From: a virus
Lineage: Duplodnaviria; Caudoviricetes
Virus record (IMG/VR): IMGVR_UViG_3300035070_002282
Location: 1-52,385 of that record
DNA length: 52,385 nt
Reading direction: 5' to 3' (one strand)
How positions within the stretch are numbered: the stretch's first letter is position 1; each line of letters opens with the position of its first letter. This document shows positions 1 through 52,385 of the stretch, piece by piece. The notes below the pieces were generated by a model. It saw only the letters and a program-made list of their open reading frames with translations. It was not told where the DNA came from and did no database searches. A program made the translations under genes and the position numbers.

Positions 1-3000
1 GAAGCAATTGACGCAGGATTATATGATCCAAGTGGTTATGCTCCTGATTGGAATACAGATCCAGAGAAAGCGGCAGTGGCATACACAGAATACACTTACT
101 TGGTAAACTGGTCAATGTGGGATATGAGTGTATACTGGGATGGCGGCTCTCTAAGTCCTGAATGGGACGACAGTTTAAAAACACCGGCAGGTATGTTAGC
201 AAATAACCCATTAGGTTATGCATTGTTCAATACATACTTTGCTCCAGTGTTGAGCAAACCAGATTTTGCCACAATAGAAAGTATCTTTGGCGAAAATGAC
301 ACAGGCGTGTCGGGATATGTTGTAGACGTATTATCAGAAGGTTCACCGGAAATACCAGCAATACCAGCAATACCAGGAAATTCGCAATTGTCTCCTACAA
401 ATCCAAATGCTCGTATGTTACCAATTACAGGTGCAGGACAAACAGGTATTGCATTGTATGATGATGACACTGAAGTTGCATCAAACATTATCGTACTTGA
501 CGAAGATGCAGTTCCGACCAATGACGGTGATGTTTTAATCTTTAGAAAGACAACTTCAGATGGTAGCTTTATTGCAGATCCTGAAAGTTACGATAGTGCT
601 ATCGATGGTGGCAATTTAGCTTACAGCAATGCAACTGGATTGCGCTCAGAAGATATTAACATTGATGGCGACGGATTTGTAACACCTACAACATCAAAAG
701 GTCCAGAAGAGGTTGTTCCGGGACAAGTAATGGACACATTAGATATCCAAGTATTTGAAAAGCCAATGGGCGGAGCAAGTCAAATTACTTCCTTAAATTA
801 TATTGGTAACGGTGTTACTAAAGTATTTAATATTGGATCAACTCCAGGAAAGAAAGAAAACTTATTTGTTAAGGTTGGCAATCAGCTAAAAACTAATAAC
901 GATTTTGCTATTGATTTTGTACGTAAAGAAATTGTGTTTAACACTGCGCCAATCGACGGCAGCAGAGTTAACATAGTTAATGTTGGGTTGTCGGCAGCTA
1001 GTATATTAGACATTGACAACTATATCGGCGACGGAGCAACTAATGATTTCTTAACAAATGCACGTTGGGAAGATAATGCAACAGCATATGTAACAGTAGA
1101 CGGAGTTACAACTGAAGTCGCACTGATTAAATCCGACGAGTCTTATGCATATCCAAATAACTTTATCATCTCGTTTCCAGTTACTCCACGAGCAGGTGCA
1201 AACATTAGAGTACTGTTAGCTGTTGGCGGCATAGATGTACTTGAACAGTACAGTCAAGTAACTGTAGATACACTTACAGCTGACGGCAGCACTATGCAGT
1301 TTGATTTAACATCTGCGCCGTTTGAACAACAGCCGGAAAGTGCGTATACCTTAGTTAAGGTTAATAATAGAATACTTAGCCCGGGCTATAGTGAACGCTT
1401 TGAAGTTACTAATAGTAGACAATACCAATTAGATTTAACACAAATTCCTGTCGGTGCTGCTAATGCTTACGATCTTGCTGTTTACCTAAATGGAACGGAA
1501 ATAGAATATATTCAGTCTTGGACATACGAAGGTGCTGGAATTTTTGATTCAACAGTTGATCCACAATCACAACCGGGCAGTACAATTACACTTGAAGCAG
1601 GTATCGGCGACCCGGGCGATGTACTAACTGTCTTTGTTTTAACAGACGGTGAGTATAGAATGGGATATTACGAAAGCGATAACACTTATGTTAAAACACC
1701 GGGCGTGTTGCATTTAGATAGTGCATATAGTGAAGGTGATGTTATTACAGTGTATCAATTTAGTAATCACAATAGTCAAGGATTTGAACGTCAAGTTATT
1801 ACAGTAGAAGAAAAAACTGAATTAACTATCGGAACTCCTCAGTACTATAAGTATAACTGGGTGAAACAAGGATACATTAAACTACGTAAGCCTGCTATTG
1901 ATGCACAATATGTGTGGGTAATTTTAAATGGCGAACTTTTATCACCAAACATTGAATACACTGTAACTGGTACTAACGATTATGTAAGATTGCAACAGCA
2001 GCCAAATGAAGGTGATGTTATTCAAATACTTCACTTTGGTAACAGTGTAGTTACTAACAAGTTTGGATTTAGAATCTTTAAAGATATCTTAAATCGTGTA
2101 CACTATAAGCGTCTTGAAGAATTATACGAACTTGCACAACCTTTAAATTGGTATGACACTTCTATTCATGTTGTTGATGCTAGTGATTTACCGAATCCAG
2201 AGTATAACACAAAATATCCAGGCGTTATTTTTATCGAAGGTGAAAGAATCGAATACTTTGGCAGAAATGACAATGAATTATTACAACTTCGTAGAGGAAC
2301 ACTAGGTACAGGAGTTAAGGAAACTTATGCAACAGGTAGTAAGTTTATGGAGCAAGGTAGAGCAACTACTATTCCGTACAAGGATACTACTAATAATATT
2401 TCTGTAACAGCAGGTGGATATAGTTTAGGTTCAACACTTTACGAAAACAGTATTAATGTAACAGTTACAAATATCGAATACGATTTTAATAACAACACTG
2501 CGTTTCCTTTAGGAGGCCAAGTGTGTACAGTGACTGGAACAGGATTTACTGATCGTGCTGAAATTTATGTTGGCGAAACACAAGTAACAACTACGTTTGT
2601 ATCAGAAACTGAACTAACATTTATTACTCCTGCACTACCTGTAGGAGCATATGATTTAATTGTTGTAAATCCGTTTACAAACGTTCCGATTGACACGCCA
2701 CAAACAAGCTATGTTGCTAATGGCGCGATTAAGTATGTACAAGTACTTCTACCGTTTGCTCCAATTCCAAATCCTGCAAGTGCAGTAGGATGGTATAAAG
2801 ATACAATTCCAGAAGAGTATTGGGAAGCACAAGACATCGAAGTGATTGTTGCAGGACGTAGATTGCGTAAGACACCTATTGATTTATACACTTATACAGC
2901 ACAAGATAGTCCAGAAGGCGACACGCGAGTTGAAGCAGAATATGCAGTAAACAAAGCTGTAGGAGCATATGTACGTTTAACTACACCACCGCCACAAGGC

Positions 3001-3123
3001 ACAACAGTTAATATTATAAGAAAGATAGGAACAAACTGGTCTGAAGAAGGCTCAACACTTGCACAAAGCAATTCAGACGTTGCAAAATTCTTACGTGAGA
3101 AGACAACCGACTTACCTCGATAA
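1..3123 (+). CDS. giant virion structural protein (baseplate wedge/VrlC-like), 5'-truncated by window edge
   Basis: Frame 1 is open from base 1 (EAIDAGLYDPSGY...), so the GTG at 76 is not the true start. Repeated beta-rich units (YIGNGVTKVF, YIGDGATNDF, LTADGSTMQF), an 'ERIEY...LRRGTLGT' motif, an IPT/TIG-like domain near the C-terminus, and tail genes follow. Confidence 0.7.
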   Translation, partial: EAIDAGLYDPSGYAPDWNTDPEKAAVAYTEYTYLVNWSMWDMSVYWDGGSLSPEWDDSLKTPAGMLANNPLGYALFNTYFAPVLSKPDFATIESIFGENDTGVSGYVVDVLSEGSPEIPAIPAIPGNSQLSPTNPNARMLPITGAGQTGIALYDDDTEVASNIIVLDEDAVPTNDGDVLIFRKTTSDGSFIADPESYDSAIDGGNLAYSNATGLRSEDINIDGDGFVTPTTSKGPEEVVPGQVMDTLDIQVFEKPMGGASQITSLNYIGNGVTKVFNIGSTPGKKENLFVKVGNQLKTNNDFAIDFVRKEIVFNTAPIDGSRVNIVNVGLSAASILDIDNYIGDGATNDFLTNARWEDNATAYVTVDGVTTEVALIKSDESYAYPNNFIISFPVTPRAGANIRVLLAVGGIDVLEQYSQVTVDTLTADGSTMQFDLTSAPFEQQPESAYTLVKVNNRILSPGYSERFEVTNSRQYQLDLTQIPVGAANAYDLAVYLNGTEIEYIQSWTYEGAGIFDSTVDPQSQPGSTITLEAGIGDPGDVLTVFVLTDGEYRMGYYESDNTYVKTPGVLHLDSAYSEGDVITVYQFSNHNSQGFERQVITVEEKTELTIGTPQYYKYNWVKQGYIKLRKPAIDAQYVWVILNGELLSPNIEYTVTGTNDYVRLQQQPNEGDVIQILHFGNSVVTNKFGFRIFKDILNRVHYKRLEELYELAQPLNWYDTSIHVVDASDLPNPEYNTKYPGVIFIEGERIEYFGRNDNELLQLRRGTLGTGVKETYATGSKFMEQGRATTIPYKDTTNNISVTAGGYSLGSTLYENSINVTVTNIEYDFNNNTAFPLGGQVCTVTGTGFTDRAEIYVGETQVTTTFVSETELTFITPALPVGAYDLIVVNPFTNVPIDTPQTSYVANGAIKYVQVLLPFAPIPNPASAVGWYKDTIPEEYWEAQDIEVIVAGRRLRKTPIDLYTYTAQDSPEGDTRVEAEYAVNKAVGAYVRLTTPPPQGTTVNIIRKIGTNWSEEGSTLAQSNSDVAKFLREKTTDLPR
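351..377 (+). repeat. 9-nt tandem repeat (aataccagc x3, last copy imperfect) encoding an IPAIPAIPG linker
   Basis: aataccagc aataccagc aataccagg read directly. Confidence 0.85.
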
Positions 3124-3126
3124 ATA
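3119..3126 (+). promoter_or_regulatory. T4-like late promoter (GATAAATA)
   Basis: TAAATA core overlaps the upstream stop codon; AGGA RBS and ATG at 3146 follow. Confidence 0.7.
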
Positions 3127-3145
3127 GTATACAGGAAGAGAAAAA

Positions 3146-3760
3146 ATGGCAGATAAATTAAATGATTTAAACGGGGTATTGCTCCAGGGGCATATCAAAA
3201 TACACAACCCAGAAACTGGGGAAGTATTAATAGATAAGCGCAATGCAATTCACTACGAAAATATGAGTATCTCTCTAGCAGAGTCGCTGGGCAACGGCGG
3301 TACTGGGTGGATTTATGAAATGGCGTTTGGCAACGGCGGAACGTCGGTTGACCCCACAGGCATCATTACATACTTAACTCCTAACAGTACAGGAACTAAT
3401 GCTAGTTTGTATAATCAAACATATTCTAAAGTAGTTGACGATAGAAGTGTTAACAACCTTGATCCAATTCGTAATAAGATTGAAACAAGACACGTTAGCG
3501 GAACAAACTATACTGACATTCTTGTTAGTTGTTTGTTAGACTATGGTGAACCAAATGGACAAGATGCATTTGACAATGCTACAGATGAAACAAGTTCTTA
3601 TATCTTTGATGAACTTGGATTAAGAGCTTATTCAGCAGCAGGTACAGGACGTCTGCTCACACACGTTATCTTCCACCCTGTACAAAAGAGCTTAAACAGA
3701 CTTATCCAAGTTGATTATACTGTGAGAGTACAATCACTTAGCGGTTTTAACGAGGTGTAA
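3146..3760 (+). CDS. putative baseplate/tail-fibre attachment structural protein
   Basis: GHIKI...NAI...MAFGNGG...FDELGL...H+IFHPVQKS...DYT pattern resembles phage tail-fibre N-terminal/baseplate domains; structural gene context. Confidence 0.6.
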   Translation: MADKLNDLNGVLLQGHIKIHNPETGEVLIDKRNAIHYENMSISLAESLGNGGTGWIYEMAFGNGGTSVDPTGIITYLTPNSTGTNASLYNQTYSKVVDDRSVNNLDPIRNKIETRHVSGTNYTDILVSCLLDYGEPNGQDAFDNATDETSSYIFDELGLRAYSAAGTGRLLTHVIFHPVQKSLNRLIQVDYTVRVQSLSGFNEV

Positions 3761-3763
3761 TAG

Positions 3764-5809
3764 ATGCCATATACGATTCCATATTCAGACGAAGCAAACA
3801 ACGGTACTATTACAGTAGTTGACAATACAGTTGATCAAACTACAAGTTTAAAGTTTCCAGGCAGAAATTCCACATCATATGGTACTGCAATTGCTGAAAA
3901 CTTTTTACATTTATTAGAAAATTTTGCTAGTGCTACACAACCAAATCGTCCTACTGAAGGACAAATGTGGTATGACACTACTCCAGGCGCAGAGCAACTT
4001 AAAGTTTATGACGGAACAGTGTGGATCCCGAGTGGGGGCCTAAACAGAGCACCAACTGCTCCTGATGTTGCGTTTTCACAATCAGGTGATTTGTGGGTAG
4101 ATACAGACAATCAGCAATTATATCTTAACTCAGGTTCGGGTTGGGTGCTTGTTGGTCCTACATTTAGTGATGGTCTTGCAACTGGCGCAAGTCCGTTAAC
4201 TGTTACAGGTACAGATAACGAACAACATACAGTAGTGCAAGTAGAAGTAAATGCACAACCTGTTGCATTAATTGCAACTGACTCCTTTACACCAAAATCA
4301 GTTATTCCGGGTTTTACAGTAATTAACCCAGGAATTAATTTAGCTAACAAAGACATCACTGGCGACGGCGCTCCTAAATTCTACGGAACAGCTGAAAAAG
4401 CAGAAAACTTAATTGTTAATAATATTAGTGTTGCTGCTGGAAACTTTTTACGAGGTGACGTAACTAGTACAACACTATTTCCTGTAAACGTACAAAACAA
4501 TACAGGACTTGTTATTGGCACTGATGCTGCAATCAACATAGGAGTTGAAGGCCAAGCTGGTATTATTAGACACCAGATTGAAGGATCAAATATCGATCTT
4601 CAAGTTAAGAATTCGGGCAGTACTAAAACTGTATTACGTGTTGATTCTAATTTGCGTGTAGGCATTAATAATGAAGCCCCAGACGAAGCACTTGATGTTA
4701 CTGGCAATATTCAAACTGATTCAAACTTATTTGTAAACGGAACAACTCAAAGTACAACTATTGGCACAGGTAGTGTTATTGTTAAAGGCGGAGTTGGCAT
4801 TGCTAAAAATGTAAACGTTGGCGGCGCAGCACAGGTATTAGGTGTTACTACATTAGCAAATACTATTCCAGACGGCAACAACACTCGTAACTTAGGATCT
4901 GCCACATCTAAATGGCAAAATATGTATGCAACAACATTTATTGGTAACTTAACTGGTAATGTTAATGGTACAGTTTCAGGTATTGCTGGATCAGCAAATA
5001 AACTAACTTCGGCATCTACCTTTAGAATCACAGGAGACATTGTTGCAGATGACGTTACGTTTGACGGGCAAACAGGCGGCTCGTTAAAAACATTTACAAC
5101 TAGAATCGGTAACGCTATTATTTCGGCTCGAGATGCTACTACTAGTACACAAATTGATGATGAAATGATCATTAACCGAGTTTCGGGTAGTACAGGGTTA
5201 TACAAAACATCTAGAAAAACATTATTATCAGCAGTACCAATTAATCCGGCAGGAGTATTGATGCCATATGCGGGCACAAGTGTTCCAAGAGACTGGCTAT
5301 TATGTGACGGTGGCCAATATAGAATTTCAGAATATAGTAGTCTGTTTGATGCTATTGGTTATAACTTTGGCGCTCGTGTTTCACTTCCGTCAGGGTTTTT
5401 TAAAGTACCAGACATGCGTGGTAGAACACCACTGGGTGCTGACAATATGGGCGGAACAAACGCAAATGTTGTAAACGCAGACTATGCACAAAGTATTGGA
5501 CAAATAGGCGGATCAGAATTTGAAGTAATCGATACTACTAATTTGCCAGAACACAAGCACGATTTGCGTGCAGGCGACACAAAAACAGGACCACAATTTT
5601 ATGCAGTCCAAAGAGATTCAGACGAAACTCCAGAAGGATCAATTTACTTTGGGTTAAATCCTGCAGACTCAGTTACGTCTGCATACGGCCTACCTAACTC
5701 TGGAGGACTTTTAGTTGACCCAGACACAGACGTAGGACAACCTTTAAATGTTATGAATCCAACAATGACATTTAACTATATCATCTATACTGGCAGGGCA
5801 ATATCATGA
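3764..5809 (+). CDS. tail fibre protein with C-terminal tail-collar domain
   Basis: PAGVLMPYAG..P..WLLCDG..Y....Y..LF.AIG...PDMRGR collar motif and NLPEHKH; N-terminal domain shared with the next two genes. Confidence 0.85.
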   Translation: MPYTIPYSDEANNGTITVVDNTVDQTTSLKFPGRNSTSYGTAIAENFLHLLENFASATQPNRPTEGQMWYDTTPGAEQLKVYDGTVWIPSGGLNRAPTAPDVAFSQSGDLWVDTDNQQLYLNSGSGWVLVGPTFSDGLATGASPLTVTGTDNEQHTVVQVEVNAQPVALIATDSFTPKSVIPGFTVINPGINLANKDITGDGAPKFYGTAEKAENLIVNNISVAAGNFLRGDVTSTTLFPVNVQNNTGLVIGTDAAINIGVEGQAGIIRHQIEGSNIDLQVKNSGSTKTVLRVDSNLRVGINNEAPDEALDVTGNIQTDSNLFVNGTTQSTTIGTGSVIVKGGVGIAKNVNVGGAAQVLGVTTLANTIPDGNNTRNLGSATSKWQNMYATTFIGNLTGNVNGTVSGIAGSANKLTSASTFRITGDIVADDVTFDGQTGGSLKTFTTRIGNAIISARDATTSTQIDDEMIINRVSGSTGLYKTSRKTLLSAVPINPAGVLMPYAGTSVPRDWLLCDGGQYRISEYSSLFDAIGYNFGARVSLPSGFFKVPDMRGRTPLGADNMGGTNANVVNADYAQSIGQIGGSEFEVIDTTNLPEHKHDLRAGDTKTGPQFYAVQRDSDETPEGSIYFGLNPADSVTSAYGLPNSGGLLVDPDTDVGQPLNVMNPTMTFNYIIYTGRAIS

Positions 5810-7662
5810 GTTATAAATTAAACAAAACCGACGGCGAGCTGTTAGTTGAATTAGCAGACGGCATTGTAGACAACGTTACAACAGACATTACGTTAGTAGG
5901 TAAGAACTACAAAGGTTTTGGCGAATTTTTAAACGAAAATTTTATTAAGATAATGGAAAATTTTGCTGGAACTTCAACGCCAGGCGCACCATTGTTAGGG
6001 CAACTTTGGTATGACACAGGCGAAGCAAGGTTAAAATTATACGATGGCAGTACATTTAGAACTGCTGGTGGACCAATTGTAAGCAATACAAGACCACAAA
6101 TGGTCGCAGGCGACATTTGGATTGACAATGAAAACAATAAAATGTACTTTTTTGACGGTACAGACTTAGTATTAGTTGGACCCGATTATGATTCTGGACA
6201 AGGACAAACTGGGTTTGAAGTTTCATCAGTAATTGACATTTCAGCACGTGAGCGTGTTGTACTAAAGATATGGATTGGCGGCACATTATTTGGCGTTATT
6301 ACAAAAGAAGAATTTAGATTATCCGGCGAGAATAAAATTCCTAGTTATCCAGATGACGCAGACGATATTGTTATTCCAAAACGTCAGTTGTTTGAAAAAG
6401 GATTTAATTTAGTTGATGACAACTTTTGGTATAGAGGTACATCACAGAAAACTCGTTCATTAGTTGACGCTGACGGTCAAGCATATACATCAGCAGACTT
6501 TTTGCCAACAACCGATAACGGCGAAACTGTAGGTTCTATTAATATTAAAAATAGTAATGGACTAATAGTTGGTGTTGCTGACACTACATATGTACAACTA
6601 AAAGTTAACGGTTCGACGACTGTAATCGAGACACAGCAAAGTAATACAGACTTTGCTATCAGAACACGATCAGGAAATACATTCCGAGATGCACTTTATG
6701 TTGATGCCAGTTCAAATAGGATTGGCCTATTTAATCGCTTACCAGAACATACACTAGATGTTAATGGATCATTTAGGTCAAAAGGCGATGCAATAATTGA
6801 CGGCAACCTAACTGTTAACGGTGAAGCAACTTATGTTAATGTTGCTAATATTCAAGTTGAAGATGTTAACATTGAATTAGGAGTATCAGAAGGATCAGCA
6901 GGAGACAACGCTGCTATTGACGGCGGCGGCATTATCTTAAAATCATCTGAAGGCGATAAGTCTATATTGTTCGACAATGCAACAAGTTCATTTGATGCTA
7001 ATTTAAATTGGAACTTGACTACAGGCAACTCTTATAAAATTAACGATTCGTTAGTACTAAGCACAACTGAATTAGGTAATTCAGTAACACTCGCTAGTGG
7101 ATTAAACGAACTAGGCACATTAATTTATCTTAATGTAGACAACATTAGATTAGACGGAAACACTATTACTACGTTTGGTTCTGGGTTAACTATTAATCCA
7201 GCAGGTAACATAAGTGTAAGTGCTTCAAAAATTACAGATGTAGTAGATCCTACACTAGCACAAGATGTAGCAACAAAAAATTACGTAGATGTAACAATAA
7301 GTAGTGAACCGGTAGTACTAGCATTAGACGTTACTGGGTTAAGTGCGCCAGCAGTAAACAATCCGTATACTGATGTTGCAGCGATTATTGAAACACTATC
7401 TCCAGCAGCTAATAAAGCTGACGGAACACAGGCCAGGGTACACTGTACATCATATGCAAATGTGCAAGTTACAGGAATTGATGTACAAACAGCAATGAGT
7501 AAAAGTTATTTGTCGGTATTAACAGATGACTCAACTGCACAATCAGTTGTGCAAGACATTAACTTTGCATCAGTTGATGCAAACGCAAACTTAACACCAA
7601 CAAGGTCAACAATGACATTCCAAGTATTGGGCAATGCGTGGAGTTGGGTGAGTACTGCGTAA
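5806..7662 (+). CDS. tail fibre protein (paralog)
   Basis: Shared N-terminal 'LVGKNY.G+GE..NENF+.++ENFA...P..P..GQ.W+D' domain; 'DPTLAQDVATKNYVD' fibre knob motif; ATGA overlap with the previous gene. Confidence 0.8.
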   Translation: MSYKLNKTDGELLVELADGIVDNVTTDITLVGKNYKGFGEFLNENFIKIMENFAGTSTPGAPLLGQLWYDTGEARLKLYDGSTFRTAGGPIVSNTRPQMVAGDIWIDNENNKMYFFDGTDLVLVGPDYDSGQGQTGFEVSSVIDISARERVVLKIWIGGTLFGVITKEEFRLSGENKIPSYPDDADDIVIPKRQLFEKGFNLVDDNFWYRGTSQKTRSLVDADGQAYTSADFLPTTDNGETVGSINIKNSNGLIVGVADTTYVQLKVNGSTTVIETQQSNTDFAIRTRSGNTFRDALYVDASSNRIGLFNRLPEHTLDVNGSFRSKGDAIIDGNLTVNGEATYVNVANIQVEDVNIELGVSEGSAGDNAAIDGGGIILKSSEGDKSILFDNATSSFDANLNWNLTTGNSYKINDSLVLSTTELGNSVTLASGLNELGTLIYLNVDNIRLDGNTITTFGSGLTINPAGNISVSASKITDVVDPTLAQDVATKNYVDVTISSEPVVLALDVTGLSAPAVNNPYTDVAAIIETLSPAANKADGTQARVHCTSYANVQVTGIDVQTAMSKSYLSVLTDDSTAQSVVQDINFASVDANANLTPTRSTMTFQVLGNAWSWVSTA

Positions 7663-7675
7663 TAATTTGAAATAC

Positions 7676-7683
7676 GATAAATA
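7676..7683 (+). promoter_or_regulatory. T4-like late promoter (GATAAATA)
   Basis: Intergenic TAAATA upstream of AGGGG RBS and ATG 7709. Confidence 0.7.
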
Positions 7684-7708
7684 CGTTATATAACAGGGGT
7701 TCAAAAAG

Positions 7709-9196
7709 ATGGCATACACTATCGACAAATACAATAGACAGATCCTAACCGTAGTAGAAGACGGTACGATTGATCAAACAACTGATCTTAAATTAGTTGG
7801 TAAAAACTACGCAGGATACGGCGAAATTCAAAACGAGAATTTTGTTTACTTGCTAGAAAACTTTGCAGGAGCAACTGCTCCGCCTAAGCCAGTCGGCGGG
7901 CAAGTATGGTTTGATTCTAGTCAAAGTAAACTTAAATTCTACGATAGTAGTAAATGGCGAACAACAGGTGGCGCAGAAGTACTTGCTAGTGCTCCTTCAG
8001 GACTAACAGAAGGCGACTTTTGGTGGGATACATCAAATGAACAACTCTATGCATATAACGGTACAGATTTTGTACTAGTAGGACCCCAAGATGCTGGAGA
8101 TGGTATTACACAGATGCAATCACGTTCAGTGCGTGACACCAACGGTGTAACACATTCGATTATTGCTTCTGTTGTAGAAGACACAGTTGTACATATTATT
8201 TCAAATGACACATTTACTATCGATAGTAGTGATGCAGAAAATAGAATTCCGGGATTTGACACTGTTAAACAGGGTATTACATTAGTTAATACATTAGCAT
8301 CAACAAACGGCGTAACAGCAACTAACCACGTTTTTTGGGGTACTGCACAAAACGCAAATAAATTAGGCGGCGTTGACGCTACTAACTTTATTCAAGCAGG
8401 CAGTGCATCATTTGCTACTCTTGCTAGTTTTAGTGACTTTGGTATTGCAATTGGCGACTCAAATGACTTCAAACTTGTTATTGAAAACGACAACCAAGTA
8501 GTAATGTCCAACGAGGTTGGCACTCAAATTTCTATTAAAGCAAAAAATACACTAGGACAACTAATTAATCCAGTTATTTTTAAAGCAAACGCAATCGAGC
8601 CAGGGTTACAGAGCGATGATGTAACAAGAGAAACAGTTACACTTGGCACACCAACAGCACCGTTTAATAATGTATATGCTAATAACTTTACTGGCACTGC
8701 TGAAAAAGCAACGTTCCTTGTTGTTTCAGGTTCTAACAAATCAGGATCAGTTGCAGCAAATGCAGATAGTGTTGCAGTTCGTGATGCAAGCGGCGATCTA
8801 CGTGCAAACTTATTTAGAGGTACTGCATTATCCGCAAAATTTGCTGACTTGGCAGAAAAATATTCAACACCAACCGAACTTCCAGCAGGTACAGCAGTAG
8901 CAGTATGCAGAAATGAAGACCATGATGTAGATACAGCAAGTGCTGGGCAGCATTGTATTGGTGTAGTTTCAACAGATCCTGCATTAAAAATGAATAGCGA
9001 AGCTGAAGGACAGTATATTGCACTTAAAGGGCGTGTTCCGGTAAGAGTAAAAGGTCCTGTTTCAAAAGGCATGGCAATTTATGCTTGGCAAGACGGAGTT
9101 TGTACCACTATTGCTGCTACAGCATTAGTAGGAATTGCATTAGAGACTAACAATTCAGAAGAAGAAAAATTAGTCGAGTGTGTTCTAAAAGTATAA
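7709..9196 (+). CDS. tail fibre protein with C-terminal intramolecular chaperone/peptidase G2-like domain
   Basis: Shared N-terminal domain; C-terminal ADLAEKY...GT...GVVSTDP...IALKGRVPVRV.G...KG motif. Confidence 0.75.
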   Translation: MAYTIDKYNRQILTVVEDGTIDQTTDLKLVGKNYAGYGEIQNENFVYLLENFAGATAPPKPVGGQVWFDSSQSKLKFYDSSKWRTTGGAEVLASAPSGLTEGDFWWDTSNEQLYAYNGTDFVLVGPQDAGDGITQMQSRSVRDTNGVTHSIIASVVEDTVVHIISNDTFTIDSSDAENRIPGFDTVKQGITLVNTLASTNGVTATNHVFWGTAQNANKLGGVDATNFIQAGSASFATLASFSDFGIAIGDSNDFKLVIENDNQVVMSNEVGTQISIKAKNTLGQLINPVIFKANAIEPGLQSDDVTRETVTLGTPTAPFNNVYANNFTGTAEKATFLVVSGSNKSGSVAANADSVAVRDASGDLRANLFRGTALSAKFADLAEKYSTPTELPAGTAVAVCRNEDHDVDTASAGQHCIGVVSTDPALKMNSEAEGQYIALKGRVPVRVKGPVSKGMAIYAWQDGVCTTIAATALVGIALETNNSEEEKLVECVLKV

Positions 9197-9199
9197 ATA
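9192..9199 (+). promoter_or_regulatory. T4-like late promoter (TATAAATA)
   Basis: Perfect T4 late consensus overlapping the stop codon; GAGGA RBS before ATG 9223. Confidence 0.8.
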
Positions 9200-9222
9200 T
9201 ACGTATATAATGAGGAAAAGAC

Positions 9223-10209
9223 ATGGCAGTTTCAAAAGGTGACCTAATTTCAGCAGCCCAGTTTAACGGGATGCAAAGTAGAATCGCAACAGTATTAGGT
9301 AATGGTTCTGGTAATTACGGTTATGGACAAACTGTTACTAGTGTTCAAGTATCAACAGGAACCGATACAATTACAGCAGCACAAATTGATTTATTAAGAG
9401 CCGATATGGCTAAAGCATATACACACCAAAACGGTGTTCTTTTACCGCTTAGAAATATTTCTCCAGGTGATGTTATTGGCGCCGACGTATCAGGTACAGA
9501 TATTACATACGATAATATTGGCAATGACACAGTAGTTAATTCTGACATCCAAGGCGGCGTAAATGATTATTTAGATGTATTAGACGATCTCGAAACTTAC
9601 CGTTTTACTATTGATGACTCACAAGATACTATTGCTGATGCATTAACCGATACTAGAACAAGCAATTGGAATTCTTCAATAACTGGAATATACCGGGCTT
9701 CGTTTACAGACGCAAATCATAGACGTCACTTTTTTAACTCTGGCGGACAGATTAGAATCTATCTTACTATGGCAAATGCTGTTTCGTCAAAAGATACTAA
9801 TTGGCAAACTATAATTACTAATCCGGGAACTGTTCTTTTTGGACATGACTATGTATCAGTTACGGGTAGTACAACTGGTGTTACAATTAATCCTGTCGGC
9901 AATTATGAGATAATCAGTGGTGCTACAACAGTGTTCACTAAGACGGGCAACAGCGGTGTGTATGCAGAAAACAATTGGCGAGTACAATTTTGGGAGGAAA
10001 ATTCTTCCACAATTAGATTCGCTGTTATCTTAGAGGACGCCGATACTGGTGATGAACCAGTTGTTCCAGTTCCGGATGGCGGAATTCCAGGGGGCGTCGA
10101 CGAACAAATTACAGGCGACATTACAGTTAATGTAGGGTCACGTAGAGCTTCTGGATCTAATGTTTCTGTTGTTGCTCCTGCATTTACAACAATCAGCACA
10201 TTAGAATAA
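9223..10209 (+). CDS. putative tail/virion structural protein
   Basis: N-terminal 'GDLISAAQFN' and 'ITAAQID.LR.D' repeats typical of small tail proteins; T/S/G-rich; has its own late promoter. Confidence 0.55.
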   Translation: MAVSKGDLISAAQFNGMQSRIATVLGNGSGNYGYGQTVTSVQVSTGTDTITAAQIDLLRADMAKAYTHQNGVLLPLRNISPGDVIGADVSGTDITYDNIGNDTVVNSDIQGGVNDYLDVLDDLETYRFTIDDSQDTIADALTDTRTSNWNSSITGIYRASFTDANHRRHFFNSGGQIRIYLTMANAVSSKDTNWQTIITNPGTVLFGHDYVSVTGSTTGVTINPVGNYEIISGATTVFTKTGNSGVYAENNWRVQFWEENSSTIRFAVILEDADTGDEPVVPVPDGGIPGGVDEQITGDITVNVGSRRASGSNVSVVAPAFTTISTLE

Positions 10210-10230
10210 TAAACATCTGTCAATAAGAGC

Positions 10231-10259
10231 TTGACATAATACTCCTTTTCATATATACT
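10231..10259 (+). promoter_or_regulatory. sigma70-type promoter TTGACA-17-TATACT
   Basis: TTGACA 10231-10236, 17-nt spacer, TATACT 10254-10259. Confidence 0.8.
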
Positions 10260-10285
10260 AGTATGTATATGACTAGGAGTTTTTT
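10241..10285 (+). terminator. extended hairpin plus U-tract (possible terminator/RBS-occluding structure)
   Basis: ACTCCT(10241-46) pairs with AGGAGT(10275-80); TCATATATA(10249-57) pairs with TGTATATGA(10264-72); TTTTT follows. Confidence 0.5.
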
Positions 10286-10639
10286 ATGGACGAACGATTA
10301 GAAAAGGCATTGCACTTTTCAAACTATATGGTCACGTTGAACAATCAAAAGCGTGTGCTTAAAGAAAGATTTCGCGAGCAAACGTTATACTATTATCAAG
10401 GTGGCCAGTTTACTGTAACAAAAGAACTTATGACTTTTGTTGGTATGTTAGTAGAACAAGGCAATGATGAAGATATTGTTTTAGTAGACGATAACGAAAC
10501 TCCGATTATGGTAAAAGATTTGACAGAGTTTCAAGGTGAGATCTTAAATACTTATTTTGCAGCAGCAAATGAATATCATGCAGAGTATCAAAATTTAAGA
10601 AAAAACAGAAGCGTGGAGGCACTAGTTGGTTACGAGTAA
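10286..10639 (+). CDS. hypothetical protein (possibly tail-fibre-assembly/DUF4376-like)
   Basis: AGGAG RBS; 117 aa; 'YYQGGQF...LVDDNETP' resembles tail assembly chaperone folds (weak). Confidence 0.55.
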   Translation: MDERLEKALHFSNYMVTLNNQKRVLKERFREQTLYYYQGGQFTVTKELMTFVGMLVEQGNDEDIVLVDDNETPIMVKDLTEFQGEILNTYFAAANEYHAEYQNLRKNRSVEALVGYE

Positions 10640-11513
10640 AGGTGTGCTTGTGTTTGCCCGCAATAATGCTCAGATAGATTATTGCAAACAGGCGTATGCA
10701 CTTGCAAAACGTGCCCGCAAATTTCTCGATGTTCCTACATCTATTGTAACCGATAGTACTGAATTTTTACTTAATGAATATCCGGATGCAGAACAAGTAT
10801 TTGACAAAATTATTAGTATTGTTTGGAAAGAAGAAGACTTAGCAGAAAATACTACATTATCAAAAACTGAAAATCATGCACTAAGAACATTCTATGATGG
10901 CACGTTAATTGAAAAAAAATTACATTTTAAAAACGAAACTCGTACACTAGCATACGAACTTAGTCCGTATGACGAAACATTGGTATTAGACACCGATGTT
11001 GTTATATGCAACAGCACTCTTAAGAAGTGTTTTGACCGAACACACGACTTTTTAATATATAGAACTTCATACGATCTAGCAAATAACGATCGTTCTACTG
11101 ACTTTGAACGTATATCTGACACTAGCGTAGATTTTTACTGGGCTACGTGTGTATTTTTTAGAAAGACTCCTACTAATAAATTGTTCTTCGATTTGTTGCA
11201 GCACATTCAAGAAAACTGGCCGCATTACAATAATATATTTCAAATTAATACACCTTATTATCGTAATGATTATAGCTTTGCTATTGCTATACATATAATG
11301 AATGGTTATCAACGAGGTGATTTTGCAAAAGATATGCCCGGAGTGCTATATTATACAACAGACAAAAGCATTTTATGGAAACTTAACGATACCGACATGT
11401 TATTGTTATTAGATAAACAAGGATACAGTGGAGAGTACACTCCGATTCGTACTAAAGGTGCAACTGTGCATGTTATGAATAAGTTTAGTTTGAATAGGTG
11501 CATCGATGGATAA
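10626..11513 (+). CDS. GT-A fold glycosyltransferase (GT8/mannosyltransferase-like)
   Basis: 'SPYDETLVLDTD' DxD motif, 'KGVLVFA' N-terminal strand; TTG start 6 nt after GGAGG. Confidence 0.7.
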   Translation: MVTSKGVLVFARNNAQIDYCKQAYALAKRARKFLDVPTSIVTDSTEFLLNEYPDAEQVFDKIISIVWKEEDLAENTTLSKTENHALRTFYDGTLIEKKLHFKNETRTLAYELSPYDETLVLDTDVVICNSTLKKCFDRTHDFLIYRTSYDLANNDRSTDFERISDTSVDFYWATCVFFRKTPTNKLFFDLLQHIQENWPHYNNIFQINTPYYRNDYSFAIAIHIMNGYQRGDFAKDMPGVLYYTTDKSILWKLNDTDMLLLLDKQGYSGEYTPIRTKGATVHVMNKFSLNRCIDG

Positions 11514-12336
11514 AGGATTTTTAATTTTTGCACAAGGCGAAGAATATATAAAGCAAGCATATCTAGCTGCATTAAGTATTACTGCTACAAAAAATTCTTA
11601 TCGCACTAGTATTGTTACATCTGATGTAGTTCCAAACGAATACAAGTGGGCATTTGACAAAATTATTCCTATTCCTTGGTATGAAGAAACCGATAGTAGA
11701 TTTCAAACTGAGCATCGTTGGAAATTGTATCATGCAACTCCCTACAACGAAACAATTGTATTAGATGCAGACGTATTAGTATTGCAAGATTTAGATTACA
11801 TATGGAAGTTTTTTGAAAATTACGATTTATACTTTCCTACTAGGGTGTTTACGTATAGAAAAGATTTAGTAACTAGCGATTTTTATCGAAAAGCATTTAC
11901 AGCAAACAACTTGCCTAATGTATATAATGCTTTACATTTCTTTAAAAAGAGCGAGAAAAGTAAAGAATTTTATACATGGGTAGAACTTATTACTAATAAC
12001 TGGGAATTGTTTTATGGAAAATTTTGTAAAGAGTTTTTTCCTAAACAGCCTAGTATGGACATTACGTGTGCAATTGCTGCAAAAATTATGGACATAGATG
12101 CAGATATTACAAATGTAAAACAAGACATGCCGATGTTAGTACACATGAAACCTAAAATACAAAATTGGGTACAGGATACTGAAACTTGGGGTAATAGAGT
12201 TGGCATATATCTAACTGACGACTTAAAACTCAAAGTAGGTAACCATTTACAAGATACTGTGTTTCATTATGTAGATAACGATTTTGTTACAGATAAAATT
12301 ATAGGAAAATATGAAAATGCAGTTCGTAACATTTAA
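11506..12336 (+). CDS. GT-A fold glycosyltransferase (paralog of previous gene)
   Basis: 'TPYNETIVLDAD' DxD; 'KGFLIFA'; 'FFKK...F' shared with the previous gene. Confidence 0.7.
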   Translation: MDKGFLIFAQGEEYIKQAYLAALSITATKNSYRTSIVTSDVVPNEYKWAFDKIIPIPWYEETDSRFQTEHRWKLYHATPYNETIVLDADVLVLQDLDYIWKFFENYDLYFPTRVFTYRKDLVTSDFYRKAFTANNLPNVYNALHFFKKSEKSKEFYTWVELITNNWELFYGKFCKEFFPKQPSMDITCAIAAKIMDIDADITNVKQDMPMLVHMKPKIQNWVQDTETWGNRVGIYLTDDLKLKVGNHLQDTVFHYVDNDFVTDKIIGKYENAVRNI

Positions 12337-12880
12337 CAAAGATACAGGAGAAATCATTAGTATTGGTAACGAGGCTGATGAAGGATCAAATTATATTGAA
12401 GTAGAACTAGATGCAGTGCGTTCACTTAAGAAAGGTATTGAACCTTTTTCTAATTATCGTGTAGAATATAATCCTAAAACAAAAACAATAGAACTTATAT
12501 CTGTTGCAGAAAATATCTTTGATGTAGCGTCTGTTACAGATTTTATATATGAAATTCCACAGGACGAAATATCAGAACCTGACATATCTATAATTCAAGA
12601 CATACCTAATAAGTGTTGGAAAATTGCTGTCGGCAAAACGTTAAGAAGAAATATTAGAGAAAAGGGCATAAGTTTAAATACTTCAATGATGTTTAGTATA
12701 ACTGCTAACGGTGACCCCAACGTATTATACAAAACTCTGATTGTACACACAGGGCAGACTGTTAACGATAACTACTGTATAATGCCGTTTTCAATGCCGT
12801 TTGAAACTACTAATGAACCTGTAAGCATATACACTGCTAGAAGGTTTGACACTTACCAGTTTAAGAGGTTGTATGAATAA
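12311..12880 (+). CDS. hypothetical protein
   Basis: 189-aa ORF overlapping its neighbours in the operon. Confidence 0.6.
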   Translation: MKMQFVTFNKDTGEIISIGNEADEGSNYIEVELDAVRSLKKGIEPFSNYRVEYNPKTKTIELISVAENIFDVASVTDFIYEIPQDEISEPDISIIQDIPNKCWKIAVGKTLRRNIREKGISLNTSMMFSITANGDPNVLYKTLIVHTGQTVNDNYCIMPFSMPFETTNEPVSIYTARRFDTYQFKRLYE

Positions 12881-13766
12881 GATTAGAGTTGTTGACCAGG
12901 ATATAATTTTTTTAAGTTATGACGAACCCAACGCAGAAAAAAACTATGCAGATTTGTGCAATAAAATTCCTTGGGCAAAGAGAGTTCACGGAGTTGACGG
13001 CAGTGATGCTGCACACAAAGCATGTGCTGATTTATCAGAAACTGAATACTTTGTTACTGTAGATGCAGACAACATTGTTAATCCAGAATTTTTAAACGTT
13101 GAGATTGACTTAGACAGTCTTGGTCTAACTTCGGACTATGTGTTTAGTTGGTGCGGCAAAGTACACGTTAACGGACTAATGTATGGCAATGGCGGATTAA
13201 AATTATGGACACGTAAATTTGTTCATAATATGAAAACACACGAAGCGTCAGCAGACGACGATGACAAAGGTTTAGTAGAGTTCTGCTTTGACGACAAATA
13301 TCATCAGTTTAATGAAAGCTACAGTACATCATATACCAATGCAACGCCGTGGCAATCTTGGAGAGCAGGATTTCGTGAAGGTGTTAAAATGTGCTTAGAC
13401 CAAGGCACGAAAGTAAAAGATCTGCGTAAGACTTGGTGGCAAAATTTTGACCGACAGCGTATTTGGTGCTCAGTAGGTGCTGATGTAGAAAACGGTATGT
13501 GGAGTATGTTTGGCGCTCGCCAAGGGCTATACATGACAATGTGTACAGATTGGAATCATGCAAATGTGCGTGATTTTAAATATCTAAATACATTTTGGGA
13601 TCAACTCGAAGTAACAGAAGAAAATTTATTAGAAACAATCGAAGACTTAGGCGATAAAATTAGATCAAACTTAGGCATTGAAATTGGCGAACTAGATGCA
13701 AATAGCAGTCACTTTTTTAAATCAGTTTATCAAAACACACCGAGGGTGGTAAGAACACGCAAATGA
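12873..13766 (+). CDS. GT2-like glycosyltransferase
   Basis: 'DIIFLSYDE', 'FVTVDADN' DxD, 'YGNGGLKL', 'WRAGFRE.VK'; ATG 12873 preferred over TTG 12846. Confidence 0.65.
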   Translation: MNKIRVVDQDIIFLSYDEPNAEKNYADLCNKIPWAKRVHGVDGSDAAHKACADLSETEYFVTVDADNIVNPEFLNVEIDLDSLGLTSDYVFSWCGKVHVNGLMYGNGGLKLWTRKFVHNMKTHEASADDDDKGLVEFCFDDKYHQFNESYSTSYTNATPWQSWRAGFREGVKMCLDQGTKVKDLRKTWWQNFDRQRIWCSVGADVENGMWSMFGARQGLYMTMCTDWNHANVRDFKYLNTFWDQLEVTEENLLETIEDLGDKIRSNLGIEIGELDANSSHFFKSVYQNTPRVVRTRK

Positions 13767-15142
13767 ATAATGAACTAGACAGAATTAAAAATGTAATACC
13801 GATTACAAATAAAGCAGTCAGTCCAACTTTTTGCATGGCAAAGTGGCATCACACTACAATTTATTTGCAAACAGGTGAAACACATAGTTGTTATCATCCA
13901 GCCCCACATAAGATTCCACTTGAAGAAATTGCAGATAATCCAAGTGCATTACACAACACAAAAGAAAAAAAAGATCAACGCAGGCAAATGATGCAAGGCA
14001 AACAGCCAGCTGGTTGTAACTATTGTTGGAAAATTGAAGCAATGGGTAAAGACTATGTTAGCGATAGGCATATTAAAACAGCGAGTATCTATACTCCTGA
14101 AAGACTAACAGAAATTAAAGATAATGGATTTAATTATGACATCAACCCTGAATATATTGAGATTAGCTTCTCTAACGAATGTAACTTTAAGTGCGGCTAT
14201 TGTCACCCCAAAGCCAGCAGCAGATACTACAACGAAATCAAAACGCACGGTCCCTACACTAGCAGCACCGACCACAGACAAGACATAGACTGGTTTAAAA
14301 TTTACCAAAAAGAAGAAGACAATCCTTATGTAGATGCATGGTGGAAGTGGTGGCCCGAAGTTAGCAAAACATTAAACATCTTGCGTATTACTGGCGGTGA
14401 ACCTCTAATGCACAAAAGTACATGGGAATTATTTGAACGGTTAGATAATGACCCTAAGCCTAAATTACAAATTGAAATAAACAGTAATATGGGAGTTAAG
14501 CCTGCTCTTGTTAAGCGTCTTACTGAAACAGTCAAGCGCCTCAAAGACGAGGGTAAGATTCGTAGTTTTAAACTGTATACAAGTATCGACACTTGGACAG
14601 AACGTGCCGAATACACACGTACTGGACTAGACATTAAGCTGTGGGAACAAAACTTAGATTACTATCTAAGTAACACAGGATGGCCAGTTACGTTTATGAT
14701 TACATTTAATCTCTTTAGTGTTACAAGTTTTAATACATTACTACAAAAGATTTTAGACTGGCGTGTAAAGTATAACAGCGATACTAACGAGTCGCAGTGG
14801 CAACGTGTACGTTTTGACACTCCTCATTTAAAAGAGCCTAGCATCTACGACATGAATATTCTTCCTAAAGAAAATTTTATGCCTTACATGCACAGTCATT
14901 TACAGTTTATTAAAGATAACATAGATGACACAGACCGCACTAAGTTCACTAGTTTAGAATTTGAAAAATTTAAACGAGTTGTTGACTATATGGAAACAAC
15001 GCACTACGAAGAAGCACGTTTAAAATCTGCACATAAAAACTTTTACAATTGGTTTGCACAGCACGATAAAAGACGCAATACTAGCTTAGTAGAATCATTT
15101 CCGGAGTTAAAAGAATTTTATGAAAACTGCAAAAACACTTAA
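13763..15142 (+). CDS. radical SAM protein with N-terminal SPASM/twitch-like Cys domain
   Basis: CNFKCGYC, TGGEP; N-terminal FCMAKW..SCYH..CNYCW. Confidence 0.9.
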   Translation: MNNELDRIKNVIPITNKAVSPTFCMAKWHHTTIYLQTGETHSCYHPAPHKIPLEEIADNPSALHNTKEKKDQRRQMMQGKQPAGCNYCWKIEAMGKDYVSDRHIKTASIYTPERLTEIKDNGFNYDINPEYIEISFSNECNFKCGYCHPKASSRYYNEIKTHGPYTSSTDHRQDIDWFKIYQKEEDNPYVDAWWKWWPEVSKTLNILRITGGEPLMHKSTWELFERLDNDPKPKLQIEINSNMGVKPALVKRLTETVKRLKDEGKIRSFKLYTSIDTWTERAEYTRTGLDIKLWEQNLDYYLSNTGWPVTFMITFNLFSVTSFNTLLQKILDWRVKYNSDTNESQWQRVRFDTPHLKEPSIYDMNILPKENFMPYMHSHLQFIKDNIDDTDRTKFTSLEFEKFKRVVDYMETTHYEEARLKSAHKNFYNWFAQHDKRRNTSLVESFPELKEFYENCKNT

Positions 15143-16427
15143 ATTTTTATACCAATGGATTGGACCGCATGGGCCTATTACAAACACTAGAGTTCCAAAT
15201 CTAGTTGATTTTGCAGTAGCAGGTAAATTAGCAGGTGTAAATACTCCTGTTAATTCCGAGTTCGGCGATTTAAATAGACAGCCTTATTTTTATGAAAAGT
15301 TTAAAGAAGAAGATGTTGTTATTGCATCTACTTGTACTACTCCTACCGGCAAAGCATTATACGAAATAAATTTTTGTAATTACCATTATAGAGACTGGAG
15401 AAAGCTATTTTCAACATCTGACGGCATTATGCAAGAGCAACTGTTTTATATTAGAGGATTTGAAGAGGCTAATATCTATGCATTAGTAACAGTGCTCTAT
15501 GAAGGCTGGGTACACGATAAGTTTTTTGATGAACTGCATAAGTTTTTTGAGCATTTAAAATTTCCGTTAGAAAGAGTAGTGTACGTAAATAATTGTTACA
15601 ATGGTGAAGAAATTTATAAAAATTATTGTGAACGAAGAAGCATCACTCCTAGTATTAATGTAGAATATTTTCCTTCTTTTAGATTTGACAAAACTAACCT
15701 AGAGCATGTTAGTGAAAAATATAAAAACATAGAATATGTTCCTGGTCCAAGAAAGAAAGATTTTTTGTGTTTCCAGCGTAGATGGAGCGATCATAGGGTA
15801 GCATTTTATTTAGACATGCATCGTAAAGGACTGTTAGATAAGTTCTATATGAGTATGGATGCAACCCAACCTGAATCAGGCGCTTCGTATGAAAGTAATG
15901 CAGTGTACTTGGGACAACGCTATCCGCAGTTCAAATATACTACTGAAGAAATCAAAGATGCGCAAGCGTCATTGCCGTTAATTTTAGATACGCACAACTT
16001 TAGTAGTTACCCAATGGAATCAAACGAGTTCGATACTGAGCAATACTTTAAAGATTCACTAATAAATATTATTAGTGAAACATTCTTTTTCAATAAAGAA
16101 ATCCACATCACAGAAAAAACTTTTAAGCCTATTGCATTTATGCAACCGTTTATTATGATGGGAGCAGTTGGTAGTTTGCAACACGTTAAGGATATGGGAT
16201 TTAAAACATTTAGTGAGTTCTGGGATGAGAGCTACGACACTATTAGAAATGATGCAAAACGTTATGACAAGATTGTTAAACTTGTAGAAGAGATCGCAGC
16301 GTGGAGTGAAGAAAAGAAACTAGAGTTTAGTTACAATGTAAAGGATATTGTTGAGTTTAATTCAAAACATTTTGCAACAATGGAACATGTTGAACTAGAA
16401 AACTTTAAAAACAAATATGGAAATTAA
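15120..16427 (+). CDS. putative GT-B glycosyltransferase (GT10/fucosyltransferase-like C-terminal motif)
   Basis: 'SLINIISETFF...ITEKTFKPI...PFI..G....L...GFKTF...DESYD' motif. Confidence 0.5.
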   Translation: MKTAKTLKFLYQWIGPHGPITNTRVPNLVDFAVAGKLAGVNTPVNSEFGDLNRQPYFYEKFKEEDVVIASTCTTPTGKALYEINFCNYHYRDWRKLFSTSDGIMQEQLFYIRGFEEANIYALVTVLYEGWVHDKFFDELHKFFEHLKFPLERVVYVNNCYNGEEIYKNYCERRSITPSINVEYFPSFRFDKTNLEHVSEKYKNIEYVPGPRKKDFLCFQRRWSDHRVAFYLDMHRKGLLDKFYMSMDATQPESGASYESNAVYLGQRYPQFKYTTEEIKDAQASLPLILDTHNFSSYPMESNEFDTEQYFKDSLINIISETFFFNKEIHITEKTFKPIAFMQPFIMMGAVGSLQHVKDMGFKTFSEFWDESYDTIRNDAKRYDKIVKLVEEIAAWSEEKKLEFSYNVKDIVEFNSKHFATMEHVELENFKNKYGN

Positions 16428-16430
16428 TAC

Positions 16431-17399
16431 ATGAAGAAAATATTAGTAACAGGCGCTGGTGGATTTATTGGATACCATTTAGTAAAAAATCTAAAACATC
16501 AAGGGCATTACGTAGTTGGAGCAGATATTAAAGAACCGTTGTATGACCAAACTCACGCTGATGAATTTTATTTGTACGACTTGCGCGATCCTCGACGAGT
16601 AGAAGAATTAATTTCTGGAAAGGAATTTGACGAAATTTACCAACTTGCAGCCGATATGGGCGGCACAGGGTATATTGCAATTAGCGACCACGATAGTGCA
16701 ATTATGCACAATTCGGCAATGATTAATTTAAATATGATTCATGCTGCTGCACAACATCTTGTTCCAAAGATTCTTTATACAAGCAGTGCATGTGTATACC
16801 CCGAGCGTAATCAGACCGATCCAGACAATCCGTTATGTTCTGAATCAAGTGCATATCCTGCAGAGCCCGATACAGAGTACGGTTGGGAAAAATTGTTTAG
16901 TGAACGCTTATATCTAACATACGCTAAAAATTATGGCATTGATGCTAAGGTAGTAAGATTGCATAATGTATTTGGCCCGCAAGGAAGTTGGAACGACGGT
17001 AAAGAAAAAGCACCAGCTGCACTATGCCGCAAAGTTGCTGAAAGTAACGGCTCAGTAGACATTTGGGGACCAGGCAATCAAACACGTAGTTTTTTATATA
17101 TCGATGAATGTGTTGAAGGGTTAAAACGAATTATGCATAGTAACATTGATTTTCCTATTAATTTAGGTAGTGAACGTATGATTAGTATTAATGACCTTGC
17201 AAGATTAATTGCACAAATTGCTGGAAAGAATACAATTGAAATTAATAATGTACAAGGACCTGTCGGTGTAATGGGACGCTCTAGTCATAACGAGCTACTC
17301 GAAAAAAGTCTAGGGTGGCGTCCTAGCGAGGATTTAGAATACGGATTGTCAAAAACATATCCTTGGATTAAGGAACAGGTAGATGCTAGTATACAGTAA
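16431..17399 (+). CDS. NAD-dependent nucleotide-sugar epimerase, GDP-mannose 3,5-epimerase-like
   Basis: VTGAGGFIG, LAADMGG.GYI, SSACVYP, YGWEK, GKEKAPAALCRK, QTRSF motifs. Confidence 0.9.
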   Translation: MKKILVTGAGGFIGYHLVKNLKHQGHYVVGADIKEPLYDQTHADEFYLYDLRDPRRVEELISGKEFDEIYQLAADMGGTGYIAISDHDSAIMHNSAMINLNMIHAAAQHLVPKILYTSSACVYPERNQTDPDNPLCSESSAYPAEPDTEYGWEKLFSERLYLTYAKNYGIDAKVVRLHNVFGPQGSWNDGKEKAPAALCRKVAESNGSVDIWGPGNQTRSFLYIDECVEGLKRIMHSNIDFPINLGSERMISINDLARLIAQIAGKNTIEINNVQGPVGVMGRSSHNELLEKSLGWRPSEDLEYGLSKTYPWIKEQVDASIQ

Positions 17400-18519
17400 G
17401 TCGGGTAAAAAATGGGGGCATGATTATGTGTTTACAGAGTATAACAAGTTAACTGATGTTAATTTAAATGATGACAACATAACATATTACCATCATCCTT
17501 ACGATAGCTTAATGGAGAACATTCCGTTACACAACGCTGTTAACGGTGCAAACTGGCAGCACATTAAAAACAATCCCACTGTAAGATTAATGCACGACAA
17601 CAATTCTGAAACATTCGATATTAGTTTTGTTAACGATGTAGTAAAAACAATTAAGATGCACGAAATTGATCCTGCACAACTAACCCTAATAGTTATGGAT
17701 GAAAATCATAGAGATTATCTTATTCGAATGTTAAAAACACACGAGATTGAAGGAGTCGATATTCAAGTTTATAATTATTTACTTACTGAAGTGGCATTGC
17801 CGCAATACGAATTATCTCCAACTAAGTTGTTTAGTTCGCTAAGTAGAAATTATAGAAATTGGAGATTAAGATTATATGTTGAACTATTAGAAAAAGGAAT
17901 TTTAGAAAACAACTTTATCTATTCTTTTTTCAATATATGGCCGTATTGTAACCCTCCTAAGACATTCTCTAAAAGTATTATGTTAGAAGATCTAAAAAAA
18001 ATAGGATTTACAAATATAACCAAGGATGTAAAAAGGTGGCTTAAACAGTGCCCACATGAATTGCCGACTGACACAATTGTAAACTCAACAGACGTATTAA
18101 ATAAATGGTCAAACATTACGTATGATGCAATTCAATCATCTAATATTCACATTATTATTGAAACACACTACGATCAAAAAGGCTACTCTGAAGAAACAAT
18201 GTACGACAGAGATTTTGCACCTAGTAGTATTACAGAAAAGGCGTATAAAGCAATCGCATGTCGCAGGCCCTTTATCGCTTTTTCAACTCCGTTTTGGTTA
18301 CAAGACTTGCGTAATTTAGGGTTTAAAACATTTAGTGGCATAATTGATGAAAGCTATGATCGTGCAACCGATAATAGTGTTCGACTAAATATGATTGTAA
18401 ATGAAATAGAGCGTATTTCAAAATTGCCTGCTGACGAACTTAACCAGTTAGTTACAGCATGTCAAGAGATTGCAGATTATAATTATAATAAATTAGTGGA
18501 AAAACAAAATGCACGATGA
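17383..18519 (+). CDS. putative GT-B glycosyltransferase (GT10-like motif), paralog
   Basis: 'IHIIIET...ITEKAYKAI...PFI...LRNLGFKTF...DESYD'. Confidence 0.5.
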   Translation: MLVYSKSGKKWGHDYVFTEYNKLTDVNLNDDNITYYHHPYDSLMENIPLHNAVNGANWQHIKNNPTVRLMHDNNSETFDISFVNDVVKTIKMHEIDPAQLTLIVMDENHRDYLIRMLKTHEIEGVDIQVYNYLLTEVALPQYELSPTKLFSSLSRNYRNWRLRLYVELLEKGILENNFIYSFFNIWPYCNPPKTFSKSIMLEDLKKIGFTNITKDVKRWLKQCPHELPTDTIVNSTDVLNKWSNITYDAIQSSNIHIIIETHYDQKGYSEETMYDRDFAPSSITEKAYKAIACRRPFIAFSTPFWLQDLRNLGFKTFSGIIDESYDRATDNSVRLNMIVNEIERISKLPADELNQLVTACQEIADYNYNKLVEKQNAR

Positions 18520-19204
18520 AGTTTACCAATTTTTTAATGAACTAATTAATGTAAAGCGTCCAGCAACACATTACGACGAGCCAGCACGTATATGGATAAT
18601 TGACAATTTCTTACCAGCTAATATTTTTAAAGAAGCAACAAATCAAATCAGTCTTATTACCGAATGGTTAACTTTTGAAAACGGTTACAGTAATAGCAAG
18701 CGTAAAGAATGTCGCAATTTAACAGAAGCTCCCATAGTTGAAACAATTGCAAACTGTTTTAATTCCTCCAAGACAGTTAATTGGTTAGAATCAATTACTG
18801 ACAGTGAGGGATTAATTCCTGACCCGCACTTTTTAGGTGGCGGATTATGCACTATCGCTTCTCAAAGCAAACTCGATCTACATACAGACTTTAATTGGAA
18901 CAATAGACTAAAGTTAAACAGAAGTGTAAATCTAATGTTATACTTAAACGAAGAATGGATAGAAGAATGGGGCGGAGCATTAGAGTTTTGGGACGATGAC
19001 AAAACAGAATGTATTCAAAAAGTAATGCCAAAGCCCAACAGACTTATATTCTGGGAATACGATACTAACTTAGTTCACGGATTTCCAAATAAACTAGAGA
19101 CTCCAGCGGATGTTACTAGAAATAATCTAATACATTTTTATTATACTAGTAACTCAACTTGGGACGAGGATCCTCGACGATCTCAGTTTATTAACAATGG
19201 CTAA
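18509..19204 (+). CDS. 2OG-Fe(II) oxygenase (prolyl-hydroxylase-like)
   Basis: 'DPHFLGGG...LDLHTDFN...LYLN..W...WGG.LE.W...HG...R' HxD..H triad. Confidence 0.85.
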   Translation: MHDEVYQFFNELINVKRPATHYDEPARIWIIDNFLPANIFKEATNQISLITEWLTFENGYSNSKRKECRNLTEAPIVETIANCFNSSKTVNWLESITDSEGLIPDPHFLGGGLCTIASQSKLDLHTDFNWNNRLKLNRSVNLMLYLNEEWIEEWGGALEFWDDDKTECIQKVMPKPNRLIFWEYDTNLVHGFPNKLETPADVTRNNLIHFYYTSNSTWDEDPRRSQFINNG

Positions 19205-19811
19205 TTTTCATTTAAACTCAAAAAAATACATTGACTCACTAACTTTTGCTGACAACGAAGTTATTGTTGAAATAGGCAGCGAACGGGGCGAAGGATCTAC
19301 AGCCTGGTTTGACAATATTGCTAAAGAACGTAATGTTGATTTTTATTCAGTTGATGTTAGTACATACGCACAGCAGCATCTACAATACTTACAGCATACA
19401 AATTTTATTGTAACTAATAGCGGAAGTACTTGGGCGCACAATGACTTGCCGAAGCTAGACAAAAAAATAAAAGTTTTATATCTTGACAATTATGACTGGT
19501 TGCATACTACTAGTAATCACAACGATAATGAAATTGCAATGATTGCTGCATATAGATTACGTGGTGTTACAATGTCAAATTTAAATTGTCAACAAGAGCA
19601 TCTAATGCAAATGATTGGATGCTTGCCTTACATGGCTACTAATTCTATTATTATTTGCGACGATACTCCGTTTCAAGAACATAGCGGAGTTTATATTGGA
19701 AAAAATGGCGCAGTAGTTCCTTATCTATTAAATTATGGGTATGATGTTGCATTTGGTCGCAGTCCTACTACAACGTGTAAAGAGGACAACGGGATTATTT
19801 TAGTAAGATGA
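19197..19811 (+). CDS. class I SAM-dependent methyltransferase-like protein
   Basis: 'IVEIGS.RG.GST', 'FYSVD', 'LYLD', 'IICDD'. Confidence 0.65.
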   Translation: MANFHLNSKKYIDSLTFADNEVIVEIGSERGEGSTAWFDNIAKERNVDFYSVDVSTYAQQHLQYLQHTNFIVTNSGSTWAHNDLPKLDKKIKVLYLDNYDWLHTTSNHNDNEIAMIAAYRLRGVTMSNLNCQQEHLMQMIGCLPYMATNSIIICDDTPFQEHSGVYIGKNGAVVPYLLNYGYDVAFGRSPTTTCKEDNGIILVR

Positions 19812-21040
19812 AATTTTATTTTGATCGAAAAAACGAAGTTAACTTGTCCCATGTTGACGAAATTAAAAATGTTCGTCCTTATACTCAACTAGAAAACTAT
19901 TATAAAAAACGGCAAGCTGAGTTTGTTGTTTCTAAAGATTATAATGCAAACGGAATATATCTTGTAGAAACTAGTAAACTAACACATCAGTGGACTAACG
20001 GGCCATTCGATAGCGCTTTCAGCTTAATCAACAATATTCCATATATTACTAGAGTAGGAATTCAAACAGGCGTATTGCGACTTGTAATACTATCTATTGT
20101 TGAAGGTGATTCGTTTGTTAAGCACAACTGGGACGGTTTTCGAGCATTAACTGATCAAGTAAAAGGAGCAAGATTTCCAAAATTTAGTGTACTAGTAGTG
20201 TCAGGAAATGTTAAAGTACAAGAGGAATATGCTAAATGGTGCAAGGATAATAACGAACAACCTTACATTGAATTTATTGGAGGCTGCGAAGGCCCCTATG
20301 CAACTGAAGTTCACCGAGACTGGCAAGATCGTATTGCAAACTCAAAAGCAAGAGACCAACACGATCCTTATATGTTTAGTAGTTTGAATAGAGCGCATCG
20401 CCCTCATAGAACAGAACACTTGTTTGCAATTGCACGTTTAGGATTACTTAATAAAGGATTAGTTAGCGGCGGGATGTATTTTAAACAGCATGGCGTCGGC
20501 AGTCCTAAATATATAGAGACTTCGCCAGACACTTGGCGAAAGTTTTTATTACATAACTATCCTAGGACAGTTGACGTAGACAATTTGCGAGAACTAAACC
20601 CTGCTAACGATATTAATTTGTCTATATACGAAAATGCTATATTATCTATTGTTACAGAAACATTTTTTGAAGAGACAGGTCTGTTTATTACAGAAAAAAC
20701 TTGGAAACCAATTTCAGTTGGTAGTCCTCAAATGGTTCTTGCACAACGCGGTTTGGCAACCTATATAAACAAAAAATTTGGTATTAATATTATTCTTCCA
20801 GGACTTGATCAAAGATACGATACAGCGCGAGATCCTACTGAACGATTTTTATTATTTCACGAGTCATTAGAAGCATGGTGCAAAATGCCGTTTGTACTAA
20901 AACACAAACTATCTGTGATCTGGGACGAACAGTTAATGCGTAACCAACAAATCTTAAAAGATACTGATTTTAAAGAAGTAATTGTAAAAGACATAATTAG
21001 ATCTACTAATGATTACTTTTTACTTGACATCAACGGCTAA
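19808..21040 (+). CDS. putative GT-B glycosyltransferase (GT10-like motif), third paralog
   Basis: 'FSSLNRAHRPHR', 'LSIVTETFF...ITEKTWKPI'. Confidence 0.5.
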   Translation: MKFYFDRKNEVNLSHVDEIKNVRPYTQLENYYKKRQAEFVVSKDYNANGIYLVETSKLTHQWTNGPFDSAFSLINNIPYITRVGIQTGVLRLVILSIVEGDSFVKHNWDGFRALTDQVKGARFPKFSVLVVSGNVKVQEEYAKWCKDNNEQPYIEFIGGCEGPYATEVHRDWQDRIANSKARDQHDPYMFSSLNRAHRPHRTEHLFAIARLGLLNKGLVSGGMYFKQHGVGSPKYIETSPDTWRKFLLHNYPRTVDVDNLRELNPANDINLSIYENAILSIVTETFFEETGLFITEKTWKPISVGSPQMVLAQRGLATYINKKFGINIILPGLDQRYDTARDPTERFLLFHESLEAWCKMPFVLKHKLSVIWDEQLMRNQQILKDTDFKEVIVKDIIRSTNDYFLLDING

Positions 21041-21052
21041 TGAGTATATAAT
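21024..21052 (+). promoter_or_regulatory. perfect sigma70 consensus promoter TTGACA-17-TATAAT
   Basis: TTGACA 21024-29; TATAAT 21047-52; ATG only 6 nt downstream. Confidence 0.85.
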
Positions 21053-21058
21053 TAAACA

Positions 21059-21745
21059 ATGTACGATATTGTCTTTATTAGTTATGGTGAAACATATGCT
21101 GACCACAATTGGGATCTACTAAAAAGTAAATTTCCAACAGCAAAGCGTGTTGACGGCGTAAAAGGAATACACCAAGCACACATTAAAGCAGCAAAAAAAT
21201 GTTTTACTAAAATGTTTTGGGTAGTTGATGCAGATGCACAACTTGTAGACGATTTTAATTTTGATTACGAAGTAGATGCATGGAATTTAGAGACAGTGCA
21301 TGTTTGGCGTAGCATTAACCCTGTAAATGGATTAGAATACGGAAACGGTGGGGTAAAATTATTACCCCGTAAACTTACTCTTAAAATGGATCTTACTAAA
21401 CCGGATATGACCACAAGTATATCCGATAAGTTTAAAGTAGTTGAACGCATTTCAAACGTAACTGCATTTAATACAGATGAATATTCAACTTGGCGTAGTG
21501 CATTTAGAGAATGTGTTAAACTAGCAAGTAAAACAATAGACCGACAGGACGAGGACGAAACAAATGAAAGGTTACGTGTTTGGCAAACAGCCAGAAGCAA
21601 TAGCCCTTATGGAAGCTATGCTATTAAAGGCGCTCAGGAAGGTTCTTCCTACGGAAGAGCAAATCAAAACAATACAGAAGCACTTAAACAAATAAACGAT
21701 TACGATTGGCTATATGAACAATTTTCAAAACATACCCTGGGATAA
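21059..21745 (+). CDS. GT2-like glycosyltransferase (paralog of 12873-13766)
   Basis: 'DIVFISY.E', 'FWVVDADA', 'YGNGGVKL', 'WRSAFRECVK'. Confidence 0.65.
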   Translation: MYDIVFISYGETYADHNWDLLKSKFPTAKRVDGVKGIHQAHIKAAKKCFTKMFWVVDADAQLVDDFNFDYEVDAWNLETVHVWRSINPVNGLEYGNGGVKLLPRKLTLKMDLTKPDMTTSISDKFKVVERISNVTAFNTDEYSTWRSAFRECVKLASKTIDRQDEDETNERLRVWQTARSNSPYGSYAIKGAQEGSSYGRANQNNTEALKQINDYDWLYEQFSKHTLG

Positions 21746-22697
21746 TATTACTGAGTTTGGGCAGAAAACCCTCCTAAAGAGCCATCTTTTCACGGTTTCG
21801 TGGATCCTGGCTAGATTTTGTAATTATTCGTGCAGTTATTGCTGGCCATACGCTAGATCTAGTACCCCTGACCACCAAGATCTAGAATTGTACTTAAACA
21901 CCCTCGATAGCATCAAAGCACAGGCTCGTGCAAACGGATTCAAAGATTTTCACTTCTCTTTTAGCGGAGGGGAACCTACAGCATATAAATACTTTGGGAA
22001 GATCATAGATCATTATTGCAGTGATGCAACGCCCGAATACCAAAGTATCCACATGACAACAAATCTTAGCCCGGGAAGCAAATGGTGGAACAAATGGTTA
22101 GAAACTACAAGCAGTCTGCAACGTAGAAGTATAACAGCAAGCTACCATGCAGAGTTTGCTAATGAGCAAGAATTTGGAGACAAGTGCTTGCAACTTATGA
22201 AAGGAGGAACACATGTTACAATCAATCAAGTTATGGTTCCGGAAATGTTCGAAGAGCTTTACGGACGCTTGGAGCGATTTGCCGCCAGAGGTATTAATGT
22301 CACTCTCAAGCCCCAGTCCGATCCATCCGCCAGCTTCGTGGTACATGGATATACAAAAGAGCAAGTGGCAAGAATGCAAACCGGATTCCCACAACAATGG
22401 CAAGGGGAACAAGTTGCCCAAATTGCACTCAAAGACGATCAAGGAGTAGAGTACGAATTAGATCAAGCAGAACGCTTTAATGCGTTTGGATTTAATAAGT
22501 TTAAAGGTTGGACCTGCAACGCAGGCTACCAAGGATGCGTTATACGTGAGAACGAAGTTAAACGCAGCTACAGTTGCCATGATGAACCCTTAGGCACGTT
22601 AGACGGCGGATTTGAGCTGTTTAAAGCACCAGCTAAGTGCATTACTCCTACTTGTGTAAGTAGCGCAGATAGTAAGTTGCCAAAATGCAAAAAATAG
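21714..22697 (+). CDS. radical SAM protein with C-terminal twitch-like domain
   Basis: CNYSCSYC, SGGEP; C-terminal CNAG..SC..C....C. Confidence 0.9.
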   Translation: MNNFQNIPWDNITEFGQKTLLKSHLFTVSWILARFCNYSCSYCWPYARSSTPDHQDLELYLNTLDSIKAQARANGFKDFHFSFSGGEPTAYKYFGKIIDHYCSDATPEYQSIHMTTNLSPGSKWWNKWLETTSSLQRRSITASYHAEFANEQEFGDKCLQLMKGGTHVTINQVMVPEMFEELYGRLERFAARGINVTLKPQSDPSASFVVHGYTKEQVARMQTGFPQQWQGEQVAQIALKDDQGVEYELDQAERFNAFGFNKFKGWTCNAGYQGCVIRENEVKRSYSCHDEPLGTLDGGFELFKAPAKCITPTCVSSADSKLPKCKK

Positions 22698-23971
22698 AAG
22701 CATATGAATATATGAAGACATTTCCTAAACTTGAAAAAGAGTTAGACGGAAATGCAATGTGTGCAATGAAATGGATACATCAATTTGTTAACCTTGAAGA
22801 AGGTATTGTAAAGATGTGTCATAATGTTCCGCACCGTACAATCACTGAAGAAGAAATTAAACTATACGGTAAAGGCATCTTTATGAATCATCCGTATGAA
22901 CAAGAACGCCGCTTGGAAAAGTTAAACAACATAAAGCATTCGGAGTGTAGTTCTTGTTGGAAAAGTGAAAGCAAAGGTGTAAGAAGTTGTAGACTGCCAC
23001 AGCCGTTTTATGATCAGCATAGATCAAGATTCGGCGGCGATAGTATTATGCCTACTCAGCTAGAAATAGTCTTTAGTTCAACTTGCGATCTAAAGTGTAT
23101 ATATTGTTCTAGCAGTTTTAGTTCACAGTGGGATTTAGAAAATAAAAAGTTTGATGTGAATTATAAACCTAGGCCTGACGCACCTCAAGGCTTAGAAGAA
23201 ACATTTTGGCAATGGTTAGAAGAAGATGCAGTAGAACATTTACTGCAATACTATATTATGGGCGGCGAGCCTTTGTTGCAACCAAAAGTATATGACTTTT
23301 TAGAAAAGCTATTAGTGTTGTTAGAAAAACGACCTAATAGATTTAACGTTAAGCCTTCGCTGATTATTATTACAAACGGACATACTCCTAAGATTTATTT
23401 AGACAAGTGGCTGACTATAATTCCAAAACTACAACAGTACATGTCTATTCAAATGGATTATAGTATCGAAGGATATAAAGAACGTGCTGAGTATATTAGA
23501 TCTAATCTTAACTGGGAAAGATTTGTAAACAACTTTGAAAACGTTGCTAGTAAATTTCCAGATATACGATACAGATTTAGTATTACTCATTCTGCAATGA
23601 GTATTACAAGTATTTGTGATTTGTTAAAAACTATAAAATCAATAAAAGATAAAACTAATATCGAAGTTGATTTAATACGTACAAGCATTGCAAATCCAGA
23701 ATATCTTTCACCTTGGATCTTAACTAAGGATTTTTCTAGTTACATAGACGAAACATGTGATTGGATTAAAAATGAAGCACCTGAGTGGACAAGTTACATT
23801 GATCACTTAACTGCAATTAAAAATAGTTTCGGTAATCATACAGCACACGAACTAGCAGAGTTTTGTGCATTTCATGAACGTGTGAAACACCGCCGTGGAC
23901 TTGATGCAGAAGAAATATTTCCTGAGATGCAGGATTGGATTAAGTACTGTAAGGAAGGTGGCAATGTATAG
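22685..23971 (+). CDS. radical SAM protein with N-terminal SPASM/twitch-like domain
   Basis: CDLKCIYC, MGGEP; N-terminal CAMKW..MCH..CSSCW; start codon uncertain. Confidence 0.88.
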   Translation: MQKIEAYEYMKTFPKLEKELDGNAMCAMKWIHQFVNLEEGIVKMCHNVPHRTITEEEIKLYGKGIFMNHPYEQERRLEKLNNIKHSECSSCWKSESKGVRSCRLPQPFYDQHRSRFGGDSIMPTQLEIVFSSTCDLKCIYCSSSFSSQWDLENKKFDVNYKPRPDAPQGLEETFWQWLEEDAVEHLLQYYIMGGEPLLQPKVYDFLEKLLVLLEKRPNRFNVKPSLIIITNGHTPKIYLDKWLTIIPKLQQYMSIQMDYSIEGYKERAEYIRSNLNWERFVNNFENVASKFPDIRYRFSITHSAMSITSICDLLKTIKSIKDKTNIEVDLIRTSIANPEYLSPWILTKDFSSYIDETCDWIKNEAPEWTSYIDHLTAIKNSFGNHTAHELAEFCAFHERVKHRRGLDAEEIFPEMQDWIKYCKEGGNV

Positions 23972-24950
23972 TTTAGATAGTATAAGAGTAGTTCACTTTG
24001 AAGTAACAAGTAAGTGCCAAGCACGATGCCCAATGTGTCCAAGACGGATGCAAGGCGGCCCAATGATGCCATGGGTTACGTTAGAAGAAATTACAATAGA
24101 ACAATTTAAAGAATGGTTCCCTATTAGTTTTATTCAGCAACTAGATAGGCTATTCATGTGCGGCAACTTAGGAGATCCTATTATTGCAAAGGATACAGTG
24201 CCTATATTTAAATATCTTAGAGAGCATAATCCTAATATAAATTTGCAAATGCATACAAACGGCAGTGCTAGAGATGCAAAGTTTTGGCAAGGACTTGCTG
24301 AAACTAATGTAGTTGTTGTATTTGGACTAGACGGGCTAGAAGATACTCACAGTAAGTATCGTATTAATACCGACTTTAACAGAATTATCGAAAATGCAAA
24401 AACATTTATTAATGCAGGCGGCGAAGCTCGTTGGGATATGTTAGTGTTTGATCATAACAAGCATCAGACTGACGAATGTGAAGAATTAGCATATAGCTTA
24501 GGATTTAGCAAGTTTCAAAAGAAAGACTCGAGCAGATTTAAAGATGGAAAATACGTTGTACTTGACGATACTGGTACGCCTATCGATATCCTGTATCCAA
24601 CTAATCGCAGTATAGAGTTTATAGAAAAAGCAGAGACGTCAATCAAGGAAGAAACTCCGGTTATTACTTGTAAGGCAAAGAATAGAAGTGAATTGTATAT
24701 TGGTGCAAACGGTGCAGTAACGCCGTGTTGTTGGATAGATGTAGAATGGTTGCCACCAGTAAGTCCTGAGCGGCAAGACTATATGACAAAGTTAGGGTAT
24801 TTTCCTAATTTAAATAAACAAAGTTTAACTGAAATATTTGAATCACAGTATTTTAATGAAATAGAAAATTCCTGGGGTACAAGTTGCTTAACGACTTGTA
24901 AAAAACAATGTGGAAGTTTTGACAAGTTAGGAGCACAATTTGAAAGTTAA
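23964..24950 (+). CDS. radical SAM protein with C-terminal SPASM/twitch domain
   Basis: CQARCPMC, CGNLGDP; C-terminal C..PCC..C...C; ATG 23964 preferred. Confidence 0.88.
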   Translation: MYSLDSIRVVHFEVTSKCQARCPMCPRRMQGGPMMPWVTLEEITIEQFKEWFPISFIQQLDRLFMCGNLGDPIIAKDTVPIFKYLREHNPNINLQMHTNGSARDAKFWQGLAETNVVVVFGLDGLEDTHSKYRINTDFNRIIENAKTFINAGGEARWDMLVFDHNKHQTDECEELAYSLGFSKFQKKDSSRFKDGKYVVLDDTGTPIDILYPTNRSIEFIEKAETSIKEETPVITCKAKNRSELYIGANGAVTPCCWIDVEWLPPVSPERQDYMTKLGYFPNLNKQSLTEIFESQYFNEIENSWGTSCLTTCKKQCGSFDKLGAQFES

Positions 24951-25545
24951 CATACAAGATGTCCTATTTTGGATGGATGCTATTCGTAACAGCGATGACA
25001 AATACCGCACACTTGAAAGTTTCTGGAAAGGCCAGGTTAACAGTAAGATTTGGCTTGCTAATGCATTACGTGTAAACTACGTTGACGATGACGCTCGTAT
25101 TGTAATATACGGAGGCTGGAACGGTGTACTAGCTAGTATTCTATTCAACAGCAATATGAGCATCGAGCATATTACAAGTGTTGACATTGACGAAGACTGT
25201 CAAGAAACTGCTTACGCAGTTAATAAGAACTATGAAATAGCAGGACGCTTTACAGCAATAACAGCAGACATGTGTACTTACACAGAACCTGCTGACATTG
25301 TTATTAACACAAGTTGCGAACACATTACGCAAGAACAATACGAGCAGTGGTTATCTAATCAGCCAGATGATGCATTGATCGTTTTACAAAGTAATGATTA
25401 CTTTGATCACGACGAACACGTTAGATGTGCAGTAGACGTTAGTGACTTTAGTCGTATGAGTAATATAACTTCATTATGGGCGGGCGTATTGCCGTTGCCT
25501 AAGTACAATCGTTTTATGTTATTCGGATATAAAAAGGAAAGTTAA
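24940..25545 (+). CDS. class I SAM-dependent methyltransferase-like protein
   Basis: 'IVIYGGWNG', 'SVDID', 'ADM', 'VINTSCEH'. Confidence 0.7.
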   Translation: MKVNIQDVLFWMDAIRNSDDKYRTLESFWKGQVNSKIWLANALRVNYVDDDARIVIYGGWNGVLASILFNSNMSIEHITSVDIDEDCQETAYAVNKNYEIAGRFTAITADMCTYTEPADIVINTSCEHITQEQYEQWLSNQPDDALIVLQSNDYFDHDEHVRCAVDVSDFSRMSNITSLWAGVLPLPKYNRFMLFGYKKES

Positions 25546-26846
25546 TGACTGATTCAAAAACATTTTGTCCATTACCCTTTATACATCTAGCAACTCGGCC
25601 TAATGGAGATGTACGAGTGTGCTGTACTGCTAATGCTAGTGGTGCAGGAATATCCGACGACAAAGAAGCAGGCCTTGTTAAAAAAGATGGCATTAATATG
25701 AACTTGCGTGATCATACAATTGAAGAAGTATGGAACAGTGAACAGATGCGCAGCACAAGATTGCAAATGCTTAACGGAGAAGTGCCTGCAAGTTGTACAA
25801 AGTGCTTTGCAGAAGAAGCAAAAGGAATTAAAAGTAAACGCTCTTGGGAAACTGAAGTTTGGCAACAGAGAGTGTGCTTAGATAGCATTGTGTCGTCAAT
25901 GGACAATCACGGTGAATTGCCGGTTGACATTCCTTATTTTGATTTACGTCTAGGTAATATGTGTAACCTAAAATGTATTATGTGTAGTCCGCACGATAGT
26001 TCAAGTTGGATTAAAGATTGGAAACTACAGTATCCTAAATATGATCTTATAGACTTAAAGCAAGATCAAGGATGGGATCCTAATTATGATTACGCTTGGT
26101 ATAAAAAAGGTTCATTTATTAAAAGTGTAAAAAATCAAGCAAAGTATATTAAAGAACTATATTTTGCAGGCGGTGAGCCATTGATGATTCCTGAACACTA
26201 TTCTATTCTTGAATTTATGGTGGAAGAAGGATATGCAAAAAATTGTGTATTGCGATATAACTCAAACGGCACAGATATAAGTGACAGACTTTTAAGTTTA
26301 TGGACATACTTTAAAGAAGTTAAATTTAACTTTAGTATTGATGCTGTAGGCGAAAAGAACGATTACATTCGTTATCCTAGTAAATGGGATAGTTTGCTTA
26401 CTAATATACATAAGTTAGATAATACTGATGACAACGTTACAGTTAATATGGCGTGTGCAGTACAGTTGTTAAATGTAGGCAGTCTAGTAGAATTAGCAGA
26501 ATGGAAACTAGCGCAAAATTTTAAAAAAATTAATCGTGCTCCTTATGGTGCAGGTGTTATAGGACTGCACTTAGTATACTTACCTAGCTATTTAAATATA
26601 AAAGTACTTCCCATAAGTGTTAAGCAACAAGTATCCGAGTCTATAAGTACATTTGCTAACACATATGACACTAAAGAATTTACTACTAACAAATACGGAC
26701 GCGAGCGATGGCTAGGAATGGTAGATTTTATGAACAGTGAAGATTGGTCACACAAACTTCCAGCAGCAGTACGCTACTTAGAAATCTGCGACACAACACG
26801 CCATTTAGATTTTAGAAAAACATTTACAGAATTAAAGGACATATAA
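25545..26846 (+). CDS. radical SAM protein with N-terminal SPASM/twitch-like domain
   Basis: CNLKCIMC, AGGEP; N-terminal FCPLPF..VCC..CTKCF. Confidence 0.9.
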   Translation: MTDSKTFCPLPFIHLATRPNGDVRVCCTANASGAGISDDKEAGLVKKDGINMNLRDHTIEEVWNSEQMRSTRLQMLNGEVPASCTKCFAEEAKGIKSKRSWETEVWQQRVCLDSIVSSMDNHGELPVDIPYFDLRLGNMCNLKCIMCSPHDSSSWIKDWKLQYPKYDLIDLKQDQGWDPNYDYAWYKKGSFIKSVKNQAKYIKELYFAGGEPLMIPEHYSILEFMVEEGYAKNCVLRYNSNGTDISDRLLSLWTYFKEVKFNFSIDAVGEKNDYIRYPSKWDSLLTNIHKLDNTDDNVTVNMACAVQLLNVGSLVELAEWKLAQNFKKINRAPYGAGVIGLHLVYLPSYLNIKVLPISVKQQVSESISTFANTYDTKEFTTNKYGRERWLGMVDFMNSEDWSHKLPAAVRYLEICDTTRHLDFRKTFTELKDI

Positions 26847-27502
26847 TGACCCCACAAGAAATTGAAAGAGGATTACGTTGGCAGAGTCTAGTAAATCTAG
26901 GCAACCAGGTAAAGCTCAAGTGGAAAATTGAAGAGCATCAAGTAGAACAGCAGTTAGAGCAGTTTAAAGATAACTGGTGTCCTTATAATGCTAAGAAAGA
27001 TACACACAATAATAGATGGGGATTACCGGTAACTAGTCATACAGGCGATGTTATGGATAATTACCATCTTAACAGTTTTGGACATATGCAAAAGTACCAC
27101 GACGTTGAGATGAAAGAAGAAAACTTTAATACTCCAACTGAAGTGTATAAACAGATTCCTGACATTGCAAAACTAGTAGATGTGTTTGCTCCTGACATCG
27201 GGCGTGTACATTTATTACGCATAGACCAAGGCGGCTTCTTTCCTCCGCACAGAGACTTTCACGGAACTAGCCCGGAATACTTTAGGTTACTAACTGTGTT
27301 TGGTCGTTGCAGTCCGGAGAACTATGTGCAACTAGTAGACGGTAAGCCGTTGTATCCAGAATCAGGTTATGTTTATTTTACTAATTTTCAATTAGACCAT
27401 AGTGTGTTTAGTTTTAGTGACAACCTGTATAGTCTTATTTTAACAGTAAAGTTAAATGAACGCACACAAAATCTAATACTAAACAATACAATGGCAGAAT
27501 GA
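26846..27502 (+). CDS. Asp/Asn beta-hydroxylase-like 2OG-Fe(II) oxygenase
   Basis: 'GRVHLL.I..GG.FPPHRD...Y..N....HS'. Confidence 0.7.
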   Translation: MTPQEIERGLRWQSLVNLGNQVKLKWKIEEHQVEQQLEQFKDNWCPYNAKKDTHNNRWGLPVTSHTGDVMDNYHLNSFGHMQKYHDVEMKEENFNTPTEVYKQIPDIAKLVDVFAPDIGRVHLLRIDQGGFFPPHRDFHGTSPEYFRLLTVFGRCSPENYVQLVDGKPLYPESGYVYFTNFQLDHSVFSFSDNLYSLILTVKLNERTQNLILNNTMAE

Positions 27503-28401
27503 AACTAACATACGCTGACTCAAAAAAAGAAAACTGGTTTCTTGTTAGCTGGACGCTTGCTAATAAGTGTAATTATCGATGTGACTATTGTCCTTCATTC
27601 TTACATAACGGATCTAGTGGCTGGCCAGAAAAAGAAGACGTTCTTACTTTTGTAAAATCATTTAATTTACCAGGCAAAGAAATTTGCTATAGGATCACCG
27701 GAGGTGAACCAACACACTGGAAACATTTTACAGAATTTGCAAAAGTAGTTAAACAAGAAGGACACTATTTTAGTTTTCTTACTAATGGCAGTCAAAGCGT
27801 AGAGTATTACAAAGAAATTAGTAAGTACACAGATGGCATTATTATAAGCTACCATCCTCAGTATGCTAACGTAGACCACATTGCTGATGTAGCAAACGCT
27901 ATAAGCTGTCCTGTAGCACTTAACTTAATGCTAGTACCAGAGCAGTTTAATGAGCAAGTAAGCGTTGCAGAGCGCTTATATGCGCTCACAGATGCCCTTG
28001 CAATATGGCCTAAGGTAGTAGTAGATAAAACAAGCGTTGATCATATTACTAATGAAGTGAGTAATTATACTGATGAACAAAAGTCAATAATTGCATCTTG
28101 GCCATACTTTAGAAAACTAGACGACAATGTATTACATAGAGGCGAGCTGTTATTAGACGAGGATAAGGTAACAGCTAACGATATAATTATCCGCGAGTTA
28201 AACAATCATAAAGGTTGGAAGTGCTGGGCAGGACTGCATATGATTAAAATTGACATGTATGGTAACTTGTTTAGATCCGAGTGCGAACAAGGCGGCCCTA
28301 TTGGCACATTAACTAGTTACAATTTGCCTACTCAAACAATTACTTGTGGCAAAACTGTATGTGCGTGTTTAAGCGATATCTATCTGCGTAAGGAGCTCTA
28401 A
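27499..28401 (+). CDS. radical SAM protein with C-terminal twitch-like domain
   Basis: CNYRCDYC, TGGEP; C-terminal CWAG..C..C....CAC. Confidence 0.9.
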   Translation: MKLTYADSKKENWFLVSWTLANKCNYRCDYCPSFLHNGSSGWPEKEDVLTFVKSFNLPGKEICYRITGGEPTHWKHFTEFAKVVKQEGHYFSFLTNGSQSVEYYKEISKYTDGIIISYHPQYANVDHIADVANAISCPVALNLMLVPEQFNEQVSVAERLYALTDALAIWPKVVVDKTSVDHITNEVSNYTDEQKSIIASWPYFRKLDDNVLHRGELLLDEDKVTANDIIIRELNNHKGWKCWAGLHMIKIDMYGNLFRSECEQGGPIGTLTSYNLPTQTITCGKTVCACLSDIYLRKEL

Positions 28402-29508
28402 ACTATCGTTAAAACAAAGTACTGCTTGTGCCTTTGTTTTAGTATTATATCCAATTACTTTTATAATGTTGTTGTGAATTATAGGTCTTCCTACTAGCCA
28501 GCTGTCTAAATACTTTTCTTTAACAATAGTACCGTCGACGGATATTTTTAGTATAGGGCAACTAGGAGTACCGCTTGGAAAGAAGTAAGCATGGTTGTCT
28601 AGTGCAATGCCACTCCGATATCTATACTTGCCGCCAAACGACAGCCCAATGTCAAAGCTATAACTTTCCTTGGTAGCAGTGTCAAATACAACGCCCCAGT
28701 TACTATCGTTTGAATAGTCCTCACCGTATGGCAGCCCTATAATTTTTCCATTTACATACACTCCGCAATTATACTTTTTTGCAAAGTCGGGTATGTTTAG
28801 TTTATGCAATTTATAAATATTATGTATAGTGTCGAATTCTACAACTTCGTTAAGTCCTTCAGTTTCGCCAAACGGCAAAGCATACAATGTATTACCTACA
28901 ACAATAATGTCACTATACTTTCTTGTAACAGCATTGTCTATTCCTTCTATAGGATAAGATACAATGTCATTGCCGTTAAAACTTAATAGTAGATTATAGT
29001 CTGGATCATCACCTCTAGGCATACTCCAATATCTGCCGTTACAATAAACAGTGCCCATGTGTAATTTTTTACCAGCAATTGGCAATGGGATAGACGATAC
29101 AGTTTTGTTGATGTACAACCCTACATTAGTATCTTCGTAGCCTAACGGAAAACTAAATCCAGTTGATCCATTAGTTGCCATACTATAAAATTGTCCTTTG
29201 CCTTTAAACGACAACGCATGGTATATAGGTACGCCATTTTTAATTTGCACAACTTTGTTAACTTGATCCCATATACCGTAGGGAATAAACCAAATGTCGT
29301 CTCCAATTAGCTCGCAAGCATTTGTCTTACTAGTTGCATTACCTAAGTCTAACTGTAACTGGTCACCGTTAATATATTTTAATGTTGAGTAGTCCTTACA
29401 TAATTCAGTAGCAAACGGAGGTGAGAATAATTTGCCGTTTGCATCTTGTAGTATAAGATGTTTTATTTCCGCTTCTCTATACCAGTCTTCGAAGGCTTTA
29501 TATTTCAT
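28369..29508 (-). CDS. beta-propeller (Kelch-like) repeat protein
   Basis: Recurring 'IWFIPYG / FSFPLG / WSMPRG / LYALPFG / IIGLPYG / AYFFPSG' blades. Confidence 0.65.
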   Translation of the reverse strand: MKYKAFEDWYREAEIKHLILQDANGKLFSPPFATELCKDYSTLKYINGDQLQLDLGNATSKTNACELIGDDIWFIPYGIWDQVNKVVQIKNGVPIYHALSFKGKGQFYSMATNGSTGFSFPLGYEDTNVGLYINKTVSSIPLPIAGKKLHMGTVYCNGRYWSMPRGDDPDYNLLLSFNGNDIVSYPIEGIDNAVTRKYSDIIVVGNTLYALPFGETEGLNEVVEFDTIHNIYKLHKLNIPDFAKKYNCGVYVNGKIIGLPYGEDYSNDSNWGVVFDTATKESYSFDIGLSFGGKYRYRSGIALDNHAYFFPSGTPSCPILKISVDGTIVKEKYLDSWLVGRPIIHNNIIKVIGYNTKTKAQAVLCFNDSLELLTQIDIA

Positions 29509-30731
29509 AGGATGCCTAAATCCATTGTTCTTACAACTTGTTCTTGTAATGTGTCGAATATTAATACAGTTTGAAATGCATCACTTTCACCATAAGGGAG
29601 TGCAAATATTACATCATTAACTATTACGCAATTATTGTATTTTTCTATTGTAGTTGAATCTTTAAAATATTCACTTACGTCTATAGTATAGTGCGAATCG
29701 TCTGTAGTGTCAACTACTAATATTTCTGCAAGGTCGCCTTGGCTTTTCCAAGTTTCTACTGGCTCGCATACGCATCCCCCTCTAGGAATGTAATAAATTT
29801 TTCCTTGACTGTTTTCTACACCTGCAAAATACTTTTTACTTTCCTTACCGATGCCTAAGTCTTTAGTATACCATGTATCGGTATTACTATTAACAATGAG
29901 CATTTCACTCCAGTCTTCTTCATGTCCTGCAGGCGGAAAATAAATTTTGCCATTACGTGCAACAGTGTGTGTATAATACATTCTGCTAGTAGCAGTTAAG
30001 CCTGTATGTTCGCTAAACCATTGTGTTCCGTCAAAGCGTAATAATAAATCAAACTCCGGGTTTTCACTATACGGCGGAGCATATAGTTTACGTCCTACCT
30101 TGGCTAGAGTAGTAAATTTTTTATTGGTGTAAGTTTTGTTAGCAATAGGTAGCCAATGATTGCGCATGTCAATAAGTTCGTATTGTTTAGCATTGCAGTC
30201 GTAATGAATTCTGCAATGAAACATTTCGTGTTCCCATGCTTCGCCGCGAGGCACTCCGTAAATGATTCCGTCTATTATTTGTGTAGTATGCCATTTTTTG
30301 CAATCTTCAAACGGCACGTCTATGTGTATATGCGTAAGAGAATGATCGTTTAGATTAATATGCATTGCCCAACTAAACGGTTCGTGTTCTCCGTACGGTA
30401 GTGCTACAATTTCATTACCGTGAATATGTCCTTGGATATACTTTCCTCTTCCTGGAATTGAAACAGCAATATACTCTATCTCGTCTGTTTCTGTATCTAC
30501 TACTAATATTTTACTTTCGTTGTACGGTAAGAAATAAATTAAGTTACGGTAAACAACACCTTTTTGCCACTTTTCTGTAGACTTATCGACATCAAGTTTA
30601 ATCTTTGTAATATTATATGTAACTGGATCGATCTTGAGCATATAGTCAAGCGACTCTGTTAATCCGTAAGGAGGGATGTAGATCATTCCGTTAGCACCTA
30701 CGGTAGCATAACTAAAGGCTTGTGGGGTCAA
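29505..30731 (-). CDS. beta-propeller (Kelch-like) repeat protein, paralog
   Basis: Recurring 'NG.IY.PPYG / IYFLPY / IVALPYG / IYGVPRG / KIYFPP / KIYYIPRG' blades; TTG 30731 preferred (GGAG upstream). Confidence 0.65.
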   Translation of the reverse strand: MTPQAFSYATVGANGMIYIPPYGLTESLDYMLKIDPVTYNITKIKLDVDKSTEKWQKGVVYRNLIYFLPYNESKILVVDTETDEIEYIAVSIPGRGKYIQGHIHGNEIVALPYGEHEPFSWAMHINLNDHSLTHIHIDVPFEDCKKWHTTQIIDGIIYGVPRGEAWEHEMFHCRIHYDCNAKQYELIDMRNHWLPIANKTYTNKKFTTLAKVGRKLYAPPYSENPEFDLLLRFDGTQWFSEHTGLTATSRMYYTHTVARNGKIYFPPAGHEEDWSEMLIVNSNTDTWYTKDLGIGKESKKYFAGVENSQGKIYYIPRGGCVCEPVETWKSQGDLAEILVVDTTDDSHYTIDVSEYFKDSTTIEKYNNCVIVNDVIFALPYGESDAFQTVLIFDTLQEQVVRTMDLGIL

Positions 30732-31167
30732 ATTTATCTCCAAATGCTGATTTTAAATCGTTGTGTAGTTTATTATAAGCTATGGTCTTAGGATATAAGT
30801 TAAGATTATCCCAGTCAATCATTTCGATATTATCTCCGTCAACTACTATGTTACTTAGCACCCAGTCACCGTGTGCATAGGGTGCTGTTTGATTAATGTT
30901 GTTTATACAAAACGTGTATATACGTTTTATAAATTCAGGAGTGTGATCTAATGTACTCGCAGCAACTCCTGGAACAATTTTAGTTTCGATAAACATTGAA
31001 TTATCTTTAACGCCATGGGCTAGTACAAAATTAGGTTTAATCTTGTTTAATAAGTCAACGTGTGCAGATAGCCACAGTTCGTCTTTGTACGTCCATTCTT
31101 TACGATATCGATCACTAAGTTTATAAACGCATCGTTGTTTTTCTTTATTTTGTTTAATCAATACCAT
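30712..31167 (-). CDS. minimal protein-kinase-like/phosphotransferase fold protein
   Basis: Catalytic loop HGDWVLSN followed by 'MIDWD' Mg-binding motif. Confidence 0.7.
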   Translation of the reverse strand: MVLIKQNKEKQRCVYKLSDRYRKEWTYKDELWLSAHVDLLNKIKPNFVLAHGVKDNSMFIETKIVPGVAASTLDHTPEFIKRIYTFCINNINQTAPYAHGDWVLSNIVVDGDNIEMIDWDNLNLYPKTIAYNKLHNDLKSAFGDKFDPTSL

Positions 31168-32188
31168 AGGCAGCAGCTACTTCTGGCAAATAATCTTTAA
31201 TTTTTATATTACGAAAACTATCTAACTTTCGTATATTATATCTAAATTCTTCTTGTTTTAATATGTCAGCTGGATAATTTTTCCAACTATCGATATATTT
31301 AAATTGAGACTTTAATGAATCAGGTGCGTTTTTAACATGCAAGTAATCTGGATCTCGTAAAAGATTTTCATATATTTTAAATTGCTGACTACTTGCCCAG
31401 TCTTTAATTTCGTCATAGTACGCAGCATTTAAAACACTTATACACGGGCTAATGTCTACCTTACAAAACTCTGCAAATATATTTGCGTTACGTTCTATGT
31501 CAGCCCATTTGCTGCCGTGCCTAATATACTCAATTCTTTTGCCGATGGCATCTAATGACAATGTCATTACTATTTTTGGAAATTTCTTAAGAATCTTTAT
31601 TACTTTAGGATTGGTAATAGTTGCATTTGTTGTAAATCTAATTATAACACTTGGATCGATTCTTTCTAAGAATTCTGGGAGATGTTTAATCATAAACGGT
31701 TCCCCACCTGCAAACGCTATTTCTTTAACAGGTAAATTTTCAAAATACGAAAAGAATTTTTCATCATACCAGTTTGCAACTGATTGCGGGAAGATCGGAT
31801 GTAACGGATCAATACCGTCAATCTTCATTTGTATCGCTTCTTCGTTAATGCTGCTACTAGATCCACTCCAGCAACTAATACATTTTAAATTACAACTATT
31901 ACCAAATCGTAAATCTAAATGAGAAATACCAGGACCGTAGTGATGTCTTTCTAAGCGCCTACTTTGTAAACCGGCTTCTTCTTTCCGCTTACAGCTTATA
32001 CACGCATCGGGCCAGTTACCATCTTTAAGTTGTTCTTTTGCAGTTTTAATAGGAGAACTAGTAAGCCATTCTTGCGGTGTGAGTTTATGAACAGTTTCAC
32101 CTGTGTTAACTTCCTGGCTTTCGCAGCAAAAACGATATTCACCGTTAGTAGCAACGTACACTTGGTTTTCCAATAATTTACATTCCAT
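31154..32188 (-). CDS. radical SAM protein with N-terminal SPASM/twitch-like domain
   Basis: CNLKCISC, AGGEP; N-terminal MEC..FCC..CISC; ATG 32188 preferred (avoids overlap with the divergent gene). Confidence 0.88.
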   Translation of the reverse strand: MECKLLENQVYVATNGEYRFCCESQEVNTGETVHKLTPQEWLTSSPIKTAKEQLKDGNWPDACISCKRKEEAGLQSRRLERHHYGPGISHLDLRFGNSCNLKCISCWSGSSSSINEEAIQMKIDGIDPLHPIFPQSVANWYDEKFFSYFENLPVKEIAFAGGEPFMIKHLPEFLERIDPSVIIRFTTNATITNPKVIKILKKFPKIVMTLSLDAIGKRIEYIRHGSKWADIERNANIFAEFCKVDISPCISVLNAAYYDEIKDWASSQQFKIYENLLRDPDYLHVKNAPDSLKSQFKYIDSWKNYPADILKQEEFRYNIRKLDSFRNIKIKDYLPEVAAAYGID

Positions 32189-32193
32189 GCTAT

Positions 32194-32207
32194 TATTTAC
32201 ATAAGTA
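32194..32207. promoter_or_regulatory. back-to-back late promoters: GTAAATA (-) and ATAAGTA (+, variant)
   Basis: tatttac 32194-32200 and ataagta 32201-32207 in a divergent intergenic gap. Confidence 0.55.
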
Positions 32208-32227
32208 TTACTAGATAAAGGCGTATT

Positions 32228-32944
32228 ATGACTGACGAGCATTACCAACAACTACAAAAATATTGGCAACAGCATAATAAAGAATACAATTATAAGTATC
32301 CTGATATGTTTGATCCTAAGTGGACTGTAACAGAAAGCGGCTGGCCCTGGATGCGGTTAAGTTCGTTAGACAACCAGCCTTGGAAAGAAATGCATTCTGA
32401 AGCAGAAGCATTATTAGAACATTTCAAGCCACACCGTGAAGATTACGGTCACGGCTGGCAAAGTTTAACATTACACGGATTAAATGACGATACCCAAAGT
32501 CTTAATCAGTATAGCAACAACAGACAGGAGACTCTTGACCAACTTGATTGGACTTGGGTAGCAGATCGTTGCCCTACTACTAAAAAGTTTTTAACAGATG
32601 TTTGGCCTGCAGAATATCTCAATCGTGTGAGATTTATGTTGCTAGAGCCGGGCGGTTATATACTTCCGCATCAAGATAGGCCCAGTGATCAAAAACGTCT
32701 AAGTGTATGTAACATTAGTCTTAATATGCCAGATGGATGTGAGATGATTATGAAAGATAAAGGCCGTGTTCCATTTGACAACAACGGTTCTGCTATGCTA
32801 ATGGATATCTCCAATGAACATGCAGTATGGAATAGAAGCAACACTCCTAGAATACATATGATTATACATTATGAACTAGGTAGAAGGCTGCGTGATTTTT
32901 TCTATGTTCTACGTAGCAGCTATTATACAAATAGAGAACAATGA
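32228..32944 (+). CDS. Asp/Asn beta-hydroxylase-like 2OG-Fe(II) oxygenase
   Basis: 'RVRFMLLEPGGYILPHQD...H.V.N.S..PRIH'. Confidence 0.85.
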   Translation: MTDEHYQQLQKYWQQHNKEYNYKYPDMFDPKWTVTESGWPWMRLSSLDNQPWKEMHSEAEALLEHFKPHREDYGHGWQSLTLHGLNDDTQSLNQYSNNRQETLDQLDWTWVADRCPTTKKFLTDVWPAEYLNRVRFMLLEPGGYILPHQDRPSDQKRLSVCNISLNMPDGCEMIMKDKGRVPFDNNGSAMLMDISNEHAVWNRSNTPRIHMIIHYELGRRLRDFFYVLRSSYYTNREQ

Positions 32945-34413
32945 GAGATTACAATAGCATTTCAGAAGGTGAACGTTACTTCAATACTGCCCAGGTAGAT
33001 ATTCCTGTAGGCGTTAGTATGTTGGATATTAGTAGAGATATTCCTAATTATTTTGTACGTGAACAATGTTTTAGCATGACACATTGGATGATTAACCAAA
33101 GTGTAAAACAGAATCTTTGTGAGTACAGAGGGTTTAACCATAGCGTTAAAGAGTTACTATTAGCTAGTAAACGTGCAGGAGATAAAGTATGCATTATCTT
33201 AGCACAAGGAATGATGGCGCCTCGCCTCTATAAAATCATTAACAAGACTGCAACATACTTTAGAGAAAATCCTAACTTTTTCGTTGTTGGACATATTATG
33301 GCCAAACAAGAAAGATACCCAGGGTTGCATAGACAGATGCTTATAGTTAACATCGAAACTTGGGAGCGTCTTGGCGAGCCTGAATTTCTTGAGCAAGGAT
33401 TTTTTTGGGATAGAATACCGACATATCCTAACTACACATTAAGCGAAGAAACTATGAGTGCAGACTATACTCCAGCTTGGATTGCTCCTAGTAGCGGAAC
33501 GCAAAAATGTAGTGTAGTCGAAGACGGGTCAAATTGGATAGCACTGGCACTTGAAAATAACATAGTTATAGATAACTTAGATTTTGAAATGCGTGAATGT
33601 AAAGCATTTTTATATCCTTACGAAGATTCTGATTTATTAGAAAAGGCCTGGAAAAACCTACAAGACGAAACTTTAATTGATTCCATTAAAAATTATACAC
33701 AACGTGCTTGGCTAAGAAAATTAGCGTACCAAGAATTTATTGAAAAAGATAGAGTGTATGCGTATAACACAGAACGTCTTAGCGGAGAAGGTGTAAGAGC
33801 ACCTGCGCCTATAGACAGTATTTTTTCAGCAGCAGCAGGATTTAAAACCCTAGCACTATTACGAAATAACGGCTTTCACGAAAATACAATAGTTAACTAT
33901 TACGATTGGTGTGACTCTAGTATTAACTTTAAAAAGCATTTGTTAGAAACTTGGGACGGAGTTGACTTTGATAAGTGGTTACTAGAACACGACTTAGAGT
34001 ATAATTTTTCTAGTACATATCGCGGCAACTATTCAAAATTTTGGAAGAAAGAAATTGAAAAAGAATTTGAAAGTGCAGAAAAATTCAAAGAGTTATGGGA
34101 CAGATATAGAAAATTAGAACATAAGTTTTTTGTTGTCGACTTAGTTAATGAGCCAGAAAAACTTATAGAAGAAATTAATAACCAATCTGGCGTCAAAGTA
34201 TTATGGACTACTAATATTTGGCCAACTATGATGTTGCATTGGAATGTACATATAGATACCATAGAACAAAAATACTTGGCGTTTGAATCAATGCTACCTA
34301 AGGACATTGTCCTATACGGACAAGATTACCTAGCAAATGATTTGCAAGATAGGATTCGCAGTGACACTAGCGAAAGTCATCCTAGATTTAATACTGTATG
34401 GAAAGATCTATGA
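32941..34413 (+). CDS. hypothetical protein (possible C-terminal SAM-binding-like domain)
   Basis: 490-aa ORF with ATGA overlaps at both ends; 'FSAAAG...NYYD' Rossmann-like pattern (weak). Confidence 0.55.
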   Translation: MRDYNSISEGERYFNTAQVDIPVGVSMLDISRDIPNYFVREQCFSMTHWMINQSVKQNLCEYRGFNHSVKELLLASKRAGDKVCIILAQGMMAPRLYKIINKTATYFRENPNFFVVGHIMAKQERYPGLHRQMLIVNIETWERLGEPEFLEQGFFWDRIPTYPNYTLSEETMSADYTPAWIAPSSGTQKCSVVEDGSNWIALALENNIVIDNLDFEMRECKAFLYPYEDSDLLEKAWKNLQDETLIDSIKNYTQRAWLRKLAYQEFIEKDRVYAYNTERLSGEGVRAPAPIDSIFSAAAGFKTLALLRNNGFHENTIVNYYDWCDSSINFKKHLLETWDGVDFDKWLLEHDLEYNFSSTYRGNYSKFWKKEIEKEFESAEKFKELWDRYRKLEHKFFVVDLVNEPEKLIEEINNQSGVKVLWTTNIWPTMMLHWNVHIDTIEQKYLAFESMLPKDIVLYGQDYLANDLQDRIRSDTSESHPRFNTVWKDL

Positions 34414-35057
34414 AACGATATATAGAACAGCACGACTCAATAGAACTTGGCTGGAAAATTAAACCTTGGTTTCCTGTCGATCTTGATTTACTACGTGCGT
34501 GGTATGATAATTTAGAAACTAATTTTATTGATTGGAAGTTTATTGTCGGAGAAAATAAACACATATGGCAATTTCCAATTAGCGATCCGGATGCAAAGAC
34601 TGGGCATAGATTTATGGACGACACTGCATATTATACCTTATGTTGGAATAGTAATGAGCCCGGACCTAAGCCGTTTGAGCAAGGATGTGCCAAGGAAGAA
34701 TATCGCGACGATGACAACGATGAATTAAATCCACGTAAATGTTTTGACGGTTATGCATTAGATATTGTACAAAGTCTTCCAGTACGCAGTAAGAAATGGT
34801 TAGTAACTATCCATACACCTGGGACAAAATTAATTACCCATCAAGATTCTCCTGACAAAATTCGTGTACATATTCCTATACATACTAACAAAGATAGTAA
34901 TTGGATTATCGACGGCGAAGAAATACATATGGAACCAGGCTGGGCATATCTTGTAAATACAACAATCCCACATAGTGTAGAAAATAAAGGCACTACTGAT
35001 AGGATACATTTATATGGCAAAGTTTGGACAGACGATGTACAAAAACTTTTTAGTTAA
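34410..35057 (+). CDS. Asp/Asn beta-hydroxylase-like 2OG-Fe(II) oxygenase
   Basis: 'PGT....HQD....RVHIPI.TN....G.AYLVNT..PHS.EN.G..DRIH'. Confidence 0.85.
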   Translation: MKRYIEQHDSIELGWKIKPWFPVDLDLLRAWYDNLETNFIDWKFIVGENKHIWQFPISDPDAKTGHRFMDDTAYYTLCWNSNEPGPKPFEQGCAKEEYRDDDNDELNPRKCFDGYALDIVQSLPVRSKKWLVTIHTPGTKLITHQDSPDKIRVHIPIHTNKDSNWIIDGEEIHMEPGWAYLVNTTIPHSVENKGTTDRIHLYGKVWTDDVQKLFS

Positions 35058-35604
35058 AGAACTTGATATTAATTTTAACTTAGAGTATGCTTTAGAATAT
35101 TTAAATATTTTAGAAAGCAAATTTAACCATCTTCGGTGGAACGTTGAAGATGAAATTAATTCAGTAAGAGATGCAGATTTACAAGACAGTATAAAAGGAG
35201 TTTATGGATGGGGAATTCAAAGCAATTTAGAAGATCTCAATGCACCGTGTCCACCTTATAATATACATAAAAATAGTAGCGATGTATATCGTAATACTCC
35301 ACTGGTATTTGGATTTGCAGAACAACTTTTGCAAATGTTTCCGTCTGCCAGGCAACTAAGTATTGCAGCACACCCGCCAGGTACAAAAATTAGGACACAT
35401 ACTGACACTGACACCTGGCTAAAAATACATATTCCTTTAATCTCGACAGAGAACAGTTGGTTTATATTTGATGACAAAAAGTTTTATATGAAGCCAGGAA
35501 AGATGTATTTGGTAAACACATCAGTTCCGCACAGTACTAATAATGAAGGAACTGACACTAGAATTCATTTGTTTTTTAAAGTACCATCGGACATTGACTT
35601 ATGA
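35035..35604 (+). CDS. Asp/Asn beta-hydroxylase-like 2OG-Fe(II) oxygenase
   Basis: 'PGT....HTD....KIHIP....G.MYLVNT..PHST.N.G...RIH'. Confidence 0.85.
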   Translation: MYKNFLVKELDINFNLEYALEYLNILESKFNHLRWNVEDEINSVRDADLQDSIKGVYGWGIQSNLEDLNAPCPPYNIHKNSSDVYRNTPLVFGFAEQLLQMFPSARQLSIAAHPPGTKIRTHTDTDTWLKIHIPLISTENSWFIFDDKKFYMKPGKMYLVNTSVPHSTNNEGTDTRIHLFFKVPSDIDL

Positions 35605-36020
35605 TTAATGTTTTTTCTAGAGACGATATGATTGAGTATGTTAAAACACACGGAGTATTAAAGGACCAATTTTATATATCTATACTTTCGACTGGCGGTC
35701 CTAAAGGTATTCCTATATTCGAAGATCTGCCTAATGTAATTACAGAAGTGTTTGATGACGTCGAGTACGATTGTATTAAAACACAGTACCCGGATGGTAC
35801 AGCTCTTAGATTTGCAAGAGCTTTGACAAGTAAACAAGCAGACAATATAGCAGCCTTTATTAATGCTCTTCCATCTAATTATATATTAAATATACATTGC
35901 GTACACGGTGCTTCTAGAAGTGTTGCAATTGCTGAAGCAATTAAAAACAAACCGTGTTCTAAAGATGTAAACAAGCGAGTTTATAAAATGGTCAAGGAGC
36001 GACTAGATGGCATTTCATAA
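35601..36020 (+). CDS. protein-tyrosine/dual-specificity phosphatase-like protein
   Basis: HCVHGASRS = HCxxGxSRS (CX5R) P-loop. Confidence 0.8.
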   Translation: MINVFSRDDMIEYVKTHGVLKDQFYISILSTGGPKGIPIFEDLPNVITEVFDDVEYDCIKTQYPDGTALRFARALTSKQADNIAAFINALPSNYILNIHCVHGASRSVAIAEAIKNKPCSKDVNKRVYKMVKERLDGIS

Positions 36021-36678
36021 GACTAAAGAAGAATTAGAAAATGACAACAGTTGGCACTTTATTGAACTAACAAAGATGCACATTGATGTTCCTAAATTAA
36101 CTAAGTGGTATGATGATGTACTAACAACATTGCCTCATTTACGTTTTAATTTTGATAGACAAGATTTAGTAAAGCCCGGAGTAATGCAAAATATTTTATT
36201 AGGCCCAATGCATAGCTTTGGCATGAGTTGGCCAGTAGAACAAGAATTACCTATACCTCCTAGATATGCAGCATTGCCATATTTATATCCAGAAACGTTA
36301 GTTGATGAAGATTTATTTTCGAGTCAAATGAAAGTTATGGAACAATACAAGTTTGGATACTTTAAAGAATTATTTGAGTTATACGGAGAAGATTTCTTTT
36401 CTTGGGCACGAATAACAGTACACGAGTCTACAGCAAAGATTGATCCACATAGTGATTCAGAAGGCGGCGATGATATGTATAGATTGCACATTCCTATTAT
36501 AACTAACGATGATGCAATGTTCAATTGGGATGATTCGAGTTACAATTTTAAAGTAGGCAAGGCGTATCTAATTAACACTAGTATTACACATAGTACGCAT
36601 AACAAAGGCACTACAACTAGATCGCATATTATTTCACATCCTAAAAATATAAAATGGATTTTAGAGAACTTAGCATGA
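36007..36678 (+). CDS. Asp/Asn beta-hydroxylase-like 2OG-Fe(II) oxygenase
   Basis: 'PHSD....RLHIPIITN....G.AYLINT...HST.N.G...R.H'. Confidence 0.85.
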   Translation: MAFHKTKEELENDNSWHFIELTKMHIDVPKLTKWYDDVLTTLPHLRFNFDRQDLVKPGVMQNILLGPMHSFGMSWPVEQELPIPPRYAALPYLYPETLVDEDLFSSQMKVMEQYKFGYFKELFELYGEDFFSWARITVHESTAKIDPHSDSEGGDDMYRLHIPIITNDDAMFNWDDSSYNFKVGKAYLINTSITHSTHNKGTTTRSHIISHPKNIKWILENLA

Positions 36679-37874
36679 ATAAAACAATATGTATTGTTGG
36701 CGGAGGCAGCGCAGGGTGGATGGCTGCTGCGTATTTGGCAAAAAACACTCCGCATACTATTAGCCTTATTGAAAGTAAGAACATTCCTATAATCGGTGTA
36801 GGCGAAAGTACCTTTGCAAGTATGCCGACATTTCTAACAGAGTTGGGTATTACTGACGAAGACATTTACAAGGATTGTAGTGCTGTTAGGAAGTATGCAA
36901 TTAAGCATCACAATTGGAACGGCGACGGCGAAACTTGGACACATCGCTTTTGTTATAGTGACGACGACATAGAACAGCAGGATGCGTTAATGAACGATTA
37001 CGCAATTCCAGAAGAGAAATGGCGTTACGGGTTCCATTTAGATGCTACAAAGTTAGGACTATTAATTAAAGAAAAGTCTGCTATTCCAAATGGCGTAGAG
37101 CACATTATAGATGATATTATTGACGTTAATGTTACTAATGGGCAAGTAGATAGTATTGTGGGCAATAACGCAGTGTATACAGCAGATATGTTTGTAGACT
37201 GTACTGGATTTAAAGCATTACTTAGGGGAAAACTTCCTGCAGAATATAAATCGCACAACGCACTAATTAACAATTGTGCAGTATGCGGTCCGGGAACATA
37301 TGACAACGATGAAGCTCCGTTACCGTATACCGAAACATGGGCAATGGACTACGGGTGGAAGTGGAGAGTATGTTTACAGCATAGAACAGGAAACGGATAT
37401 GCTTTTAATAAAGACATGATTTCTGTAGAAGAAGCAACGCAAGAATTTATTAAAACAACACCGGGACTTAACAAAGATAAAATTTTTGTTGTAGATATAA
37501 ACAATACATACAACCCCGAACCATGGAAGGGTAATGTAATTTCGTTTGGACTTAGTTGCGGATTCTTAGAGCCACTTGAAGCAACTGGGCTGTACTTAGT
37601 GTACGGACCTTTAGAATTTTTTACGAGATTACTTGATGATCCAAAAGGTGCTCAAAAGTTTAATAGATTATGGAATCGGTTGTATACACATGTTACAGAA
37701 TTTGTGTCACATCAATTTACAACTAGTAAACTGAATCATACAGAATATTGGAGAAGTATTCCTAAAGTTGACAAAGTTGAACCTAAACACGTTCATTTTA
37801 ATAATAGTGTGTTTACTTACTACAATTATAAGTTACTTGCAGATGTGAGAAACTTGCCTCTAGTTGTTAAGTAA
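36675..37874 (+). CDS. flavin-dependent (tryptophan) halogenase-like protein
   Basis: IVGGGSAGW, IGVGEST, K in 'RKYAI', FVDCTGF, GWKWRV (WxWxIP variant), R.GNGY, GLSCGFLEPLEATG. Confidence 0.85.
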   Translation: MNKTICIVGGGSAGWMAAAYLAKNTPHTISLIESKNIPIIGVGESTFASMPTFLTELGITDEDIYKDCSAVRKYAIKHHNWNGDGETWTHRFCYSDDDIEQQDALMNDYAIPEEKWRYGFHLDATKLGLLIKEKSAIPNGVEHIIDDIIDVNVTNGQVDSIVGNNAVYTADMFVDCTGFKALLRGKLPAEYKSHNALINNCAVCGPGTYDNDEAPLPYTETWAMDYGWKWRVCLQHRTGNGYAFNKDMISVEEATQEFIKTTPGLNKDKIFVVDINNTYNPEPWKGNVISFGLSCGFLEPLEATGLYLVYGPLEFFTRLLDDPKGAQKFNRLWNRLYTHVTEFVSHQFTTSKLNHTEYWRSIPKVDKVEPKHVHFNNSVFTYYNYKLLADVRNLPLVVK

Positions 37875-38404
37875 TTTTCTACATTTAATCTATACAAATT
37901 TTGAGTAGTGTAATACAGCTCAATACCTTCGTGTTCTAAAGTTAGTAATCCACGTTTAACCATAAGCGGTGCTATAGATCTTGTAAGCCTGTAGCTGCTA
38001 GGAGCATGAGTATTCTTATGTGTATTTGTACTAATATATAATTTAGCATTAGGATTGTGTCGAGTTATTTCTTGCACTTGTTCGTGTAATAAGTATGACC
38101 AGTGTACACTGCTCTTAAAGTAATTTTTAGACATACCGACAGGATTGTAGTTAGGTAGTTGTGCACCTCTGAATAATACACGATACGAGTTGCTATCTAG
38201 CTCAAGTTTATGATAACCTGCTAGAGAATAAATTTCATTATTGTCAACAGCAGCAAACCATTTGCCCTGCTGCCATTTCATCTTTTCTAAAGAACTGTTG
38301 TTTTCGATGCCAAGGGCACTGCATTTATTACAGAATTCTACAACACGATCAATGTCAGACTCATTTAGTTTAATAATATGTCTATTAGGATTATTAAAAA
38401 TCAT
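37826..38404 (-). CDS. hypothetical protein, possible GNAT-fold acyltransferase
   Basis: 'WFAAVDNNEIYSLAGY...YRVLFRGAQ...LYISTN' strand order resembles GNAT (weak). Confidence 0.45.
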   Translation of the reverse strand: MIFNNPNRHIIKLNESDIDRVVEFCNKCSALGIENNSSLEKMKWQQGKWFAAVDNNEIYSLAGYHKLELDSNSYRVLFRGAQLPNYNPVGMSKNYFKSSVHWSYLLHEQVQEITRHNPNAKLYISTNTHKNTHAPSSYRLTRSIAPLMVKRGLLTLEHEGIELYYTTQNLYRLNVENYLTTRGKFLTSASNL

Positions 38405-39032
38405 TTTTCCATGTACTCTTATTACTAGTATCTAGTCTATGTAAAAACGTTTTTGTTTCTAAATCAAATATATCTCCGGTATGAAACCCGTTTATAACAC
38501 ATTCGCCTTCTGCTGTAAATTCCACAGCGTATCCGTCTTTAGGCGTAAAATCAAATGAACTTGTGTTATAACCTACAAATACCGGAGGAGGCATCTCTGT
38601 CAATCCGTACCAATTTGCTACTGTTTCGACGCCTTTATTTCTAAATGCATCAATCATTGCTTGATCAATTGCTCCGCTTCCTACAACCATGTAGCGAACA
38701 CAATTCATATCTAGTTCGTGCCAACCTTTAGTCTTACTTAATATTTCGTAGTGTCGTGGTACTAAACTAATAACTGTGGGTTGAAATTCATTAAACGATT
38801 TAACATAATTGTAAGGATCAAAGTTAGTGCTAAATAAATGTGCGCCTGCGGTTAACGCTGGCATTGCAGTCACAGTGTAGTTTGCAATCACATTTGCTGG
38901 AAATACATTTAGAACACGATCATGCTTTGTAAGACCTATTTCTTTTATAGATCGTTGTACATGTTCAGTAATAGATTTATGATGTATTAACTTAGGTTCT
39001 TTAGTACTTCCGCTAGTGTGCAGTGTAATCAT
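38394..39032 (-). CDS. truncated AMP-binding (acyl-adenylate-forming) enzyme
   Basis: TSGSTKEPK (A3), YGLTE (A5), FHTGD (A7); ATG 39032 preferred. Confidence 0.8.
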   Translation of the reverse strand: MITLHTSGSTKEPKLIHHKSITEHVQRSIKEIGLTKHDRVLNVFPANVIANYTVTAMPALTAGAHLFSTNFDPYNYVKSFNEFQPTVISLVPRHYEILSKTKGWHELDMNCVRYMVVGSGAIDQAMIDAFRNKGVETVANWYGLTEMPPPVFVGYNTSSFDFTPKDGYAVEFTAEGECVINGFHTGDIFDLETKTFLHRLDTSNKSTWKNDF

Positions 39033-39063
39033 AAATTTTAATCCAATTATTGGTTTGCACAAA

Positions 39064-39079
39064 TATTTATAGATAAATA
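39064..39079. promoter_or_regulatory. back-to-back T4-like late promoters: TATAAATA (-) and GATAAATA (+)
   Basis: tatttata 39064-71 abuts gataaata 39072-79 in a divergent gap. Confidence 0.75.
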
Positions 39080-39119
39080 ATTAAAGCAGCATATAATGTG
39101 AACAATGGAATACTAAATT

Positions 39120-39947
39120 ATGATTGAACAAATACACTTTTTTGGATGTAGCGTTACCGCGGGCAACGAACTATGGGAAGAAGCACACGTTACGGGGTAC
39201 AATGACCTGTCGTTTAAAGAAGCACGTAAAGTTGCTAAAGACGCAGATCAGAATCTTATTGACCCGTATAATTATAATAATTCGTTTCCTGCGCTAACTG
39301 CTAAACTACTAAATGTAGATAATTTTAAAAATCACGCAATTCCTGGAATTTCTAATAAAGAAATTGCTGCAAGAGCAATTGCCGCTTTTCCCGAAGACAA
39401 ATACACTAACACAGTTGCGCTAATTCAGTTTACTACGCACAATAGAATGGTGTTACGATACAAAGAAACTGACACTAGCTCAACAGTTGGTAGCTTTGTT
39501 ATTCATCCAACTGCCGGACACGATAGTAGACTTTCACGCAAGCAGGGTAATTTGTTAACAGAAATGTTCTTTGAGTTTTTTAACGAGTCGTTATTATCTC
39601 AAGATGATCATATGTTTGTGTACTACGCAGTAGAAGTATTGAGAAATAAAGGAATTGATGCGCACATTTTATGGTGCGACATTCAAGTCGGCGACTGGAT
39701 TCACTGGGATCACGATGCAGGTGCAGCTGACAATAATAAAGAAATTAGTATTAAGTCAGATATAGAACCTGACTATATGCAACCTGTTAATACATTTATT
39801 GCTAAAGAGTACCATAAATACAATCCAATAGGGAAAACTTTTAACGACGTAGTAGGCAACAATCAAAGATTGCCAAGATTTCACTATTCGCAAGCATCAC
39901 ATGTTTTGATTGCCAACGCCCTAGCAGAGAGGTTTAAAGATGTTTAA
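39120..39947 (+). CDS. SGNH/GDSL-fold protein
   Basis: 'FFGCSVTAG', 'N.AIPG.SN', C-terminal 'HY...H..IA'. Confidence 0.65.
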   Translation: MIEQIHFFGCSVTAGNELWEEAHVTGYNDLSFKEARKVAKDADQNLIDPYNYNNSFPALTAKLLNVDNFKNHAIPGISNKEIAARAIAAFPEDKYTNTVALIQFTTHNRMVLRYKETDTSSTVGSFVIHPTAGHDSRLSRKQGNLLTEMFFEFFNESLLSQDDHMFVYYAVEVLRNKGIDAHILWCDIQVGDWIHWDHDAGAADNNKEISIKSDIEPDYMQPVNTFIAKEYHKYNPIGKTFNDVVGNNQRLPRFHYSQASHVLIANALAERFKDV

Positions 39948-40032
39948 TTGGATTCGAACACTATATATTAAAATTAAATATAGAAAAAAACTTAAAGAGC
40001 TATCGAAAAGATCACCGTATATTTACAGATAA
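39940..40032 (+). CDS. 30-aa basic amphipathic peptide MFNWIRTLYIKIKYRKKLKELSKRSPYIYR (absent from ORF track)
   Basis: Translated by hand; GAGG upstream of the ATG; fills the gap between two operonic genes. Confidence 0.7.
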   Translation: MFNWIRTLYIKIKYRKKLKELSKRSPYIYR

Positions 40033-40044
40033 AATAGGTAACTA

Positions 40045-42006
40045 ATGAATTCTTCTAAAAAGAAAGTAGTGATTTATGTACCTGATTCAACTAGCGGCAT
40101 CTATCTTCCGCTGCTTTGGGCCAGTGCTAAAAGCTACTATGAAATTAAAGGACAGCGGCCTGACGAGTACGAATGGATTCATCCGCGCATTAATTATGAA
40201 TTCAATTTTGAAAAACTTAAAGAACAATTACTTAAAATAAAACCAGATGTATTTGGTATTAGTATGTACATCTGGAACGATGTACAATGCCTTGAAGCAG
40301 CTAAATGGGTTAAAGAAACTTTTCCTAACTGTTTAGTAATAAGCGGCGGCCCACAACAATATTTTAAACATGAAAGAGATTGGTTTGAAAAGTACACATT
40401 CCTTGACGCAAGTCTTGATGGCGGACAATATGGCGAAGTTACTATTGCAGATATCCTAGATAATCTAACTGACGATAACAAAGTTGATTGGGATTTAGTT
40501 ACTGAAGTAGTTTATCCTGGAAAAACTATTCTGCCAAAAACAGATCGAGGAATTCTTAAAAGTAAAAAGCGTATTAACAAACGAGCCTTTATGTGGGATT
40601 ACAGTCCTTATGATATGCAACGAGATGTTATATTAGAGTGTTCTAATGAAATTAGATCGCTAACTAGCGAGAATGAAACGTATGACGTTAATGCATATGT
40701 TAATGGAAAATTAGAAACAACTCGAGGTTGTCCTTATGCGTGTGCGTTCTGTGATTGGGGCGGAGGCATTGCATCAAAGGTTATTCAAAAATCTGTAGAT
40801 AAAGTTAAGTTAGATATTAATGTTTTAGAAGAAGCAGGTTGTTCTTATATTTTCCTTTGTGATGCAAACTTTGGAATAATGCGTGACCGAGATATTGAAA
40901 TTATGAACTATCTTGCTGAACGAAAAAAGAAAAATCCATTTTTGTTTCATGTATACTTTGGCGGCTTTGCTAAATCAGACAAGCACACTGAAGTCATAAA
41001 AGAAATTTTAGACATTGATGCAAGGCATAATCTAACATGGGATTTAAGCTACAAAGCTAGTATACAAAGTATTCATAAAGATATTTTAGATAACATTAAA
41101 CGTACTGACATTTCTTTTGAAAAGCACATTTATTTGGCCAAACATCTTAAAGATAATTATAATTTTTCTTCATATGCTGAATGTATTAGTGGTCTTCCGG
41201 GAATAACTCCTGACAGATGGTACGAAGAAATGAATGTTTTTGCATCGCACAATATGGACATTTGTTTGTACAACTGGCATATGCTTCCTGAAACACCGAG
41301 TTACGATCAAGCATTTAGAGATAGAATGGGCATTAAAACTGTTGAAAAGTTTAATAACATGCAAACTAATAACTCTACATTACGTAAGAGTGAAGTAGTA
41401 GTAGAAACTTTTAGTTATACTAAAGAAGATTATAAAGAAATGTGGATGGCATATGCTATTCAACGATCGTTTTGGGCAACAGGCCTATTAAGAAAAACAA
41501 TCAAACAGATCTTAAAACAGTCAGACATTGGCTACGGCGACTTTGTTAAAATGTTTTATAGAGATTTTTTAAGAGGCAACCCCGGACCTGTATTTAAAAA
41601 ATATGTAGATCAGGTTGATAAACAGTATGCTGATTATTATGATCCAAACAGCGATGTTAGTAATTTGTCAATTATGTTTCCTACAGCTAATGTGCCAATG
41701 CAAAGTTCTCTTATGCTATTTTATTTTTACAATCTCGACAACTGTAGAGATACATTAGTGTCATGGTTAATACATAACTTTCCGTACCTTAATGAAAAGG
41801 CAATTAACAAAGAGCTTGACAAATTTATTACTGTAAACAATAGATACACTACTAAGTTCAGTTTAACTAGAGCAATTAGTTTTAACAACAGTGTTATTGA
41901 CCAATTTAAAAAAGACACAGAAGGTAACTTAGTAGACTTTATAGTTACTCAAATGGAAACTTATACTAACACCAATTTCTTGACAGCAAGGGCAATAGGT
42001 GTATAA
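40045..42006 (+). CDS. cobalamin-binding radical SAM protein (class B-like)
   Basis: 'PDVFGISMYIWN...VISGGP..GE' B12-binding domain; ETTRGCPYACAFCDW; DANFG. Confidence 0.88.
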   Translation: MNSSKKKVVIYVPDSTSGIYLPLLWASAKSYYEIKGQRPDEYEWIHPRINYEFNFEKLKEQLLKIKPDVFGISMYIWNDVQCLEAAKWVKETFPNCLVISGGPQQYFKHERDWFEKYTFLDASLDGGQYGEVTIADILDNLTDDNKVDWDLVTEVVYPGKTILPKTDRGILKSKKRINKRAFMWDYSPYDMQRDVILECSNEIRSLTSENETYDVNAYVNGKLETTRGCPYACAFCDWGGGIASKVIQKSVDKVKLDINVLEEAGCSYIFLCDANFGIMRDRDIEIMNYLAERKKKNPFLFHVYFGGFAKSDKHTEVIKEILDIDARHNLTWDLSYKASIQSIHKDILDNIKRTDISFEKHIYLAKHLKDNYNFSSYAECISGLPGITPDRWYEEMNVFASHNMDICLYNWHMLPETPSYDQAFRDRMGIKTVEKFNNMQTNNSTLRKSEVVVETFSYTKEDYKEMWMAYAIQRSFWATGLLRKTIKQILKQSDIGYGDFVKMFYRDFLRGNPGPVFKKYVDQVDKQYADYYDPNSDVSNLSIMFPTANVPMQSSLMLFYFYNLDNCRDTLVSWLIHNFPYLNEKAINKELDKFITVNNRYTTKFSLTRAISFNNSVIDQFKKDTEGNLVDFIVTQMETYTNTNFLTARAIGV

Positions 42007-43085
42007 TGAAGGTAACAAAGTTTCCTGTAGGTAATTATGGAGTTATTATTGACGATTTAGACCTCGATAATATTACTAATGAAGAATGGGAAGAAATTGG
42101 TAAACTCCATTTAAAGAACTTAGTTACAATTATACGAGGCAGTAAGTGCAACGTAGACCAATTTTCTAAACTTATACACCAATGGGGTCCTGAGTTTTGG
42201 AGTTTAAAATATTCATTACTTAAAAAGTATAATCTAAACTGGAGTACTTTTCAAGCAGCAGTACTAGCTGACTTACCTATTATTGAACCAATAGATAAAG
42301 AAATTTTAGACATTCTTTACAAGGCAAGTGTAACTGCTGAGAATGGTAAAAGCATTAATTTTTTTAGTTCGTCAAAAGACGAAAAAGGTGATTACGGATT
42401 ATACGGCGGCCAAGAATTAGACTGGCATATGCACAGCAGCGGCAACTATGTTTTTGAACATGCTGTTAGCTTACTAGCTGCTAAGAACGTTGTAGGCACT
42501 GCTACGGGCTTTGTAAGCACTGCTGATTACTATGAAAGTGTCTCAGAAAGTTTTAGATCAGAACTTAATGACATGATTGTATTACACAAATACGATAGTG
42601 CAGATGTAGACCCTCCTTTTAGACCAAGTGAAGAAGCAGTACTTAAATTTAAAATGTGCCCAGTGGACTATAATGAAGTGCCTATGGTAATACAAAGTCC
42701 TGGAGGAATTAAAGGATTGCACTTTTCTCCTCCTACTATGTACAAAATTAAAGATGCAACTGAAAAAGAAAGTCAGAAAATATTTAATACTATTTCAAAA
42801 AAATTGTTTAGTAAGAAATATATTTATGATCATTGGTATACGCAAGACGGCGATTTTTTAACATTTGACAATAGCATCACACTACACAGACGAGTAGGTC
42901 AAACAGACGACAGAAAAATATATAGAATAGAACACACCTACGATAATCTGTTAGATAAATTTTACGAACCGTTTTTACAAGAAAAGTATGCTAAACAACA
43001 TAGAAAAATGATTAGACAAATTATGAATCTAGATAAAAGTTCTGGATTTATTAAGCCTCCATTTAAGATTAAGGATTTATTATGA
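42006..43085 (+). CDS. TauD/TfdA-like dioxygenase
   Basis: 'YGVII.D.DL', 'DWH', 'H.Y..DGD...FDN..TLHRR'. Confidence 0.75.
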   Translation: MKVTKFPVGNYGVIIDDLDLDNITNEEWEEIGKLHLKNLVTIIRGSKCNVDQFSKLIHQWGPEFWSLKYSLLKKYNLNWSTFQAAVLADLPIIEPIDKEILDILYKASVTAENGKSINFFSSSKDEKGDYGLYGGQELDWHMHSSGNYVFEHAVSLLAAKNVVGTATGFVSTADYYESVSESFRSELNDMIVLHKYDSADVDPPFRPSEEAVLKFKMCPVDYNEVPMVIQSPGGIKGLHFSPPTMYKIKDATEKESQKIFNTISKKLFSKKYIYDHWYTQDGDFLTFDNSITLHRRVGQTDDRKIYRIEHTYDNLLDKFYEPFLQEKYAKQHRKMIRQIMNLDKSSGFIKPPFKIKDLL

Positions 43086-43765
43086 CACCTAAAGAAAAAC
43101 AAATTAAAGAGTTTTACGACACTATTACATTTCCGGGATTATATAAATCTATAGATGTTGTTGAGTATGGTGACTATTTAATCTACGAACGTTACTTGAG
43201 ATTCTATGAAGATAATGATGTAACTACAGTTCTTGACATTGGGTGCGGCAGCGGATTTGTCACTAATGTTATTGCGTATAATAATCCGCATCTAAAAATT
43301 ACTGCTATTGATTTCAGCGACACTATTGAGCACGGAAAGAAAATTGCAAAAGAGTTAGGCATTAAGAATATTAAATGGGTCAAAGCAAACTTTTTAACAA
43401 AGAAATTTAATAACACATATGACGTAGTGTTTGCTAACGGCTCTTTACATCATATGCCCGAATATAAAACTGCTGTAGAAAAAGCAAAGTCGTTAACGCA
43501 TAATTTCTTATTAGTTGGGCTTTATAACAAATACGGCAAATGGATACAACGAAACATAGTCCCCAAATTTAGTACTGTTTGTTTTGAATTAGATCAAATG
43601 TCTATTCCGTTTGAACTTAGTTTTACACATAATCAATCTAAGAAAGCATTTAAAGAGTTTAAACTTGTAAAAGTTACTCCTAGTATATTTGGTGTGGGCG
43701 TAGACTTTGTAAGTCTGTTTAGAGGTAAATGGGGCGGATTTACGTTTTATACGTTTAAAAGATAA
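43082..43765 (+). CDS. class I SAM-dependent methyltransferase
   Basis: VLDIGCGSG, AIDFS, YDVVFANGSLHH. Confidence 0.9.
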   Translation: MTPKEKQIKEFYDTITFPGLYKSIDVVEYGDYLIYERYLRFYEDNDVTTVLDIGCGSGFVTNVIAYNNPHLKITAIDFSDTIEHGKKIAKELGIKNIKWVKANFLTKKFNNTYDVVFANGSLHHMPEYKTAVEKAKSLTHNFLLVGLYNKYGKWIQRNIVPKFSTVCFELDQMSIPFELSFTHNQSKKAFKEFKLVKVTPSIFGVGVDFVSLFRGKWGGFTFYTFKR

Positions 43766-44328
43766 TCTGAAAACATAGCAACAGCTAATCCAAAACTAAC
43801 GTGTTTAGGTTCTGATTTTTCAGCAAGTGGTACTGCTAAAGTCCAACGCCCTTTGGGACCAGGACAGTATGTACTGTGTAACATTCCTACTTGTACTAAA
43901 CTAGGAATATTTGTAGGTGTCCTGTGTATTTCATTGCACTGATGAGCTTCTGCTCTTAGATAATTTACGCCAAATGTAGTTGTAATTGGTTCGGGTGCGA
44001 ATCCTTTTTTAGGTTGCCACCAGATAATTTCGCCATCACCGTATGAGATATTTAATCTTGCAATATCGCTTATATGGTCTGTATCTGCATGTAACCAAAT
44101 ACCTCCGCCGGGCGGAGTATAAAATGCCTCCCAAGATGGAATACGTAGTCCGGAAATACCTTCCATAAAGTCTACAAACTCTTTGTTAATCATTGTCTTA
44201 GGATCAAGTTCTACATGATTTAATTGATCGGGATTTTCCGGAAATAATTTAAACAGATCTATTTCCGGCATCACTGGAAGATTTAAGTACTGGTGTACAT
44301 ATGGCTTTCTTTTAAATAGATTAAACAT
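43747..44328 (-). CDS. 2OG-Fe(II) oxygenase-like protein
   Basis: 'EAFYTPP...HAD...PSLV..G..HST....RWTL'. Confidence 0.55.
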   Translation of the reverse strand: MFNLFKRKPYVHQYLNLPVMPEIDLFKLFPENPDQLNHVELDPKTMINKEFVDFMEGISGLRIPSWEAFYTPPGGGIWLHADTDHISDIARLNISYGDGEIIWWQPKKGFAPEPITTTFGVNYLRAEAHQCNEIHRTPTNIPSLVQVGMLHSTYCPGPKGRWTLAVPLAEKSEPKHVSFGLAVAMFSDYLLNV

Positions 44329-45100
44329 TAAAAAATATCTTCTTTATTTCCTCTGCTATTAACTTGTAACCTTCAATAGTAGGGTGCATGTCATTAGTCA
44401 TATAAGTAGCAGGGCCGTCCATTTTAGGATAATGATTTGCTACGGTTTCGTAGTCATCTGCGCATACGTTGTCGCGCCTTGCAAATAATCGAGCAAAACA
44501 ATCATAGTCAGTGTGACTATGTACACATCGACTCCAGTCTATCTTATTTGCAACATCGGGGCACATTTTCTTTAAATATTCTTCGCCCCGTATTTCAAAA
44601 CCGTTTCCAAATACAAAATCAAATCCATTAGCTTTGGCAAAGTTTTGTGCTTCTAAAATACAACAAGCAGTTTCTACAGCAGCAGCACTTGCACTATATA
44701 ACTTTGAATACATAATGTGAATATCTTTATGATCTAAAAAAGGCCAAAGTGTTTCAAACTTATAATGATCTTCTTTCCAGCCTTCTTTAAAAAGATCAAA
44801 CCGTTCAAAGCCTGTAAGAATTAAAACAACAGTACCGCCATTATATTCATCAAAGTCATTTAAGTATAAACTGCGCACTGCGCCTCTATTGCCAATTGCA
44901 CGTTGACCTAAATTAATTGGAGTATAATCTAATAAGTCTGCTAGTCGTTTAACCCAACTGTTTTCTTGTTCCATAGGAATTAGGTGCATAGACTCGGATA
45001 GTTTCTTCCACATGCGTCCGTTATTAGCATCCCAAACTTCTTTAGTGTAGCCACCTTCTCCCTGCGTCCAACTGTCGCCTATGCCTATTATTGTTTTCAT
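44321..45100 (-). CDS. SGNH/GDSL hydrolase-fold protein
   Basis: GIGDSWTQG, NLG...GN, DMHP...GY..IA. Confidence 0.8.
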   Translation of the reverse strand: MKTIIGIGDSWTQGEGGYTKEVWDANNGRMWKKLSESMHLIPMEQENSWVKRLADLLDYTPINLGQRAIGNRGAVRSLYLNDFDEYNGGTVVLILTGFERFDLFKEGWKEDHYKFETLWPFLDHKDIHIMYSKLYSASAAAVETACCILEAQNFAKANGFDFVFGNGFEIRGEEYLKKMCPDVANKIDWSRCVHSHTDYDCFARLFARRDNVCADDYETVANHYPKMDGPATYMTNDMHPTIEGYKLIAEEIKKIFFNV

Positions 45101-45702
45101 ACTTGATCTTTACTCACGTATTCGCTAAGTTTATCTAATGCTTCGTCCCATAATACTCTGCGCTCGCTACCAATATGCACTAGCGCAAGACTTAATGTCC
45201 ATCGACCTTCTTCACTAGGGTTCCACGTACTATGAAATGTGCCTATGTTTACAAGGCTTGGTTTATTAATTTCTACTTCAAGTAGTTTCTTACAATGGCG
45301 TTCTTTAGCAGTAAGATACGGTAATCCAAACTCTGTTTGAAAAGTGTCAATGTATTTTTCATGTTTTGGCTCCCACCAAATTAACTTACTTTTAGGAGCA
45401 CCGTATGTCCAATTAATTTTAACAACATCAGATAGTTCAGGAGTGTCAGTGTGAATAGGAATCTTCCCCCCATAAGGCGGAGTATAAAATGCTTCAACCC
45501 AAATTGGATTAAATCCTACACCTTCAATCCATTTAATAAGTTCTAGATTAATTTCTGTATCCTCAACCGTAATGTGTCGATTGAACATAGGATCATAATC
45601 TGTTCTAGCAAATAGATCAATTTTAGGATCTACAGGTATATCGAGAAATCGATGAAAACGATTTTCTTTCTTTTTCTTTTTAAACAAATCAAACATTGAC
45701 AT
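45097..45702 (-). CDS. 2OG-Fe(II) oxygenase-like protein (paralog of 43747-44328)
   Basis: 'EAFYTPP...HTD...PSLV..G..HST.....RWTL'. Confidence 0.55.
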   Translation of the reverse strand: MSMFDLFKKKKKENRFHRFLDIPVDPKIDLFARTDYDPMFNRHITVEDTEINLELIKWIEGVGFNPIWVEAFYTPPYGGKIPIHTDTPELSDVVKINWTYGAPKSKLIWWEPKHEKYIDTFQTEFGLPYLTAKERHCKKLLEVEINKPSLVNIGTFHSTWNPSEEGRWTLSLALVHIGSERRVLWDEALDKLSEYVSKDQV

Positions 45703-46513
45703 AATTATCTATGGTGTACTTACTAACTAAGCAATGATCCTTATATTTTTCAATACTGCGATTTAGTACAGTTTCGTATTGTTCTAGATCTACAATTGCA
45801 ATAACAACTGCTAAGATTTTAGAATAATTATCGTCCTTAACGCTACCATGCACACAACGTAAGTTGTTCCACATGTAAGTATTAGTTTCTTCAAGCTGTG
45901 GTAAGAAAAACGTATCCTCTACGTTATACGGTTTAGTAGGGTTATCCATTACGTACAATGTAGACTCCGGGTTTTCATCATAAAGCGGAATTCTAAATGA
46001 ATTTGGACCATCCCACATTTCTGCACTATCTCTATGCTCAGAGAATGTTTGTACACTTGACCATAAGTTTAATGTTAGTATATCCTTTACGGGAAGCGAC
46101 TCGTGAAATTGCTGCCATAACTTTGGAAATTCTTTTTTAAACTCGTCAGTGTGCATATTTAAATCCCAGTCGTCGCCTACTTTTTGTATTAAATCTACTG
46201 AATAGAATGGACTAAATTCTGGCCCTGTGACTTGTGCTACATAATCACCGTTTTGCTTAACTGGTTTAATAGCGTGTTTAAAATACCAATCCTTAAAGTG
46301 TTCAGGATCATCAAGTTCAAACTTTGGTACGTCAATAGGCACTGCTAAGTATTTTCCAAATTTCTTCTCTATATCGTAAACTTTAGGATCGTTGCCTAGG
46401 AAGTTTTCAATTTGAAATTTTCTTTGAGTACTAATATGCTCTACTAATTTTGAACTGTCTGCTGTTTCTCTTGCTCGTGCAGCTAGTGCATTTTCAGTTG
46501 GTTCATACCGCAT
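45689..46513 (-). CDS. 2OG-Fe(II) oxygenase-like protein
   Basis: 'EHRD...FRI...WNN....HGS......K'. Confidence 0.5.
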   Translation of the reverse strand: MRYEPTENALAARARETADSSKLVEHISTQRKFQIENFLGNDPKVYDIEKKFGKYLAVPIDVPKFELDDPEHFKDWYFKHAIKPVKQNGDYVAQVTGPEFSPFYSVDLIQKVGDDWDLNMHTDEFKKEFPKLWQQFHESLPVKDILTLNLWSSVQTFSEHRDSAEMWDGPNSFRIPLYDENPESTLYVMDNPTKPYNVEDTFFLPQLEETNTYMWNNLRCVHGSVKDDNYSKILAVVIAIVDLEQYETVLNRSIEKYKDHCLVSKYTIDNYVNV

Positions 46514-47280
46514 TAGATTATTTCTCCGTACTTTGCTCTTATTTCTTTATAGTTATCTCTAGTGAACTTTTCACTAGACAGGTCAATAGTTTCGTCATAC
46601 GGATCACAAGGGGTCATTCCAATATGTGCCATATCTAAATCAATCATAAACACTACTCGCCATTCGTTAGAATTATTATACGCACTATGTGTATGTTGAT
46701 TATTAAATCCCCAAATATTATCCCAAGTAACTTCTTCGCCACTAGCTTCTAAAAATACATCTCCTTCAGGAATAATAAGAGGAATATGAATCCTAATATA
46801 TTTTCCGTCTCTGTTCTCAGGACCACTATGTCTATTTAATATAGTATGAGGAGCAAGTATAGTGTAATTAGCAATAGGACAATACTCGTTGTATTCTTTT
46901 ACTAGCTTATGTGCAGTAGGGTACTTACGAGCAATTCTATCTCCGTCACTTCTAGCAAACTGAAAATCAATCAGTTCATCATGTCTGCTGTATTTAAATT
47001 GTATGCCCTTCCAGCCCGACATGTCTTTTTCATATTCACCTGTCTCTAGGTTTTTTATTTCAACGCCTTGTACAGTTTCGTCTAATGCTACACCAAACAT
47101 ACGTAAATCTAAATTATCTGTAGAATACTTTTTACATGCTTGTTCTAAAGAATCAAATCCTTCTAGGAATTCGTCACGGAGAGCATCTTGAAAGCCCATA
47201 AGATAATCGGCGATAGGAATTTCATTTCCTCGCCAAATTTTCTTCATTTGGTAAATTTCTTCTAAGGATTTCTTATACAT
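46513..47280 (-). CDS. Asp/Asn beta-hydroxylase family protein
   Basis: 'Y.IL.P...L.RHSG....IRIHIPLIIP....F.....HSAYN.S.EWRVV...D'. Confidence 0.85.
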   Translation of the reverse strand: MYKKSLEEIYQMKKIWRGNEIPIADYLMGFQDALRDEFLEGFDSLEQACKKYSTDNLDLRMFGVALDETVQGVEIKNLETGEYEKDMSGWKGIQFKYSRHDELIDFQFARSDGDRIARKYPTAHKLVKEYNEYCPIANYTILAPHTILNRHSGPENRDGKYIRIHIPLIIPEGDVFLEASGEEVTWDNIWGFNNQHTHSAYNNSNEWRVVFMIDLDMAHIGMTPCDPYDETIDLSSEKFTRDNYKEIRAKYGEII

Positions 47281-47310
47281 AATATAGCACCCTCCATCAA
47301 GTGCTATATT
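47281..47310 (-). promoter_or_regulatory. perfect 10-bp hairpin enclosing the GGAGG RBS and abutting the ATG
   Basis: Minus strand: AATATAGCAC-TTGATGGAGG-GTGCTATATT-ATG. Confidence 0.75.
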
Positions 47311-47317
47311 ATTTATT
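47310..47317 (-). promoter_or_regulatory. T4-like late promoter (AATAAATA)
   Basis: tatttatt on + strand, directly at the hairpin base. Confidence 0.65.
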
Positions 47318-47325
47318 ATTAGATA

Positions 47326-48693
47326 TTATGTCCAGGTGCCATCTTTGGCTACGCGAGTCCAGTTGTTGTCTGAATGGCAAAAGTAAATATAATCAGCATC
47401 GCCTGAAACTTGTCCTGCTTTACCTGTAGCAGTAGGACCAGTTGGAACTGCAACAACAGTTGTTACTGTTTTAAAAGTAGTTCCGTCAAAGATTACAGGA
47501 GCATCGCGATCACCGCCATAACCAATTGAACCTTCTTGAGCAATTGCACCAAATCCTGCTAGTTCTGCTTCACTAGCATTATAAAACTTAACCGCAGTAC
47601 CTGCATCAAACACCCCATCAGGTTGGAACGCAAATTGACGATAGAGCCCGTCAGCGTTTAGCACACTAATTTGTAGTTTCGAACTAAAGTTTCCGCCACC
47701 AATGTCAGATTCAACAGTTGAACGTAATACACTTGCTTTTTTATATTCTGCACCATTATAAGCTTCGAAGATCATTGAACCAATTGTATCTGTGTTTATT
47801 ACAGAATTTGGCGTAGTTCCGGTGTATCGAGCAGAGTTAATTACAAAGTCTGTTCCTTGGTCACTATCTGCTATACCTCTAAGTGTTAATGGATTATTTG
47901 CCCCATCAATTAGAAATGCCTGTCTTGCGCTTGGAGAACCGATAGCAACAAGCGGCTCAAGTGATGGTAATAGCGAGTCATAATTATTAGCTACTTCTGA
48001 ACCACTAATAATGCTGCCTGCTAGAGACATTGTTCCGTTGCTAATATTACCACTAATGCCGTCAACTAGTGTAACTGAATCGTCGCCAAATACTGAGCCT
48101 TTAATACCAGCTGCTTCAACTAAGCCGGCTACAGTTAAGTCTCCGGTAGTGCCGTTGTAAATAACTGTACTGTCTGATTGAATAATACTTCCGTCTGTTA
48201 CAATATTTTCTGCAACTAGTTGACCGTTAATTGTTGCACCTGCACTAGTTAATTCACCAGTAGCAGTAATTGTTTCAGTTGTAATAGTTTGTACATGCAA
48301 GTTTCTCCAGGAAGCTGCACCGTCACCTAAGTCGTATGCGTTTGTCATCTTAGGAGTTAATGAACTGCTAATTTGTCCACCAATAATAATGTTATCTTCA
48401 ACACCATCGCCTAGATTAATATTACCACTAGCAGTAATAGTACCAGTAATATTAATATTACCTGTTCCTACAATGTTATTGCTATTGAGATCTAAATCTC
48501 CGCCTAGCTGTGGTGATGTGTCGTCTTTAACCTCACCGGAAACAATTACGCCTCCTGGTATTAGGTCGTTAGTTACACTGTCTCTTGCGCCAACATACAA
48601 CTTATTAGTGTCTGTAGCAAAAACGATTTCGCCTTCTACAAACCCAATGCCTTGTCTTTCAGCGTCCGTTCCTCGTCTTACTTGTAATGCCAT
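47326..48693 (-). CDS. tail fibre/virion appendage protein
   Basis: N-terminal MALQVRRGT...GE+.+.TDT.KLYVG; 'DTSPQLGGDLDLN'; 'YDLG....W..L+V'; C-terminal 'P......G..GQ...D..Y+Y.C...N.W.RV'. Confidence 0.75.
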   Translation of the reverse strand: MALQVRRGTDAERQGIGFVEGEIVFATDTNKLYVGARDSVTNDLIPGGVIVSGEVKDDTSPQLGGDLDLNSNNIVGTGNINITGTITASGNINLGDGVEDNIIIGGQISSSLTPKMTNAYDLGDGAASWRNLHVQTITTETITATGELTSAGATINGQLVAENIVTDGSIIQSDSTVIYNGTTGDLTVAGLVEAAGIKGSVFGDDSVTLVDGISGNISNGTMSLAGSIISGSEVANNYDSLLPSLEPLVAIGSPSARQAFLIDGANNPLTLRGIADSDQGTDFVINSARYTGTTPNSVINTDTIGSMIFEAYNGAEYKKASVLRSTVESDIGGGNFSSKLQISVLNADGLYRQFAFQPDGVFDAGTAVKFYNASEAELAGFGAIAQEGSIGYGGDRDAPVIFDGTTFKTVTTVVAVPTGPTATGKAGQVSGDADYIYFCHSDNNWTRVAKDGTWT

Positions 48694-48728
48694 TTAATAT
48701 GCTCCTGGAAACATTCAATCTTATAATG

Positions 48729-48736
48729 TATTTATG
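48729..48736 (-). promoter_or_regulatory. T4-like late promoter (CATAAATA)
   Basis: Intergenic, upstream of AGGAG RBS and ATG 48693. Confidence 0.7.
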
Positions 48737-48745
48737 CCTTTAAGA

Positions 48746-49051
48746 CTACTTACGCTTCTTCATAAAAATATTAGTGCGCTTTTTAATATCTTCTTTGACT
48801 CGTTGGGTATCGAGTCTAAAATCAACACTAGAAATCTCGTCTTGGTATTCGTCCATTAATCCTTCAATGGCACTTTCAATGTCAATACCCTCCGGATTCT
48901 TTTGAGGATCTATTTCCCAAATTTTTCCGTCATTGAATGTCACTCTTATGGATTGTAAGTATTCAATCGGTACAACGTCTATACTTACATCTTTAAGAAC
49001 TTCAGGCCAATGATCGATAACTTCTTGAGGTAACTTTTTTCCGTTAGCCAC
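48746..49051 (-). CDS. hypothetical protein
   Basis: GTG 49051 start preferred (overlaps the upstream stop). Confidence 0.6.
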   Translation of the reverse strand: MANGKKLPQEVIDHWPEVLKDVSIDVVPIEYLQSIRVTFNDGKIWEIDPQKNPEGIDIESAIEGLMDEYQDEISSVDFRLDTQRVKEDIKKRTNIFMKKRK

Positions 49052-49685
49052 TTTTCTTGGTCTTTTTCTTGGTCGGCACAAGCTCTTCAGCTTGTCTACG
49101 CAATGCAGCAGCTTCTTTACTCATACGATCTGCATCACTTCTATATTTAGCCGCGAGCTCTTCGTCGGTTAATACAGTGTCTTGCGCTAATGCTGCCGCT
49201 TCAACTACTGCTTGCGGAGCGTCTAAATCAATTTCTTCTAAAACAACATCTTCATTTTTAGTAGCTGCTTGTGCTGCTTTAGCTTCAGTTGACTGTGACG
49301 GATCGGTAATTGCTAAGTCTGCAATTGTAATACCTTTTTGACTAGCAATCAGTTGATTAAGTTCTGCTAAATTAACAGTATTATGATTGTCCGGAGTCAT
49401 TTCAACATCACCTTGACTTACTTTTACCATCTTGCCTGTTGCATGAAAACGTGCTAACATGTTTGCACCGTCAGGTAACCGTGTACGAGCCATAACTTCT
49501 GCAAACTCATTAGCAGACTGTCCTGCATCTGATTCTACAGCTTTAATTAGAGCATCATGCTCTTCAGCCATAAGATTTTCAGTTGTTACTACTACTGCAT
49601 TTTCTGTATCGTTAGGCAATACTCTGTATGCAACGATAACTTTTCTTTTATTCTGGACCATACGGCCTACGTGTTTAATAGCCAT
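49044..49685 (-). CDS. hypothetical protein with C-terminal coiled coil and basic tail
   Basis: AGGAG RBS; 213 aa. Confidence 0.7.
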   Translation of the reverse strand: MAIKHVGRMVQNKRKVIVAYRVLPNDTENAVVVTTENLMAEEHDALIKAVESDAGQSANEFAEVMARTRLPDGANMLARFHATGKMVKVSQGDVEMTPDNHNTVNLAELNQLIASQKGITIADLAITDPSQSTEAKAAQAATKNEDVVLEEIDLDAPQAVVEAAALAQDTVLTDEELAAKYRSDADRMSKEAAALRRQAEELVPTKKKTKKSG

Positions 49686-49687
49686 TA

Positions 49688-49939
49688 CTATTCTCCTTGT
49701 GCTTCCTGTTGCTGTTGTGCTTGTACAGCAGTTAGGAATGCTTCTAATTTGTTATAAACAGTTCCAACCTGTGCCATTTCATTTGGCTTAAAGGTGCCAC
49801 GCTGACTTGCAACATCAATAATTGCTTTCAGTGAAGACAGGTCTTGTACAGTAAGTTCTGGACCAGCTGGTGCTTGTGCTTGTGCAGCCGGTGCTTCGGT
49901 AGCAACAGCAGATTCTTTAGTTGTGTTCTCTTCGCTCAT
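49688..49939 (-). CDS. hypothetical protein
   Basis: AGGAG RBS; A/Q-rich N-terminus followed by a helical core. Confidence 0.7.
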   Translation of the reverse strand: MSEENTTKESAVATEAPAAQAQAPAGPELTVQDLSSLKAIIDVASQRGTFKPNEMAQVGTVYNKLEAFLTAVQAQQQQEAQGE

Positions 49940-49971
49940 TTAATGATTCTCCTAAAATTAAGTGCGCATAT

Positions 49972-49979
49972 TATTTACT
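49972..49979 (-). promoter_or_regulatory. T4-like late promoter (AGTAAATA)
   Basis: Overlaps the stop codon of the upstream gene; precedes ATG 49939. Confidence 0.55.
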
Positions 49980-50268
49980 TGTATTTCAAATATGGACACG
50001 CCAAAGTGAAATAAGAAAGTTCTTTCGGATTTTCAAAAGCTATTTCAATACCTTTTTGAAATTGGTTGTTACTATCTAATGATGTAACATTTCCAACATA
50101 GAATCGACCTTTTAAATGATCATGTATCCATTTAACAATAGTCTGTTCTAAGTTGTAAATTTGTTGATCGATTGTTATCTTTTCAAAGTGCGGCGAAGGC
50201 ACTTGTAGTTGCCTTACACCATAAAAGTTTAGTGGATTAGGATCACGTATGTTACGCGGCATTGTCAT
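49975..50268 (-). CDS. hypothetical protein
   Basis: 97-aa ORF overlapping the upstream gene. Confidence 0.6.
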   Translation of the reverse strand: MTMPRNIRDPNPLNFYGVRQLQVPSPHFEKITIDQQIYNLEQTIVKWIHDHLKGRFYVGNVTSLDSNNQFQKGIEIAFENPKELSYFTLACPYLKYK

Positions 50269-51595
50269 AGTGTGCAGTTACTCCGAATGGTGATTCTAAG
50301 TTCTTGTCATGGTGCGAGTGAATAATAAACACTGTATCGCAGTAGTCCTCATCGCCCCAGCTACCCCAGGGATATCCGTCTGTAAACATAAGAAACTTCT
50401 TAGGTGTAATGTCGTTCTCTTTCATATAATGCCAGTTAACGTCAAAGTCAGTACCGCCGCCGCCTATAATATCGTAGTCTAACAAGTCCTCGCCACCGTC
50501 TGCACTAAAGTCCTGTTCGTTGTACACCTTAGTGTCAAAGCACCAAATTTTAATATTGTAATCCGGATACTCATCCATAATACCTTTGATCTCACTTAAG
50601 AAGTCACGTGCTTGTTCATCACCAATTGAACCGCTCATGTCTAGTGAAATGCATAGATCAATTGTTTCATCAAAGTCCATGCTTGGCAAAATAGCACCGC
50701 TCATTTGTCCTTTACGTGAAGGACGGCTAAACGTGTAGTCGCTACGGATAGTACTTTGGATCTGCTGACGTAGTATTTGCCGCCAATCCATTTTAGGCTC
50801 TGTAAGCTCTTTGATCATACGCTGAATTTCAGCAGGTGTATTTCCAGCGCCGGCGGCTTGAGCGGCACTAAGCATAGACTCTTTGATCTCATCTTTGATC
50901 TTACCCATTTCATCTTTTGAGTACTTTGGGCGACCGTTGCTTACATTATTGCCATCTTTGTCTTTGCCTTCTTGATCGCCACCGTCTTCACCATTATCGT
51001 CCATGTCAAGGTGTTCGTCGAGCATTTCGCCAAGTTGTTTTAAAAACTCTTCGCCGTTCTTTTTTGCATCTTTAAATAGCTTATCGTAAACGTCTTCACT
51101 AGACCAACCTTCGTACTGAAAGTCTTGGTAACAGTCAACAATTTTAGGTGATGTTCCAATGCGATCACGCACTAGCAAATTATTAACAATATAGTCTGCG
51201 GCAATATTGTAAAGCATAGGATTACGATCTTCACGCCGTCCTAAGTGATCAAATACACAATGTAAAATTTCATGTGCAACCACAAATTCAATTTCTTTAT
51301 TATCCATTGCATTAAAGAATTGAGTGTTGTAATAAAGGTTGCGTCCGTCTACTGCGGCAGTACCTAACCAATCATCTGCGGCTAAAATTTTAAGACGTGT
51401 TGCCATATTGCCAAAGAAAGGATGGCGTAGAAGCAACCCTACTCGTGCAACAATAATACGATCGAGTACAGTTTTACGCATTTCCACAAGAGCGTCTTCT
51501 GTAATATTAGGATCTGGCTCCCAATTTTTAAGTTTACTCTGAGTTTTACTTGCAGACATCTGCATAGCTACATACTGTGGTAAAAAATCTAACAT
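50252..51595 (-). CDS. metallopeptidase-like (HExxH) plus VWA domain protein
   Basis: HEILH; acidic linker; MIDAS DMSGS, GGGGT, FTDG. Confidence 0.88.
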   Translation of the reverse strand: MLDFLPQYVAMQMSASKTQSKLKNWEPDPNITEDALVEMRKTVLDRIIVARVGLLLRHPFFGNMATRLKILAADDWLGTAAVDGRNLYYNTQFFNAMDNKEIEFVVAHEILHCVFDHLGRREDRNPMLYNIAADYIVNNLLVRDRIGTSPKIVDCYQDFQYEGWSSEDVYDKLFKDAKKNGEEFLKQLGEMLDEHLDMDDNGEDGGDQEGKDKDGNNVSNGRPKYSKDEMGKIKDEIKESMLSAAQAAGAGNTPAEIQRMIKELTEPKMDWRQILRQQIQSTIRSDYTFSRPSRKGQMSGAILPSMDFDETIDLCISLDMSGSIGDEQARDFLSEIKGIMDEYPDYNIKIWCFDTKVYNEQDFSADGGEDLLDYDIIGGGGTDFDVNWHYMKENDITPKKFLMFTDGYPWGSWGDEDYCDTVFIIHSHHDKNLESPFGVTAHYDNAA

Positions 51596-51628
51596 TTTGC
51601 GCCTCTCATTGTTCTAACTTATGTATAT

Positions 51629-51656
51629 ATTATAACATATTTACACTAGATGTCAA
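51629..51656 (-). promoter_or_regulatory. sigma70-type promoter TTGACA-16-TATAAT with extended -10 (TGn)
   Basis: tgtcaa 51651-56 and attata 51629-34 on + strand; TGT precedes TATAAT on -. Confidence 0.7.
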
Positions 51657-51660
51657 GAAG

Positions 51661-51684
51661 AAATGGGCCAATTAAGGCCCATTT
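51661..51684 (-). terminator. stem-loop downstream of the AAA ATPase gene
   Basis: aaatgggcc-aattaa-ggcccattt inverted repeat; TTTCTTCTT pyrimidine run on -. Confidence 0.7.
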
Positions 51685-51692
51685 TCTGTCAT

Positions 51693-52385
51693 TTATTGTG
51701 AAGCAGCCTTAATGTACTTGCCAAAACGGTCGTGGAATTCATCAAAACATTCTACTTCATCTGGATCAATAGGCAATGAATATTTTGTAATTGCCAATTT
51801 AACACCCATTACAACTAGCTCAGTTTCAAAATTGTCCATCATAAAACGTAAGAAGTTATTAACCTTGTCATCAAACTTCTTGTCATTTTTATCAGATGCT
51901 TCACGAAGTTCGTAGCACAAAGATACAGTCAAAGAGTACATAGCACTAATTTCTTTAGTGTTAAGCTCTTTTACTTTGCCGTCCAAAATATCGCTCGGGT
52001 TAGGCATGCTAGACGCAACTTTACGGTGCGCCATAAATTTAACAGCAAGTCCTTCGCCAATGGCACCTGACACAAGGTCTGTCATTGTAGTTTCAGGAAG
52101 ATTGTCTTCGAGCAACTCGGATACAAAAGACCACGAACGAGGCGTTGCAAAAGAGCGGCTAGGTGACTTAGGATCAAAGTCGTACAAGTCTTTCTTAGCA
52201 AAGGTTAAGTAACCTACTACGTCCTTGTGTTGACTGTTGTCTACTGCCCAGCTAAACCAGTCATCAAAGCTAACAGCAAGTTCCAAGTGAATAAAGCGGT
52301 TAGCCAACGGAGCAGGCATACGATAAGTAACACCTTTGTCAGCTTCGCGGTTACCTGCCGCAACAATCATAACATTGTCTGGCAG
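51693..52385 (-). CDS. MoxR-like AAA+ ATPase, 5'-truncated by window edge
   Basis: IVAAGN (sensor I), PLANRF (Arg finger), TPRSW (sensor II); frame open to the window end; adjacent VWA gene. Confidence 0.88.
   Translation of the reverse strand: MPDNVMIVAAGNREADKGVTYRMPAPLANRFIHLELAVSFDDWFSWAVDNSQHKDVVGYLTFAKKDLYDFDPKSPSRSFATPRSWSFVSELLEDNLPETTMTDLVSGAIGEGLAVKFMAHRKVASSMPNPSDILDGKVKELNTKEISAMYSLTVSLCYELREASDKNDKKFDDKVNNFLRFMMDNFETELVVMGVKLAITKYSLPIDPDEVECFDEFHDRFGKYIKAASQ

Follow-up and report, generated by a model that had tools for sequence, protein, structure and literature searches.

Positions 10286-47280 of the window (the whole 52,385-nt stretch analysed here) hold an island of 42 contiguous ORFs, g7-g48, that is probably a glycan assembly and tailoring kit. 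We read it in this way because eight of its core genes recur in the cultured Ralstonia phage RsoM2USA and because NF033640, an N-terminal-twitch radical SAM family with several members in the island, sits in bacterial surface-polysaccharide loci. Its genes divide into a core that is conserved and a shell that varies. This division is shown, as are the gene families, the folds, the constant location and the tie of NF033640 to bacterial glycan loci. That all of its genes serve one product, and which molecule accepts the glycan, we infer; the virion, through its fibres, is a tentative choice of acceptor.

The genes are listed in Table 1. The summed ORF length is 1.01 times the interval, and overlaps occur at 33 of 36 same-strand junctions (the other three have gaps of 3, 18 and 97 nt), a count that may be overestimated because starts were set at the first ATG, GTG or TTG. 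The initial annotation, made from the sequence alone, had described about 40 contiguous, mostly coupled genes, in agreement with this layout, and had placed tail-fibre genes on both sides. On the left this is borne out (Collar, T7-tail N-terminal, TIG and PHROG tail families), and g2 homologues in Rak2-like phages carry structural or baseplate annotation; on the right, g49 is fibre-like by a below-cut-off Mtd_N match and by conserved synteny, its N-terminal half being kept at the far island end in relatives. No convincing membrane helix is found among the 19-residue segments of any island protein, and Pfam matches no flippase, polymerase, initiating transferase or, as first noted, transporter family in the window. 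A sigma70-like site (11/12) lies 27 nt upstream of g7, and the fibre genes have no site this good ahead of them, a hint that the island is more than a segment of a late structural operon. Near-identical contigs from two studies span the fibre/island junction. Short contigs from an RNA library map to g8-g16, with carried-over DNA as a possible source.

Table 1. Genes of the window with their positions, strand and supporting evidence.
Gene	Assignment	Position	Strand	Evidence
g1	large structural protein, baseplate or fibre-like, left flank	76..3123	+	Pfam TIG 1.7e-8, Phage_T7_tail 9.7e-6
g2	strongly conserved structural protein	3146..3760	+	phrog_11259 7.9e-70
g3, g4, g5	three paralogous tail-fibre genes sharing an N-terminal domain	3764..9196	+	Collar 7.5e-15 in g3; PHROG tail and tail-fibre families; paralogy
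g6	protein between fibres and island	9223..10209	+	poorly conserved (27-51% identity); synteny; no Pfam or PHROG match
g7	first core gene, small protein	10286..10639	+	in 7/7 long relatives and RsoM2USA; alignment A9
g8 + g9	paralogous GT8-like GT-A glycosyltransferases, core	10626..12336	+	joint profile vs glycogenin
g10	core protein	12311..12880	+	BLAST homologue in 4/7 long relatives; same-size ORF at same RsoM2USA position
g11	GT-A fold glycosyltransferase with C-terminal helical domain, core	12846..13766	+	AF2 model pLDDT 86
g12	N-terminal-twitch radical SAM, core	13763..15142	+	NF033640 321.8 bits
g13	GT-B fold glycosyltransferase, variable shell	15120..16427	+	AF2 model pLDDT 85
g14	GDP-mannose 3,5-epimerase homologue	16431..17399	+	PDB 2c59 E 2.3e-91; Pfam Epimerase 2.5e-43
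g15	GT-B-like, paralogous to C-terminal half of g13	17383..18519	+	blastp 1.4e-12; hhalign 97%
g16	prolyl-hydroxylase-type 2OG-Fe(II) oxygenase	18509..19204	+	2OG-FeII_Oxy_3 2e-15
g17	methyltransferase-like, below cut-off	19197..19811	+	Methyltransf_24 3e-5, 25.3 bits vs cut-off 26.3
g18	GT-B-like, paralogous to C-terminal half of g13	19808..21040	+	blastp 1.3e-9; hhalign 94%
g19	GT-A paralogue of g11, core	21059..21745	+	blastp 2.3e-24; hhalign 99%
g20	radical SAM, core	21714..22697	+	Radical_SAM 2.5e-11
g21	N-terminal-twitch radical SAM	22685..23971	+	NF033640 224.7 bits
g22	radical SAM with C-terminal SPASM, core	23895..24950	+	Radical_SAM 4.3e-10, SPASM 1.1e-7
g23	class I methyltransferase-like, core, lead only	24940..25545	+	Atlas 0.95 to viral cluster
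g24	N-terminal-twitch radical SAM, core	25545..26846	+	NF033640 404.9 bits; SPASM match at residues 8-87
g25	cupin or AspH-like (weak)	26846..27502	+	hhalign 66%, E 5.7e-5 vs alignment A5; HRD motif
g26	radical SAM, g20 paralogue	27499..28401	+	Radical_SAM 9.1e-11; paralogy
g27 + g28	paralogues with internal repeats	28369..30743	-	blastp, two offset segments; no Pfam, PHROG or PDB match
g29	small kinase-like (weak)	30712..31167	-	RIO1 0.0016, APH 0.003, both under cut-off
g30	N-terminal-twitch radical SAM	31154..32251	-	NF033640 223.7 bits
g31	Asp/Asn beta-hydroxylase family oxygenase	32228..32944	+	Asp_Arg_Hydrox 1.1e-14
g32	490-aa protein	32941..34413	+	homologues in islands of relatives; no Pfam, PHROG or PDB match
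g33 + g34	AspH-family oxygenases	34398..35604	+	Asp_Arg_Hydrox 1.2e-12, 1.2e-14
g35	Cys-phosphatase-like, motif only	35601..36020	+	HCx5R: HCVHGASR at residue 99
g36	AspH-family oxygenase	36007..36678	+	Asp_Arg_Hydrox 3.4e-9
g37	flavin-dependent halogenase	36654..37874	+	Trp_halogenase 1.6e-79
g38		37826..38404	-	27% homologue within bacterial radical SAM/GT cluster; no family match
g39	short AMP-binding (adenylation) fragment, 222 aa	38394..39062	-	AMP-binding 8e-18, profile positions 168-330 of 384
g40	SGNH-like, motif only	39120..39947	+	GCSVTAG at residue 9
g41	B12-dependent radical SAM methyltransferase-like	40045..42006	+	Radical_SAM 4.3e-8; KedN5 family 2.1e-40, far under its cut-off
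g42	TauD/TfdA-family 2OG oxygenase	42006..43085	+	TauD 9.1e-21
g43	class I SAM methyltransferase	43082..43765	+	Methyltransf_31 5.3e-16
g44	cupin-like, g46 paralogue	43747..44328	-	hhalign g44/g46 vs AspH paralogues 67%, E 5.2e-5
g45	SGNH-like, motif only	44321..45100	-	GDSWTQG at residue 8
g46	cupin-like, g44 paralogue	45097..45702	-	paralogy; hhalign as g44
g47	possible HxD..H oxygenase	45689..46513	-	motif only; no hhalign support
g48	AspH-family oxygenase, last island gene	46513..47280	-	Asp_Arg_Hydrox 6.6e-14
g49	fibre-like, conserved right boundary	47326..48693	-	Mtd_N 5.4e-5, below cut-off; synteny
g50-g55	conserved backbone genes incl. DUF2201 metallopeptidase/VWA protein and MoxR-like ATPase	48746..52370	-	

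Seven island proteins are glycosyltransferase-like (g8, g9, g11, g13, g15, g18 and g19), the number first estimated; they are supported by profile, fold or paralogy, and no Pfam GT family is matched in the window. The g8/g9 profile matches the N-terminal half of glycogenin (GT8) with E 2.6e-6, and in the alignment D124 is invariant and D122 nearly so. Foldseek TM-scores for the glycosyltransferase-like models are low (0.22-0.44). Among the matches listed for g11, in which D73 and D75 are invariant, all are glycosyltransferases and nearly all GT-A (best E 3.7e-5, TM 0.22-0.35); among those listed for g13, all are GT-B (best E 6.8e-6, TM ~0.4), and an Atlas lead to GT10 reaches only 0.79. The expected GDP-sugar epimerase is g14, which lies between two GT-B paralogues and matches 2c59 over its full length (residues 3-318).

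The Pfam Radical_SAM cut-off is exceeded by 8 of the 42 ORFs (g12, g20, g21, g22, g24, g26, g30 and g41), again the number given at the outset, and g12, g21, g24 and g30 all exceed the curated NF033640 cut-off of 170 bits. Homologues of g22 align from residue 24 onward, and its true start is probably Met24 (23964). The oxygenases also come to about 11 as proposed, seven supported by Pfam (g16, g31, g33, g34, g36, g42 and g48) and four weaker cupin/2OG candidates (g25, g44, g46 and g47); when g44/g46 are aligned with the AspH paralogues by hhalign, HxD..H lines up. The predicted halogenase is g37, which is ~30% identical to cyanomyophage and pelagiphage genes. Other assignments stand in part: of three methyltransferases, g43 is solid, g17 falls below the cut-off and g23 is a lead only (Methyltransf_31 occurs in 21% of the members of its Atlas viral cluster, and its profile has no match in the PDB). 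The adenylation enzyme, g39, does match AMP-binding, as a fragment covering part of the profile; the kinase (g29) has below-cut-off matches, and the phosphatase (g35) and two SGNH proteins (g40, g45) have motifs only.

This contig comes from a jumbo-phage lineage (~350 kb) that is abundant in the sea and has Atu_ph07, Rak2 and PA5oct among its relatives. With g2 as the lineage marker, at least 599 relatives can be found in IMG/VR. The synteny comparison suggested earlier places the island in the same position, with the fibre genes on one side and g49 on the other, in all seven long relatives, with a size of 18-44 kb and a varying shell; NF033640 copies number 1, 7, 8, 7 and 8 in relatives, all within the island interval. 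Of 51 loci whose downstream sequence is long enough, 42 carry the start of the core; three of the 51 lack the island entirely, so it is dispensable. In RsoM2USA, homologues of g7, g8, g9, g11, g12, g19 and g23 keep their order directly after a fibre-like gene, and a g10-sized ORF occupies the place of g10; this recurrence of eight core genes in order beside a fibre-like gene is a new result.

Also new is the location of bacterial NF033640 genes inside surface-polysaccharide loci, as seen in one phylum and one plasmid. The family is present in 45 of 201 genomes sampled from that phylum, often in tandem. In four of its chromosomal NF033640 regions, Radical_SAM accounts for 29 of 118 ORFs, and the neighbours include Polysacc_synt_2, Epimerase, GT1, GT2, PMT_2, ABC2-type transporter, Bac_transf and UDP-GlcNAc 2-epimerase genes. 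These regions hold homologues of g11 (39%), g19 (39-44%), g20 (50-51%), g22 (31-37%) and g24 (45%), and none of phage structural genes. On a Methylomagnum plasmid, NF033640 lies among GT39, GT2, GT4, SDR, AsnB, ABC transporter, methyltransferase and PhyH dioxygenase genes. The initial annotation had envisaged a hydroxylate-glycosylate-tailor assembly line; its 'glycosylate and tailor' half is well supported, by the GT-A and GT-B folds, the GDP-mannose 3,5-epimerase and these bacterial loci.

For the acceptor, we favour the virion because the linkage to fibres holds in 7/7 long relatives and in a distant cultured phage, and because the enzyme set is soluble and has no transporter. Remodelling of a host surface glycan fits almost as well, and we consider it somewhat less likely than the virion. 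The loci that house the bacterial homologues encode exporters and an initiating transferase and so represent cell-surface pathways, which suit host-glycan remodelling as well as a virion target, and host-surface remodelling is the published interpretation of analogous pelagimyophage islands (PMC7029224). Fibres and island also differ in history: in G011 the fibres are the closest (65%) and the island genes distant (g20 50%, g23 34%), whereas in G002, G004 and G009 the fibres are distant (45-47%) and the island genes close (g11 71-72%, g20 82-84%, g23 66-82%). This argues against a tight pairing of the enzymes with particular fibres. The full proposal, a soluble glycan kit acting on an adjacent phage structural protein, has in our estimate somewhat less than an even chance of being correct.

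Marine T4-like myophages offer the nearest described counterpart, their 'host recognition cluster'; comparable islands in these phages adjoin fibre genes and carry GT8 genes and radical SAM cassettes. Similar variable kits are already known in other marine phages, so the near-uniqueness first claimed for the island does not hold; that it corresponds to no characterised pathway does. Overall, the island is probably a flexible, soluble, cytoplasmic glycan kit. In the virion reading, its acceptor, a neighbouring structural protein (fibre or baseplate), would receive its sugars in the cytoplasm, ahead of assembly or while it is under way. The conserved core (two GT8-like GT-A enzymes, two more GT-A enzymes, a methyltransferase-like protein, two small proteins, an N-terminal-twitch radical SAM and two other radical SAM types) would build and edit a short glycan using host nucleotide sugars. 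The variable shell, here with three GT-B paralogues around the GDP-mannose 3,5-epimerase (which probably supplies GDP-L-galactose), further radical SAM paralogues, the oxygenases, the halogenase, methyltransferases and acyl-handling proteins, may alter the glycan chemistry phage by phage.

The window is an entire viral contig of 52,385 nt on which 55 ORFs were called (G+C 0.33-0.40), and 42 of these (g7-g48) lie inside the enzyme island, where the ORF lengths add up to 1.01 times the interval. Neighboring ORFs overlap at 33 of the 36 same-strand junctions, and the sole gaps measure 3, 18, 57 and 97 nt; some overlaps are overestimated because each ORF was started at its first possible codon. 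The listed ORF of g22 starts at a GTG (23895), and every homologue aligns from Met24; the true start is probably 23964, which would leave an overlap of 8 nt with g21.

The gene content is collected in the table. Pfam recovers all eight radical SAM genes reported in the initial annotation and seven of its roughly 11 oxygenases; the remaining four (g25, g44, g46 and g47) are assigned on weaker hhalign or motif evidence. In the case of g44, the single sequence gives no hhalign link at 30% probability or more, whereas the g44/g46 alignment does. Only one of three proposed methyltransferases (g43) is found by Pfam, g17 falling under the cut-off and g23 being an Atlas lead only. For the two SGNH proteins (g40, g45) and the phosphatase (g35), what stands is a motif, and the match of the kinase (g29) is under the cut-off. 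Tail-fibre genes had been placed on both sides of the island: g3-g5 confirm this on the left, and on the right g49 is fibre-like, its Mtd_N match being under the cut-off.

Genes and sites of the window, with positions where listed and the evidence used
Gene or site	Position (nt)	Assignment	Evidence
g1		large baseplate or fibre-like protein, left flank	
g2		very conserved structural protein, left flank	
g3-g5		paralogous fibre genes, left flank	one with Collar
sigma70-type site	10231-10259	27 nt upstream of g7	11/12 match; hint from placement
g7-g48	10286-47280	enzyme island	
g12, g20, g21, g22, g24, g26, g30, g41		Radical_SAM (eight genes)	Pfam
g16		oxygenase, prolyl-hydroxylase type	Pfam
g31, g33, g34, g36, g48		oxygenase, Asp/Asn beta-hydroxylase	Pfam
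g42		oxygenase, TauD	Pfam
g14		SDR epimerase	Pfam
g37		flavin halogenase	Pfam, 1.6e-79
g43		methyltransferase	Pfam
g39	38394-39062	AMP-binding fragment, 222 aa	Pfam
g44, g46		cupin-like, weaker	hhalign 67%
g25		cupin-like, weaker	hhalign 66%
g47		cupin-like, weaker	motif only
g17		methyltransferase-like, weaker	under cut-off
g23		methyltransferase-like, weaker	Atlas lead
g40, g45		SGNH-like	motifs
g35		Cys-phosphatase	motif
g29		kinase-like	under cut-off
g27, g28	28369-30743	paralogues with internal repeats, minus strand	offset self-matches
g49		fibre-like, right flank	Mtd_N under cut-off
g54, g55	50252-52370	DUF2201 metallopeptidase/VWA (g54) and MoxR-like AAA ATPase (g55), backbone, right flank	
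sigma70-type site	51656-51629	34 nt upstream of g54	12/12 match; hint from placement

Two parts of the island call for separate description. The AMP-binding gene g39 spans just the central third of an adenylation domain (profile positions 168-330 of 384) and starts close to the conserved Ser/Thr-Gly-rich loop; two readings fit, a minimal form of the domain and a remnant. The paralogues g27 and g28, which have no detectable family, share the minus strand with kinase-like g29 and one radical SAM gene, and this block is missing from all seven relatives compared. A PHROGs search with the 20 unannotated island ORFs gives only a weak match of g9 to phrog_1903, and PDB profile and sequence searches give nothing meaningful for g11 (alignment A2), g13 (A3), g23 (A7), g27, g32 or g38. 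Against the window templates tried, hhalign returns no match at 30% probability or more for g7, g10, g23, g27, g32, g35, g38, g40, g45 or g47. A scan of hydrophobic 19-mers finds no convincing membrane segment in the island proteins (highest value 1.67, within a radical SAM core).

No Pfam glycosyltransferase family matches anywhere in the window, and the seven glycosyltransferase-like genes of the initial annotation are nonetheless borne out by other means: g8 and g9 by profile, g11 and g19 as GT-A, and g13, g15 and g18 as GT-B. The g8/g9 profile (28 sequences) matches the N-terminal ~100 residues of glycogenin (GT8) with an E-value of 2.6e-6, and in its DxD motif D122 is near-invariant and D124 invariant; at E <= 0.01, Pfam Glyco_transf_8 has no match to either gene. 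With the AlphaFold model of g11 (pLDDT 86), all 20 Foldseek matches at E <= 0.001 are glycosyltransferases, nearly all of them GT-A; the best are the glycocin S-glycosyltransferases ThuS and SunS, and PBCV-1 A64R and mimivirus R699 are also among the fold matches. D73 and D75 are invariant in the 14 sequences of the g11 alignment, and g19 is a paralogue of g11. The Foldseek matches listed for the g13 model (pLDDT 85) are all GT-B, the best having an E-value of 6.8e-6, and g15 and g18 match the C-terminal half of g13 only. The TM-scores are low (0.22-0.35 for g11, 0.27-0.44 for g13), so that they support the fold class and not a particular enzyme. At that level, the models support g11 and g19 as GT-A fold glycosyltransferases with a DxD motif, and g13, with g15 and g18 by paralogy, as GT-B fold glycosyltransferases. 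A relation of g13 to GT10 is an Atlas lead only (0.79), with no Pfam match; g13 has an invariant ‘H..EKT.KP’ stretch, which we take to resemble a fucosyltransferase motif. Its homologues number 343 matches, and the 120 listed are all unnamed or ‘hypothetical’ and have no Pfam domain.

The epimerase g14 matches GDP-mannose 3,5-epimerase (GME) over its full length (residues 3-318, E 2.3e-91, 309.8 bits), and the next family, UDP-glucuronate decarboxylase, follows at E 1e-27. By sequence, g14 is thus a GME homologue, with GME as its predicted activity.

Half of the radical SAM genes score over the 170-bit cut-off of NF033640 (N_Twi_rSAM, ‘twitch domain-containing radical SAM protein’): g12 with 321.8, g21 with 224.7, g24 with 404.9 and g30 with 223.7 bits. 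Across 12 sequences, C140, C144 and C147 of the CxxxCxxC motif are invariant, and so are the N-terminal C8, C26, C84 and C87; the Pfam SPASM match of g24 covers residues 8-87. We assign all four genes to NF033640 on these sequence features, with the twitch domain placed at the N-terminus. Relatives carry 1, 7, 8, 7 and 8 copies, all within the island interval, and a 262-kb contig has none elsewhere. Another phage-type contig, binned into a metagenome-assembled genome (MAG), has 10 copies. A search of genome contigs with g24 yielded a single locus, which was a phage-type island on a MAG-binned contig and was thus rejected as cellular context. The MAG, titled Pseudobdellovibrionaceae (L109; contigs C50, C105 and C49 of G016), carries the phage-type island, C50 being the contig with 10 copies, and true chromosomes of its phylum have homologues of g20 and g24 at 45-51%. 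The MAG contigs could reflect mis-binning, or could hint at the host or gene donor of the lineage.

The bacterial context of NF033640 was taken from one phylum and one plasmid. On the Methylomagnum plasmid, the sole gene bearing the name of NF033640 lies amid GT39, GT2, GT4, SDR, polyprenyl synthetase, AsnB, ABC transporter, methyltransferase and PhyH-type dioxygenase genes. In a sample of the phylum to which the MAG belongs, Bdellovibrionota (by record title and NCBI taxonomy), 45 of 201 genomes have a copy over the cut-off, often in tandem and on megabase contigs. Four such regions (140 kb, 118 ORFs) contain 29 Radical_SAM and 9 SPASM matches, and the commonest other families there are Polysacc_synt_2, Epimerase, GT1, GT2, PMT_2, ABC-2 parts, Bac_transf and UDP-GlcNAc 2-epimerase. 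The same four regions hold homologues of g11 (39%), g19 (39-44%), g20 (50-51%), g22 (31-37%), g24 (45%) and g38 (27%), and no homologue of a phage structural gene. The shared homologues and the glycan neighbors indicate that one functional module occurs both in the phage core and in bacterial surface-glycan loci. Common to both are the radical SAM arrays and the homologues of g11, g19, g20 and g22, with SDR, methyltransferase and 2OG-type dioxygenase genes nearby. The bacterial loci, however, have an initiating phosphoglycosyl transferase, an ABC-2 exporter and GT-C/PMT-type enzymes that the phage island lacks, whereas the phage island adds the GT8-like genes, g7, g10 and g23. The literature searched contained no function for N-terminal-twitch radical SAM enzymes and no paper on this cassette.

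Comparison with relatives separates a core of the island from a variable shell. In all seven relatives with the whole stretch, the backbone order of g2, fibres, island and g49-g54 is kept, and the island spans 18-44 kb from g7 to g49; for the synteny check proposed in the initial annotation, the island lies beside the fibre genes in these seven, and its shell is variable. Genes g7, g8, g9, g11, g19, g20, g22, g23 and g24 are present in all seven, and g10 in four. For g16, g17, g27-g29, g35, g37-g40 and g43-g48, the seven islands contain no homologue. In IMG/VR, 51 loci that extend 9 kb or more downstream from g2 were compared: 42 have the start of the core, three have no island (the fibres lead directly to g49/g50) and six are undecided. 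Among 145 ORFs from the islands of four relatives, a Pfam census counts 48 Radical_SAM and 16 SPASM, along with AspH, UDP-glucose dehydrogenase, epimerase and TctABC families. The relatives nearest in g2 and the fibres differ from those nearest in g11, g20 and g23, and island and backbone have separate histories.

Some relatives carry further genes or domains. The islands of G004, G007, G008 and G011 (L092-L107) include a complete-looking tripartite tricarboxylate transporter set (TctA at 8.9e-146, TctB and TctC), a DctP-type binding protein, two nitroreductases, an asparagine synthase and two UDP-glucose dehydrogenases; membrane transporter genes within a phage island are unusual. In G008 (L101:15756-18365), the g23-like domain forms the C-terminal part of an 869-aa protein, and in three other relatives the g23-like protein is extended at its N-terminus by 50-150 residues that contain repeated ‘LRKA..E.NL.SIFR’ units.

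Among 50,697 isolate records searched with g8 and g11, one phage only is found, the cultured 344-kb Ralstonia phage RsoM2USA. Its ORF354-347 are homologues of g7, g8, g9, g11, g12, g19 and g23 (32-44%), with a g10-sized ORF in the place of g10. The order is kept, and the cassette stands directly behind a gene with a fibre N-terminal domain, near baseplate genes. All of these ORFs are annotated ‘hypothetical’, and the available portion of the RsoM2USA paper (PMC8504454) does not mention them. A few genes upstream, between virion-protein genes of the structural module, is an SDR epimerase-like ORF358 (L108, 224282-226089) with 24% identity to g14.

The lineage itself is abundant. IMG/VR holds at least 599 relatives of g2 (the best 80 at 77-100% identity), on contigs of up to 262 kb with an estimated completeness of 73%; the genome is thus ~350 kb, and the window ~15% of it. 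Among isolates, g2 and g54 of the backbone have their nearest homologues in the jumbo phages Phosso and Atu_ph07 (g2 52-56%), Rak2-like phages and PA5oct; megablast of both window halves against 50,697 phage records gives no match. The moraphages, to judge from the accessible part of their description (PMC12619734), are a different lineage. The g54/g55 pair is 74-81% identical in relatives and 35-43% across Rak2-like, PA5oct-like and Phosso jumbo phages, with record labels that vary (HNH endonuclease, hydrolase, homing endonuclease). DNA nearly identical to 10286-20285 occurs in 11 studies of 2021-2025, in a total of 18 runs of seawater or marine metagenomes (81-93% of sampled words), and contigs from two studies bridge the fibre-island junction (3898-14367 with 23 differences, 3898-13073 with 42). 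Because the genotype recurs in this way, the island form is stable and widespread rather than an assembly chimera. The DNA runs also give many short joints below 95% likeness, which resemble other strains or paralogues. On g8, g9 and g12-g16, one metatranscriptome library has short contigs that differ at 0-1 positions; since carried DNA may lie behind them, they are only compatible with expression. The RNA-library runs X19 and X20 (shares 0.13 and 0.07) cover the stretch in part and are uninformative on the level or absence of expression.

Promoter-like motifs can be scanned for in the same window. The T4-type late-promoter word TATAAATA has five matches against 8.6 expected, not above chance. 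A sigma70-like scan gives 82 sites against 75.6 +/- 8.5, with six at 11/12 or better against 3.5 in plain shuffles; since these counts are not above those of shuffles, only the placement of two single sites (table) is reported, as a hint. A good site stands before g7, and none before the fibre genes. Two other 12/12 matches lie so close to where g19 and g42 start that they cannot serve either gene.

With the families, folds, position, core and shell, and bacterial context established, a mechanism can be proposed. Host nucleotide sugars would be joined into a short glycan by the core glycosyltransferases; editing would fall to the radical SAM enzymes and the methyltransferase-like protein, and further alteration to the shell. 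In the shell of this phage, the GT-B paralogues on either side of g14 may receive GDP-L-galactose from it, and other changes may come from oxygenases, halogenase, a B12-type radical SAM methylase and acyl-handling proteins. The phage set is soluble and lacks the initiating transferase, exporter and GT-C enzymes of the bacterial loci; thus, it either has a cytoplasmic acceptor of its own or feeds a host pathway. Our tentative preference, at a little under an even chance, is for a structural protein of the phage as acceptor, because the core lies beside a fibre gene both in a Ralstonia phage from soil and in ocean phages, and a common outer glycan is unlikely for their hosts, and because a self-contained soluble kit suits a protein acceptor. 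Three considerations count against a virion acceptor: island and fibres recombine independently, the sigma70-like site precedes g7 and not the fibre genes, and the bacterial homologues lie in export pathways.

These three also speak for remodelling of the host surface, which we consider possible but on the unlikely side. Here, the phage enzymes would plug into cytoplasmic steps of O-antigen, capsule or LPS-core synthesis, and the altered surface would block superinfection or prevent progeny from adhering to infected cells and debris. The homologues concerned (g11, g19, g20, g22 and g24, 31-51%) are in loci with exporters and an initiating transferase, and the variable shell would mirror host O-antigen diversity. 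Adjacency to the fibres could mean that receptor masking co-evolves with receptor-binding proteins, or that the region tolerates insertions. The g8/g9 pair is GT8-like, and GT8 is described as mainly an LPS family; remodelling of the host surface is also what the portion available of PMC7029224 favors for the analogous pelagimyophage island. Yet the window encodes no membrane protein and has no Pfam match to a flippase, polymerase or transporter, and a Gtr-type module (GtrA, GtrB, GtrC) likewise finds no Pfam match and no convincing hydrophobic 19-mer. The eight-gene core is, moreover, one-to-one orthologous and in the same order in the marine lineage and the soil Ralstonia phage, for which a shared outer glycan is unlikely, and a new exported glycan would presumably replace an existing surface only slowly.

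The island need not be one pathway: it could be a recombination-tolerant dumping ground beside the fibre genes, filled with small cassettes that have different targets. Most shell genes are indeed phage-specific, without homologues in the islands of the seven relatives; strand switches split the island into blocks; TctABC, DctP, nitroreductases and asparagine synthase turn up in relatives' islands; and T4-like cyanophages and pelagiphages have the halogenase family as well, at ~30% identity. The retention of the core in all seven relatives and RsoM2USA makes this distinctly unlikely, as do the co-occurrence of the same core families in bacterial loci, the coupling of the GME gene with GT-B paralogues and the share of a single superfamily in the census, which is unlike a random collection.

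A RiPP-like or other small-molecule product directed at competitors or host defences is, in our estimate, quite improbable. Radical SAM/SPASM maturases, hydroxylases, halogenase, methyltransferases and S-/O-glycosyltransferases would then be its modifiers, and SPASM/twitch radical SAM enzymes, methyltransferases and hydroxylases are features that the island shares with RiPP clusters; such radical SAM enzymes are a mainstay of RiPP maturation, according to the part available of PMC11002830. The AspH-type hydroxylases, the AMP-binding fragment, and the ThuS and SunS matches of g11 would fit, and there are weak NCBIfam matches to many peptide maturases, but these reach 15-54 bits against cut-offs of 265-650. 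Unlike RiPP clusters, the island has no precursor-sized gene between ORFs (largest gaps 97, 57 and 18 nt), and RRE/PqqD, leader-peptidase and exporter families have no Pfam match at E <= 0.01 in the 42 ORFs. The twitch domain of NF033640 is N-terminal, and the bacterial context of the family is glycan loci, with no RiPP hallmark in the 25 commonest of 109 families.

DNA hypermodification is very unlikely here. As a defence against restriction, hydroxymethylated bases of the phage genome would in that case be decorated by the glycosyltransferases, the radical SAM enzymes and the kinase-like protein. Phage thymidine and cytosine hypermodification does use glycosyltransferases, kinases and sometimes radical SAM enzymes, and other parts could be elsewhere in the genome, but the island lies within the structural module, its bacterial homologues are in polysaccharide loci, and the idea is weakened because thymidylate synthase (PF00303), already noted as missing from the window in the initial annotation and indeed not found there, is found in none of five relatives' contigs either (113-262 kb, all incomplete; controls positive in 10 of 14 genomes).

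For a structural-protein acceptor, the closest parallels are viruses that glycosylate their own particles. Virus-encoded virion glycosylation, reportedly treated by Freeman and co-workers in 2023, is found in the capsid of chlorovirus PBCV-1, the fibrils of mimivirus, and the capsid and tail of mycobacteriophage. There, soluble glycosyltransferases modify structural proteins in the cytoplasm and are encoded close to the structural genes. Glycosylation of the particle has been demonstrated in those viruses, whereas the present system is known from its genes. We know of no use of radical SAM enzymes in those systems.

Among phages, the near-uniqueness suggested by the initial annotation is not borne out. 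The host recognition cluster (HRC) of pelagimyophages and cyanomyophages is a large non-syntenic island in the structural region by the tail fibres, placed between VrlC and gp14 of a T4-like backbone, with a mean of 44.6 kb in pelagimyophages; the portion available of Zaragoza-Solas et al. (2020; PMC7029224) describes it as rich in glycosyltransferases, GT8 being the most represented, with radical SAM cassettes gained and lost and a putative function, and reports AspH-type hydroxylases in the same phages. The present island resembles the HRC in being a variable, fibre-adjacent part of the structural module with glycosyltransferases and radical SAM cassettes. Unlike the HRC, it sits in the backbone of a ~350-kb jumbo phage (kin of Atu_ph07, Phosso, Rak2 and PA5oct) that is not T4-like, has a defined core common to a soil phage, and belongs to a lineage in which radical SAM dominates. 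Thus, it works like HRC islands and is not a strict member of that group. That marine phage genomes are surprisingly rich in radical SAM genes has long been known: 12 have been described in one T4-like marine phage genome (PMC5332604, in the part available), and neither that source nor PMC7029224, as far as each is available, assigns a chemical role to marine-phage radical SAM genes. As far as our searches show, what is new is the defined eight-gene core, which a cultured phage also has, the extent to which NF033640 has expanded, and the link of NF033640 and the core GT-A genes to bacterial glycan loci.

A joint reading can be offered as a speculative possibility. NF033640 may be an unrecognised class of radical glycan-editing enzymes that abundant marine jumbo phages captured from bacterial surface-glycan loci, expanded to 4-10 copies per genome and shuffled with glycosyltransferases, oxygenases and a halogenase. 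The outcome would be a variable tail-fibre glycan coat, in which host recognition is diversified by carbohydrate chemistry rather than protein sequence, and the eight-gene core found from soil Ralstonia to ocean phages would be a minimal fibre-glycosylation machine.

The lead given by the initial annotation is real and testable. The main expanded radical SAM family is now tied to glycan loci and to defined partner glycosyltransferases, and the eight-gene core is small enough to reconstitute, so that the abundance of radical SAM enzymes in marine phages becomes a question for experiment. With a fibre as acceptor, phages would have a new means of varying or shielding the receptor-binding organelle, and its glycan would be the first on a virion to be tailored by radical SAM enzymes; with the host surface as acceptor, a lytic phage would possess a receptor-masking system of unusual elaboration. 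Whichever the acceptor, NF033640 is a family in which new radical chemistry on carbohydrates may be sought.
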